A stretch of 64,000 nucleotides of DNA, taken from positions 1,488,001 through 1,552,000 of the forward strand of contig LSRY02000009.1 in assembly GCA_001643675.2 (NCBI GenBank), read 5' to 3'. The DNA comes from Monocercomonoides exilis PA203 (taxonomy: Eukaryota > Protista > Preaxostyla). The notes beneath the pieces were generated by a model. That model saw only the letters and a program-made list of their open reading frames with translations, had not been told where the DNA came from and did no database searches. Positions 1 to 64,000 of the stretch are shown here, one piece after another (position 1 is the stretch's first letter; every line of letters starts with the position of its first letter). The position numbers and the translations under genes are program-made.

Positions 1-273
1 GTGAAATGTCAATGCACAAAAGAGAATGGAAGAATGATGGAGATTTGTGAATGCTTGGATGTGAAAATAGACAATTGCCTTTTTAATGGGAGTTCAAAGG
101 AAAGAAATGAATATCATTTGAATGAAGAAGAGGAGATGTGCAAATGGGATGGATCTCTTGTGGATGTTGTGAAGAGTTCTGTTTTGATGAAAGACGCAAC
201 AATAACCAATTCACCAGAACGTGGAATAACAATGAGTGGAGAAAGAATTAGAATAGCATCAGAAAACATTTAA
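1..273 (+). pseudogene. Fragment of a lineage-specific beta-helix-like/surface protein family (window edge, 3' truncated)
   Basis: ORF with EEMCKWDGSLVDVVKSSVLMKDATITNS..GGITMSG-type segments like the other surface-family fragments here; ends abruptly in AT-rich DNA. Confidence 0.4.
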
Positions 274-1644
274 CATTATTTATTGAGACTTCTTCACTTT
301 GCTGAAACTGCAATTAACAAATTGTTTTGTTTCAAAACACTATGTTGTTAATGTTTTTAATCGTTTTGAAAGAGCTGCATGTTTTTAAATATCTCATTCA
401 TTTTCGATTTATGTTTTATTTTCAATTTTGAGAAAGTGATGATTTTAATATATTTGAAAAAGACATTTGGGGGAAAATACGGACTTTCAAGCTTTTTATG
501 CACAAAGCAAGAAAAAATTGTTTCACTTATCACTTTGTTTCGTTTTCTCGGATTTCAAAATAAATTAGATTCTCACATCTGCAAACAGGCATCGTTGAAA
601 TCAAAACATAAAGTTTTCCAACATTTCACGAATGTCAAAAAATGGACCAATTTTTATTGTTTTTTTTTGTTCTCAAAAAGTCCATGAAAAGTGCATATTT
701 TTTCAATGAATATACCTGAAGTCAAATATTTCGTCCCATTTTAGAATTATTTCAAAAACAATATCAAAATTACAAAGAAAAAATACCTAAACTCGCTTTT
801 CAATGTTTTAATAAAAAACATTTCTATTTAAGTCTATAACATGTAATTATCAACGAAAATGTGAAAAGAATAAAAAAATAAACTTATCAAAAACAAATTC
901 TCAATTATTCTCAACTCCAAATGATTTTAGAGACATTTAAAGATTAATAAAACCAAATAATTTCCGGTTTCAATGCATTTAAAAAGAGAAATTCTGAATT
1001 TAAAGTTAAAAAAAAAATGAAAGTATATGTCAGTTTTTCAAAGATTCAAATAAATTTATCATTTTTTATTCGTAAGGAGGTTTTGCTAATATTTATCGAA
1101 CCATTGCAACCTTTTTTGAAATTTGAATTTTGCAGCTTTTAAACATTCAAACGAAAAAAAATATGATTTTCTGTTTGTTAAAAGGAGCTGTTTTCAATAT
1201 TAAACAAGTGCGCATATAATAACATACTTATATTAACATATAAAAGTGAACGTATCCCAAACTTTTTGGTTCTATTTTAACAAAAACGGAATAATCAATT
1301 TTTCAAGATATAAAAATTTTTATTGTGGGTTAGATCAAAGATATAAAATTAATTTTTTCATTTATGATTTATATTTTTTCATGATGAAAATTAATTAATA
1401 AAATAAGTCTATTAAACAATGCAAACACTTTTGATGTGTAAAAATTACATTTTCTTTTAAATTTGAATAATTTTTTATGAAATTCATGTTTTTATGGGTC
1501 ATTTTTCAAAAATCATTTTTTTCAACAAGAAATATTTTTTTCGAAAAATCGGTCCATAAAAAGTTTTTAAATAATTATTATCTATTAATTGGTTATAAAT
1601 TGAGCGTATAAAAACGCAAATTGCAAAAGGAACGAGTTTGAACC

Positions 1645-2266
1645 TATGCCCTCGAAATATCTGAACAATGCTTGTGATAAGCTCAGCTAATTCTTTATTC
1701 GGCAATCTGCAATCAGAAAAGAAAGAACCAATCATATCAAGCCATCTCATCAAAGCAAGCTCTTCCAGAGTCTTTTTCCCCCCTTCCTCCCCTCTTTTTC
1801 TCTTCCAATCCACACATTTCCTCAGTTCTTCCAGTTCTCTTGATGCTTCTCTGGCAAAATGCAGCTCATTCGCAATTAAGTTTTCCAAGCTTTTGTCTTT
1901 GTGTTATCGATTAATCAAAAATTCCCAAGCGCACTGATGAGCAAGTTGAGTGTGATCGTGATGCTCCTGGTGATTTTTGATGATTTCTGTCATCTTATCC
2001 AAGAAAAGTTCTTGTTCCACTTTCTGATGAAAAATAAGGAGGAAAAAATAAATCTCATCAAAAATGGGAAATAGAAATGCTCATTCAGTTCCATCATCAA
2101 TGTAACTTGAACATGATAAAGCCAGTTCCACTTCTTTTTGTGTTTCCTCGTTTTCCTCTTTCTTCAATGCAACTTTCAGAAGGCAAGACAAGCAAATTGA
2201 AAGCAATTTCGAATCGAACTGGTTGCCAAGCAAAAGATAGCTTTGGCGCAGATCAACAATTTGCAA
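1645..2266 (-). pseudogene. Decayed copy of an expanded hypothetical family (ELHFARE..ELE.L.KC.DWKR motif), paralogue of 63300-63974
   Basis: ORFs 1499-1888 and 2081-2266 share IANELHFAREASRELEELRKCVDWKR and CLLKVALKKEENEETQKEVELAL-type segments; broken by stops and frameshifts. Confidence 0.65.
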
Positions 2267-2297
2267 TTCAGTGAATTATTAAATTCAAGGAGCAGGT

Positions 2298-2872
2298 TTG
2301 CTCAACAATAATGATGAGATAATAGTACGTTTAATGGGTGGTTTGAAATCTGATTTCGCTTCAACTCAAATTCAAAGGAGAAGTTTGATGTCATTAAGTT
2401 TCATAGATCAACAACCAATGAGAAGCTTACACGTGGATGGTGAGGAAAAGGAATTTGATCTTCTTTCAATGATGGAAAAAGTTCAAAAAATAATTGAAGA
2501 GTTATACAAGAGCTGAGCCTGAATTTCATCATCAAGGATAATAGATTGTGTACAGATAAGAAAGGAAAAGAGAGAGAGAGAGAGCGGAAAAAGAGAAGCT
2601 CTCGGTCAAGATCATTTTCTTCGGAATATGGATCAAGTTATAAAAGTTGCATGCCACAGAAAAAACACAGACAACTCCAATGGAACATTCGCGCATCCCC
2701 TCGGACCAAGTGTTTTGATGGAGAGGTGGATAGTAATTGGGATTCCGAGGAGGAGGAAGAGGAAGAGGAAAACCTAGACTTTGCAAAAAAAATCCAAGCA
2801 AATGGCTGTCACTTCGAAAGCAGATGGGAGGGCACTGGAAGTTTATCAAGTTATGCAAGTCATTTTCTGTGA
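2298..2872 (+). pseudogene. Hypothetical gene fragment (two ORFs split by stop/frameshift)
   Basis: ORFs 2298-2516 and 2546-2872 with coding-like composition; no recognisable domain except a possible ...VRLMGG ubiquitin-like tail. Confidence 0.3.
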
Positions 2873-2989
2873 GAATAAGCGAGGACAGTCTAAATGGGAT
2901 ATAATCACATCGGTTTTAGCATGACTTTTTGCGACTATATCCAATTGCGATTACACTCAATTTCGTTTTTAATAGAAAATAATTAATTA

Positions 2990-3924
2990 CCATTGGTGCC
3001 AAACCCTGAACCTGGTGCCAAACCCGGAACTGGCAAATATTTGTGTAATTTGAAAAAAATAATAACTTATTGCAAACAAAGAACGAAGAGCTCTCATTCA
3101 AAATTTGACTATGCCTATTATTATTTATTTATATTTTTTTTAATCAAAAACGCTAATACATTCGTATTCATAAAAATTGTTTAATTCATCAATTATCCAA
3201 AAATAAATATTGTAAACAAGATAACAATAAAAATAAAATATCATATCACGATTTGTTTTATATATGTGAATAAAAAATCAATATGTGTTAAAAAATATTT
3301 GTGATTCACATGACAAAATAATTTTTTCACATTTGATCATAACCATAAGAATGTGAAAAGTTATTGGCAAGCTCAACCACAACTTGCGAGAGAGGTTTGC
3401 ATTAAATATTTCAAGAAGCCTTTAATAACAATTTATCTTTCTTTTAATTTACAACTATAATTTTATGAATACGTCTGCCAGATACCTGTTTTGTCTCAAG
3501 CATGCTTTTTTTGGTAGCAGACGTTCCAAAAGAAAAGGTTACAGTCTGTTATTTTTGGAATGAAATTTATTCTATTATTGTTTGTTATGCATCACTTTTA
3601 AAAGCTTCAAAAACGGGGCTATAACTGCAGTGTTTAATATATATTTTTTAAAGTTTGTTGGTATTTAATTTGTTCAATGATAAGCCAAACTTTGTTTATA
3701 TGGTATTTATACTAATGACTTACTGTAGTTAATATTTTGATTCAAATAAATACATATTCAGCTATTAATTAAGTTGATATTATTTATTAAAATTTGTTCA
3801 ATTCTTTCTATGTTCAATTATCGTACTCGATCTACAATAAAATTTCTTGTGCATTTTCTCAATACATTATGTTTGTTGGTGTTTTATTTCAAAATTCTTT
3901 ATTTTCACAAAAATATACGATGCA
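2990..3924 (+). repeat. Left long inverted arm
   Basis: Reverse complement of 22998-23932; ORF 2993-3184 is identical to 23738-23929. Confidence 0.95.
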
Positions 3925-4439
3925 TTTATTTAAACAATATTTGTGTAATTTTATTTTATTTATATGATTCAAAGTAGTATTTTTTAAACTTCGAACAATA
4001 TGTCATTTATAATTTTATAAATCAAGATAATATCCAATAATTAGATGAATTGTGAATAGAATTTTTCTATTTGAATAGATTCAACTTATTTGAATGAACT
4101 GGGTTTTTCTAAAATGAAGTCATGTTATTTAAAATGGTTGAAGTGACACTTGAATAAAGTGCGATACACTTAAATAAATAATTCATAAAAAAATAGTGAA
4201 CACTTATTATAATATTTTTGTGTTTTATCTTTCACTTTATCAACAAAAAAATTGAAAAATCTTAAAAACTGAGATTCTTCTTTATTCTTAAACAATATTA
4301 GATATATGTTTAAAGAAAAATTTATTTGACAAACAGAGGTAGAAATGAATGCAAATTTCAATTTGTTATCATTATTTTATTCCATTCCAACTTTTATGTT
4401 TTTCATTTGATCTCTGTATAATTAAATATAAAAAAACAA

Positions 4440-7400
4440 AAATTTGTTTCTATTGATGTTCGTGGAGTGATCCACACCAACAAAGCGTATAATTCTGAAG
4501 CGCTCAGTCGAGTCGACAGGTTGATGCAGCTTTCATCTTTGCTACTTTCTCCGTTAAGAAGATATATTCTATTTTCATTAATCGATTTATTTCACAAAGC
4601 CTCTCAATATTCTTCTTCACTGCATTCTTCTCCTCTCTCCTCCAATGAGCATCAAATGATGTCTATGTCATTATCATCTCAACTTCCTTTGGATTTTTCT
4701 TTATGATATCGTTAAAAATCTCCTTGCATTTTTTCGCTTCTTCTTTTGCCCTCCTCCATCAAATAGTTGCTACGGTATGTACCACAAGTACAATTAATAA
4801 TGTCACAACGAATAAAACTTTAACAACCAATGTCATCATTGATTTTCCAACCTTTCCTCCTTCAACAATTCTTTCATCTCCTTTTGATTGAAGTTTTCTT
4901 CTGTTTTCAGAATGAATGAATCAGTTGAGGCTTGAAATTCAGTCCTTCCAAATAAGATCTTCACGGACACTTCTGTTGCCTCAAACGCAGTTGTAATAAT
5001 TGAGGCTGGAATAGCTGTGTGAAACTCTGTTTCTCCTACAAACTCCTCTGACTGCAGCGGATACGACTGGAGATTGTGAACCGAACCATCTGATGAATCA
5101 ATCTGGAGAGCAAAGCCACAGGGAAGAAACTCTAAACCAGCAAGATTAATGACAAGGGTGCCACCCTACTGGCGAGATTTCACTGAAGTCAGCTGCAGAA
5201 TGAAGAACGGAGAGACTCTTTCTGAAGCAATTCCAGAAAGACTGCATCCCAAGTTCAAAACCCAAAGTGATGAGTTCTCTTTTAAGCCATCTCCGCCTTT
5301 CAGACTTTGAATGAACAGTAGTGCATGGCCAGAGCACGCGATGCTACTCCTTACGGATAGATGGCCAGCTTCGTTCGGGCTGTTATTAGCAAACAATATA
5401 AATAGCATGGAGATGCTTCCACCAGAGATCGACAGTCATATCTTGGACAAATTGGTAATTGTGATGTCTTTAATTGCTACCGAGCAATTGAGAAGATCAA
5501 CCATCGATCCGCTCCACTGGTATAGCTCTTCTGATCGCTTGTCGTTCGTTCTCAGCTCTGACGCGCTTGCTGCACCGTCGAATACGCACAAAAACATGCA
5601 AGTATCTGTCAAATCTGTCAACGCCGCAATGCAACATTTTTTATACGAAGAAGCACACATTTTGTTCGAGCATTTCTTCAACTCCAGCAACAAAGACAAA
5701 GATGAGACAGCCAAACAGTACGGGCCAAGCGAATCTCGGGTTATGTTTTGTAATGAAGAGTGTTTCGACCGAGATGCTGAGTCATTCGACGTCACGCTCA
5801 CTGAGCACCCATCACCAAACATGGTGTTAGAAACAGCCAAGAAATTCATCTCAACATCCGAATCTTGGCATTCAACAGAAACCAACGATTCACTTGAAAC
5901 GTGAGTATCATCGAATTCCAAATGAATGCCTTGGATGTTTGAATGCCCTCCAGAACCGTCTGAGGAAAACACAATCACGCTTGATCCATTCTGAGTGCCT
6001 CTCATCTGAATGTTCTGGAGCTGGCAGTCTTTGCAGTTGCGAAGAATGAGGCCTGATCGCTGAGCGCTGCAATTGGATGCACGCACCGGCTGCATGGACA
6101 GCTTTGCCAGATCGTGGAAATCCATTAGCACTCCAGATATAACATCTGTGAAATTCAGAAATGCACACGAGAAATATTGCTCACGACTTGCTGCCAGGCA
6201 TGAAGAACTGAAATGGAGGCCAGCAAAAGTGCAGTCAAAAATCGTCAATCTTCCACAGCTCATTTCAATAATAGAGCAATTCAGTTCAATTTCAGATCCT
6301 CCACCAGAAGCTTCTTGAGCAAATATTGTATCGTCAATCAACAAGTTGACATCAGCAAGCGACAGCAACCTCAAATGCGTAGAAGAAAAAGCGCTTCAAA
6401 ATGAAAACGTCAGATATTTTATTTTCACTGTCGACGAATACGAAAGGAGACTTCCCCTCTTGATTTCGATGATGAGGTTCATTAGAATATCCCCTCCTAT
6501 GCCTTACGGATCCAGCTGCTCGATTGAGACATCGCTTGTGCTTGCTTCTCCAGACACCACAGCGCGCTTGTCGATCAGCAAATTGCTGTAAACTGAATGA
6601 ATGACGTGGGGCAGCGCAACATTCAGCGAAATGCATGGTTCGTTCATTGCACCACACTGCCGCGAATCAGACGCGTTGTCCGCTGTTGAAGACGCAAATA
6701 TCTTCTCGCTCTGATACACAACCACAAGCAGCAACAGATCTTCCTCGTCATAATAATTCTGTGCTATTCATCCCCACATGGCAAACTCCCGAACAAACTG
6801 TGCTCTGAAATCGAGCTGGAACAGCTCCGCCCCGATTTGAGCTAAAACATTCGCACATTTCACATACACGTCTCTTCCCCTTCAAGCTTTGTTCTCCATG
6901 AATGTGGTGTTTTTCAACAAGAAAGGAAGCAGCCCATCGCTCGCAATTGATGAGCAATCCAGGAACATCGCGCCTCCTCTTCCAGTCGCTGAGCAGAAGC
7001 ATCCAGAGATCGAACAAAAGTTGCAGTGGAACAACGAGCCTTCGCTCAATTTCATGGCAATGCATCAGCCATTCTCACTCAGGCTGCTTCCGCTGCTCTT
7101 GATCGACGTGTTTTGGACAAGCACGCAGGAAGGCTCGCTTCTACAGCAGCTGATGATCGACGGCTCAGAAGTAGCACTTTGGCGAAGCGAGAAAAGCGTG
7201 CAGCATTTCAGGTGCACTATTGGACTGTCACCTTCATTCATTTCTTGTGTCCCGTCTTGCAATTCCGTTAGTGCCAACACAGCTTCAATGCTTCCGAACA
7301 TCAGCTCCATATTGATCGTCGAGACATTCGTCAAGTCAACGCTGTTACCATTCAATGCGTTGTGTATGCGATCTTTTGTTTTGATGGTTTGATTGAGCAG

Positions 7401-7506
7401 AGCAGAATTTCGCATGTTCCAGACAGGCAGACAACGATGAAACAAGAAATGCTTGTGTGAGAAGCTCGTCCAAATAGAAAGAGAAAAGCGGTTGAACTTT
7501 ATTCAT
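4440..7506 (-). pseudogene. Decayed lineage-specific type-I membrane/surface protein (Ser/Cys-rich beta-helix-like ectodomain, C-terminal TM)
   Basis: Collinear minus ORFs 7065-7445, 6504-6734, 5436-6374, 5166-5408; near 4750-4840 the minus strand reads TLVVKVLFVVTLLIVLVVHTVATI*WRRAK (TM plus basic stop-transfer); several stops and frameshifts. Confidence 0.6.
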
Positions 7507-9339
7507 TATTCAATGAAATAATGAAGACTCATTAGTTTGTTTTTTATCTTTTTTTAAAAAATTATATCAATTTCTAATATTATCCGATAATTTTTTTTCA
7601 CAAGTCCTTTAATGTTTTCGAATCAATTAAAGTTCAAAAACAAGTTGTTTATGTATGTGTTGATGCAATACATTTTATAAATCTGAATAATTTCAATTCA
7701 CTTATTTTGCGCAAATAAAATGTTTCTTTTCATTTCATAATTCGTGGAATTCTTCTTTTCATCAATTTTTAAAACTGTTAAAGCATGTGGATTACATTCA
7801 CAAAAGGTTTAACAATCAAAGAATGTGATGTTGATGCGTTTTAAATTATGTATTGGTGACAAAGAATTTATTCAGTTTTTAAAATATTTTGATCCTTTTG
7901 ATCTTTGAAGGAATTTGTTGAAAACAACAAAAATCATTTCCAGAATAACATAATTATTATGCAAATAATATTTGAAAGTTTTTGCAATCAATTTTATAGA
8001 CATAAAAAATATTTGTTTAATAAATTAATTTTCGTAACTCAAATGAACTCAGTCTATCTCAAATGAACTCGGTTTATTCAAATGAACTTGATCTATTCGA
8101 ATAAACATGAGTTCATTTGAATAAGCCTGGTTTATTTTAATAAAAAAAATCTATTCAAAATTCATCTTTTGATGTTAAACATTATCATTTTTTCAATTTA
8201 TTTAATTTTCAAATTTTTAAACTGTATTTCTTTGAAGAGAAATTCATTAACATGAGGAAAAAACAATATATGTTGATTGAATAAAACAAGTTAATATTTA
8301 TATATGTAATGAAATAGAACAAACAAATAAAAAAAGAATTATGAAATGTCAAAATTTTTTTGAAAAGTAACATCAGATCAAAAATCTGACCCATGGAAGT
8401 TAATTATTATTCATCCCGTTTCCATAATTCAAATGATAAAATCAAACTATCATAACAATGTTTATTGGTTCGTTGCAGACTTCTTTGAGAGATGAAATAT
8501 TTAAAAACAAAAAATAATATATCCAATTTTTTGATCAAAATAAAAATTTCAGTTTTTGAATATGAAACAGTTTTATAAGCTTGGATTATTTTGCAACAGC
8601 TGGTTCATGAAGTACGCAATGTGCGTTTTAATCCTTTTCAAGAAAATATTTATATTTTGACAATTATTTGAATTTAAAATTAATCAGGATTTTGCATTGA
8701 ACATCCTTGACATTAACATTTTTTAGATGCAAAGCCAGCTCACACAAGTTTGTGAAAGCTGAGATTAATGATTTAAAGTTTATATTCTATTTTTAATCAT
8801 TTTTATTTTTCTTGTTTCGAACTCACAAAATCATCTTTTTCTTTTTTATTCTCTGCTATAGAGCAGTTGAAATCTCAATATAATCGATCAAGAACAATAA
8901 ATGCTTTTTTTTGTTGCCTTGTTTCGTTCGAAAGAGCATTGGAGGCAGCAATAAAGAGTCATGTTATAACAAATTCCAAATTGAACAAGTTTGTGATGCC
9001 ATTTTCACATAAAAGAAGTGAAACTATTTTGTTTCCCTTTAGCTGGCTAAGAATTGCTAACGCTGAAAAATTGCTTGTTCACAAAAAATGAAGAAAGCGT
9101 TGAAGAAATAATGAATGATGGTCTGAATATAACAGATAGAATCATAGTTCAATTGCAGTTTGTGTCAATTCAATCACTCGACTTTTCAAGAGCTATTCTT
9201 TATGTGCCGACATCCATGATTTTGAACATCAAAAAGCTGATGACGAAGACTTTTCAAGTGGATAAAAAAAGCGGATTGAGCTTTTCAAAGAATTCAAATG
9301 GAGAAAATGAAAGAAGCAATGAAGCTGAATAAGATATAT

Positions 9340-12300
9340 TTATTGAATGGAGCATATTCGAAGAAGTCATCCAGAAAATAACTAAAAGTGTACAGCACAA
9401 TCAGCTTGAGCTTTCACTCTCTCGAGTTCCCATCTTCTGCACTTGACTGCCTATACTCGGCCATCGAGCGCTGTCATGCCATTTTCGCCACATCTGCAAA
9501 CATCAGGATCGAGTGCCTCGATTTCCTCTTCAGCCAATCCTTTTCGCACACAGGCAGTGCTGTTGTGCACTGTACCGATGACCACCTCTCGCTATTTCTC
9601 ACTCTCCTTTGTCTTATCTACCTTATTATCTTTTTCGCCAGCTGCACAACCAATGCTCCTCAACTACGTTGTAAGTGCAGTCGAACGAATTTATTTGATT
9701 GTCGCCACCTGTACAGCATAGCGCACAAATACATTTCTCAGTGAAATGTTGAATGCATACGACGGCGTCTGTTTGCAAAGCACTTCCAGAACAATGCTCT
9801 GTGTCTTCGCAGCGCATCCAGTTTGAAGTGGGATCGATCATCCTGGAATTTGCATCAGCACCTCCACCGACCTCTTCACTCTGATCGTGTTATTCAGTTC
9901 CACATCACACACACATACAAACCCGGCTCGCATCTTCTCCCACTTCGCATGCTTCATCACCTTCCGCTTTTTCTCATTTTCCTCTCACATTTCGCTCACA
10001 TCATACACAAACTCTTTTACAGCCATCTGCTTCATCTCCGCTCGTTTCTTCAAACCATTCAACTCCAACTCTTGTCTTCTCTCTTTCATTTCTTTCTCCT
10101 TCTCCTTCCCCTCCTTCGAATGCTATCTCATACACAAACATCACCTCTTCTGTATTTTTGCTCCAAATCAGTGAACTTCTTCTTCCTCAGCTCATCTCAA
10201 ATTCCTTCTCCCTACAAGCCGGACATAAATAAATGTTATTCATCACACCAGTAAAAACCTTTTACGCAAACGAATCGGAACATTCAATAGCAATTGCAGA
10301 CACTTTTCTAAAATCCCTCGCACACACACTCGCATCGCTGAACACCCACTCCCACACATTCCCAAACAGATTCCGCACATTATCAAGTCAGCAGCTCAAT
10401 CAGCGCAGAATGAGAAGACGTCATGCGATGATATTTGTTCTCTTTATATCCTTTAGTGTTCTCCATCTTCTGTATCTTTGCAACTTGCACTATCTCTTCT
10501 TTTTCCTCTGCACCACCTTCATCACCATCTACAAAAGAACCTCGAAAACCACATGAAGAAAAGAAGAAGTTAATCCATTTTGAACAACCTCTTATTCCAT
10601 CTTCATCACCATCGATATGACCTTCATTTCCATTGGCATTGCAACCTGAAGATATTATTGAATAGCCTCAAAGAAATAGCTTCTAATGTCAGATTACCAA
10701 AGAGGCAAAGCCCCAGTATTGATCATCCTCTGAATTGCATTAGATTGTATCAGCATTCTCAGCCTCACCCCTGCCCCTGCTCCTGCACTTGCACTTGCCG
10801 TGCCAATCATCGGCATTATCATTCTTTCTCCAGGCCTTGCTCCTTTCTCCATCTTCCCCATCTGCCCCATCAGCCCTTGAACATCTGTTGCACCCCCCCA
10901 GCATACGCAGGATCAGCTTCAGCTCGTCTTTGTTCCGGATGAAGCACCCGCTCATAGTGCGCGTGTATTTCAGCTGCACATCGTTGAAGACAATCTTCTG
11001 CATGCCAGGAGGAATCCCTTATTTCTTCTGCACAAGCTCCTTCAGCTCCTCCACAGTAGTCTCCTTCGTCACACTCACTCGAATTATCTTCCCTTGCATC
11101 GTCCTCACATGCACTACCATCTTCCCCAAATCCCCTCCTTCTTTGAATTCTCGTCCCGATACCCCTTTCACACTGCTCTTTCTTCCTCTTTCTTCTTCTT
11201 CTTCTGCCTCAATGAAACCCCCAACATCCAGTCCCGATCGAAGCACTGTCTCAAACGCCTTCTCCTCTTCTTTCTCGTCTCTTTCTTGCGACTTCAGCTG
11301 CACTTCAGTTTTCTCCACCAGCGCCATACGCCTCCTCATACTCCTCTCCAGTAATTCTTCGCCTTCTGCACCAGCTTCATAAGCCTTTCCAGCACAAACA
11401 CTTGCTCCATGCATTCAGCCTCGCAAACAAAGCTGGCTCTGAATATTCATCAAACAGCCCCATGTCACACGTGCACAGCAAATGATGGTCAGCCACCATC
11501 TTCTCCTTTTTGCTCGCTAAACTCGGACGAATTGCTTTCGCAAAGAATTTCAGCACATTTTTGGGCAGTAGAATATGAGCTCCTCACACACAATTTCGCT
11601 GTATCGATCACAAAGCTCTCGGAATTTCTTCTTCCTCTCTTCTTCTTTCTCTTCATCCTCATCCTCATCCTCATCCTCATCCTCCTCAACCAACTTGTAC
11701 AGCTCCTCAAATACATTACACCACTCATCAAATGCACTCACATTTGCATCAAATCCCTCGTTCTTCTTTGCCTACGCCTTCTTCATGCACTTCAGCAGAT
11801 GAAGAATTCCTCCAAAGCAACTGAAGCTTTCATATGAAGATGCCGAAAGATCTTTTATCTTCTGCGTCGAAACACATTTCGAAAGATTTGCTTTCTTCAA
11901 TGACACTCCTCCTGTCTTCTTCCCATTTAAACTGGCGCATTTACATTTGCATCTTGATGGTGTTGATAAAGATGATTTCATTTACTCCTCCATCTCCTTC
12001 TCCTTCTCCTCTTCCCATAGTTTTCATTCTCCTGTAGAACAGACTCAGATCCACCTTTTCCACCTCCGCCACCACATGCTCATCGTCTTTCGTTTCCACT
12101 GTCACATTACTCTACACATTTTCTGTATTCACCTCCGTCGAAATAACCGCACGCCTCCTTTTCCCTTCCCCTGGTGCTTATTTCAGCACAACTGTTGTCA
12201 TCTTCCCCAAAAAGTCGATGTTTTTCCAGTTTAAAACTCTTCTCCTCCAGTTCAACGCTGCTCCCATTCATTCTTCAATCACTCTGTTCATCTTCTTCTT

Positions 12301-13680
12301 CATTCTCTTCCTCGCCATCATGTCTGTCAAAATCTCCGCTGGCTGCTCCTCCGCAGATCGTGTCCAATGCAACTGTGTTCGCATCCTTCCTTTAAGTCTC
12401 ATTCGTCACAACCACATGCATCAGTGCAGACTGCGAATCCATAGCATTCCTTAGCTGTGCAGCTGACGTCTGACTTCGCTGGATGAATTCTTGCTGTGTA
12501 CCCAGCCTCTTTTTTGATGTATTGAACGAGCACGGCCCTCTCGCCTTCTGCACCTCTACCTGTCTCCCCTCATGCAACAGCGTTAGCGGCATCTCAGCAT
12601 CAAAAGCGCGATCAAGCACACTCACAAAAGATTGCACTCGCATCATTACCTTGCAATTGCTCATAATCTCCTCTTATTTCCTGCTTCTGCTCCTTCTCTG
12701 GTATCCATGTCATCTCAACGCACTCCACTTTTTTAACACAACATTTTCCCTATCATCAATGTGTCATTCTAACCTTCTCTGACACTCCATTGCACAGCTT
12801 GTGCATGTTCTGCAAGAAGCATGAAAAGCATGGAGAATCAGCTCCTTCCAATCGATGCAGATACCACAACCAAACTCGCGCTCCTCTGCTTTGTGCACGA
12901 ATCGTTCGGCAAGTCTGCAAAACTCGTCTGCCAAGTCTTCAGCAATCGCCTGCTTCATCACTGCAGCCACTTGATGCATATGGAACCAAAATCTTACACA
13001 GCTCCAACACTGAGTGCCTCTTCGATATTGTGCTTCTGCTGTATCTCCACCCGTTGATCCACACCGCTGTACAACTTCTTGGAAGCAGCATGTTCAACTC
13101 ATCCAATATAGCCTCCGCTTGTTCATCTGCAAATCACCACCACATCATCCACAGGGTCACGTTTCGGATTAGTCCACAGCTCGTCAGCTCTCCACCAGAT
13201 GAAACAACAACGAGTATTTAACCCTTCTGCTTGAATTCTTCTTCAACTCCTTCTTCCTCCGACTTTTCTCGCTCCTCCAGCACCACTAGCGCAATTGCCG
13301 CTTTCAGAAAAATAGCATCATCTATCACCTTCCCAGCAGCCTCCACTATTTCCCCCACAATCTCCGCCACTTCACACGCTGAAACGCCTCGCCAATTGCT
13401 TCGTCGTGCAGCTTCACAACTGAATATTTCAATTGATACGATCACCTTGAATGCAGCGACGGGTAAAACAGATCGTAGATCAACTGGAACGCAATCACTT
13501 CCGCCACAAAGATCCGCTAGCTCCCCGACTTAATGCACTCCAATTCTCAAGATACAGAAGCGGCTCCACTTGGGGAACTGAAAGCACCACACTCGCACCA
13601 CAACATTCCCACAAATAGTCAACAAAGTGCTATTTCCATGGCATTTGCTGTGCATGCACACTTGCGACTTTAAGCATCAC
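9340..13680 (-). pseudogene. Family-X hypothetical gene (decayed) with an internal ubiquitin-like domain; cargo of element A
   Basis: Minus ORFs 13218-13445 (LKAAIALVVLEEREK), 12764-12979, 12392-12664, 11550-11741, 11019-11414, 10740-11003; many stops; boundaries approximate. Confidence 0.6.
10893..11120 (-). other. Ubiquitin-like domain, 76 codons ending LRMLGG, one in-frame TAA
   Basis: MVVHVRTMQGKIIRVSVTKETTVEELKELVQKK*GIPPGMQKIVFNDVQLKYTRTMSGCFIRNKDELKLILRMLGG aligns without gaps to ubiquitin; the stop is at the Glu34 position. Confidence 0.85.
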
Positions 13681-15097
13681 AACCCCAAAGTTCATTTCAA
13701 AATCATTGTTAGACTCTTATCCCGATTATTTTGATTCAGCTGCAGCAGATACATCTGAAAGATCAATCAATTCTTTTATCAACCAATGTTATAACAACAG
13801 TGAAAATGGATGTGACTCAAAAAAATTTTTTTTGTAACCAAAAATGAGAAATTTTTTAAACCTTCATCATAAAAATGTGACGTTAGTAAAACATAATATT
13901 CTGTCTGATATTTTTGTGATTGGATTTTTAATTGTTTTTTGAACACACCTGTAAATATCTAGTACAAATTTTTCTTCCATGAATTGATGTATTTTGTAAT
14001 GAAAAATACAAAAAAAAAACACAAAACAACAAAATTTATCTTCGATTCTCATTCCAACAAGTGAAAATGACAAATTTTTCGTTTCTATTCAGAAAATCAA
14101 ACGAATATTCAAAATAATGAAATGAAAAAGAAGAAAACAAATGAATATTATTAATTAAACACAGATAAATAGAAAAAGGATGTTCACCAACGCTTATTCG
14201 ATGAAATACATAAATGTTGATGAAACATTTGCAAATTAGAAATTCAATTATTGTTGATAGGAACAAAAAAAGATAACAAAATAATAAACAATATATAAAA
14301 TGGGAACGGAATGATCAACAAAATCTGATCATTTTTGATCTTTTGTGGGACAAAATTAAAGTCGAGAAACTTTTCAAAAAATTTTTGACAAATGGGTCAT
14401 TCTTTATGAAAAGTCGCAAACGTTTAACTGATCTGAAAATCAGATCAAAAATGATCAAAAAATGTTGATCATTCCGTTACCATTATATATTGCAAAAAAT
14501 TATTCAATTGAGTTTTATCACCTATCCCCAAATATTGCGTTTCATTGAAACAAATTTCATATATTATTTTTACTGTTTAATCATATTTATGTTATTAAAT
14601 ATTATTGTCTTGTTTTTTTGAAGCAACTGAATAATTTGTTTATATTTCTATGTTTTCATTTCAACTGTTCGTATTACACGTTTTGATTTTTTGAACAGAA
14701 ACTCCTTTTCAATTATTTTCCTATGTTAAATAACAGATAGATTTTCACTTGTTTTAATTTGAATATTTTGAAAAGAAATTATTAAATAGGAAATTTTCAT
14801 CTATTCTTTCCTCATTGAAAATAAAAGAAATTCAAAAAGTTGTTTTCACAAAGCAATTTTAAGTTTTATTATAAATAAATAATTGACAACTGCAATTTCT
14901 TGTATTTAATGTCCTTTTATAAAAAATTCAAAAAAGAAATGATATCTCATGTTTTGAATCAAAACATGAATTGTGTCTTAAATAGCTTTCAACTTTTCAT
15001 TTTCTTTTTTTTCTCATCTATTTTTTCTCATTTCAATTTCCTTCTAAAATAAATTCTGTTCCTTTTTTTCAATCAAATCAAGATAGATGAGATTTCG

Positions 15098-18000
15098 GTG
15101 ATGATTGACGTTTCTAATTTGAACAAGGATGTTGTGTTTGTGCCACGAAAGACACTGCAATTTTGTGTGATGAGTTGCATCAAAAAGCTTCTTGTGGGAG
15201 TGGAAGCGATTCAATTGTCTCTTCGCTCAGCGCCTTTGTCTTCTTCGTCTTCTTCTAGTGGAGCAGCACGCAGATCTTCTTTATCATTCCTGGGTCCAAT
15301 AAGAGAAGAGAAGAAGGTGACAGAAAATGCTCAGTTATTTGCATCTTCGTCTGCAGGTGCAATTTACCCTTCAGATGCCTCGAAGGTGGAGGCTTCATAA
15401 ACGCTTGAAGCAGCATCGATGAATGGAATCGAGAGGAGGCTGAGGATAGTTGTGAAGAAAACAGCTGAGCTGCAAATGCTGCATGGTTATGAGGATGCAG
15501 CTGTTCCTGTCGCTGAGGATGTTGTATATGCTGCGAGGTTTCAGTGTTGGCTTTCAGTGCTCTGCTGAAGAGAACGTGCTGTGTCCGTTCAATGTGAAAT
15601 ATTTTTCATTCTTCTTGTAGCTTTGCTCCCGTCACTTGAGGATTTACCGAGAAAGAAGTCGTCGAAGAAGCTGTTATTAACAGCGGTTGATGTGGATGCG
15701 TTCCTGCCAATCCGCAATACTCCTGTCCATCGCTGGCTTCATTGGTCATTGAATGGCTGGAGAACCGATAGAAGCAGTCGAGACAAGCGGAGTGATGAAG
15801 CTGTGCAACAAAATGAGGAGGTGAATGGTTGCAGTGAATGAAGCAGGAGAGTTTGCGGAGAAGGCGCTGGAGGCGGTGGGGCAGAGGGGCTGATGATGGA
15901 AGATGTCGTTCTGTCGCCTGCAGCGATAGTGCTGAATTTGCTGGAAGAAAGAAAAGAAGAAGAAGAAGTTGGAAAAGGAAAAGGAGGCGAAGCGGATGAG
16001 CGGGCTGACAGAGCAGATGAAGGAGAAGGCCAATATCTTCTTTTTCTTCAGGATTATTTCGAAGCTAAGCTAGATGTTCAATGCAGAGGTGAAGCAGGTG
16101 AAGGAGCTGCATGAGCAGCTGGCAGCAATGAAGGAGAAGAATGAACTTTTGGATGTGGTGATTTTGAAGGAAAAGTTAAGATTGCAGCATGACGAAGTTG
16201 TGGGTGTGGACAGCGCTGTTACGCTGGTGAGATCGGGATTGAAGCTTGCCACGTCTTCTTCGTCGGTTTCTGTGTGTGGCAGGATGGCTCCGTCTTCAGC
16301 TTAGTTGATCTTGCCTTCGGGGCTGCGTGAAAAGCACCACGAAAAGTTTTCCTCGAGTATCGGAGATGGTAGTGCTGTGATGCTTGGCCCGAATCCAAGC
16401 TTGAAGGAGCTTTCTGTGAAAGTGGAGAGTCTGGCAAGTGTAGCGAGAGAGGCAAATTGTGGTGATGGAGGAGGAGACTGAAGTGAAGGAACAAAGTCAG
16501 AGACAAGCAAGAGGTTGGAGAAGAACAGTGCTGAGGCCAGTGTTGGTGGTGAATGTGGAGGAGGAGTGGATGAAACTGTGAGACAGAAGAGTAGCAAAAT
16601 GGAGAATGAATAGAAGATGCTAATTGCGTTGTCGAAATTGCAGAAGCAGATGATAAGCATGCAGAAGGCGCTGATCAATGAGGTGATTGTAAAGCAGCAG
16701 ATGTCGTTTGCGCAAAAGAAGCAGGAATAGATGAATATTTAAGCTTCGTTTGAAGAGGTTGCTTAATGAACTCCCGGAAAGGTGAAGAAGCTGGAAGAAC
16801 AGGTGGTGCAAGTGGACTTTGGCGGGATCAGGGAAGGCGGGGCAGAGGAGAAAGGGGGGAGAGGGATGGATGGGGCGGGGAGGAGGAGGAGGAGGAACAG
16901 AAGCGGAGGGGGAGAATACGAGGAGGCAGAGGAGGGGGGAAAGGCAGTAGAAAGTAATGCAATAGCGCTATATGGGATTCCGTTGTTTCAGCACAACGAT
17001 CCGAAGAGAGAGAGGGGGATGATTGGATGTAAACTGTGGTTCAAACAGTAGCAAAGAAAAATGAAGGGAAGGCGAATGTTGTGCAGTGACTGTTCATGCT
17101 TCTTGAGCATATGACAGACAGCAGAGAACGTGAAGAGTCGGAGTGGCTTGTGACTTCGCCTGGTGGATTGAGGGCAGGGATGTCTGGAGCAAATGGTGTG
17201 CCTTTGCAGGCGGGATCGATGGCGATGGAGTGGCTGACGAGCGCAGTATCTGTTTGGCTGGAACAAGAAAAGTGTAAATCAGTACATATACTTCGGGTTC
17301 CACACTCGCGGCGGTGGTCTGTGCAGATGGAGCGTTTGTTGAAGTTGCTGAAGATAGGTCTGCGGTCGTAGCTAATGTGGAAGCTGTCGAGGATCCGGGG
17401 GTGATGCGGAGACATTATTTCAGCAGATCTTTAAATGGGTGAGGGCGTGCAGAGGCAGGAATTTGGTGACTTTGTGCACGTGTAGCTGAGGGTGAGGCAC
17501 GCAGCGCAGAAGAAGAGCGAGGAAGAACTATTAAAGATAATCTTAATTGTAGAGCTGTTTCTAAATGACTTTGCAAATGTGCAGTTGTTATGGAAGCTTG
17601 TGTGGGAGGAGTGCAAAGGAGACAAGTTGTGGTTTTCATGACAACTGCAAAGTGCTGCTTGAAGGGGTGCTGCCGCAGCAGCCGGTGGAGGAGAGCGAGA
17701 ACTTCCTGATGGTGACGTTCCGGGTGTGCCGGAAGTGCATCAACACGGTGCTTGAAGGGGCGTCGGAGAAGAAGATCAAGAAGATTTTTTGGGGAGTTTG
17801 ATGGGATACAGTCTGAGAAGACGTATGCAGATGCCTCAATGTTTATGGTGTTTCTGCTGAATAACTTCAGGTAAGAAGCAGCTTCCTGATATTTGCGATG
17901 AAGCTGACAAGTTACAGCCTTTTCAGCAGTATTTGAATTATGCGATTGTGAAGGCGGCAAGATGGTGTTGGTCAACTTGGAGCAGGAGTTTCATTCGGTA

Positions 18001-18308
18001 TCGAAGGTGACGTGTGAATTGTTTGGGCTGAAGCAACAAGTGTGGATTGTACAGTCGGTGGAAGAGAAGAAAGAATAGCGGTAGGTGTAGTTCCATATTG
18101 TGCGGCTGCTGGAAGGGATGGTGAGGCTGCAGCTGTGGAGGATGTGCAGTCGATGGTGAAGAAAAAAGAAGGACAGTGTGTGCTTGTGCACTTCGTGAGA
18201 GATGAAGTTACACAAGAAAATGGCATTGTAGATGGAGAGAAAGAAAAATTTTTCAATAATTCATCAACATCTGTTTCTTCATTGCTAAAGAAAACAAATA
18301 CTGAATGA
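15098..18308 (+). pseudogene. Family-X hypothetical gene (decayed); cargo of element B
   Basis: Plus ORFs 15098-15400, 15893-16114 (EDVVLSPAAIVLNLLEERK), 16074-16304, 17096-17371, 17565-17801, 18042-18308; shares motifs with the A and D copies. Confidence 0.6.
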
Positions 18309-18309
18309 A

Positions 18310-19524
18310 AGCGATGAAGATGAACAATGCGCTCCAATTATTTGGTGGATATTGGATGTTATCAACCATCAAATCACCAATAGAATATTTTCATCAGCGT
18401 TTTTATCTCGTCGTAACCTTCTTCTTTTCCCTCTTTTCCTTCTTTCTTCAATGACATTCGATTATTTTTGGAGAATTTGAGAGAAGAAGGAGAGTGAGAA
18501 GAAGGAGTTAGAAGAAGAAGAGGAGGAGGAAGAGGAAGAGGAAGAGGATGAGGATGAGGAAGAGGAAGAGGAAGATGAGGAAGAAGAGGAAGAAGAGGAA
18601 GAAGAGGAAGAAGAGGAAGATGAGGAAGATGAGGAAGATGAGGAAGATGAGGAAGAAGAGGAAGAAGAGGAAGGGAAGCCAAAAGAATTGAAGCTACTTA
18701 CGAATTCCTTGAGCAATTCTTGAATGATGAGCTTCCAAAAGAAACTGTTCCTGAAGTTGAGCTGTTAATCACAAGGACACATCATAAGGACATCTTCACT
18801 CTATCTGAAACAACTCAAATAAATACAATCCTTCCACAATTGCTAAGTTTGAATTAATAAGTGGTTGATGCAATTTATTTCAGTTTCATGCATGTAATTT
18901 CTATCTCATTTCCATTTAGCAGAAAAGATGGCTTCTTGAATGAATGGAACTTTATTGTGTAGTTGTCAACATGAAGAATTCCATTTTCTATCTTCAGCAA
19001 CATTGAATTGAGAGCAATAGGCTGAATCATATTAGCTTCACAAATAGAAGAAACGTTTACAAATGAAAGAGAAAGCTGGCCATTTGCTTTTTGAATGATT
19101 AAACTTCCAGAATAAGAAAAAAACCGAACAAAGTTGAATTTTACACTTTCGATCCGAACATTCTCTGAGGTTGCAATGAGATTTCCCATATTGCCATCGA
19201 TTGTTGAGTTCAGATGCACTGAAGCAGCTGACTGAGATTGCAACGAGTGGAAAATCACATCCTTCGCTTAGCATTCCACGTTCACGATTGTTTCCCCCGA
19301 AACTAACAGCTGAGAATACGATGAAGGAATAATGTGTTGCACTCCCTGATTCAATGATCGACAAGGCATGTTGAACTCTCCACATTGCTCGCTGTTTGTG
19401 TCATTACCTGCAACTGAAGAAACAAATATTGCATCGCTCTGGTATTTTTAACAACCCTCAACAAAAGATCTTCCTTCCTCACAAATGGGTCTAAAGTTCA
19501 GCCCCACATCGCCATTTATGTCAT
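18310..19524 (-). pseudogene. Fragment of surface-protein family with a poly-Ser tract
   Basis: ORFs 19038-19385, 18875-19258, 18462-18716 (frameshifted); IFVSSVAGNDTNSEQCG-type motif near 19380-19430. Confidence 0.5.
18500..18672. repeat. GAA/GAG/GAT purine-rich microsatellite (poly-Ser on minus strand)
   Basis: Directly visible. Confidence 0.85.
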
Positions 19525-20830
19525 GTTAGGCTCTCCGTTATTAGCTACGAATTTGTCAAGTATAAAAAATGAATAATTTTACAACAATTATTAAATATAA
19601 CATTCATATAAAAGCTAAATGAAAACCTTTTGATATGTATAATTTTCATCTTTATCAAACTTGTGGGAGTAATCTACGCATAATTTCAAATTCCAGGCAC
19701 ATTCTGTGCAATGAAAATTTTAAATCAGATAAGAATTTGATTTATCTACGAATCTCAAATTTTTGATGAAAGAAAATCGATAAAACCCTTGCACATTGAT
19801 GAATCAACAATTGTAAAGTTGTTCAATCAAGTGAAACTCTTTTTCATTGAAAAAATGATATTTCAATAGATTAAATGTGAAATATTTGAAAAATTTTGAA
19901 ATAATGAAGTTATTTCGAAATAACTTACAAATTTCGAGTTTTTCGAAGGTTTTTTGAGTTTTACTAATTCTTTTGAAAAAAAGTCAGTCTTATTGAGTAT
20001 TCACAAATGAAGTTTTATTGTTTTTTCTGACTTGTTGCTATTAATTGTCATTCTTTTTTTAGTTTGTTTCACTTTGTTTATGTTTGTATTCTGATACAAA
20101 TACTAAATTGTTGATCTTCAGTATCACATAACAAATTATTTTTTTATTATTTAATCATTTCTGTCGTTTTGAAAAGCATCAAAAGAAACATGCATGAGGT
20201 TAAAAATTTGTTTTTTGTTGTTTTATTCGAGGCCATGAAATTAAAAACTGTTAACTCGTTTATTGGAGAGAATTTGCCTTCTTTTTAATATTCTTTATTT
20301 CAACATCAGTCCTTTGAATAACTACATAAATTTTGATATGTGATTACTATTAAAACATCGTTGTGCTTTATTAATAAACTTTTCATTTCATGATTGCTAA
20401 TTTTATGAGAATATTTTTGACATTTATTCTTTTTAATATTTTTCTTATATATACCGTGTATATAAAAAATATAAGTAAAATTGATTTTACAGTGATATGT
20501 TATTCTATATAAAAAAGAATTGTTGAAGATCATTAATAAATTTCACAATAAAGTCATATTTTTGATTAAAAATGTTGTACTATTTGATATCTTTCTTCTG
20601 TTTAATTTTTAATAAAAAAATTAAACAAAATATATCTTCTCCATTCTTTAACAAAAAATGATCGAGTTTAACAGTTGAGATTTTTGCAGTTTTTAGTTGA
20701 TCAATTGAGTTTCTTCAAATCAGAAAAAAAAGTTCTTTTTGTGGTCAATTTCTTTCTCTATTCAAATCAAATAACATCAAATATTAAAAAGACAAAAATT
20801 TATAGCAGAATCGCCTCTCTCCAATGAACA

Positions 20831-21976
20831 TTAATTCTGCCACTCCTTTGCTCTTGTGCTCCGCATGGCAAATGACTTTCCTGCTTCCACTGCCTTTGCT
20901 GCAACCACACCATCTCCGCTCGTAAACTTCACATTCTTCGCCTTAACATTCTCTAGCACGCTATCTCCCAATATTATCAACGATAAGAACAATACAAATG
21001 AAGAGACTGAAAAAGATTGATCAAGCTCAGAGAACAATGATTTTGAAATATTCTTTTTTGTGATCTCCACACCAATCATTGATAGCTGCGACAACGGCAC
21101 CTTTAACACTGATGAATATATCGCATTCACTGAAGAAACACTTGTTGTAATCACAACATCATCCAACGAGAGTGACCCACTCCCACCAGATAACACAACC
21201 ACATTCGGAGAAGAACTTGAATTTGAATTGCAATCAACTTTTATGTGCAATAAACTCATACGGCCTGTTGACACACTGAACAGCGCTCCTGCTGCTGATG
21301 ATGATGAAGAAAGTGCTCCTGTTTCAATCGAACTCTCCGTCCTCCCTTTCCCAATTACTGAAATCTTCTTTCCCTCAATATCAATTGTTGCTGTCTCACT
21401 TGTGTGATCCCCTTCCATCAGTGTGACTGACAGGCTCACCTGGATCACGCTCCGACTGACTGCAACACAAATGGTTCTGCATGCACTTGACTCATCCAGT
21501 CCACATAACTCTTCTGTGCTTCCTCCACTCACAGCCACAAATCGATTGAGAATCCCTCTTTTCAGCCAATTCCACTTTTCGGTGTGCTTGTGGATCCAAT
21601 TAGTACCATCATAGTGTTCATAAAACATTCTCCTATCATCAGCATTTGTTGTATAGCATTCTTTGAACGGATTCCCTGACTCTAAATAAAGACTGTAATG
21701 ATCTGCATATGCAATGTCGTGACCATATGGAACATTGGCCAAACATTTGCATTCATGGAAGAAGAGGAAATAGCAATAAATTGTTTCATTTGGCGCTGTT
21801 TGTTTTGCTGGCTCCAAATGAAATCCGCCTCCCCTTGTCATTGCAGAACATGAAATAAACTGAATGCTCCTCATTTTGAACGCAGCTGGAACAGTGTGAC
21901 AAAACATTCCTCCACCATAATTATTTGTTAGTAAGTTTGAAGTCAATGAGCATGCAAATACACGGGTATCCTCCAC
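20831..21976 (-). CDS. Truncated beta-helix-like surface-family protein (381 aa); cargo of element B
   Basis: Open frame with NNYGGGMFC, RGGGFHL, NRFVAVSGG..ELCG.DESSACRTI..AV, VTLMEGDHTSET motifs; no ATG start or TM. Confidence 0.55.
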   Translation of the reverse strand: MEDTRVFACSLTSNLLTNNYGGGMFCHTVPAAFKMRSIQFISCSAMTRGGGFHLEPAKQTAPNETIYCYFLFFHECKCLANVPYGHDIAYADHYSLYLESGNPFKECYTTNADDRRMFYEHYDGTNWIHKHTEKWNWLKRGILNRFVAVSGGSTEELCGLDESSACRTICVAVSRSVIQVSLSVTLMEGDHTSETATIDIEGKKISVIGKGRTESSIETGALSSSSSAAGALFSVSTGRMSLLHIKVDCNSNSSSSPNVVVLSGGSGSLSLDDVVITTSVSSVNAIYSSVLKVPLSQLSMIGVEITKKNISKSLFSELDQSFSVSSFVLFLSLIILGDSVLENVKAKNVKFTSGDGVVAAKAVEAGKSFAMRSTRAKEWQN

Positions 21977-22997
21977 TTTGTTATTTTTTGTTTAAACTCG
22001 CGCTCTGAGTTAAAATCGGAAAAAAGCATTTCCTATTTATTTTTGAAAAACAAAATTCGAAAACAAACATAAGGAAAAAAAGAAATAAATTAACAAGCAA
22101 TAAACTTTGCATTTGCCTATGAATAATTGTTGCAATGTGAATCTGTGCAGCGATCGAGAATCAACATTAAATCATTTCTGAGATGATTCAAATATGAATT
22201 GCAATGAAATTTACTCCAAAGAAAATATATTTGTTATTTGCTTCATTAACAGTCATTGCTATAAACAATCGTTATGAGCCTTATAAATTGAAAAATTGAA
22301 CTGTTGATTTCAAAAGATCATTTGGAAGATTTTATGGGTGACAAAAAATGAAAGAAATAAGTGTATTTTTCGAAATTTTCCGTATTTTCCGTTTGGCTTT
22401 CACTTGAATGATCGCAAAAAGTTATATAATCATCATTTCATTTATAAAATAAACTCTAATGAAGCTATTCGAATTTCATTTTAATTCAGATTTTTTCAAA
22501 CGATTTGACAATTTCACCCATTGCTTTCACAAATATTGTACTTATTCATAAATGTGACATTGAAATGAGAATATTAGAAAATTTTCATTAAATCGAATTA
22601 TCACATTTAAAAAAATCATTGTGGTTTTGAAAACTCAAAATAAGTCAGTCTTACTGAGAATAACTTGGTTATTTTGAAATAAGTGGATTAATTCAAAATA
22701 ACCCATATAAAACTTGAAATAAATTTTTATTTCAAAATATTTTTTTATTTCAAAATTCATCTAATTTTGATCAACAAATTTGATACATAATTTTTTGAAA
22801 AAAAACACATCTTCTCATAAAGAAGTTTGTTATAAGCAAACAAACATCATTGTGAAAGTTCGATATTTTCATTTGTGTAATGGGAACGGAGTGTTTTATA
22901 TTAACTTTCATGGGATGAATTTTTGATCTGTAGCGACTTTTCAAAAAGAATTACCCAAATATTATACTAAAAAATACTCAAAAATTGATTAAGAAAT

Positions 22998-23932
22998 TGC
23001 ATCGTATATTTTTGTGAAAATAAAGAATTTTGAAATAAAACACCAACAAACATAATGTATTGAGAAAATGCACAAGAAATTTTATTGTAGATCGAGTACG
23101 ATAATTGAACATAGAAAGAATTGAACAAATTTTAATAAATAATATCAACTTAATTAATAGCTGAATATGTATTTATTTGAATCAAAATATTAACTACAGT
23201 AAGTCATTAGTATAAATACCATATAAACAAAGTTTGGCTTATCATTGAACAAATTAAATACCAACAAACTTTAAAAAATATATATTAAACACTGCAGTTA
23301 TAGCCCCGTTTTTGAAGCTTTTAAAAGTGATGCATAACAAACAATAATAGAATAAATTTCATTCCAAAAATAACAGACTGTAACCTTTTCTTTTGGAACG
23401 TCTGCTACCAAAAAAAGCATGCTTGAGACAAAACAGGTATCTGGCAGACGTATTCATAAAATTATAGTTGTAAATTAAAAGAAAGATAAATTGTTATTAA
23501 AGGCTTCTTGAAATATTTAATGCAAACCTCTCTCGCAAGTTGTGGTTGAGCTTGCCAATAACTTTTCACATTCTTATGGTTATGATCAAATGTGAAAAAA
23601 TTATTTTGTCATGTGAATCACAAATATTTTTTAACACATATTGATTTTTTATTCACATATATAAAACAAATCGTGATATGATATTTTATTTTTATTGTTA
23701 TCTTGTTTACAATATTTATTTTTGGATAATTGATGAATTAAACAATTTTTATGAATACGAATGTATTAGCGTTTTTGATTAAAAAAAATATAAATAAATA
23801 ATAATAGGCATAGTCAAATTTTGAATGAGAGCTCTTCGTTCTTTGTTTGCAATAAGTTATTATTTTTTTCAAATTACACAAATATTTGCCAGTTCCGGGT
23901 TTGGCACCAGGTTCAGGGTTTGGCACCAATGG
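22998..23932 (-). repeat. Right long inverted arm
   Basis: Reverse complement of 2990-3924. Confidence 0.95.
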
Positions 23933-24984
23933 TAATTAATTATGGTTCAATTTCTATTTTTTTTTTTTTTTTGATATTCTTCACAACGACACTTTTTTCA
24001 ACATCAACAACAATTTTTTTATAAATACACATAATTCAGTTTTATTAAAAAATCTTTTAGAAATATTGAAAAATCGATATTATATGATCAAAAATTCAAT
24101 TTTTCAATGAAAAATGAACCCATTAAGAGACAAAATGCAATTTTATATATTTGGTCCTGTGATTATATGCAATGAAAAATAAATGGAAATAAATTCAAAA
24201 AATGTTATAATAAACAAATGTGTTTGTGCTCGATGTGATTATTTCCTGTTTTGACTGTATTGTTTTTTGGGTGTAGATTTCAATAGTCTTTTTGTCACAA
24301 TCTTGAAAATAATCATTGACATGTGAAATACATCACAGCTATAACAGTAGCTTATGCACAAGATGAAAGAAAGATGAAGATATCTTTGTACGGTATTGTT
24401 TCTTCTCAGTGATCATTTGAAACCAATCACAACAAAACTTCACACAAAAATTATCAACATCCAAAATATTATTTCAATAACAATTACCCACATATCTTTC
24501 AAACAGTCCAAAGTGAGTTATTCATTTTGAACACTAACTTTTGATATTGGTGATTGTCTGTTTTGATGAATGAATGATTCTGTCAAAATTCACAAAAATC
24601 AGATTTTTCATTATCACCTCTGAAAGATATGAGAATTTTTGATGAAAATGTTTCTTTTCACTGTTGTGTTTATTGATTCCCATTGAAAATGCGGGATGCC
24701 CAACTATTGTGATGGTTCCAAATTTGGGACGAAATTTTTGGTTTTTGAAAAATAATAAGGATTTGTTCACAACTTTTTCTGCAATTATTTCATAATAAAT
24801 CTTCTGTAACAATGAAAAAAATTCAGAAAAATTCAAAAGTTGAGAAAAAAATTATAGGAAATATTGTGTGGAACAAAATTGGAAAAGGATAAAATTTTAT
24901 CCCAATTTGTTTTGAACAGATACTCCTAAAATGGGCATGATCAAATCAGATTTTTGATTGAATCTTCTTATTTCCGATTTGACG

Positions 24985-26158
24985 ATGAATAAAGAACTTT
25001 CGAGCGAATTCTACAAAGCATTTGGAGAGCATCCGCAGAATTATTTGTCCTTGCCATTTCCAGTTCAGCTTGGGTGTGCTTGTGTTTTTGTGCTTTTGTT
25101 GTTGTTGAAATGGTGTTTTGTGGATTGGAACCTGGACTTCGAAGAGAAACTTCGTTTTTGCCGGCATTTGCGTCGAAGCCTCGAAACGTGATTCTTGTGG
25201 ACTGCTTCCTCGAAGCGGTGTTTTCGAAAAACAGAGTTAAAGATGCATCATGTGATTGCGCAATTGATTGCCGCGGTGCTTTGGAAAAGGAGTATTTTGA
25301 AAGAGCGTTGGGATTGGTGCAGAGGCATTTTCCGCACAAAAAACTTGGGGCTTCATTCAAAATATACACACGAAATAAAATGCCGATGGTTTCGAATTTG
25401 ATTTCATTATTTTTGTTATTATTGATGAAGTTTTATCTTTGGCATTTTTTTTTTTTTTTTTTTGAAATGTCTGTTAGGAAAAGATGGAGATTTCGAAAGA
25501 GCTTTTGCTGTTGGCAGCGATTTTGACAGTGCTGGAAGTTAATTCGCTGGCAGCTTCTATTTGTTCGATAAAGGAGATGCTGCTGAGTGCAATGGTATGT
25601 GTTTATTGTTTCATTCTATTCTTTCTTTATTTGTTAAAAAAATAATTTTTTTATAAATATTTTTGTGAATCATTGGGTGAATTTTATTGTTTGATATTAA
25701 AATTTGCACAACCTCAAATTTTGACTGAAGCCAAGATCTCGCCAAGGCGAAGGGGTTGCTGCGTATTTGAGCGCGCTTTTTGTAGGGTGCCAGAATGTTG
25801 TTGTGCATCTTCCGTCATTTGATTCATCGCGAAGCGAAACTCGCATCCGCTTGTTTACCCGCTCACCGAGAATATTGTTCGCTGTGGAGGGCAAAGCAAA
25901 TGTGAGGAATCGAAGGCGGAGGATTCGTGTGGGGCAGTGTTGAGCGGCGGTGCAACTGGACGCAGCAGATGGCTGTTCCGGATTGGAAAAGAGGCAGAGT
26001 TGGAGAAGGACGAAGTTGAGAAGCTTCGAATTGTTCAATTTAGCGCAGAGCTTACGTTCCTTCTTGTTAAATATGTATGTTGGGGTTTTGAGAATAATTA
26101 TGTGATTATTATTTTGTGATTATCAAACTTTTTTCTTTTCTATCTATCTTTCTTTTTA

Positions 26159-26199
<41 letters not shown>

Positions 26200-29186
26200 T
26201 TTCATTTTTTTTTAAAATGCAAATGATGATTTTTGGTGTGTTATTCATTTATTTTTGTGAATATGTGTGGATGTGAAAATGAGTAGAACTTGCATGAGAA
26301 ACATTACCCCAGGCTTCTGCTGAACGAGATGACGCACCCGGGCACGCTGACTGAGCAGAATACACAAAGAGAAGGAGGGATGGATGTGATATGGGAAGCG
26401 GTGGAGGAAATGAAGAAGAAAGTGAAAGGAGCAGAATTCTCAATAGAAGAGAAGGAAAAGAAAGGAAAAGAAGGAGATGAAAAGGGCTGTGTTGCAACGA
26501 TTGGAGCAGTGAAGGCAGCGTATCCGTTGCTTGGAACACTGATTGATGAGCTTGTTGAGCAATATCTGGGGAAGGAACAAAAATTGCCATTGGAGTCTTC
26601 ATCTGTTTTGTCTTCGTTGGATCTGATAAATCCGTTTGTCTACTGCATGAAGAACTGTGCAAGAGATGCGTGGCTGCCTGTGAGTGCATTGCCGTGGACT
26701 GGGGTTGAAAAGAATGGAAAAGCAGAAAAAGGGATTTGTTTGTGTGAATCGGTCAGATGTTGTGGCGGGAAGGAGTTTCATTGGCCGGGAATTCCGCAGA
26801 AGACTGAGAAGAAACAAGAAGAATGTGCTTTCTTCTTTCTGGAGGGGAGTTGCGTATACAAAGTGGAGGCTGTGAAGGATGGGGGCAATGGATGCAGCGT
26901 GGAAACGGCGGGGAAAGCGAGTTCGGAAGGAAAAGAACGGAGTTCCTCGAGTTGTGGTTCAGAAAATGAGGTGTTCCCTCTTTCGTCTGGGATTTGTGTT
27001 GCACCGCTTTCACTGGTTGAGATTGTTTCGAAAAAGATGACAGAATTTTCTGAATGGAATCAGAAACTGACAGATTTTTCTTCTGCTTCTGCTTCTGCTT
27101 CTGCTTCTGCTTCTGCTTCTGCTTCTGCTTCTGCTTCTGCTCCTTCGGGTTCTTCGGGTTCTTCCACTTTTCATTCGCTCGTTTATTCTCTGTGCCAAAC
27201 ATTCACAAAGGATGAGCCTGATCTCAAGTCGGTCAAAACAGATGCCACTGCTCTTTTAGGTATGATTGAGAGGATTCTACCTGCTGAGCGCCAAAAGCGA
27301 GGCTTTTTTGATTCGCTGAGGGAATTGCGTGCGGCTGTGAATACGCTGCGCTTGCCTTCATGTGTGTGTGCGCGGGGAAACGATTGCAGCGGAAAAGAAG
27401 GCGAAAGAAAAGCCGAGAAGGAAGAGAAGGAAGAGAAGGAAGAGAAGGAGAATGGCAAACAACAGGAAAGGGAAGCGATTAAGAAGGAATCGGAGTCGTT
27501 GGCCTTCTTGCTCCGCCCCATACCGCCTCCTTCTTTATTCCTCCCAGCTTCGCTTTTGACTTCTTCTGTTGATAATGAGAGCGTGTCTGTTGCGCAGTCG
27601 TCCTCAATTGAGTCAAGCGATCCGCCAAAAATTGCGCTTGTGACAGGAGCAGCTGGCTTTATTGGGTCTTGGGTGTGCCACAGACTTCTGATGAGCGGGG
27701 TTGCTGTGATTGCAGTTGACTCGCTGAATGATTTTTATTCATCGTCAATCAAGGAACATGCGATTGCAAGGCTGGAAGAAGTGGCTCGTGCGGTTGGAGG
27801 GAAGAGATGGAAAGAAGAGAGAGGAGGAGAAAAGAAAGAGGCAGGAAGTGAAGACAGCAACGGAACAGGGGTTATATCGCTTTTGACGAATTTTGTGTTC
27901 ATTTACCACGATTTGCGAGACAAAGAAGGATTTCACGCGAAAATTGAAAAAGCATACAAATATGTCACTGGAGTGAAATGTCCTGTTTCAGAGGACAAAG
28001 CGAATGACAATAGCCAGATTCATTCAGAATCGAAAACGAAAGTGCGCATTCCGTATATTGTTCATCTGGCAGCGCGTGCTGGTGTTCGGTCGTCGATGCT
28101 GTATCCGGAGCTTTTCAGATCAGAAAATGTGTTGACGACACAAAATGTGTTTGAGCTGGCTGTGGGAGACTGGAGCGATGGGAAGAGAGGAGAAGGGTGG
28201 GGCACACAGAGCATTGTGTATGCCTCTTCAAGTTCTGTGTATGGAAAGATGAAAGACGGACTTTGTGCAGAGCATCTTTGCGTTGGGCCACCTGAATGCA
28301 TATACGCGGATACAAAAGTGTGAAGAGATGTGTGAGTGAGAAAGTTGAATGCTTTTGTATATTTATTTGTGGTTGTAAGATAACTTGAGGATATTGTTGA
28401 GTCTTTTTTCATTTTTCATTTTTCATTTTTGCATTCTTCCTTCCTTGTTTCACAAAAGGTTGAAAACGAAAGGCAAGCCGCTGAATTTATATCGAAATTA
28501 ACCCACACTCCCATGATATCAACAACAGCGCCTCCTTCTCCTCCCGTGTCCACATTCATTCCATCTTCAGTGCTTGCGCACTCGCCAATTCCACCTGTCT
28601 TCACAGGGCTCCGATTTTTCACTGTTGATGGCGAGGTGCTGGGCAGCTCGGCAATGGGGCGGATTGACATGGCGATTCCCTGCTTCACTCGGATGCTGCA
28701 TTCAGAAGGGAAGGAGAAAGTGACGATGTATGGGGACGGGTCGTTCAGAAGGGATTATACGAATGTGAGGGACATTGTGGATGGAATATGCCTGAGCTTG
28801 GACAGAGCAGAGCGATTGAGGAGCCAGATGAGAAAAGAGAAAGAATTGGCGCTCTCGAAAGAAAGAAGTGCAGAAGAAGAGAAAAGCGAGAAAACGAGTT
28901 TGACTACGGGTTTGTCTGGCAGTTCGTCAGTTGCAGTGGAAGACTTGCTGAGAGTGTTCAATTTGGGAGAGGACCATTCGACTTCTGTGAGGCAGCTTAT
29001 TGTTCAATTAGCGAAGGAAATGGGGATGTTCAGCAAGGAGACGATTTCAGCTATTAAAGAGAAAGTGAAGCACGAAGTGACTGAAGAAGAGTTTGCATTC
29101 ATTTATTTGCTTGATTGTTGTTCATGAGAATATTTAATATTTGGGGAATGGGCATATATGTATATTCCCATTTGAATATCAAAAAA

Positions 29187-29251
<65 letters not shown>

Positions 29252-30374
29252 TTTTTTGTGTTTTTGTTTCCTTTCATTCGGTGTTATTTCATCTGGGAAA
29301 ACGAATGCACTGTATTTTTTTTTTTTTTTCATTTATGAAATGAATGTCTGATTTTTTAGTTTGCTGCAATATCTTCTCGAACGGGAATATGTTGCTTCTG
29401 TTACGCCGCCTCCAGGTGATATTCCGATCTGCATCACATCTCTCACGCGATCCCGTTCAGAGTTGCGTTATTCGCCAACTTTTTCAATGGATGAGAATTT
29501 GCATGCATGCGTTCATGATACGTTCAATGAAAAGGTGTATGAGAGTTCGATATTTGCTCACAGACAGACAAGTTGCAATTCGAAAGGAAAAGGGAGTGAA
29601 TGGCTTAGTGCCAATAACTGTTCTCATTCTGGTGAAGAATGCACAGAGCTGTCTCTGCATCCATCTAATTGTTGCACGTTGAATTGTTTGTTGGCAACGC
29701 TTGCATCTCTTAAATCCTTCTTTTCCTCGCATCTCCTGAACCAAATTAACCTCTTTTTGTCCCTTCCTCTTCCGCAGCAGACAACGATCCTTTCTTCTTT
29801 CCTGCTGCGCTTTGGTCTGAACACGCACCAGGCTCATCCTTCGTCAAAGGAGCCCGCTTTCCTGCCAATTGCAGAGCTATCTGCTGTTGAAGAGCACGCA
29901 TTGCTTGGATGGGATGGAAAGCGTGTTAAGGTTCTGGGAGAGGCTGGAAATGAGGCGGAGAAAGCTGAAGATGGACAGTTGAGCTATTCAAAGCAGCTGG
30001 AGAAGATTGGAAAGGGGAAAGCAAGAGGGTCATATGGAGGTGCAGGGTTGTTTTATTTGAATCCTTTGTTTGTTCCTGGAGAAGGGGAGGAAGAAGGGAA
30101 GAAGAGCGGGTCACAATCGGAGATCAGTTGCCCATCTACAAGAAAGAATGAGGATATGAACACAGAAAAATGTGAAAGTGTATTTGTGGACAAAGCACAT
30201 CTTTTCACTCTGGGAGACTTTGTGTTTTTGGCATGTGTGTTTGAGCAAATGTGGGTTGAATGCAATGGGATTGAAGGTAACGTTGCTGGGGAAGCGAAGC
30301 AGGCGCTTCTCGAAATGGTGGTTGAAGCTTTCAATAGAATGCTTCAGCTTATTTATCAGGTTGCTAATAAATAA
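24985..30374 (+). CDS. Multi-exon NAD-dependent UDP-sugar epimerase/dehydratase (UDP-glucuronate 4-epimerase-like extended SDR) with long N-terminal extension
   Basis: ALVTGAAGFIG, VDSLNDFY, IVHLAARAGVRSS, YASSSSVYG, YADTK (YxxxK), GLRFFTV, GDGSFRRDYTNVRDIVDG, VFNLG; GT-AG introns 28318-28458 and 29091-29359 join ORFs 26290/28429/29361 in frame; 5' exons and start less certain. Confidence 0.8.
26160..26198. repeat. (TG)n microsatellite, probably intronic (mirror (CA)n near 51771-51807)
   Basis: Directly visible. Confidence 0.9.
27080..27140 (+). repeat. (TCTGCT)n coding repeat (Ser-Ala)
   Basis: Directly visible; SASASA run in ORF 26290-28323. Confidence 0.9.
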
Positions 30375-30822
30375 TTCCTTCAAATGAAAGAACAGAAATT
30401 GACACACTCGTTAATTGGGTATTTATAACTCGAAATATCTATCTATTTATTTATTTTGACAATTAAAGTTTGAGAGATTTAGTTTCTGTTGATCTTTATT
30501 TTAATGTTTGCTTTTATATTTAAAGTTAAGCACAATCCTTTTGTTGGATTGCACAAACAATCAAGTTATGCCTGTCAAATTTGATTTTTTTCCCCTCCCC
30601 TTTTTAATCTGTCAATGGCAAATTGACAAACGAGTCAATTTTGCTTGTCATTTCTCATATATTTTTTTCAAAGGTTCTTTCCTTTAATTTCAAAAACTTG
30701 AATATGCTGTTTCATTAATGCAATATGAGGAACTTGTGAAGTTTTTTATTCTTGACAAATTTTGATTGGATTTGTCGCAAAGCGTCAGATGTGGAAATTG
30801 AATTGACACAATTTTTGAAATA

Positions 30823-32287
30823 GGGTGGTTTTTTTATCCGGACTTTTTTTATCCGGACAAAAATTTAAAATTAAAATATCTCAACAAATATTCAATATTA
30901 ATTTAGGCATAAACATACAAAACGCGTACCAAAAATTTTCACTAAATAATAACAACGGAAGTTCTGTTTTATGATTCTGTTAATATTCACTTCGTAACAT
31001 CTTGCGAAAAGTGATGTGAGTGAAAAAAGATCAAAAAATATTTTCGCAAAAAATTTATAAAAATTATTATGTTTATGGTTCAAATTCCGAGGAATCTTCT
31101 CCTGTTCCAACTCCAAAAGGATCTGAATCCTCGCTTTCTGATTTTAAAAGTTCTTCTTCAGTATCCTCTTCATCTCTAATTCCTAAAAGGTCATTTATAT
31201 CAGGAATTTCTTCGTTTTCATCAACTTCATCATCATCAATTTCCAATTCAAATTCATCTTCAGATTGAAAATTTATTACTTTTTCGATGAATTCTCCGTA
31301 GGAAAGTGAACCTGATCTTTTAACAATGAACGTTGCAAGCACTCCAGGAATAAACCGCTCTCTCACTCCATATCTTGGAAAAAAAGATCGCAAATGTGCC
31401 CACATTCCTTCGATAGAGTTCGTATTGGCTTTTGTAACGGGGTCAACGTAATGACGTTTGTGGCAGACGGTTTGGTGGGTGTAACCAATTTCTCCTAAAC
31501 AAGTGTATGCTTTCCACTCGTCGCTGATTATTGTTGTTCCTTCTTTGATTATATTTTTAATTATAGGGATTAATGTCTCTTTTTTCGATTAGGCACAATG
31601 ACCACAAATTTTTTCCTAATTCTTCTTCACTTTTTCGTTCGACAGCTCCAAATATCCACATCTATTTTTTCAGCTTTCCTAATTCAAAAAATAGTTATTT
31701 TCACAACAAATAAATTAATATAAATGTTTTCAATATTAATATACGATGTTAAAACCTTTTTTGTATTTCCGTCTCCTCCATGCGGCTTCATCAATTTCTA
31801 CTATTTTGCCTGCCCCTCCAATTTTTTCATTTCTGTAATTTAAGTGATTTCACGCAGTCGACCTTGCAACGCTTGTCCAGTACCCAATCGTCATTTGAGA
31901 TACATTTAACATCATGCCAATTTGCCAATCTTTGATTTCAAGCCAAAACATCAAAAGAATCATCATCACAGTGGAAATAGGGGTATAAGTGTAACAAAAT
32001 ACCTCCTTCAATTTAACGATTTTTCACATAAAAATAAAAATGAAATAAATGACATAAAAAAGCAACACTTTTGGGTGGAGCAGTTTTTTGAGATATCAAA
32101 AAAATTTTTTATCTAAAAAATTTTTGTGATCAATCCCATAATAAAATTTTCATATTTATCTTTAGAGTTTTCAATGCGAATGCTTTTGAATTGAAGATCA
32201 TACAGCATATTGATCAAAACAATTTATAAAAAGAAGCAAAATGTTTGTGTATTTTCTCCTTTTTTATCTCTTTTGAAACATATTTTT
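30823..32287 (-). mobile_element. Merlin (ISXO2/IS1595-type DDE) transposon remnant, left-arm copy
   Basis: Mirror of 34188-35654; terminus GGGTGGTTTTTTTATCCGGACTTTTTTTATCCGGAC; two extra 1-bp deletions frameshift the ORF. Confidence 0.8.
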
Positions 32288-33529
32288 ATTATGTTTTTAT
32301 TTGTTGAAAGTTTCCATATGCTTCTTGTTCATTTTTTTTTAAACTGTTAGAATTAATTTCAATTGTATGAAAAAATGCTCTTTTTTGTATTATATGTTTA
32401 TACTTTTGTTATACAGTGAAATTAACAGAATGCTCTTTAAAACGCAAAAAACAAAATAGAAAAGCTTTGTGGATCGAGAAAAATAATCTGACCATTTTCT
32501 AGGGTTTTTTATAAGCATTGGTCCAGGTAATGTTGAAATGATTAAAAGAAATGTGTCACATGAAAAATATTTACAGAATTTATGTTTTATTTTGTTATTT
32601 TAGCGCTTATATTGAACAATCAAAAAGAAATTTCTTTCTTGTTTTTTCGTTTAATTCCAATAAACAGAGCTTTAAAAAAATTATTGAATGAAAACTTTTA
32701 CTAATTTATTATCGTTGGATAAATCTGTGAATATTTTTTATTGAGTTGATAAGATTAAAAATTCATGAATTTGATATCTTTTTTATTTTCTCGTAATAAA
32801 AGGTGCGTTTTCAATGACAAATAATTCATTGGTAGTTGATGGAGTTTTATCAAAACAGCGCTTGCGGAAGATGATTAATTTGCAACCAGTTTCAACTTTG
32901 TTAATGTGGAATTTTTTGTTCAAACAAAAATGAAGTATGTATTCGGTCTTCAAAATAAACCATGTGAATGGTGTTTCTGCTTTTGCTTCTGCTGTTTATC
33001 TGCTGATTGAAAAAGATGCATCTCCTCATCTGCTGATACCTTGCTATCGCTGGTACCTTCTTAAAACTTTTTCAGCAGTTGAATGACCAGCATTGTGTTA
33101 AAGAAATTGTTGAATATGCACAGTGTTCACTTTTCTCTCAGATCAACATCCAACAGTTTCAGCGCTTTTTTATAGTGGAAAACTTTGACTCTGCTCATGG
33201 AATGATGGAATACGAAATACTTCTACTGTGATGGCACATGTGCACCACTGACAAATTGCTTATGCGTCTGGGATGAAATTCTCGACTAGAGGATATTTTC
33301 TTTTGATGGCTCTGCATGAGAAGGTTTGACAGTGGCTGCAGGTGTCGAGAAGATGAACGAAGAAAGCAAGACGACAGTATCTGGTAATGAAATTGCTGCT
33401 GCTGTACTTGGAAAAATACTTGCATTAAAGAAGAGGAAGAAGAGAAAAAAAAAGAAGAAAAAGAGAAATTGGAAAAAGGATTATGAAATTTCGTCTGAAG
33501 AAACAAGAAAAAGAAATGAATAGAAATGA

Positions 33530-34015
33530 ACCATCAAACTTGGAGTTATCAGCTGTTCCGCAATTCCACTCTTTTTATTGTTTTGGTTGTTGAGTCGCAT
33601 TGTTGGAAATGATGCTGCTTCAATTAAAGAATGCATCATTTGCTCTGCAATTAGTGGCGGTGTTGCCATCGAAAAAGAAGAAAAAGATGAATCTAATACT
33701 ATTCATCCAAAAATATGGAGGAAGGAAACATATCGCTGCACCATTATAGGAAGTTGAATTTGATGTCAATTTGATATTTTCAAATTGGCAATCATTAACC
33801 AGAAATTTTGTTGACTTGTTTTGTGGAGGATAATTGAATGTGAGAGAACCAGTAGAATCACCACCTGAATTTGAGATGCATTTGCATATGGAAAATTAGA
33901 ATTGAAAATTTGTATTATCATGTCCAAAAGCAAAATATCAACAAGTTCCACACCAATCAGCTATTTTGCAATGCTCCACTCTGTTTTCTGAGAAGGTCCA
34001 ATCAGAATTTGGTTG
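33530..34015 (-). pseudogene. Small surface-family fragment in the duplication spacer
   Basis: ORFs 33766-33951 and 33481-33669, plus frameshifted YNGAAICF / FDGNTATN segments. Confidence 0.3.
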
Positions 34016-34187
34016 TGAATGGTTAACGAACGCTATTTTTCCATGAACAGCAGAATCGGTCTCGTATTAAAAATAGACAGTAAAGACATTAATAAAATAT
34101 ATATAAAACACAGTTCCACTTTATGGAAAAAATACATTGCATCAAAAATAGAAAGTGACGGCGCAATTTTAACATATAAATACACAA

Positions 34188-35654
34188 AAAAATATGTTTC
34201 AAAAGAGATAAAAAAGGAGAAAATACACAAACATTTTGCTTCTTTTTATAAATTGTTTTGATCAATATGCTGTATGATCTTCAATTCAAAAGCATTCGCA
34301 TTGAAAACTCTAAAGATAAATATGAAAATTTTATTATGGGATTGATCACAAAAATTTTTTAGATAAAAAATTTTTTTGATATCTCAAAAAACTGCTCCAC
34401 CCAAAAGTGTTGCTTTTTTATGTCATTTATTTCATTTTTATTTTTATGTGAAAAATCGTTAAATTGAAGGAGGTATTTTGTTACACTTATACCCCTATTT
34501 CCACTGTGATGATGATTCTTTTGATGTTTTGGCTTGAAATCAAAGATTGGCAAATTGGCATGATGTTAAATGTATCTCAAATGACGATTGGGTACTGGAC
34601 AAGCGTTGCAAGGTCGACTGCGTGAAATCACTTAAATTACAGAAATGAAAAAATTGGAGGGGCAGGCAAAATAGTAGAAATTGATGAAGCCGCATGGAGG
34701 AGACGGAAATACAAAAAAGGTTTTAACATCGTATATTAATATTGAAAACATTTATATTAATTTATTTGTTGTGAAAATAACTATTTTTTGAATTAGGAAA
34801 GCTGAAAAAATAGATGTGGATATTTGGAGCTGTCGAACGAAAAAGTGAAGAAGAATTAGGAAAAAAATTTGTGGTCATTGTGCCTAATCGAAAAAAAGAG
34901 ACATTAATCCCTATAATTAAAAATATAATCAAAGAAGGAACAACAATAATCAGCGACGAGTGGAAAGCATACACTTGTTTAGGAGAAATTGGTTACACCC
35001 ACCAAACCGTCTGCCACAAACGTCATTACGTTGACCCCGTTACAAAAGCCAATACGAACTCTATCGAAGGAATGTGGGCACATTTGCGATCTTTTTTTCC
35101 AAGATATGGAGTGAGAGAGCGGTTTATTCCTGGAGTGCTTGCAACGTTCATTGTTAAAAGATCAGGTTCACTTTCCTACGGAGAATTCATCGAAAAAGTA
35201 ATAAATTTTCAATCTGAAGATGAATTTGAATTGGAAATTGATGATGATGAAGTTGATGAAAACGAAGAAATTCCTGATATAAATGACCTTTTAGGAATTA
35301 GAGATGAAGAGGATACTGAAGAAGAACTTTTAAAATCAGAAAGCGAGGATTCAGATCCTTTTGGAGTTGGAACAGGAGAAGATTCCTCGGAATTTGAACC
35401 ATAAACATAATAATTTTTATAAATTTTTTGCGAAAATATTTTTTGATCTTTTTTCACTCACATCACTTTTCGCAAGATGTTACGAAGTGAATATTAACAG
35501 AATCATAAAACAGAACTTCCGTTGTTATTATTTAGTGAAAATTTTTGGTACGCGTTTTGTATGTTTATGCCTAAATTAATATTGAATATTTGTTGAGATA
35601 TTTTAATTTTAAATTTTTGTCCGGATAAAAAAAGTCCGGATAAAAAAACCACCC
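34188..35654 (+). mobile_element. Merlin transposon remnant with transposase pseudogene
   Basis: KIGGAGKIVEIDEAAWRRRKYKKG, intron, then WIFGAVER, IISDEWKAY, HQTVCH, NTNSIEGMWAHLR (D-D-E); in-frame TGA 34623-34625 and a TAG just before 34814; only the 3' terminal repeat (ends CCACCC 35654) found. Confidence 0.85.
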
Positions 35655-36129
35655 TATTTCAAAAATTGTGTCAATTCAATTTCCACATCTGACGCTTTGC
35701 GACAAATCCAATCAAAATTTGTCAAGAATAAAAAACTTCACAAGTTCCTCATATTGCATTAATGAAACAGCATATGTCAAAATTTTTTTGAAAAGTGACA
35801 TCAGATCAAAAATTTGTCCCATGGAAGTTAATTTTTTATCAAACAGTTTCCATAATTCTTATGAAAAAAACAAACTTTCACAATAATGTTTGTTGGTTTA
35901 TTGCAAATTTCTAGATGAGAAAAAATATTTTGTAGCAAAAAATTATATATTCTGTTTTGTGATCAAAATTCAAATAGCTGATAAACAATAAATATTCTTT
36001 TTCTTTTCTTTGTCCATGTTGGAATTACTGAGTTCAAAAATGCTCAAGGTATATCATGAATCAATTTTTATCGAAATTTAAGTATTCTGTTGATGTTTCT
36101 AATTTAAATTTGAACTGAAATTTGCAATG

Positions 36130-39100
36130 CATGGAACAAATAATTATATTTCATTCTCCAAATAGAGCTTCCACATGTTCAAGTGAGCTATGAAACAGGA
36201 GCTTTCAAGCAAATAAGCGATTTTTGTTGCAGCAGACGTTGTGCAATTTCTGGTAATTACTGCGCATTTGATTGAGAAGGAGCTGATTGGCGGCCAAACG
36301 AAGAAGCTGAAGAGATCAATGGCTGAAAGACAGATGAACAAAATGAATATCAACGAAAAGAAAATCGAAGACGAAGACAAAGCTTACAGCGCATCAATGA
36401 AAAAGGCAAAGGAAAACAAAAAGAAAAAAGACGGAATAAACACAGCAGCAGCAGAAGAAGAAGAAAAAGAAACAGAGGATGATCAGATATATGTGCCACT
36501 CAAGTCACTTTCGATATAAACTGTGCTGCGTTTGCAGAGGGAGTCCCAGATACATTCGGAAGATGCTTCGTCTTCAGGGGAAGAAAAAGGAATGCAAAAT
36601 GACTCAAATGGAAATAACGAAGCTATTCTACCTGCAAGTTCTAATGGAATGGCTGCCTTCATCGCATTATCAGAAAAAATATAACAACGCACAGATGACG
36701 AATCCAAGAAAGCCGAAAATGTGGATGAAGCATCAAAGCGTTTAGCTCATTCCAATGAAATATTCTCAAATTACCAAATTTTTTCTGATCTGGTTGTGAA
36801 TTTGGCACGACAACAGGCGAAAGAGTCGCCTGTTTTCAATCTGCTCTCTTTGATGACTGAAAGAGTGAGCAGAAATGAAGATGATGATATATTAAATATT
36901 GATCAATTAGAACAATCTAATCCATCTGAACAGATATCTTCTTCATCATCCTCTTCATTCTCTTCATCCTCCTCATCCTCCTCCTCATTGCAATCACCAT
37001 CATCATCATAAAAAGATAAGTTCGTCATAAGAAATTAATCCAGCTTCTTCATCAACAAACATCCACACAGCACCAGATGACATTCGACCAACACCTTTGA
37101 TTCCTTCTAATATGCTAATTTCTCACGCATTTTCATATGGCGCACATTTCGATCCAAAATATGAAATATCATTTGCTCATAATTTCATCTTTTTGGTATG
37201 GAGAAAAGGAGAAAACTTCACTGAAAGATTAATGTTTGTGAATGCTCAAATTTTCCATTCTTTTGAGAACGAACAAACAAGAGGCGACATCATCCATAGA
37301 GAAGAGACAACTGATAACGAGAACATTGAGCACACTGAGAACACAACAGCAGAAGACACTTCTTTTGATGAAGCAACAGGAAATGAAGGAAATAAAGGAA
37401 ATCCATCAAATGAAAACAATGTGAGAGAAGGAAGTGCTTTGATTGCAGCTATTCGGAGAGAAGTTGAACAGAGAGGAGTGAGAAGCAATGCAAACACTCA
37501 GAATGACATTACTCACAATGCAGCAGGCAGCATACCAAATGTGACATACCACGTTCTATCAATACTTGCTCGCTCTGTGATTATGTTTACAGACATTTCT
37601 AATTTTGTTATTTCTTTGGAGATTATGAACAACACAAGCCAGTTGGTCACAACAAATTTGAAGGAGATTTGCCCTTTTTTCAATTCAGATTCAGATGAAG
37701 ATTCAAATGCAACAACATCACTGACAACGACGATGGCAACATCATCATCAACTTATTCATCCACTTCTGCACATTCTCCTTCATCGTCATCTTCAATAGC
37801 AGACTTGTCATACAGCATTCCACAAGAAATATTCTCGTCAGCTGCAGATGTTGTGCATTTCTTCCTGTTTAGCTACTCCTCTTCATCCTCTTTCGAAGGA
37901 ATGCCTCTTCTTTTCAATGGTTCAAATGCTCAAGAGACTCATTTCCTGCTATTTGAGGCGAGAAAAACAATGCTTCGAATTATGCAGTAGCAGACAAAAC
38001 TGCTTGTGATGAGAAAAGATAAAATACTGAATGAGATGCAGATGCTGAATGAAGGGTTCAAATAAGTTGATTTGAGTGATGTGCTCCGTATTCGATGGAC
38101 AAAAGAAAAGGAAGAATTGGAAAGAGCCATTCCATCAAATGCGATTTTGAGAGACTTCGTCAAAGTAAAGCTTGTCCAACTGCAATTCTTGTTTGAACTT
38201 AATTCTGCTGACAAATGGAGATGCACAGATGTTCCCAAAAATGTGATCCCAAAACTGATAAAGCTGATTCGCTTGCTTCATTTTCAGCTTTCCTTGATTC
38301 GCAGAAGTATTGGCATTGTTATGTATGTTCTTGTGCACATTACAACAGACAACTTGGGTGTGTCTCTGCTGAAGATGTCTGAATACTCAGAAATGACAGG
38401 CGCTCTGATGATGGCACAAGGCAGAGACTACAAATGGTTTTGCGAAATATCCTCAGAGTGGGCAAAAGCGAAGACAGAAATGAAAACAAGGAGGAGCACT
38501 TTGCAGACGAACAGAAACGATGAAGGAAAAGGCACTCTTGGCGAGTCAAACGAAGCGCCACAGAATGAGAAAGCCGCATCTTCAGGTGGAAAAAGTGTGC
38601 ATTCAGAAAAAGTGTCTGAAGCATTATTAAAAGCAAATGTTGCGTTGTTGTTGATGGATCTGACACAAAAAGAGAAAGATGCATTCAAATACGAAAGGAA
38701 AGATTGTATCAGGTTCCAGGTGCTGATTCATGTTCACCCAAAGTCATTCTCTCACCTTCCGTATTTAACATGTTTGACTATCCAATTGATGCATACGCGA
38801 TTGAGATATCGTCATCAATGCTCATAGAACAAGGAAAAAGAGTATCATATTTTGAGGCCACTCTCATTTTGATAGTGTCAATCATCACTTTCATCCATAT
38901 TATGAGGAGCATGGGAGCGAATATCGAAGGACTCCCAAATGACCAAACAGAAGACGAAGAAAACAACAACCAACAAGATGGAAACGAAGAAGTCTACAGG
39001 CATTATCATAAAGACGAATCGAGAGAAGAAGGAGTTGGAGTTGGAGTTGGAGAAGGAGGAGAAGGAGTATTTGAAGAGGGAGCTTTCGAAGACAAAATAG

Positions 39101-42100
39101 AAGAAGAAAGGCAGATAGGAAGAGAAAGACATGGAGAAGAAGAACGAGCGAAAAGGAGAAGCAAAGAAGCCGTCGGAAATGAAGATGGCTTCAGAATTGA
39201 AATAAAGCCTCAACAACAACCACACAAAGAAGTCGAATACAAAGAAGAAAAAAAAATGCGACTTGTATTGAAGGCTCTACTGTTCTGTGGACCAGCGATC
39301 TTTACGATTTATAACACAACATACTCACTATCGACAAGAAAACTTAGCAGAGTCGAATTCTTCAGTTGCGGCCGAAGCGTTTCAAACTCTTTCAGAGATA
39401 CAACACAAGTTGTCTGAAAATAAGCGTGAGGAAAAAGTCAACAAGAAGGCAACGAAAATGCTTTAACATCTTTCATTGAAGCAGAAAAGAATGAGATAAA
39501 ACAGCTTTTTTGCAACTGGAGAAGAAAGTTTTATATTGTCGAACCTGTTGTTGGGAATACAGAAGCTGAAGTGATGAAATACACAAGCGAGTGAGATCAA
39601 CGTTATACAGAAAGAGAAAAAGAAAGAGAAAGGAAAAGAAAGAGAACTGGATTTGATTTGGATTCATTTTTGGCATTTCAAACAGGCAATGTGAGTCATT
39701 TTGACAATATAACATAGAGAGAAAGAAGATGTATAATGTGTGAAGGAAAGGTGCTTCAAGTTGTTTGCCGCAAAGTTGATGAGCCTCCAGTGTCAACAAT
39801 ACGTGAAACCAATATGAAAAAATTGCAGGAACACTTAATTAAAAAGAGAAAGAAAAAAAATGAACAAAAGTTGACGAATATTAAAAATAAACTTTCGAGC
39901 AGGTTTTTTGGTTCACAAAAGAAGTCATATGAAGACGATGAAGTGAAATCCTCTTGCAGATTTGCACTTGCAAACGAAGAGGTTTCAGAATAATGTGCGA
40001 ATAATTATGGTCAGATTCCAACAAAAGAATACATACAAGAGCTAACAAAAATAAGTGCAATACATCCCACTGTTCAGAATCAGAGCAGAGGTTACTATGA
40101 AATCCACAGATTCACTCGCTCGCCTGATTCTTCACCTTCTGGGTATGTCTGCGATTTTATCATTCCTGTTCTTACGGCTGATCCTCGCCCTACATTCTGT
40201 TATGTGCTTTTTACTCTTCCGCTTTCTATTTCTGAGGTTCTTTCTTCGAAGATATCGTGTAGAGCCGATCATCAAAGAAATTGTTAAGCTTTCTTCGAAG
40301 ATCACTGTTTGTAAATAAAAGTGGATCGATACAAATTCAAACGAAGAGATGAATTGCAATTGAAAGAACATGTTCACAAAGCATGCAATATCAAAAGAAG
40401 AAGAAGAAGAAGATGGAATTAAAGAGAAAGAATATTCGAGAAATACAACAAAAGTTGCGACTATTGAATCGACGGATTGAATGGCTTGCAGATACTCCAA
40501 AAAGAGCAGAAGAGGAGTTGGAAAGCCCACTCAGAGCGAAACGATGGCTAAAAGAGATTGTGGAAGGAGAGTACATCGCAGCAAAGGCGATGAAGTTGAC
40601 TGTTCCACTTCATCCTGGAGCGTATTGGTGCACGGAAACAGAAGCCGAAGCCTGGGAGTGGATCAAAGATGCTGCGAAAGAGAAGCACATATCGTTGGAC
40701 GATCGCGTTTCAATCACAGAATTCTTTTCTATCAATTCGGATCATTGCTTCTTTGAACGTTTGACTGAACTTCAAACACTGACTAAGTTTCTCATAGGAA
40801 TGTTTAAGCCGGTGAGGATTTTCGGAAAAATATTGAATGGAGAGTAGAGAATAAAATGATGGGAGATGTTTGAAAGGCTGAAGGAGCTGAAAGAAAACAG
40901 AGAGACAATTCAGCGTGTTGTCAAAAGAAGACAAGAATGGACAATGCGACGAGCAATGCAAAAAGAGGCAGAAAGAATAAAGGACCAAGACAGAATGACG
41001 TGGGGTTATTAGCACCCTCTCAAAAAAGAGCACAAAGTGTTGATCCGCATGCAGATACCAGCGAGCTTTGATCAAAAGCTCAAGGTTCTCAACTCTCTTA
41101 CTTTTGAACAGAAGCAAAAGTTGTATCGGTGGCCGAACCGAACGACAAAGATATCAGAAGAAAAAGCATGACAAAGCAGTAATTCGGAAGTTCAAACGAG
41201 AAAAGCTGCGAGAGATTAAGGATCGTCTCAGCAAAAAGACATTTTTGACACGATTGGAGAGGAAAGACGAGGAGAAAAAGGAGTTGGACAACTTGAACCA
41301 TCTTCTGAAGCAAAAAGCAGCACATCTCAAATACCAGAAACAAGAAGAAAAGAATTCCTTCCTGAAGACAATTGACAAATTTTTGAATGGAAGCCAAAGA
41401 GGTCGCAGCGAGATGCTTGAAACACAAGCTCTTTTTTCATTAAAAAGAAGGATTAGTTCGAAGGTGAAGAATATCAATTACTCTGTCTTCGTCATCGTCA
41501 GCATCCATGTCGCCATCTCTGGTCCTTTCACCTTATTCCTCCTCTTTAAATTCAGAGTCTCCTTTCAGTCATTCATCTGCTCATCCGCTTTTTTTGTCGC
41601 CTCATCGTTTGCGATGCCATCACCACCACATCCACTTTCATCATCCCAAAAATCACGGAAAGAGCACACAGAAAACTTAAAATTCTGTATTTAATGCAAA
41701 GAAAGCTGTTTCCCCAGAAGAGAAATCGAAACGGAAGCAAATTCCAAAAGCGAAGAACCTAATTTCACCATCTTTGGAAAAGGAGAAGTTTAATAGCGAT
41801 GAAAGAGACAACCAAATTACATCGAATGAAGAAACTAGCTTTGCTTGGAAGATCTTCCATGCTCAATTTATTGGATCGCAATTCATTATCACCTTCATCT
41901 TCATACTCATCATACACTTCTCCTTCTCGCTCATTCTCAACTAGCTATGAGTCCACTTCGTCCATCTGTTCCACTCGTTCGTGTGTTGAGCTTCCGTGGA
42001 AGGAGGCTGCAGAGTATTCAAAGTCAGACGAAGAATGGATACTCCATGTACGACATGTCAGAAAGATGGAGAAGAGAATATCCAACAGGCAGCAAAAATA

Positions 42101-43750
42101 GCAGAGCTGGACAGAAAACAAGAACTGAAAAGAAGACTGAGCGGGAAGCTCAGAAAGGAGCAGAGACTTCTCTTAAATGGATGCAGCATGTGAGCTAGCT
42201 CTGCAAGATCAATGACAACATAAGAATAAAGATGAAGATAAAAGAAGAGCGGAGGAAACCTATTTCCGGAGAAGCTAAAGCAGAGGTAAAGAAAGCGATT
42301 GATGGACTGAAGCGACAAAAAGAAGAAATGCAGAAGGAACACACTTCAATCGAAAAACAGCGCTCGAAATTGATTGATCAAATTGTTGAGCTGAGAAAGA
42401 GAATCAACAAACTATCTTTGTCAACTTCTTTAAAGAAAGAGCCTTATGAAAAGAAGATGATGAAAGTGGAACAAAAAATCCTAAAAAAGACAAGGAGTTG
42501 TGAAGAAGAAATTAACCGAGAAATGAATGAAAAGCAAACAAAAAGCAATTTTGCTTAAAACGATAAAAAAAAGCTATCAAAAATTCAACCAGAAGACACT
42601 ACAAATTTTATTCCTCTTGCAACAATTGCCAGCACTTTGGATTCATAAAAGAAGGAAGAAAAGGTTGCAAAAGCCGAAAACGATTACAAAAAAGATGAAA
42701 CAAAAACAGATAGAAAGCCAAAAGATGAATTGGAAGAAAATAAAGAAGACACTGAGCTCAAAGAAAAAGAACTATCAAAGCAAACTGAGGAGGAAAAGGG
42801 AAATGAGGAAAGCTCAATTCTTAGCAACGGGGATCTGTTAACATCACAACAAACTCAGAAAGAGCCTGAAGAGCAAATATTAGTGAAGACCTATGAAGTT
42901 TTTATCGAAGAAGCCACGAGCATAGTGAGCACAGCTACCCAATCAGAATTCATTGAAATAATAGGCACAAGTTTGAAGACTTCGAAGCGTTCATCGACGT
43001 CTCCAAAAGACAACGAGGAAGACGACGATGATAACCTTCCATTTTCTCGTCTGTGAAATGGAACAGCCTCTCCGCGAACGAGGCTGTATCCTTCGTCCTG
43101 CCTCACATCTTCTATTGTCGCTTCAATGAATCGCAGCAACGATTACGTTTCTCCATCAACACAGGCATCCTTCTTCTCTGCTCTCTCAACGCTGATTTCT
43201 GAGCTGCGCAGCGAATACCCTTCTCCACCGCGTTCACGCTCGCCCAGAAAGCCCTTCCTCCTTCTCCTCCATCGCCCCCCTTCTTGAATTATTTGAAATC
43301 ACAAAGACACAGAGAAAGAAGATCTGGACTCGGAAAAGGGTCAAAGCGGCTCGAAAGAGCAGCAGAAAGGCTGTTGGAGATGATGAGCGAGCGGCTTCGC
43401 ACTGAATCAAGAGGGAATCTGTAAAAAGGAACAAAAGAAAGCTGAGTCAGCTGAAGAAGATTCTGGATGAAGGTGAATAGGGGAACAAGAGAGACAACGG
43501 TCTGAGCGACAGGATTTGGCAAATGGCGATGAAGATGGACTAGATGGGGAGAAGCAGAATTCATCACCATTGGAAAAGAAACAACAGTGACGACTGCTAT
43601 TCAGGCGGAGACTTGGACGGAGACTTGGATGAGATTGAAATGCTGTGGAAAATTAGGCAGTTGGAGTTGGATCGTTTACGAGATAATCAAAAAGAAGGTT
43701 CGTTAACAGATAGCGAACAAATCGAGAAAGACAGAAGATTATGATGAAAA
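36130..43750 (+). pseudogene. Large decayed hypothetical gene(s) (Ser-rich and Lys/Glu coiled-coil segments); cargo of element C
   Basis: Chain of plus ORFs 36241, 36721, 37097, 38072, 38704, 39736, 40383, 41068, 41799, 42232, 42730, 43544, separated by stops and frameshifts. Confidence 0.55.
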
Positions 43751-43888
43751 TTTATAATTGGTTGAATTATTTGAACAATTGTTTATAAGACGATAAACAT
43801 TTGAAATGGAAAAAATAAATAAATAAAGTTGCAAGTCGATGCGTGTTGTCAAAATCTGATGAACTCAAAATGTCTGCAATGATACTAA

Positions 43889-46800
43889 TTAAGTGGAACT
43901 GGAACCATTATCTTCTTCATCTTCATAATCTTCTTCATCATCATTGTCTTCTTCATTATCTTTTTCTTCTTCTTCTTCGTCTTCATCTTCGTCTTCATCT
44001 TTGTCTTCATCTTCGTCTTCATCTTCATCTTCATCTTCGTCTTCGTCTTCTTCATCAGAAAGAATAACAGCTTCCTTCCTTCTTTCATCATCTTCAACAT
44101 CCCACCTGCAAACATTATTTGGATGATTGAAACTTTGTTCTTCACTTGATTCTTCACTTTCTTCTGTTGTTTCATCTTTTCTTCCAAATAATTCCGATCT
44201 TGTATGCTTTTGTTTCTCTCCTTCAAATCTGCCTTGAATTAGAGAAAGTGTCTGTTTCCCAGTTGGAACAGACACGCAAGAATACTTCTTGCTTGTAACT
44301 TGCTTTTGTCTTCTCTCGAAGGAAACAGCAACCCTCACTTCACTCCATCTTGTATTCTCTTCTTCGTTGAATGGAGCAGCGAAAATTCTTCCTTCTTCGC
44401 TGCTCCATAAAAGATTTAATTTTAAATCTTTAACCCTCAGCTTCGGTGAGACTCTCACCTGAAGCCGAGGGGAGTATGGGAGGAAGTGCCTAATGATGGA
44501 GGCACTTCCTATCTCATCTGTTGATGAGCTGAATCTTTTTTTAAAAAAAGAGATTAGCTCATCAACAGATGAGATGTCCTCTCGAGAGTTCTGTGCTTCT
44601 CTCGAGAGGACCCCAAACTCTCCATCAACCTCGCTTTTTCCGTGTCCTTCTGCAAAGAAGGAAAGCGAGGTTGATGAGAATTTCTTGAAAATGGAAGATG
44701 TGGGATGGAGCACGAAGTGGAGGAATGCTCCATTTCGAAAGTGTGGACCGCAATCAGCCCACACTTTCAGGCATGATCCTGAGTGGAAGTGTGTTTTGGA
44801 AATGATGTTTGAAAGAGAGACTTGAAGACAATCAATTGCGTATCTACTGTCTTTTGATAAAACAGTGGAAAAAAAGTGAAAACATTCTTTTTCTATTGTT
44901 TTGTTTTGAGTAAAATACGCAATTATCCCAAGGTGGGAAATTTCTTTCTTTTTATAGAAATCTCTGCTTATTTGCGTTTGTTTGATGGGGAGTGTCCAGT
45001 TTTGTTTGAAATCAAGCAAAACCAGTACCTCCCCATCCTTCAGCTGATCTGAACAATTATGGAAACATTTTCTTTGCTTTTTTTGAATAATTTCATGAAT
45101 ATTCAAAGTGTGTAATTCATCTTTTTCTTTCTTTGATAATGAATGAGTTTTCATTCTATTTTCCAAACATTCCTTTCTATAGCACAAATTGCAATAATCT
45201 GTTCTCTTTTTTGATTTTTTAATATGTCTTGTCATCTTGAAGAATGTTGAAAAACTCATTTTTACACCTATTTCTTTCATCATTTGTTTCCATAACTCGC
45301 GTTTGGTTCCAAAATAAATTCTTTCTTCATTTTCAAACCACATATTTCTTCTCAATGGCATTTTATGATCGAATTTGTTATAAACATTTAATTCAAATAA
45401 TTTCTTGTTGTGGTTTATTAATTGTGATAAATGTTTTGTTTCAAAATCGCTTGTGTTATCGATTGAATCTTCACATTGAATATTAACTTCTAATCTACCA
45501 TCTTTATCATATATTACAGAATGCTGAATGTTACATATATCATTGTTTATCAAATGATTTAAAACATATTCATTATGCACCCGTACATTGTTTAGAATAC
45601 AATAATCTAATGAACAATTTGAAGATGAAAACGAGTGGGGAGTGAGGGGAGAGGTGGAGGAAGATGGGGAAGATGATGAAAATGAGTGGGGAGTGAGGGG
45701 AGAGGTGGAGGAAGATGGGGAAGATGATGAAAATGAGTGGGGAGTGAGGGGAGAGGTGGAGGAAGATGGGGAAGATGATGAAAATGAGTGGGGAGTGAGG
45801 GGAGAGGTGGAGGAAGATGGGGAAGATGATGAAAATGAGTGGGGAGTGAGGGGAGAGGTGGAGGAAGATGGGGAAGATGATGAAAATGAGTGGGGAGTGA
45901 GGGGAGAGGTGGAGGAAGATGGGGAAGATGATGAAAATGAGTGGGGAGTGAGGGGAGAGGTGGAGGAAGATGGGGAAGATGATGAAAATGAGTGGGGAGT
46001 GAGGGGAGAGGTGGAGGAAGATGGGGAAGATGATGAAAATGAGTGGGGAGTGAGGGGAGAGGTGGAGGAAGATGGGGAAGATGATGAAAATGAGTGGGGA
46101 GTGAGGGGAGAGGTGGAGGAAGATGGGGAAGATGATGAAAATGAGTGGGGAGTGAGGGGAGAGGTGGAGGAATAGGAGAAAATTGGTGTTGAAGAATGGA
46201 AATTGGATGGAGATGAAGAGATTGATAAATTAAATGGATGAAGTATTTGATGAATTTTGTCAGTGAAATTGTTTGAATGGATTGGTGATGATGAATGATT
46301 TATGTTTTGTGTATTTTCTGATGTCTGAATAAAAATTTTGTTTAAATTATATATTATTATATTTATGTCAATTATTTGAGAAACAAACGTGAATGTGTTT
46401 TGTTTTATTGAATGATTTTTCTGATTTCCTGTTTTTAACTGTGAAATATTTTATTGACATAGGTTTGCTGTTTTGTATTTCTTTTGCTTCTTTTTGCATG
46501 TTGCAAATGAAATCTTCTGAAGTGTTCGTTGTTGTTTTATTTGTCAGAAAATTCATGTCATCATCACTTAAATGATCCACAATTTTGTCTCTTTTTTTCA
46601 ACGAAGACTGACAACTTTCCGTGGTGTGCTCTTTCAGCCACCATTCACAAAACAAAAAAGAATACAATGATAAAGCTAATATATTTATTAAAAAAACGAT
46701 TAAAAAAACAAAATGATCAAACGTCTTTTTGTCTTTGGTAGAGAGGGTTTTGATGAATGACAAATCGAATAACCATTCATCCTAAGCATTTTTTTTGCAT

Positions 46801-47181
46801 GTTTAATTTGATTGATAGAACAATTCCATCCGGCTTTTAATAAATCGCAACTTTCAACTGCATTCAGGAATGTTTGCAACAAAAGCGTTTTGTTTTTCTT
46901 ATCAAAAATATCAAATAGAAATCCGGCGTAAAGCAAAATTTTATTGAATTTCTCTTTGTTAATAAGAAAAAATGATAAATGATAAATATGTTTCTAAATA
47001 TATTATTTCTACCATTTAATATTTCATTGAAATATTGCAGAACTTCTTTTCCTTTAAAAGAATGTTCCAAGTAATACAACAATAAGATATTTTCTTCGTT
47101 TTTAGATATTTGCTTTAAATAAATATCGAGTTGATCACAAATTTGCGATTTTCGACTTGGTGATAATTCTGAAAATGTCAT
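43889..47181 (-). CDS. Sola-like (Sola2-type motifs) DDD transposase, predicted 4 exons, 1040 aa
   Basis: Exons 47181-47013, 46953-46723, 46675-46389, 46324-43889 joined by GT-AG introns (59, 47, 64 nt) give 3123 nt in one frame; DYCNLC..H..H, LLDFKQNW, WADCGPHFRN, FFAEGHGKSEVDGEFG; acidic tail. Confidence 0.8.
45624..46171. repeat. 51-bp tandem repeat, ~10.7 near-identical copies, inside transposase exon 4
   Basis: Unit GAGTGGGGAGTGAGGGGAGAGGTGGAGGAAGATGGGGAAGATGATGAAAAT; reads SSTSPLTPHSFSSSSPS in the transposase frame. Confidence 0.95.
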
Positions 47182-47625
47182 TTTTTGTTTCTTTAAATAT
47201 TATAATGGTAATATTCCTCTTTTAATTTTGTGATCATTTTTGATCTTTTGTGGGACAAAATTAAAGTCGTGGAACTTTTCAAAAAAATTTAGACATATTC
47301 AAGTTTTTGAAATTAAAGGAAAGAACCTTTGAAAAAAATATATGAGAAATGACAAGCAAAATTGACTCGTTTGTCAATTTGCCATTGACAGATTAAAAAG
47401 GGGAGGGGAAAAAAATCAAATTTGACAGGCATAACTTGATTGTTTGTGCAATCCAACAAAAGGATTGTGCTTAACTTTAAATATAAAAGCAAACATTAAA
47501 ATAAAGATCAACAGAAACTAAATCTCTCAAACTTTAATTGTCAAAATAAATAAATAGATAGATATTTCGAGTTATAAATACCCAATTAACGAGTGTGTCA
47601 ATTTCTGTTCTTTCATTTGAAGGAA

Positions 47626-48745
47626 TTATTTATTAGCAACCTGATAAATAAGCTGAAGCATTCTATTGAAAGCTTCAACCACCATTTCGAGAAGCGCCTG
47701 CTTCGCTTCCCCAGCAACGTTACCTTCAATCCCATTGCATTCAACCCACATTTGCTCAAACACACATGCCAAAAACACAAAGTCTCCCAGAGTGAAAAGA
47801 TGTGCTTTGTCCACAAATACACTTTCACATTTTTCTGTGTTCATATCCTCATTCTTTCTTGTAGATGGGCAACTGATCTCCGATTGTGACCCGCTCTTCT
47901 TCCCTTCTTCCTCCCCTTCTCCAGGAACAAACAAAGGATTCAAATAAAACAACCCTGCACCTCCATATGACCCTCTTGCTTTCCCCTTTCCAATCTTCTC
48001 CAGCTGCTTTGAATAGCTCAACTGTCCATCTTCAGCTTTCTCCGCCTCATTTCCAGCCTCTCCCAGAACCTTAACACGCTTTCCATCCCATCCAAGCAAT
48101 GCGTGCTCTTCAACAGCAGATAGCTCTGCAATTGGCAGGAAAGCGGGCTCCTTTGACGAAGGATGAGCCTGGTGCGTGTTCAGACCAAAGCGCAGCAGGA
48201 AAGAAGAAAGGATCGTTGTCTGCTGCGGAAGAGGAAGGGACAAAAAGAGGTTAATTTGGTTCAGGAGATGCGAGGAAAAGAAGGATTTAAGAGATGCAAG
48301 CGTTGCCAACAAACAATTCAACGTGCAACAATTAGATGGATGCAGAGACAGCTCTGTGCATTCTTCACCAGAATGAGAACAGTTATTGGCACTAAGCCAT
48401 TCACTCCCTTTTCCTTTCGAATTGCAACTTGTCTGTCTGTGAGCAAATATCGAACTCTCATACACCTTTTCATTGAACGTATCATGAACGCATGCATGCA
48501 AATTCTCATCCATTGAAAAAGTTGGCGAATAACGCAACTCTGAACGGGATCGCGTGAGAGATGTGATGCAGATCGGAATATCACCTGGAGGCGGCGTAAC
48601 AGAAGCAACATATTCCCGCTCGAGAAGATATTGCAGCAAACTAAAAAATCAGACATTCATTTCATAAATGAAAAAAAAAAAATACAGTGCATTCGTTTTC
48701 CCAGATGAAATAACACCGAATGAAAGGAAACAAAAAACACAAAAA

Positions 48746-48781
<36 letters not shown>

Positions 48782-51769
48782 TTTTTTGATATTCAAATGG
48801 GAATATACATATATGCCCATTCCCCAAATATTAAATATTCTCATGAACAACAATCAAGCAAATAAATGAATGCAAACTCTTCTTCAGTCACTTCGTGCTT
48901 CACTTTCTCTTTAATAGCTGAAATCGTCTCCTTGCTGAACATCCCCATTTCCTTCGCTAATTGAACAATAAGCTGCCTCACAGAAGTCGAATGGTCCTCT
49001 CCCAAATTGAACACTCTCAGCAAGTCTTCCACTGCAACTGACGAACTGCCAGACAAACCCGTAGTCAAACTCGTTTTCTCGCTTTTCTCTTCTTCTGCAC
49101 TTCTTTCTTTCGAGAGCGCCAATTCTTTCTCTTTTCTCATCTGGCTCCTCAATCGCTCTGCTCTGTCCAAGCTCAGGCATATTCCATCCACAATGTCCCT
49201 CACATTCGTATAATCCCTTCTGAACGACCCGTCCCCATACATCGTCACTTTCTCCTTCCCTTCTGAATGCAGCATCCGAGTGAAGCAGGGAATCGCCATG
49301 TCAATCCGCCCCATTGCCGAGCTGCCCAGCACCTCGCCATCAACAGTGAAAAATCGGAGCCCTGTGAAGACAGGTGGAATTGGCGAGTGCGCAAGCACTG
49401 AAGATGGAATGAATGTGGACACGGGAGGAGAAGGAGGCGCTGTTGTTGATATCATGGGAGTGTGGGTTAATTTCGATATAAATTCAGCGGCTTGCCTTTC
49501 GTTTTCAACCTTTTGTGAAACAAGGAAGGAAGAATGCAAAAATGAAAAATGAAAAATGAAAAAAAGACTCAACAATATCCTCAAGTTATCTTACAACCAC
49601 AAATAAATATACAAAAGCATTCAACTTTCTCACTCACACATCTCTTCACACTTTTGTATCCGCGTATATGCATTCAGGTGGCCCAACGCAAAGATGCTCT
49701 GCACAAAGTCCGTCTTTCATCTTTCCATACACAGAACTTGAAGAGGCATACACAATGCTCTGTGTGCCCCACCCTTCTCCTCTCTTCCCATCGCTCCAGT
49801 CTCCCACAGCCAGCTCAAACACATTTTGTGTCGTCAACACATTTTCTGATCTGAAAAGCTCCGGATACAGCATCGACGACCGAACACCAGCACGCGCTGC
49901 CAGATGAACAATATACGGAATGCGCACTTTCGTTTTCGATTCTGAATGAATCTGGCTATTGTCATTCGCTTTGTCCTCTGAAACAGGACATTTCACTCCA
50001 GTGACATATTTGTATGCTTTTTCAATTTTCGCGTGAAATCCTTCTTTGTCTCGCAAATCGTGGTAAATGAACACAAAATTCGTCAAAAGCGATATAACCC
50101 CTGTTCCGTTGCTGTCTTCACTTCCTGCCTCTTTCTTTTCTCCTCCTCTCTCTTCTTTCCATCTCTTCCCTCCAACCGCACGAGCCACTTCTTCCAGCCT
50201 TGCAATCGCATGTTCCTTGATTGACGATGAATAAAAATCATTCAGCGAGTCAACTGCAATCACAGCAACCCCGCTCATCAGAAGTCTGTGGCACACCCAA
50301 GACCCAATAAAGCCAGCTGCTCCTGTCACAAGCGCAATTTTTGGCGGATCGCTTGACTCAATTGAGGACGACTGCGCAACAGACACGCTCTCATTATCAA
50401 CAGAAGAAGTCAAAAGCGAAGCTGGGAGGAATAAAGAAGGAGGCGGTATGGGGCGGAGCAAGAAGGCCAACGACTCCGATTCCTTCTTAATCGCTTCCCT
50501 TTCCTGTTGTTTGCCATTCTCCTTCTCTTCCTTCTCTTCCTTCTCTTCCTTCTCGGCTTTTCTTTCGCCTTCTTTTCCGCTGCAATCGTTTCCCCGCGCA
50601 CACACACATGAAGGCAAGCGCAGCGCATTCACAGCCGCACGCAATTCCCTCAGCGAATCAAAAAGCCTCGCTTTTGGCGCTCAGCAGGTAGAATCCTCTC
50701 AATCATACCTAAAAGAGCAGTGGCATCTGTTTTGACCGACTTGAGATCAGGCTCATCCTTTGTGAATGTTTGGCACAGAGAATAAACGAGCGAATGAAAA
50801 GTGGAAGAACCCGAAGAACCCGAAGGAGCAGAAGCAGAAGCAGAAGCAGAAGCAGAAGCAGAAGCAGAAGCAGAAGCAGAAGCAGAAGAAAAAATCTGTC
50901 AGTTTCTGATTCCATTCAGAAAATTCTGTCATCTTTTTCGAAACAATCTCAACCAGTGAAAGCGGTGCAACACAAATCCCAGACGAAAGAGGGAACACCT
51001 CATTTTCTGAACCACAACTCGAGGAACTCCGTTCTTTTCCTTCCGAACTCGCTTTCCCCGCCGTTTCCACGCTGCATCCATTGCCCCCATCCTTCACAGC
51101 CTCCACTTTGTATACGCAACTCCCCTCCAGAAAGAAGAAAGCACATTCTTCTTGTTTCTTCTCAGTCTTCTGCGGAATTCCCGGCCAATGAAACTCCTTC
51201 CCGCCACAACATCTGACCGATTCACACAAACAAATCCCTTTTTCTGCTTTTCCATTCTTTTCAACCCCAGTCCACGGCAATGCACTCACAGGCAGCCACG
51301 CATCTCTTGCACAGTTCTTCATGCAGTAGACAAACGGATTTATCAGATCCAACGAAGACAAAACAGATGAAGACTCCAATGGCAATTTTTGTTCCTTCCC
51401 CAGATATTGCTCAACAAGCTCATCAATCAGTGTTCCAAGCAACGGATACGCTGCCTTCACTGCTCCAATCGTTGCAACACAGCCCTTTTCATCTCCTTCT
51501 TTTCCTTTCTTTTCCTTCTCTTCTATTGAGAATTCTGCTCCTTTCACTTTCTTCTTCATTTCCTCCACCGCTTCCCATATCACATCCATCCCTCCTTCTC
51601 TTTGTGTATTCTGCTCAGTCAGCGTGCCCGGGTGCGTCATCTCGTTCAGCAGAAGCCTGGGGTAATGTTTCTCATGCAAGTTCTACTCATTTTCACATCC
51701 ACACATATTCACAAAAATAAATGAATAACACACCAAAAATCATCATTTGCATTTTAAAAAAAAATGAAA

Positions 51770-51810
<41 letters not shown>

Positions 51811-52987
51811 TAAAAAAGAAAGATAGATAGAAAAGAAAAAAGTTTGATAATCACAAAATAATAATCACATAATTATTCTCAAAACCCCAACATACATATT
51901 TAACAAGAAGGAACGTAAGCTCTGCGCTAAATTGAACAATTCGAAGCTTCTCAACTTCGTCCTTCTCCAACTCTGCCTCTTTTCCAATCCGGAACAGCCA
52001 TCTGCTGCGTCCAGTTGCACCGCCGCTCAACACTGCCCCACACGAATCCTCCGCCTTCGATTCCTCACATTTGCTTTGCCCTCCACAGCGAACAATATTC
52101 TCGGTGAGCGGGTAAACAAGCGGATGCGAGTTTTCGCTTCGCGATGAATCAAATGACGGAAGATGCACAACAACATTCTGGCACCCTACAAAAAGCGCGC
52201 TCAAATACGCAGCAACCCCTTCGCCTTGGCGAGATCTTGGCTTCAGTCAAAATTTGAGGTTGTGCAAATTTTAATATCAAACAATAAAATTCACCCAATG
52301 ATTCACAAAAATATTTATAAAAAAATTATTTTTTTAACAAATAAAGAAAGAATAGAATGAAACAATAAACACATACCATTGCACTCAGCAGCATCTCCTT
52401 TATCGAACAAATAGAAGCTGCCAGCGAATTAACTTCCAGCACTGTCAAAATCGCTGCCAACAGCAAAAGCTCTTTCGAAATCTCCATCTTTTCCTAACAG
52501 ACATTTCAAAAAAAAAAAAAAAAAAAATGCCAAAGATAAAACTTCATCAATAATAACAAAAATAATGAAATCAAATTCGAAACCATCGGCATTTTATTTC
52601 GTGTGTATATTTTGAATGAAGCCCCAAGTTTTTTGTGCGGAAAATGCCTCTGCACCAATCCCAACGCTCTTTCAAAATACTCCTTTTCCAAAGCACCGCG
52701 GCAATCAATTGCGCAATCACATGATGCATCTTTAACTCTGTTTTTCGAAAACACCGCTTCGAGGAAGCAGTCCACAAGAATCACGTTTCGAGGCTTCGAC
52801 GCAAATGCCGGCAAAAACGAAGTTTCTCTTCGAAGTCCAGGTTCCAATCCACAAAACACCATTTCAACAACAACAAAAGCACAAAAACACAAGCACACCC
52901 AAGCTGAACTGGAAATGGCAAGGACAAATAATTCTGCGGATGCTCTCCAAATGCTTTGTAGAATTCGCTCGAAAGTTCTTTATTCAT
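47626..52987 (-). CDS. Second (inverted) copy of the UDP-sugar epimerase gene, with homopolymer indels
   Basis: ORFs 47626-48639, 48841-49584, 49646-50644, 50753-51679 match the left copy; +1 near 50890 and -1 near 50660 split the long exon. Confidence 0.75.
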
Positions 52988-53863
52988 CGTCAAATCGGAA
53001 ATAAGAAGATTCAATCAAAAATCTGATTTGATCATGCCCATTTTAGGAGTATCTGTTCAAAACAAATTGGGATAAAATTTTATCCTTTTCCAATTTTGTT
53101 CCACACAATATTTCCTATAATTTTTTTCTCAACTTTTGAATTTTTCTGAATTTTTTTCATTGTTACAGAAGATTTATTATGAAATAATTGCAGAAAAAGT
53201 TGTGAACAAATCCTTATTATTTTTCAAAAAACCAAAAATTTCGTCCCAAATTTGGAACCATCACAATAGTTGGGCATCCCGCATTTTCAATGGGAATCAA
53301 TAAACACAACAGTGAAAAGAAACATTTTCATCAAAAATTCTCATATCTTTCAGAGGTGATAATGAAAAATCTGATTTTTGTGAATTTTGACAGAATCATT
53401 CATTCATCAAAACAGACAATCACCAATATCAAAAGTTAGTGTTCAAAATGAATAACTCACTTTGGACTGTTTGAAAGATATGTGGGTAATTGTTATTGAA
53501 ATAATATTTTGGATGTTGATAATTTTTGTGTGAAGTTTTGTTGTGATTGGTTTCAAATGATCACTGAGAAGAAACAATACCGTACAAAGATATCTTCATC
53601 TTTCTTTCATCTTGTGCATAAGCTACTGTTATAGCTGTGATGTATTTCACATGTCAATGATTATTTTCAAGATTGTGACAAAAAGACTATTGAAATCTAC
53701 ACCCAAAAAACAATACAGTCAAAACAGGAAATAATCACATCGAGCACAAACACATTTGTTTATTATAACATTTTTTGAATTTATTTCCATTTATTTTTCA
53801 TTGCATGTAATCACAGGACCAAATATATAAAATTGCATTTTGTCTCTTAATGGGTTCATTTTT

Positions 53864-54192
53864 GGAGATATGATATTTCAAATATAGATCCAACCGGACC
53901 GGATCAGTGATATTGATTTATTTATCCATGCTACTGCGATACACGATATTTCAATAAAAAGTTATAGAAGAGCTGTGGTATGAGATTTATGGACAGCAGC
54001 ATTGCTTTTGTTTCATTGTTTATTGTGAGGTGATGTGCAATGTCTATGAACAATTATATAAATAAATGATGGAATACAGTACTATAGTCTTTGTTATTGA
54101 TAAATCGTGAATGCATAAGTAGTTTGATAAATTAATGATGAGGAAACTGATGTATATGTCCGGTCGATCTATATTTGAAATATCATATCTCC
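53864..54192. mobile_element. MITE (329 bp) with GG...CC termini
   Basis: Perfect 27-bp TIR GGAGATATGATATTTCAAATATAGATC followed by ACCGGAC; no TSD; abuts the duplication end. Confidence 0.85.
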
Positions 54193-54465
54193 AGGAAAAT
54201 TGATAGTTTTAACCATGTTTTAAGTCAATAAGTGTTATCAGCATTGTGAATTGACATGTGTGAATTGACATGCGTGTATTGAAAAAATTATTATCAATAT
54301 TTTTCTTATATCAAAGTTTAAAAAGTTGATGGGAAGAAAGAAGATATATGCAACTGTTGAAGAAGTAAAGGAAGCACAACAGAGACAGATAAAACAGTAT
54401 CAGGAAAGATGAAAGCAACAAACAAAGTATTACAAAGAACATGTGTCTGAGAAACAGAAGAATAT

Positions 54466-54556
54466 GTATAAATTTTTTTGAAAAGTTCCACGACTTTTAT
54501 TTTGTCCCACAAAAGATCAAAAATGATCAATATATATTGAACATTCCGTACCCATT
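54466..54556 (+). mobile_element. R-type terminus of a fourth Sola-like element (D); other end not found in window
   Basis: ATAT then GTATAAATTTTTTTGAAAAGTTCCACGACTTTTATTTTGTCCCACAAAAGATCAAAAATGATC, nearly identical to the R end of C. Confidence 0.8.
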
Positions 54557-55051
54557 CTAGTTTGAAAATGTTATTTGTTGTTATTTATTTCGCTTTTAAT
54601 TGAAAAATAGGATACAAAATTGTTCATATCATATAAACTTTTAACTTTATTATGAAATACACACTTGCTAGCAACTGCTATCGAGCTATTTGAATCAAGT
54701 GAGTTGCATGTTTTGATTTCTTCATTTTCATTTCATCTTTTCGAATATTCTTTATGATTTTATGAACAGGAGCTGAGATTTTTTTATTTTCCTTTTTGAA
54801 AGATAAATAATATTTGATTTGCTTGAATAATTGAATTTTTTTAAGAAATTTTCAAACAAGAAAAACTCATCAAAACGACACTCGTAACAATCGAAAGATA
54901 TTCGAAAAGTTGAATGTATTGAGCGATAATAAATGTTATCATCCAGATATGCAACATGAAATGTTATTATTCAAAACAAATCTTCATTGTTACAAACTCA
55001 AAAATACAATCTCTTCTCTTATAAAGATTCAAAAAGTTTGTATCAAACAAC

Positions 55052-56943
55052 TTGTTTTCATATCAGCACGTGTTGTTTTCTTCGTCTATTTCACAGTTCT
55101 GGAAGCGGAGAAGAGAAGAGAAGAAGGCTGGATGGGACAAGCAGCCAGTATGCTCTTCATCTTCATATACATCATCAGCGCTTGCAATTGATTCTTCATG
55201 TGCATCTGTGGTGGAGGCATTATTCACGTTGGAAGCATCGATGGACGACATCCAGAGGCGGCTGCGGATTGTGGTTTCAGATACGACTGTGGTGTTTGCG
55301 CAGAACATGCCGCTGTCGCTGCGGATGCTGCGAGTATATGCTGTTTTGCTGCAGGTGGTGCTGCATGGGGATATGTTGTGTGTGTGCCTGCTATGTGGCA
55401 CTTTTGGAGAAGCTTTCCGTTCCGCAGGAGGCGCAGCTTCCAACTCTTGCAGCTTCTGTGGGAAAGATGTCTGAGAGCAAGAGGTTCTTTTTTTCAGCGG
55501 ATGCGAATATATTCCCATAGATCTTCGATCTGTTTGACCCGTCGCTGCTGCCGTCTGCGATAGCGCGGCTGGTGCTGCGATCGTCTCAGTCGAGGCTTGC
55601 GGTGGTGAAGCTGGACGACGAAGTGAAAGGGCGATGTGTTGCAGTGTATGAAGTGGGGAAAATTGTGGAGAAGAAGGTTGTAGGTGGAGGGGCTGAGGAT
55701 GGAGGAGGTGGATCTGTCTCCAGCAACGATTGTGCTGGCTGTGCTGGAGGAGCGAAAACAAGTGGAGGAAGGAGAACGATTCAATGGGAGACTCAGAGGA
55801 ATGTTCGATCATTTCTACAACGAAAAGTTTTATAGAAATGATTATTTCTGTGAAGCTGATGTTAAAAAATGAGCGAACAATTTGTCAATAATTGAGAAAA
55901 AAGACAAATGTGATGAAGAAGCAATGGGAAAAAGTTGTTTGATTTATGCGGAGTGATAAAAAGAAGAGGAGGAAGAGGAGGAAGAGGAGGAAGAGGAGGA
56001 AGAGGAGGAAGAGGAGGAAGAGGGAGGAAAAATTGAGTGCACCAGGAAGAAGGAGTGAAGAGGTTGTTCTATCTGGTCGATGGCTGATGAACAGTGTCTT
56101 GAACCAAAAAGGCAATCAACGAATGATGCGTGTGCGAATTGCACACGGGCAGACTTTTGATGTGCTGGGCGAGCTGAACATTCCGCTGTCATGAAGTTGT
56201 GCTAAGACGCAGGTGAAATGGTGGAGATGCAGCTGAGGAACAAAGCCGAAGAGGAATCTAACTTTGGAGTCGTGCGAGATCCTCGTGCAGCATGGGATAG
56301 AGAGTGAAGCAGTGATGAAGCAGGTTATTGTGGAAGACTTGGTAGTTATGTTTATCGTACTTGTTGAGTGACTCGAGTACAAAGCAGAGGAGTACGAGTT
56401 TGTGATTGATATCTTTATTAACCAAGTTGAGCTGATCCGCCTTGCGAATGAGCACATTGTGATGAAGTAGCGGAGACTGTGCTGAGGAGTGACAGCGTCT
56501 GTTGTGATGGAGCATAGATGATTCTGCGAAGGTGAAGTTTACAACTGAGAAGGAAATTGAAGATGCATGACAGAGCAGAGAAGGAGAAGAAGCAGGAAAT
56601 GCGAAGGAGATTCTGAGCAATTGTTCAGCGACACTATCAGTGCATGCGTTTGAGGGTGTGTTTGATGGGGCGACTGATGCGGACACGCAGCTTATATGGT
56701 TTGGTGAGTGAATGGAAGCAGAGGTGCAGAAGGATCGGAGGCGGATTCATTCAAAAAGTCAGACAAGAGGCTTGGTACAGAAGAAGTGTTTATTTGAGAA
56801 GACAGTTAAATGCTGCACAGACGATGGGTTTACGCGGATATGATGCTTCGTACGCCATTTCTAACAGACCAAGCTTTCTCAGCGGTTGTTCCTATGGATG
56901 CTTCCATGGCATTGAAGATGGCAGCAGAGGATTTGCATTATAA
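55052..56943 (+). pseudogene. Family-X hypothetical gene (decayed), inward of the D terminus
   Basis: RRLRIVV, DLRSV*PVAA, EEVDLSPATIVLAVLEERK motifs shared with the A and/or B copies. Confidence 0.6.
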
Positions 56944-56949
56944 TTCTAT

Positions 56950-59900
56950 TTCTTCTTCTTCTTCGTTGTCGTCGTCAATTTCTATTTTTTTGAGTGTCTG
57001 TTCCTTCTTCTCATCCTCCTCATCGTCTCAAATATCTCATCTGTCACATTCCTCTTCTTCTGTCTCTTCATCAGCCTCAGCGCATACATCTCTGGAAGCA
57101 CCTGCTTTGAACAGTATATCGAATGCATGTGTTCTGACGAGTCGCCCGTTGATGTTTCTTGTTTCATTGGCTTTACGGCATTTGCACAGCTCCATCGACC
57201 TCCTCATCTCCTGATGCGACGAATGGGAAGAGTGTGACGAAGGAATTGGTGGATGCACATCATCAAGAGGAGTGGGGGATTTGAACAGACGAGGAGGCGA
57301 ATAGAAGAAGCGCTTCTGCGACGAGGTGTGTAAAGATGGAGAGTACATGCCAAAGAAAAGCGGCGGCGCATCAGTTGCTGAAGAATAAAGAGGCGCAATA
57401 AGAGCAGATGAAAGAGAAGAGGATGAAGTGGTGGAGATGATAGCAGACGAAGTGACTGGAGCTGGCAAGTTTGATGAGGCAGTTGGGGCTGCAACAGCAG
57501 CAGATCGTTGGAAGCTTCCTAGATGAACCAAATGAGAAGGATGCAAGGGAGAGCTTGCCTGTGTGAGAGACAACTGCGATGTGGCTGAGGATGTGCGGGT
57601 GTGGAAAGAGTTCGTGTTCAAAGAGGAAGACAATGATTGAGATTGAGATTGAGACTGAGACTGAGACTGAGACTGAGACTGAGATGAAGGCTGAGGTTGT
57701 CGGGTGAGTGCGGGGCCAGGCGAGGTGGATGTTGACATCTGCTGGATGGTCTGAGAGAAGGAAAGAAGAGCAGAGAAAGAGGAGGAAGCGAGAGATGTTG
57801 GAGAAGTCAGAGAGGCCAAGGAAGAAGAAGCAGAGGAAGATAAAGGTGGAAGGGAAGAAGACGAGGACGACGACGAAGAAGATGCAATGGATGTAGTTGA
57901 AGATCCCCCAAGCACAATCGTAGGAGCCAATAGTGATGCAGTCACAGAAGACGATGTGTCATCAAAGAACGAGCGAAGCGTGGCTAATGCAAAAGTGGTA
58001 GATAATGGAGCGTTTGAGGTGCTTATCTCAGAGAGGAGAGCTGTTGATGAGTGTGTGCGTGCTATTGAAGTGGTTGTTTGAGTGATGGCAGGTGCAGGGA
58101 AGACGAGGGCAGTGGCTGAGACAGATGAAAATGAGGATACTGTTTATGAAGGAGAAGAAGAAGAAAAAGAAGGAGGAGGAGGAAGAAGAGGAAGAAGAGG
58201 AAGAATTTGAAGCAGAAGAAGAAGAAAGCAATTTTTGGAAAGATTTTTCGACAGATTTTCCATCTTCATCAACAATCACAAAAAGATAAGTGTCATCTTC
58301 TGCATCTGAAGAAGAAGAGGGAAAAGAAGAGAAGGTAGAGGAAGAGGAAGAGAAAGAGGAAGAGAAAGAGAAAGAGGGAAAGGAAGAGGGAAAGGAAGAG
58401 GGAAAGGAAGAGGGAAAGGAAGAAGAAGATGAGGGAAAAGAAGATAATAAACAATTATTATTTTTTTCTATATTCTTCTTTTCCATTTTAGAAGAAGAAC
58501 ATTCATCAATATTGTTGTGAAGATTGGGAAAAGGCAAAAGTTCCATTGTAATTAGAGCAGAAAGGAAAGGCTTTGATGGAGGAAGAAGAGAAGAAAAGGG
58601 AGAAGAAGAAGGAAGAGAGGAAGAAGGAATTGGAGGAAGAGAAGATGAGGAAAAAGAGAAAGAAGAAGGAAGAGGAGAAGGAAATGAAGAAGGAGGAGGA
58701 AAAGAAGGAGGAATGTTTGTAAAAGGAGAAGCATGACTAAAGGAAAGGAGAGTTATATTAGAAGAAGAAGAAGAAGAGAAAGAAAAAGAAGATGACGATG
58801 GTAATAAAAAATTTGTTGCTATTGCAAATGAAGAAGAAGAGGGATAAGAAATGTTTGAAGAAAAAGAGAAAAAGGAGAAAGAGGAGGAAAAAAAAGGAAA
58901 TGAAGAAGAAGAGGAAGAAGGAAGAGGAGGATGAGGAATGAAGAAATCAACAGGAGCTGTTGAAGAAGCAATTGGAGTGTTTTGTGTGAGAGAAAGAGGA
59001 GGAATAAAAGAAGAAGAAGAGGAAGAAGAAGGAAAAGAAGAAGAAGAAGTATTTGAAAAAGAATAAGAATTATAAGCATTTGAATCAGAAGAAAAAGGAG
59101 GAGGAGGAAAAGAAGAAGAAGAAGCAATTTAATCAGAAGAAGAAGCAGAAGAAGAAGAAGAAAAAGAAGAGGAGGAGGTGGTGGTGGTGATGATAGTGGA
59201 AGGAGAAGACGAGGGAGAGCATGGCTGAGATATTGGATATGAAGAAGAAGAAGAAGAAAAGAGGATCAAGAAGAAGCAGTTGAGTGCGAAGACAATTCAA
59301 CTCCGATCGAAGCGCACACTCTGCCCTACAGCAGGGAGGCTATGTCTGAGTCCCCGAATACACTCCTCAGCCACGGGTTCGACTTTTTGCTTTCCAAATC
59401 CGATTTGAAAGAGAGCAAAAGCAAAACTTCAACCATTTACTCCTTCTTATTTATCCCAGGAGCAACGATGGTGTAAAAGCCATTTGTCGTGAAGTTCTCT
59501 TCATCATTATCACCATTCTTTTCATTCCCATTCATCTTGTACTCTTCTTCATTCACTTCACTTTCCCTCCTTTTCCCCTCGTCTTCTCCCTCTTCTCCAT
59601 CCTCTCCATCCTCTCCATCTTCTACATTCTCCTCTTCCTTTCCTCATCTGTCGCACGCTCCTCCACTCGCTTTGCAACCATCTGCCTCTCTGATGGATTC
59701 GTCTGACAGTGTTACAAAGATGATGAAACTGCCTGATGGTATAGGCGAAGTTGATGTCTCATCTTCCATTCGACTCTGAAAGCTGATAATGGTGAGTGTG
59801 GAGAAGAGGGAATAAAAGAGAGAAAGCGAAATGATTAATCTTTGCCAAAAAGAGTGAGGTGGAGGAAGAGGAAGTTGAAGAAAGAGGTTGCTTTTTGAAA

Positions 59901-60300
59901 TCATTATGTTTCATTTCAATAGAAGCGCTGATGATTGAATGCTCATATTGAAGTGAACTCCCAACATTGCATTCATTAAAAGCTGAGGATGAAGGTGAAG
60001 AAGGAAAAGAAGGAAAAGATGTGGATGAATGGAATGGATCTGAACGAAAATAAAATTGGAAATTTGAAGACGAATGAGGATGCTGATGCGTATTCAATGC
60101 TATCTCTTTTAATCAAAACTTTGAAAACTTTTGTGACAGCAAAGAAGATAACATTTACAGCTTTTCTTTTTTCCTCTCAGACTTTTTCAACTCGTTTTTC
60201 TTGTGGAATAAGAAGAGGAAGAGTATCTCCTTCATTGGATAGCCCAGACTGTTGTTCAGGTTCAGCAAACGAGTCATATAAATCATCTCCAACAATGTGA
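56950..60300 (-). pseudogene. Ser-rich low-complexity hypothetical gene, frameshifted
   Basis: Minus ORFs 57037-57945, 58028-58546, 59644-59904, 59759-60097 separated by slipped purine repeats. Confidence 0.4.
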
Positions 60301-60303
60301 ACG

Positions 60304-60305
60304 AT

Positions 60306-60359
<54 letters not shown>
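60304..60359. repeat. (ATTT)n microsatellite
   Basis: Directly visible. Confidence 0.9.
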
Positions 60360-60362
<3 letters not shown>

Positions 60363-60749
60363 TAATTTTTTTTTTGTATAAATTTGTTTTTTAATTCTGA
60401 AAAGACGGAAAAAGTTTATTATGTTTCTTTTTTATCAAACACATATACACTTATTCTTTTTCTTCGCCTTCATTTGTTGTTTTAATAATTCCATTTTCCT
60501 CTTTTTCAACAATTTTAATTTCAAACGTTTATTCTATTTTTTGTTTCAGTGAAAAAAGTTGAAATTGAATCTTTTGATTGAAAAATTGAATTCAGTCGAT
60601 AAAAAAACAGAAAATGCTATGAAAAGAGAAGATACCATTTTTGCAGTTGAGAAGATAATTGATAATTGAATAGATGAATTGTGAAATATAAAAATATTTC
60701 AAAATTATTGGGTTATATCCAAATCAGAAGATTTTATAATGATTAATTA

Positions 60750-63082
60750 CCCTTGGTGGAAAACCCGGTAGTTTGTGGAAAACCCGGTAGTTTGATATTT
60801 TCAAAAGTTGGTATTAAAAGGAAATAATTGCATATTTGATGGCTACAGCTTAAAATATCGAAAAAGGTTTCAAACCAGATGAGTTTTTTAAACAATAACT
60901 GCAAATTATTCTTCAAATAATATTATTAACCTTTTTGAGACCAATTGGAACTTTGTTTTGTATTCAAATAAAGAGTGCTTTTTAACTGAAATAAAAATAG
61001 ATAAAAATCCACACTAAACTTTTTGTGTCATTGCAACTACTTGTTACAATTTATCCCCTCATTTCTTCAAGATTTAATAAATTCATTCGTTGATCTGATG
61101 TATTATAATGGAAACTTCTGAAAGTTTATCTTCTAATCACCTCAACCGATTAATTGCATCCTCTGATTACCGCTTGCTTTCATCGCCTTCTAAAAAAATA
61201 TTTGAAATAAAAAAGAAATATACAGTTTCGTGGAAGACAGCAGTGGGATCGCATGCCATCTCCAATGGAGCTTGGGAAAGGGGAATGGCTGCGTTGAAGG
61301 CAAAGCGCCAAATTGGTATATCGGGTCGGCCTTCGATTATATCGAAAAAACAACTTGAAACTGTGGAAAATCAAGTTATTGCTCTTCTTTCGGAACAAAA
61401 GATTATCAGACTAAAAGATATTCATTCCATGGTTATGAAAATTATTTTTTTCTTATTTTTCAATTTTGACTTTTATAGATTCAGGAGGTTTTGAATGCAG
61501 ATCGTGAAAGTGGAGAAGAAAGAAAAGAAGTGAATTCCAAATATGCATATGATTTAATAAATAGGAGTGAAGTTTTAAAGGCAAGTATATCTAGACCCAT
61601 GGAAATTGCTAAAATCCGTGCGCAATCACCAGAAACAATTCGTGAATGGTTCCTTAAGTTGTATTCCATTATAACAACGAACAACATTGATTTGACAGAC
61701 ATTCACAATTTTGATGAATCCTCTGTTCGAATTGGAGAAGGAACAGAAAAGCTTATTGTTTGCCTCAAAAACCAAACGCCACCTTCTTTTCCGATATTAC
61801 CAAAAACGGAAAATGCAACTTTATGTGTTCACATTTGTCCCAACGTGTCTCATCTTCCACATATATTAATACACCCACGAAAAAAGATACCACAAGAGTT
61901 TTCTTTTTTATCATCTTTCAATATATTATATGTTGGTTCTTCATTAGGTTGGATAAATTCGGAAAAATTTCGATTCATCATGATTCAGAAATGGTTTCCT
62001 TTGATTTCCGATAAACTGAAAGTGTCCCAATCAAAAAAGGCTCTTCTTTTATTAGGCAATCACAGATCTCACCACGATCCAGAAGTTATTGCTTTTGCAG
62101 AAAAAAACAATATTATCATCGAATTTTTACCACCTAACATGACACACCTTCTCCAACCTTGCGACAATTGCGTGTTCTCCAGATTCAAACAAGTTTTACA
62201 GAACTCTTTTGTTGCGCCCTCGCATTTTACAACTTCTTCGTATCGAAAAGCTTTGGCTGATGTTCTGCCAGAAGCATTATCAGCAGCAACGTCTCCTTCA
62301 ACGATAAAAACAGCATTTCTAAATACAGGAGTTTATCCAGTGGCAGCTGCACCGGTGCTTTCTCGTGTGAGTGGTTCCCCTGTTCGTCAGAAAAAATCAT
62401 CTTCAGATAATTTATCTTCAAATAACTTAAAGCAAAGTTTGTTTGGAGATTTTTCTCCAAAAGAAAAACGAAAATTGAAAGTGGAAAAGCAAGAAAAGTT
62501 GTCGACAGAAATGGATGAAATAGAAAAAATGGATGAAAAACTTGTTTTTTCAGAAGAAAAAGAAAAGGATGGACAGAATGAAACAGAAGAGTTAACAAAG
62601 GTGGTGAAAAGGAAGGTGAGACTCAGGAGAAAAAGAATGGATGATGATTTTATGTATGGAAACGAAATGAGCTATATATTTGAGGAAGATAAAGAAACTG
62701 AGGCATTTGAACGCAATTCAAAAAATTCACCATGCAAGCGAAGAAAAGTCGACGATGAGTCTTAATCCGTGGACAATAATGAAACGATTTTATTTTTTTG
62801 AATGTTATTTCATTTTTTTGCATTGAAAGAGAACTTATTTTAAATATTGGATTGATTTGTCCTTTATTATAACATTTCACAAATGCAAAAATATATGATA
62901 ATACATTTTGATTTGTTTCTTTTTTGTTTAATTCAATTATTAAACTTTTCAAACATCTTGCAAAACGTAAACCAAAATGTACAAAAAATATTGAGTGGAA
63001 ATAAATGTTAAAAAAAAACAGCGCCAATTTTGAGTCCACAACTACCGGGTTTTCCACAAACTACCAGGTTTTCCACCAAGGG
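60750..63082 (+). mobile_element. pogo/Fot1-like (Tc1/mariner superfamily) DNA transposon, full length 2.3 kb
   Basis: ~43-bp TIR CCCTTGGTGGAAAACC(C/T)GGTAGTTTGTGGAAAACCCGGTAGTT, 1 mismatch, with an internal 19-bp direct repeat; TA at 60748-60749 and 63083-63084. Confidence 0.92.
61108..62765 (+). CDS. pogo-type (DDE_1) transposase, 2 exons, ~536 aa, second catalytic Asp replaced by Gly
   Basis: Intron 61432-61478 (GT-AG, 47 nt) joins ORFs 61108 and 61491 in frame; GRPS linker, IHNFDESS, GWIN, LLLLGNHRSH, LPPNMTHLLQPCD. Confidence 0.85.
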
Positions 63083-63299
63083 TACATGAAAGTTATTTTT
63101 AATTTAATAATCATTTCACTGTTTTTAAAAAAGGAAAAGAAGTCTTTCAAGAAATACATTTTTGATAATATCAAATGATATATAAAAAGTGTATTGAAAT
63201 ATTCGTAAAGCAATAATTGATTCGTTTTTGTTTTCTCTCACATTAACATAATACTTCAAAGCACTCGTAATTTATTTCTTCAACATTTGCATGGAATTA

Positions 63300-63974
63300 A
63301 AGTTAATGTGTTGTGAAAGCTTGCAATAAAATTATTAAATTTTTTTCACAACCTTTCAAATGCCTTCTTTTTCAATTTTTTCTTTTCGCTTCTTTTTTTT
63401 CATCATCTTCCTCTTCTTTCAATTTCCTTGAAATTGCAGTAAAAAATTCCAAGCTTTCATATGTTGTCATATCATTCAACGTTGGCAGCTGTATCCCCTC
63501 CAAAACAGCATCAACAGCTGCACATTTTAGAAATCCTTCAACGTTCACGCTTCTATTTTCTGATGCTTTTCTCAAGGAATAAATTTACAAGCAGCAAATA
63601 TCTCCATTATTCCCTTTTGATGCTCTAAGCACCTGAACAATGCTGCCAGTTAGTTCAGCAAGTACTTTATTCCGCAATATGTTTGAGTCTAAGAAATAAA
63701 AAAATTCCTTGAACCATCTCTCGATTACAAGCTCTTCTTTCGTTTCTTTTCCCATTTCCTCTTCTTTCTCTCTCTTCCAGTCGATACACTTTGACAGATA
63801 TTCTAATTCTTTTGTTGACTCTCTTGCAAAATGAAGCTCATCTGCAATCAATTCTTCCAAGCTTTTGTCAGTGTGCAATCTGTAAATCAAAAACTGCCAA
63901 GCAGACTGATAGGCCAGTCGCGTCAAATTTCTATGCTCCTGATAATGCAGGATTATTTCGATCATTTCATTCAA
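63300..63974 (-). pseudogene. Expanded hypothetical family (ELHFARE motif), frameshifted
   Basis: ORFs 63585-63974 and 63372-63575; paralogue of 1645-2266. Confidence 0.65.
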
Positions 63975-64000
63975 ATTCTGTTCTCTTTTTATTTTTTTTT

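Follow-up and report, generated by a model that had tools for sequence, protein, structure and literature searches.

Three DNA transposons of the cut-and-paste type, E1, E2 and E3, which belong to one family and moved recently, lie in the 64,000-nt stretch of Monocercomonoides exilis DNA analysed here (the window). They are likely to represent a single Sola2-like family that carries decayed pieces of giant genes as passengers, captured a few times and then amplified. E1 (6,042 bp; 8348..14389, forward strand; L end 8348, R end 14389) and E2 (8,563 bp; 14394..22956, reverse strand; R end 14394, L end 22956) are non-autonomous, and E3 (11,519 bp; 35776..47294, forward strand; L end 35776, R end 47294) is probably autonomous, because a single 64-nt intron gives a 942-codon open frame.

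The elements were delimited by their termini. The pattern G-N12-TGAAAAGT matched seven times in the window, at 8348(+), 14389(-), 14394(+), 22956(-), 35776(+), 47294(-) and 54466(+); 1.65 matches were obtained for the shuffled window, and none of 100 shuffles attained seven. A sequence-only reading of the same DNA had listed seven related ends of two types, and each was found at exactly the position given there. Both types were recovered by aligning the ends: the L class (8348, 35776 and the reverse complement of 22956) spans ~200 bp with CAGATCAAAAAT..CCCATG..AGTTAA, and the R class (14394, 54466 and the reverse complements of 14389 and 47294) has GATCAAAAATGATCA..CCGT..CCATT. Paired ends enclose the three elements that had been proposed (6.0, 8.6 and 11.5 kb), with perfect 4-bp target-site duplications (TSDs) in the order AAAT-E1-AAAT-E2-AAAT and ATAT-E3-ATAT. 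AAAT stands at 8344..8347, at 14390..14393, where it serves both as right TSD of E1 and as left TSD of E2 (a stacked insertion), and at 22957..22960; ATAT stands at 35772..35775 and 47295..47298. In pairwise comparison the alignment of E1, E2 and E3 was confined to the termini and to weak R-side similarity among E1, E2 and an orphan element (see below), as expected from the claim of largely different interiors.

For E3 the site before insertion is preserved. The segment 24110-32287 is an inverted copy (99-100% identity) of 34188-35775 plus 47295-53863, and in this opposite arm of the palindrome a single ATAT at 30702..30705 (reverse complement: ..GAAACAGC ATAT TCAAGTTT..) takes the place of ATAT-E3-ATAT. 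A second empty site came from two 96%-identical segments, only one of which contains a 256-bp MITE with an ATAT TSD. The 974-bp inverted repeat 2979-3952 / 22970-23943 was considered as a pair of giant TIRs and rejected, as neither a clean boundary nor a TSD was found.

The whole genome was then searched for the same signals. The 21-mer terminus (up to 2 mismatches) gave 707 matches against 3 for a control; the L motif gave 170 and the R motif 52, with no control match for either. Many of the ~700 termini belong to ~240-bp MITEs. A correctly oriented L end was located 4.0-14.6 kb inward of 38 of the 52 R ends (0.63 expected). Identical 4-bp flanks, mostly AWWT, were read in 26 of 29 elements; the expectation is 40% if the flanks of different elements are cross-paired, the conservative null on which P=4e-8 was calculated, and 0.7% for random 4-mers. 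Pairing of the ends above the level of AT-rich chance, on which the earlier proposal had staked itself, thus held genome-wide. Elements with both an L and an R end measure 4-15 kb (median 6 kb). The family comprises about 170 of these, beside several hundred MITEs of ~240 bp and a handful of copies that bear a transposase. An apparent 16.6-kb TIR pair at the C26 locus was discarded; it consists of two unrelated MITE ends. It might be argued that ends and TSDs arose by chance or mis-assembly, for the genome is AT-rich, ATAT is common in it, and the assembly, which contains many palindromes, was made from nanopore reads. The motif controls (0-3 matches against 52-707), the pairing of L with R ends, the TSD identity under cross-pairing and two exact empty sites refute this, and its probability is negligible.

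The E3 transposase is encoded on the reverse strand at 43892..46781 (942 codons, no stop) in exons 46781-46389 and 46324-43892, separated by a predicted GT-AG intron of 64 nt (46388-46325); an additional 5' exon at 46867-47181 is possible. Frame and stops of the spliced model were checked by script, and the exons were searched separately. The catalytic core occupies about 44189-45430 on the same strand. A 51-bp tandem repeat in the transposase frame (about 15 copies; 45519..46322, reverse strand) encodes a 17-aa Ser/Pro/Thr-rich linker. At least 90 transposase matches were found in the organism's own genome, and in the A5 alignment (18 sequences) D140, E261, H263, G264, K265 and D269 are invariant and D226 nearly so. 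The AlphaFold model (pLDDT 71.5) has an RNase H/DDE fold, its best solved matches being the IstA, Hermes and Mos1 transposases. A transposase profile collected 4,508 relatives of eukaryote type, including proteins of Monocercomonoides, Blattamonas, Smittium and Heterostelium. A Pfam search with the E3 transposase gave no match; for all frames of at least 70 aa in E1, E2, E3 and the orphan the only matches, weak ones, were to ubiquitin families; and an Rfam search of the whole window found nothing.

Sola is among the least studied superfamilies of DNA transposons; it and its Sola2 group, with Sola2-1_HM of Hydra as a Repbase example, were reportedly described by Bao et al. 2009. The hallmark of Sola is a 4-bp TSD, whereas Zator is said to produce a TSD of 3 bp (likewise attributed to Bao et al. 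2009). The TIRs of the present family start with G, its targets are AWWT, and the core of its transposase contains the blocks DF-x-Q-N-W-T, S-K-D, D-C-G-P-H-F-R-N and F-F-A-E-G-H-G-K. The corresponding blocks of Sola2-1_HM are DF-A-E-N-Y-T, S-D-D..H-D, D-G-C-A-G-Q-Y-K-N and F-F-A-T-S-H-G, according to a supplementary alignment of Majorek et al. 2014, which was used as motif reference. Compared by eye over these four short motifs, the core appears closer to Sola2-1_HM than to Zator-1_HM, Sola1-1_AP or Sola3-1_HM. A Sola2-like transposase fits best, an assignment made from the four motifs and the TSD length; the Sola affinity proposed earlier is kept, with Sola2 as the best fit, on weaker grounds than had been claimed.

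Placement outside Sola2 was weighed against this assignment: the enzyme could belong to a separate or undescribed DDE lineage (a DUF7869 clade), or stand nearer to Zator/ISAzo13-type transposases, the 4-bp TSD being convergent. Besides the lack of a Pfam match, it can be said for this placement that structural and feature neighbours carry DUF7869 (attained by only 3 of 58 relatives), that DDE_Tnp_ISAZ013, a family of bacterial transposases linked to Zator, occurs in 11% of one cluster, and that the closest solved structures, IstA, Hermes and Mos1, reflect the generic DDE fold without superfamily resolution. The four blocks nevertheless appear to parallel Sola2-1_HM far better than the blocks of Zator-1_HM, Sola1 and Sola3, and the TSD has the length typical of Sola and not that given for Zator; a position outside Sola2 is accordingly regarded as unlikely.

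The Sola2-like family agrees with Sola2 in consisting of cut-and-paste TIR elements with a 4-bp TSD, a DD(D/E) transposase of RNase H fold whose four core blocks can be aligned by eye with those of Sola2-1_HM, and in its patchy occurrence across eukaryotes. It differs in its asymmetric L and R termini, in the Ser/Pro-rich tandem-repeat linker inside the transposase, in its oxymonad host, and in a USP/UCH deubiquitinase domain that is fused to the transposase in sister lineages of the same genome and is not present in E3. Autonomous copies are 9.3-15 kb long; curated Sola1 elements in one bivalve survey have a mean of about 5.4 kb and are among the longest DDE elements there (PMC10294476). The sister lineage resembles some MULE and CACTA elements with a ULP1 domain, in which a ubiquitin-system cysteine protease is likewise fused to or encoded with the transposase, except that the domain here is of USP/UCH type and a gene nearby encodes a ubiquitin-like domain.

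Relatives of E3 that bear a transposase were found at C58, C48, C91:896-907k, C27 and C32; the autonomous copy at C32 has 63% transposase identity and an unrelated interior. Within E3, a truncated, stop-ridden gene copy fills 37031..43700 (forward strand). Its counterpart is an intact 5,648-codon frame at C22:~43-60k, which may itself sit in a giant element. The E3 copy recurs at six other loci with 85-91% identity, five of these six copies containing stops. Interiors of the E3 type occur at only about 7 loci; all five for which wider sequence was examined are elements of the E3 lineage.

The L terminus of E1 (8348..8547, forward strand), made up of the 21-bp TIR and a subterminal region of ~200 bp, is 81% identical to that of E3, and the R terminus (14296..14389, reverse strand) is 94% identical to that of E3 over 64 bp. 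These stretches of about 200 bp and 64 bp at the termini are all that E1 has in common with E3 and C58. Its cargo, a decayed piece of a large gene (9400..13530, reverse strand), includes on the same strand a Cys/His-rich segment (12767-13093) and, at 10743-11414, a ubiquitin-like domain that is interrupted by an in-frame stop lying between 11018 and 11022. The E1 family has at least 9 copies (67-86% identity), and intact frames of the E1-type gene were located elsewhere, with 2,673-2,829 codons at three loci and 1,942 at a fourth; these too may sit in giant elements. The orphan (54466..60190, forward strand) begins with an R terminus 97% identical to that of E3 over 64 bp and continues into a decayed E1-type interior; an L end belonging to 54466..60190 was not found. 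E1 and its relatives also have long frames on their C-rich strand; these were dismissed as genes, being the stop-poor antisense of purine-rich coding sequence.

E2 has a TIR of the GGGT type, as do the autonomous copies at C48 and C91:896-907k, and shares with the C48 copy only 80 bp and 92 bp. At least 20 copies (76-94% identity) make up the E2 family, and conserved across them is a fragment of a large gene family (18878..19400, reverse strand). That family has at least 545 loci with mostly intact frames of ~2,500-2,600 codons and 60-70% aa identity; a different fragment of it is located in the C32 element. A 2.9-kb unit nested in E2 (19867..22763, reverse strand) is absent from the other copies and contains a 386-codon frame (20834-21991, reverse strand), a fragment belonging to another giant family, for which there are 1,846 candidates with frames of up to ~3,100 codons. 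No clear TSD was detected at the boundaries of this unit, where the one inverted similarity (AGAT..TGAAATA) is weak. Neither E1 nor E2 was among the transposase matches in the own genome, and their frames are without a transposase-family Pfam match. On these comparisons both are multi-copy, non-autonomous families that have only their termini in common with the autonomous lineages.

Selection on the interiors was assessed from the ratio of third- to first-plus-second-position substitutions, which is 2.6-2.7 for the transposase core, 0.8-1.5 for the cargo frames of E3 and 1.0-1.3 for the cargo of E1. By this measure the cargo evolves neutrally and the transposase is under purifying selection. 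The description of the elements as large and cargo-carrying was borne out: what they carry are neutral pieces of large protein-coding genes. A host origin, as envisaged in the sequence-only reading, is clear only for the fragment in E2 (18878..19400); the cargo of E1 and E3 may derive from host genes or from genes of the elements.

The interiors might instead be the family's own accessory genes, encoding giant proteins beside the transposase and left as decayed remnants where deletion gave rise to derivatives, among them E1, the orphan and most L/R elements. Across the genome the majority of L/R elements, of either TIR subtype, have a decayed E1-type interior, and the E1-type gene lies ~4 kb from USP-bearing transposases of the sister family in C26 and C23, so that it could itself belong to an element; that a ubiquitin-like domain accompanies a transposase with a deubiquitinase domain hints at a link in function. 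The restriction of the E3-type interior to so few loci, with all those examinable in wider sequence being E3-lineage elements, points the same way. Against this stand the neutral, stop-rich state of the interiors beside a constrained transposase, the unrelated interior of the C32 copy, and the E2 fragment, whose parent family is too numerous and its frames too long for element parts and is represented by a different fragment in C32. An accessory-gene origin is held to be rather improbable, though somewhat less so than a placement of the transposase outside Sola2.

Under the preferred reading of gene pieces as passengers, the family would be defined by a 21-bp TIR (G..TGAAAAGT), by subterminal regions that differ between the L and the R end, and by a staggered 4-bp cut at AWWT targets, most often ATAT. 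Motifs of the GATCAAAAAT type occur in both subterminal regions and may serve as binding sites. The enzyme would be a Sola2-like DD(D/E) transposase, about 950-1,050 aa long, whose gene adjoins the R end and is read inward; E3 and its relatives at C58, C48, C91:896-907k, C27 and C32 carry this gene and are probably autonomous. E1 and E2, which keep about 80-270 bp per terminus, were presumably moved in trans, as presumably were the ~240-bp MITEs, several hundred in number. All sequence between the termini would be passenger, acquired once or a few times and then amplified with the element while decaying, to about 7 copies for E3, at least 9 for E1 and at least 20 for E2; the direction from host to element is inferred for the cargo of E1 and E3. 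Since E1 and E2 have one TSD in common, as does the C91 pair, capture could have taken place when the outer ends of two abutting elements were used.

The analogy with Pack-MULEs drawn earlier can be upheld in part. Like the Pack-MULEs and Pack-CACTA elements of plants, E1 and E2 are non-autonomous, combine the termini of autonomous families with an unrelated, transposase-less interior, and carry gene fragments, cellular in E2 and possibly so in E1, that amount to decayed extra copies. Many independent captures from different genes, a further trait of Pack-type elements, were not observed: only a handful of distinct cargoes was seen and in each of E1, E2 and E3 the same interior is common to a whole multi-copy lineage, hence few captures followed by amplification. 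Pack-MULEs comprise many independent low-copy captures, whereas the few cargoes here have 7 to >20 copies each and are multi-kb stretches of giant single-exon genes, and cargo is also borne by the autonomous lineage (E3, C48, C58); superfamily and host kingdom differ from those of Pack-MULEs and Pack-CACTA as well. The hundreds of ~240-bp elements sharing TIR and TSD with a few transposase-bearing copies recall mPing/Ping/Pong; here they are joined by a large middle class, the L/R elements of 4-15 kb (about 170). The literature searched yielded no account of gene fragments carried by Sola elements, nor of Sola in Metamonada. Passengers derived from genes are new for the Sola2-like group, but a known kind of behaviour.

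A far-reaching extension would make Sola2-like elements a main engine of genome growth in this organism, repeatedly capturing and amplifying multi-kb pieces of giant genes, perhaps via the outer ends of elements inserted into one another's TSD; the giant intact frames (5,648 and about 2,700-2,800 codons) would be the sampled host genes, and the elements would be responsible for appreciable parts both of the unclassified repeats (~29 Mb) and of the decayed paralogues in expanded families. This extension is put forward tentatively and is doubtful as a whole. The elements cannot explain the large gene families themselves, because the members are intact and at least as long as most elements; dozens of decayed fragments are accounted for by them, which is as far as the earlier account of decayed paralogues can be followed.

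E3 is suited to a transposition assay: it was active recently, its ends are intact, its transposase frame is open, and its empty site is preserved. The genome paper on this oxymonad reports 46% repeats, of which 28.9 Mb, the greater part, are unclassified, and asks whether these represent new repeat types or expanded gene families (PMC8767320). The dozens of decayed gene pieces could be mistaken by gene prediction for lineage-specific paralogues, and the Sola2-like family offers a concrete answer for part of the unclassified repeat fraction.

The sequence-only reading had placed seven related ends in the window. All were recovered at exactly those positions by a pattern search of the window against 100 shuffles, in which G-N12-TGAAAAGT occurred seven times (shuffle mean 1.65; 0/100 shuffles reached seven). 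Alignment of all seven ends yielded two classes and bore out the proposed division into L and R types: L ends at 8348, 35776 and 22956 (the last as reverse complement), with ~200 bp in common, and R ends at 14389 and 47294 (both as reverse complement), 14394 and 54466. Subterminal motifs of the GATCAAAAAT type are candidate transposase binding sites only. One L and one R end bound each of three units, E1 (8348–14389; 6,042 bp), E2 (14394–22956; 8,563 bp, oriented R to L) and E3 (35776–47294; 11,519 bp). Their flanks read AAAT-E1-AAAT-E2-AAAT and ATAT-E3-ATAT, which upholds the claim of three complete elements with matching 4-bp target-site duplications (TSDs). The terminus at 54466 is an E3-like R end with a decayed E1-type interior, for which no L end was found; just past the position expected for that end lies a 424-codon frame (61491–62765) with a Pfam DDE_1 (pogo/Tigger-type) domain.

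Two further repeats were observed around these units. An inverted segment pair at both window edges (1643–2026 and 63615–63998; ~54% amino acid and 70% nucleotide similarity) is probably another repeat family. A 974-bp inverted repeat (2979–3952 and 22970–23943; 99% identity) encloses a decayed giant-family gene (~5300–7400), E1 and E2, its right arm beginning 13 bp past E2; a clean boundary or TSD of this repeat was looked for and not found.

The whole genome was searched (82,301,135 bases, 101 contigs), of which 46% is repeats, 28.9 Mb of them unclassified (PMC8767320). The 21-mer terminus gave 707 matches at ≤2 mismatches against 3 for a reversed control, and many of these were paired ~240 bp apart. 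The L-specific motif gave 170 matches and the R-specific motif 52, with 0 in each control. When 100 listed L ends of the 170 matches were taken in, a correctly oriented L end was found inward within ≤20 kb for 38 of the 52 R ends, against 0.63 expected; the paired elements measured 4.0–14.6 kb (median 6.0 kb). Among 14 sampled short elements (miniature non-autonomous copies, MITEs), 11 had identical 4-bp flanks and 3 differed by one base; flanks were also identical in two further MITEs (2/2) and in all 13 larger elements sampled (4.7–14.9 kb), which comprised E1, E2 and E3 plus ten on other contigs. Overall, flanks were identical in 26 of 29 elements, whereas cross-pairing of flanks from different elements, a null that retains the ATAT preference, gave 40% (P=4e-8), and random pairs of 4-mers from the window agree at a rate of 0.7%. 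Both end pairing and duplications, the quantities on which the proposed genome scan turned, exceed chance. From the terminus, motif and pairing counts, the family thus comprises three size classes: several hundred MITEs, ~170 L/R elements of 4–15 kb and, among these, roughly ten that bear a transposase.

Insertion could also be read from empty sites. By repeat search, 24110–32287 is an inverted copy (99–100%) of 34188–35775 joined to 47295–53863, so that the two form a palindrome (arms ~8.2 kb, spacer 1.9 kb) into one arm of which, and not the other, E3 has inserted. The opposite arm keeps the E3 empty site as a single ATAT (30702–30705); this directly proves that E3 inserted and duplicated 4 bp in doing so, and the near-identity of the arms marks the insertion as recent. 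The palindrome (24110–53863) may be genuine or may have arisen as an artefact of nanopore fold-back. An NAD-dependent epimerase/dehydratase-like gene, interrupted by a GT-AG intron of ~130 nt, lies in both arms (26290–29127, mirrored at 48841–51679). A second empty site, independent of that of E3, was provided by two segments on contigs C26 and C23 of the same assembly, each at least 16 kb long and 96% identical to one another, which differ by a 256-bp MITE (174–430 of the C26 stretch L018, compared with L020 of C23). This MITE has related termini (GGGTGATTCTTTTTGAAA..) and ATAT on both sides, and a single ATAT stands where it is absent.

E3 contains an 853-codon open frame (43892–46450, minus strand) for which Pfam gave no match. 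A 64-nt GT-AG intron (46388–46325) connects it in frame with an upstream frame (46389–46781) that is similar to the N-termini of outside relatives; the spliced model has 942 codons and no stop (a frame and stop check only, the exons having been searched separately), and an additional 5′ exon is possible. Within the frame, 45519–46322 is an in-frame 51-bp tandem repeat of ~15 copies, encoding 17-residue Ser/Pro/Thr units; at the equivalent place, the copies on contigs C48 and C91 carry unequal numbers of a 93-bp repeat. The core matched at least 90 places in the own genome (414 candidates). Some ten of these matches are closely related (50–86% identity). In a large sister group (36–41% identity), represented by the examined stretches L013–L017, L019 and L021, the frames have 992–1,429 codons, dozens of copies are intact, and a UCH/USP deubiquitinase domain precedes the catalytic core. 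Among 1.84 billion proteins, a profile search retrieved 4,508 relatives, some of them from Blattamonas, Smittium and Heterostelium and one an annotated hypothetical protein of Monocercomonoides exilis; Pfam DUF7869 was frequent among neighbours both by features and by shape.

An alignment of 18 sequences showed the conserved blocks T-D-x-C-x-x-C, D-F-K-[QE], S-x-x-L-S-x-D, D-x-G-x-H-x-R-N and F-F-x-E-x-H-G-K-x-x-x-D. They were compared by eye with the core blocks that Majorek et al. (2014) give in their supplement for Sola1-1_AP, Sola2-1_HM, Sola3-1_HM and Zator-1_HM. The blocks of the E3 family parallel those of Sola2-1_HM one by one (LLDFKQNWT with IIGDFAENYT, LSKDSRY with ISDDITHD, ADCGPHFRN with TDGCAGQYKN, SFFAEGHGK with NFFATSHG), and the other three fit much more poorly. 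An AlphaFold model (pLDDT 71.5) shows an RNase H-like core, and among solved structures it comes closest to the IstA, Hermes and Mos1 transposases. That the transposase belongs to a different or new lineage rather than to Sola2 is conceivable but unlikely. Bao et al. in 2009 reportedly described a 4-bp TSD as a hallmark of Sola. The earlier label, Sola-like, is retained in a narrower form: because of the block parallels and the 4-bp TSD seen in 26 of 29 elements, we call the family Sola2-like, an assignment to be taken as provisional.

E3 belongs to a lineage of related copies. A copy on C58 (9,330 bp, TSD AGTT) has the terminal inverted repeat (TIR) type of E3 and 86–92% identity across most of its length. 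The copies on C48 (11,379 bp) and at C91:896–907k (10,984 bp) have 8.3 kb of interior in common with E3 at 86%, but both their termini (GGGT type) and the 5′ region of their transposase gene are different; a 14,934-bp copy on C32 has only the transposase in common (63% identity). Lineages have therefore exchanged interiors and termini, and comparison of the E3 and C48/C91 sequences (L024/L025, L030/L031) suggests that TIR subtypes recombined or swapped modules. E2 has only 80 bp and 92 bp in common with the C48 copy and otherwise belongs to a family of at least 20 copies (76–94% identity), whose other members are ~5.3 kb long (e.g. C33:636806–642111) and are without 19867–22763, a separate repeated unit of 2.9 kb. 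E1 has ~200 bp and 64 bp in common with E3 and the C58 copy, and its family (67–86% identity) includes one member, on C15, with GGGT-type termini. The interiors of E1, E2 and E3 are indeed unlike, as had been noted, but each is common to a multi-copy lineage and is not element-specific. Stacked insertion exactly in a resident 4-bp TSD was seen twice, at E1/E2 (AAAT, 14390–14393) and in a C91 pair sharing ATAT (~917.3k); such insertion therefore recurs, which suggests that the junction beside a resident end is a preferred site. Use of the outer ends of stacked elements together could create new composite elements, one speculative route of capture.

The cargo, or interior between the termini, consists of decayed pieces of longer genes. 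The E2 frame 18878–19267 has 60–70% identity to a set of at least 545 loci, most of which are intact frames of ~2,500–2,600 codons. It spans only 130–390 codons in copies of the E2 family and on C32, C9 and C51 elements, and is therefore a fragment there; a host origin of the E2 fragment is well founded. The nested 2.9-kb unit carries a 386-codon fragment of a second family (1,846 candidates; frames up to ~3,100 codons). The same cannot be said of the cargo of E1 and E3, whose host origin, unlike that of the E2 fragment, is not well founded. At the DNA level, the E3 cargo region occurs at only about seven loci. Its frame 37031–37987 matches, at 83% identity, a portion of a 5,648-codon frame that runs uninterrupted at C22:~43000–60300, the one stop-free copy among seven in-genome matches, the other five copies having stops; comparable element copies (E3, C48, C27, C91:896–907k) are without 2.75 kb present in C22, and none extends as far as the C22 frame. 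The E1 cargo combines a ubiquitin-like domain, with an in-frame stop at the Glu position of ubiquitin, and a Cys/His-rich segment that is found, decayed, within most paired L/R elements and matches, over residues 43–95, intact frames of 2,673–2,829 codons at three loci and 1,942 at a fourth; these four lie at C1:2524520, C1:2425327, C14:1592320 and C24:1068754. A better-preserved copy (Pfam ubiquitin match 1.9e-12) is a ubiquitin-like-domain gene ~4 kb from a USP-bearing transposase, on the opposite strand, in both C26 and C23. The cargo of E1 and E3 might be remnants of giant accessory genes of the elements themselves, an origin we hold conceivable though doubtful. Between copies, the ratio of third- to first/second-position substitutions is 2.6–2.7 in the transposase core, 0.8–1.5 in the E3 cargo and 1.0–1.3 in the E1 cargo; the cargo therefore drifts neutrally and the transposase is conserved.

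Carriage of gene fragments by DNA transposons is known from Pack-MULE and Pack-CACTA elements. The proposed analogy to Pack-MULEs holds in that termini of an autonomous family surround decaying gene pieces that were multiplied by transposition; it fails in that Pack-MULEs represent many independent captures, whereas few kinds of cargo were seen here, each of them multiplied within a lineage. No report of Sola elements carrying gene fragments, or of Sola in metamonads, was found in the literature. The autonomous copies, at 9–15 kb, are about two to three times the length of the curated Sola1 elements of a bivalve survey (~5.4-kb mean; PMC10294476). As a source of decayed paralogues, the elements account for dozens of decayed fragments but not for the giant families themselves, whose members are intact and equal or exceed the elements in length. 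E1, E2 and E3 are genuine, recently active, passenger-carrying Sola2-like transposons, and such elements are of solid interest to specialists in transposons and protist genomes.
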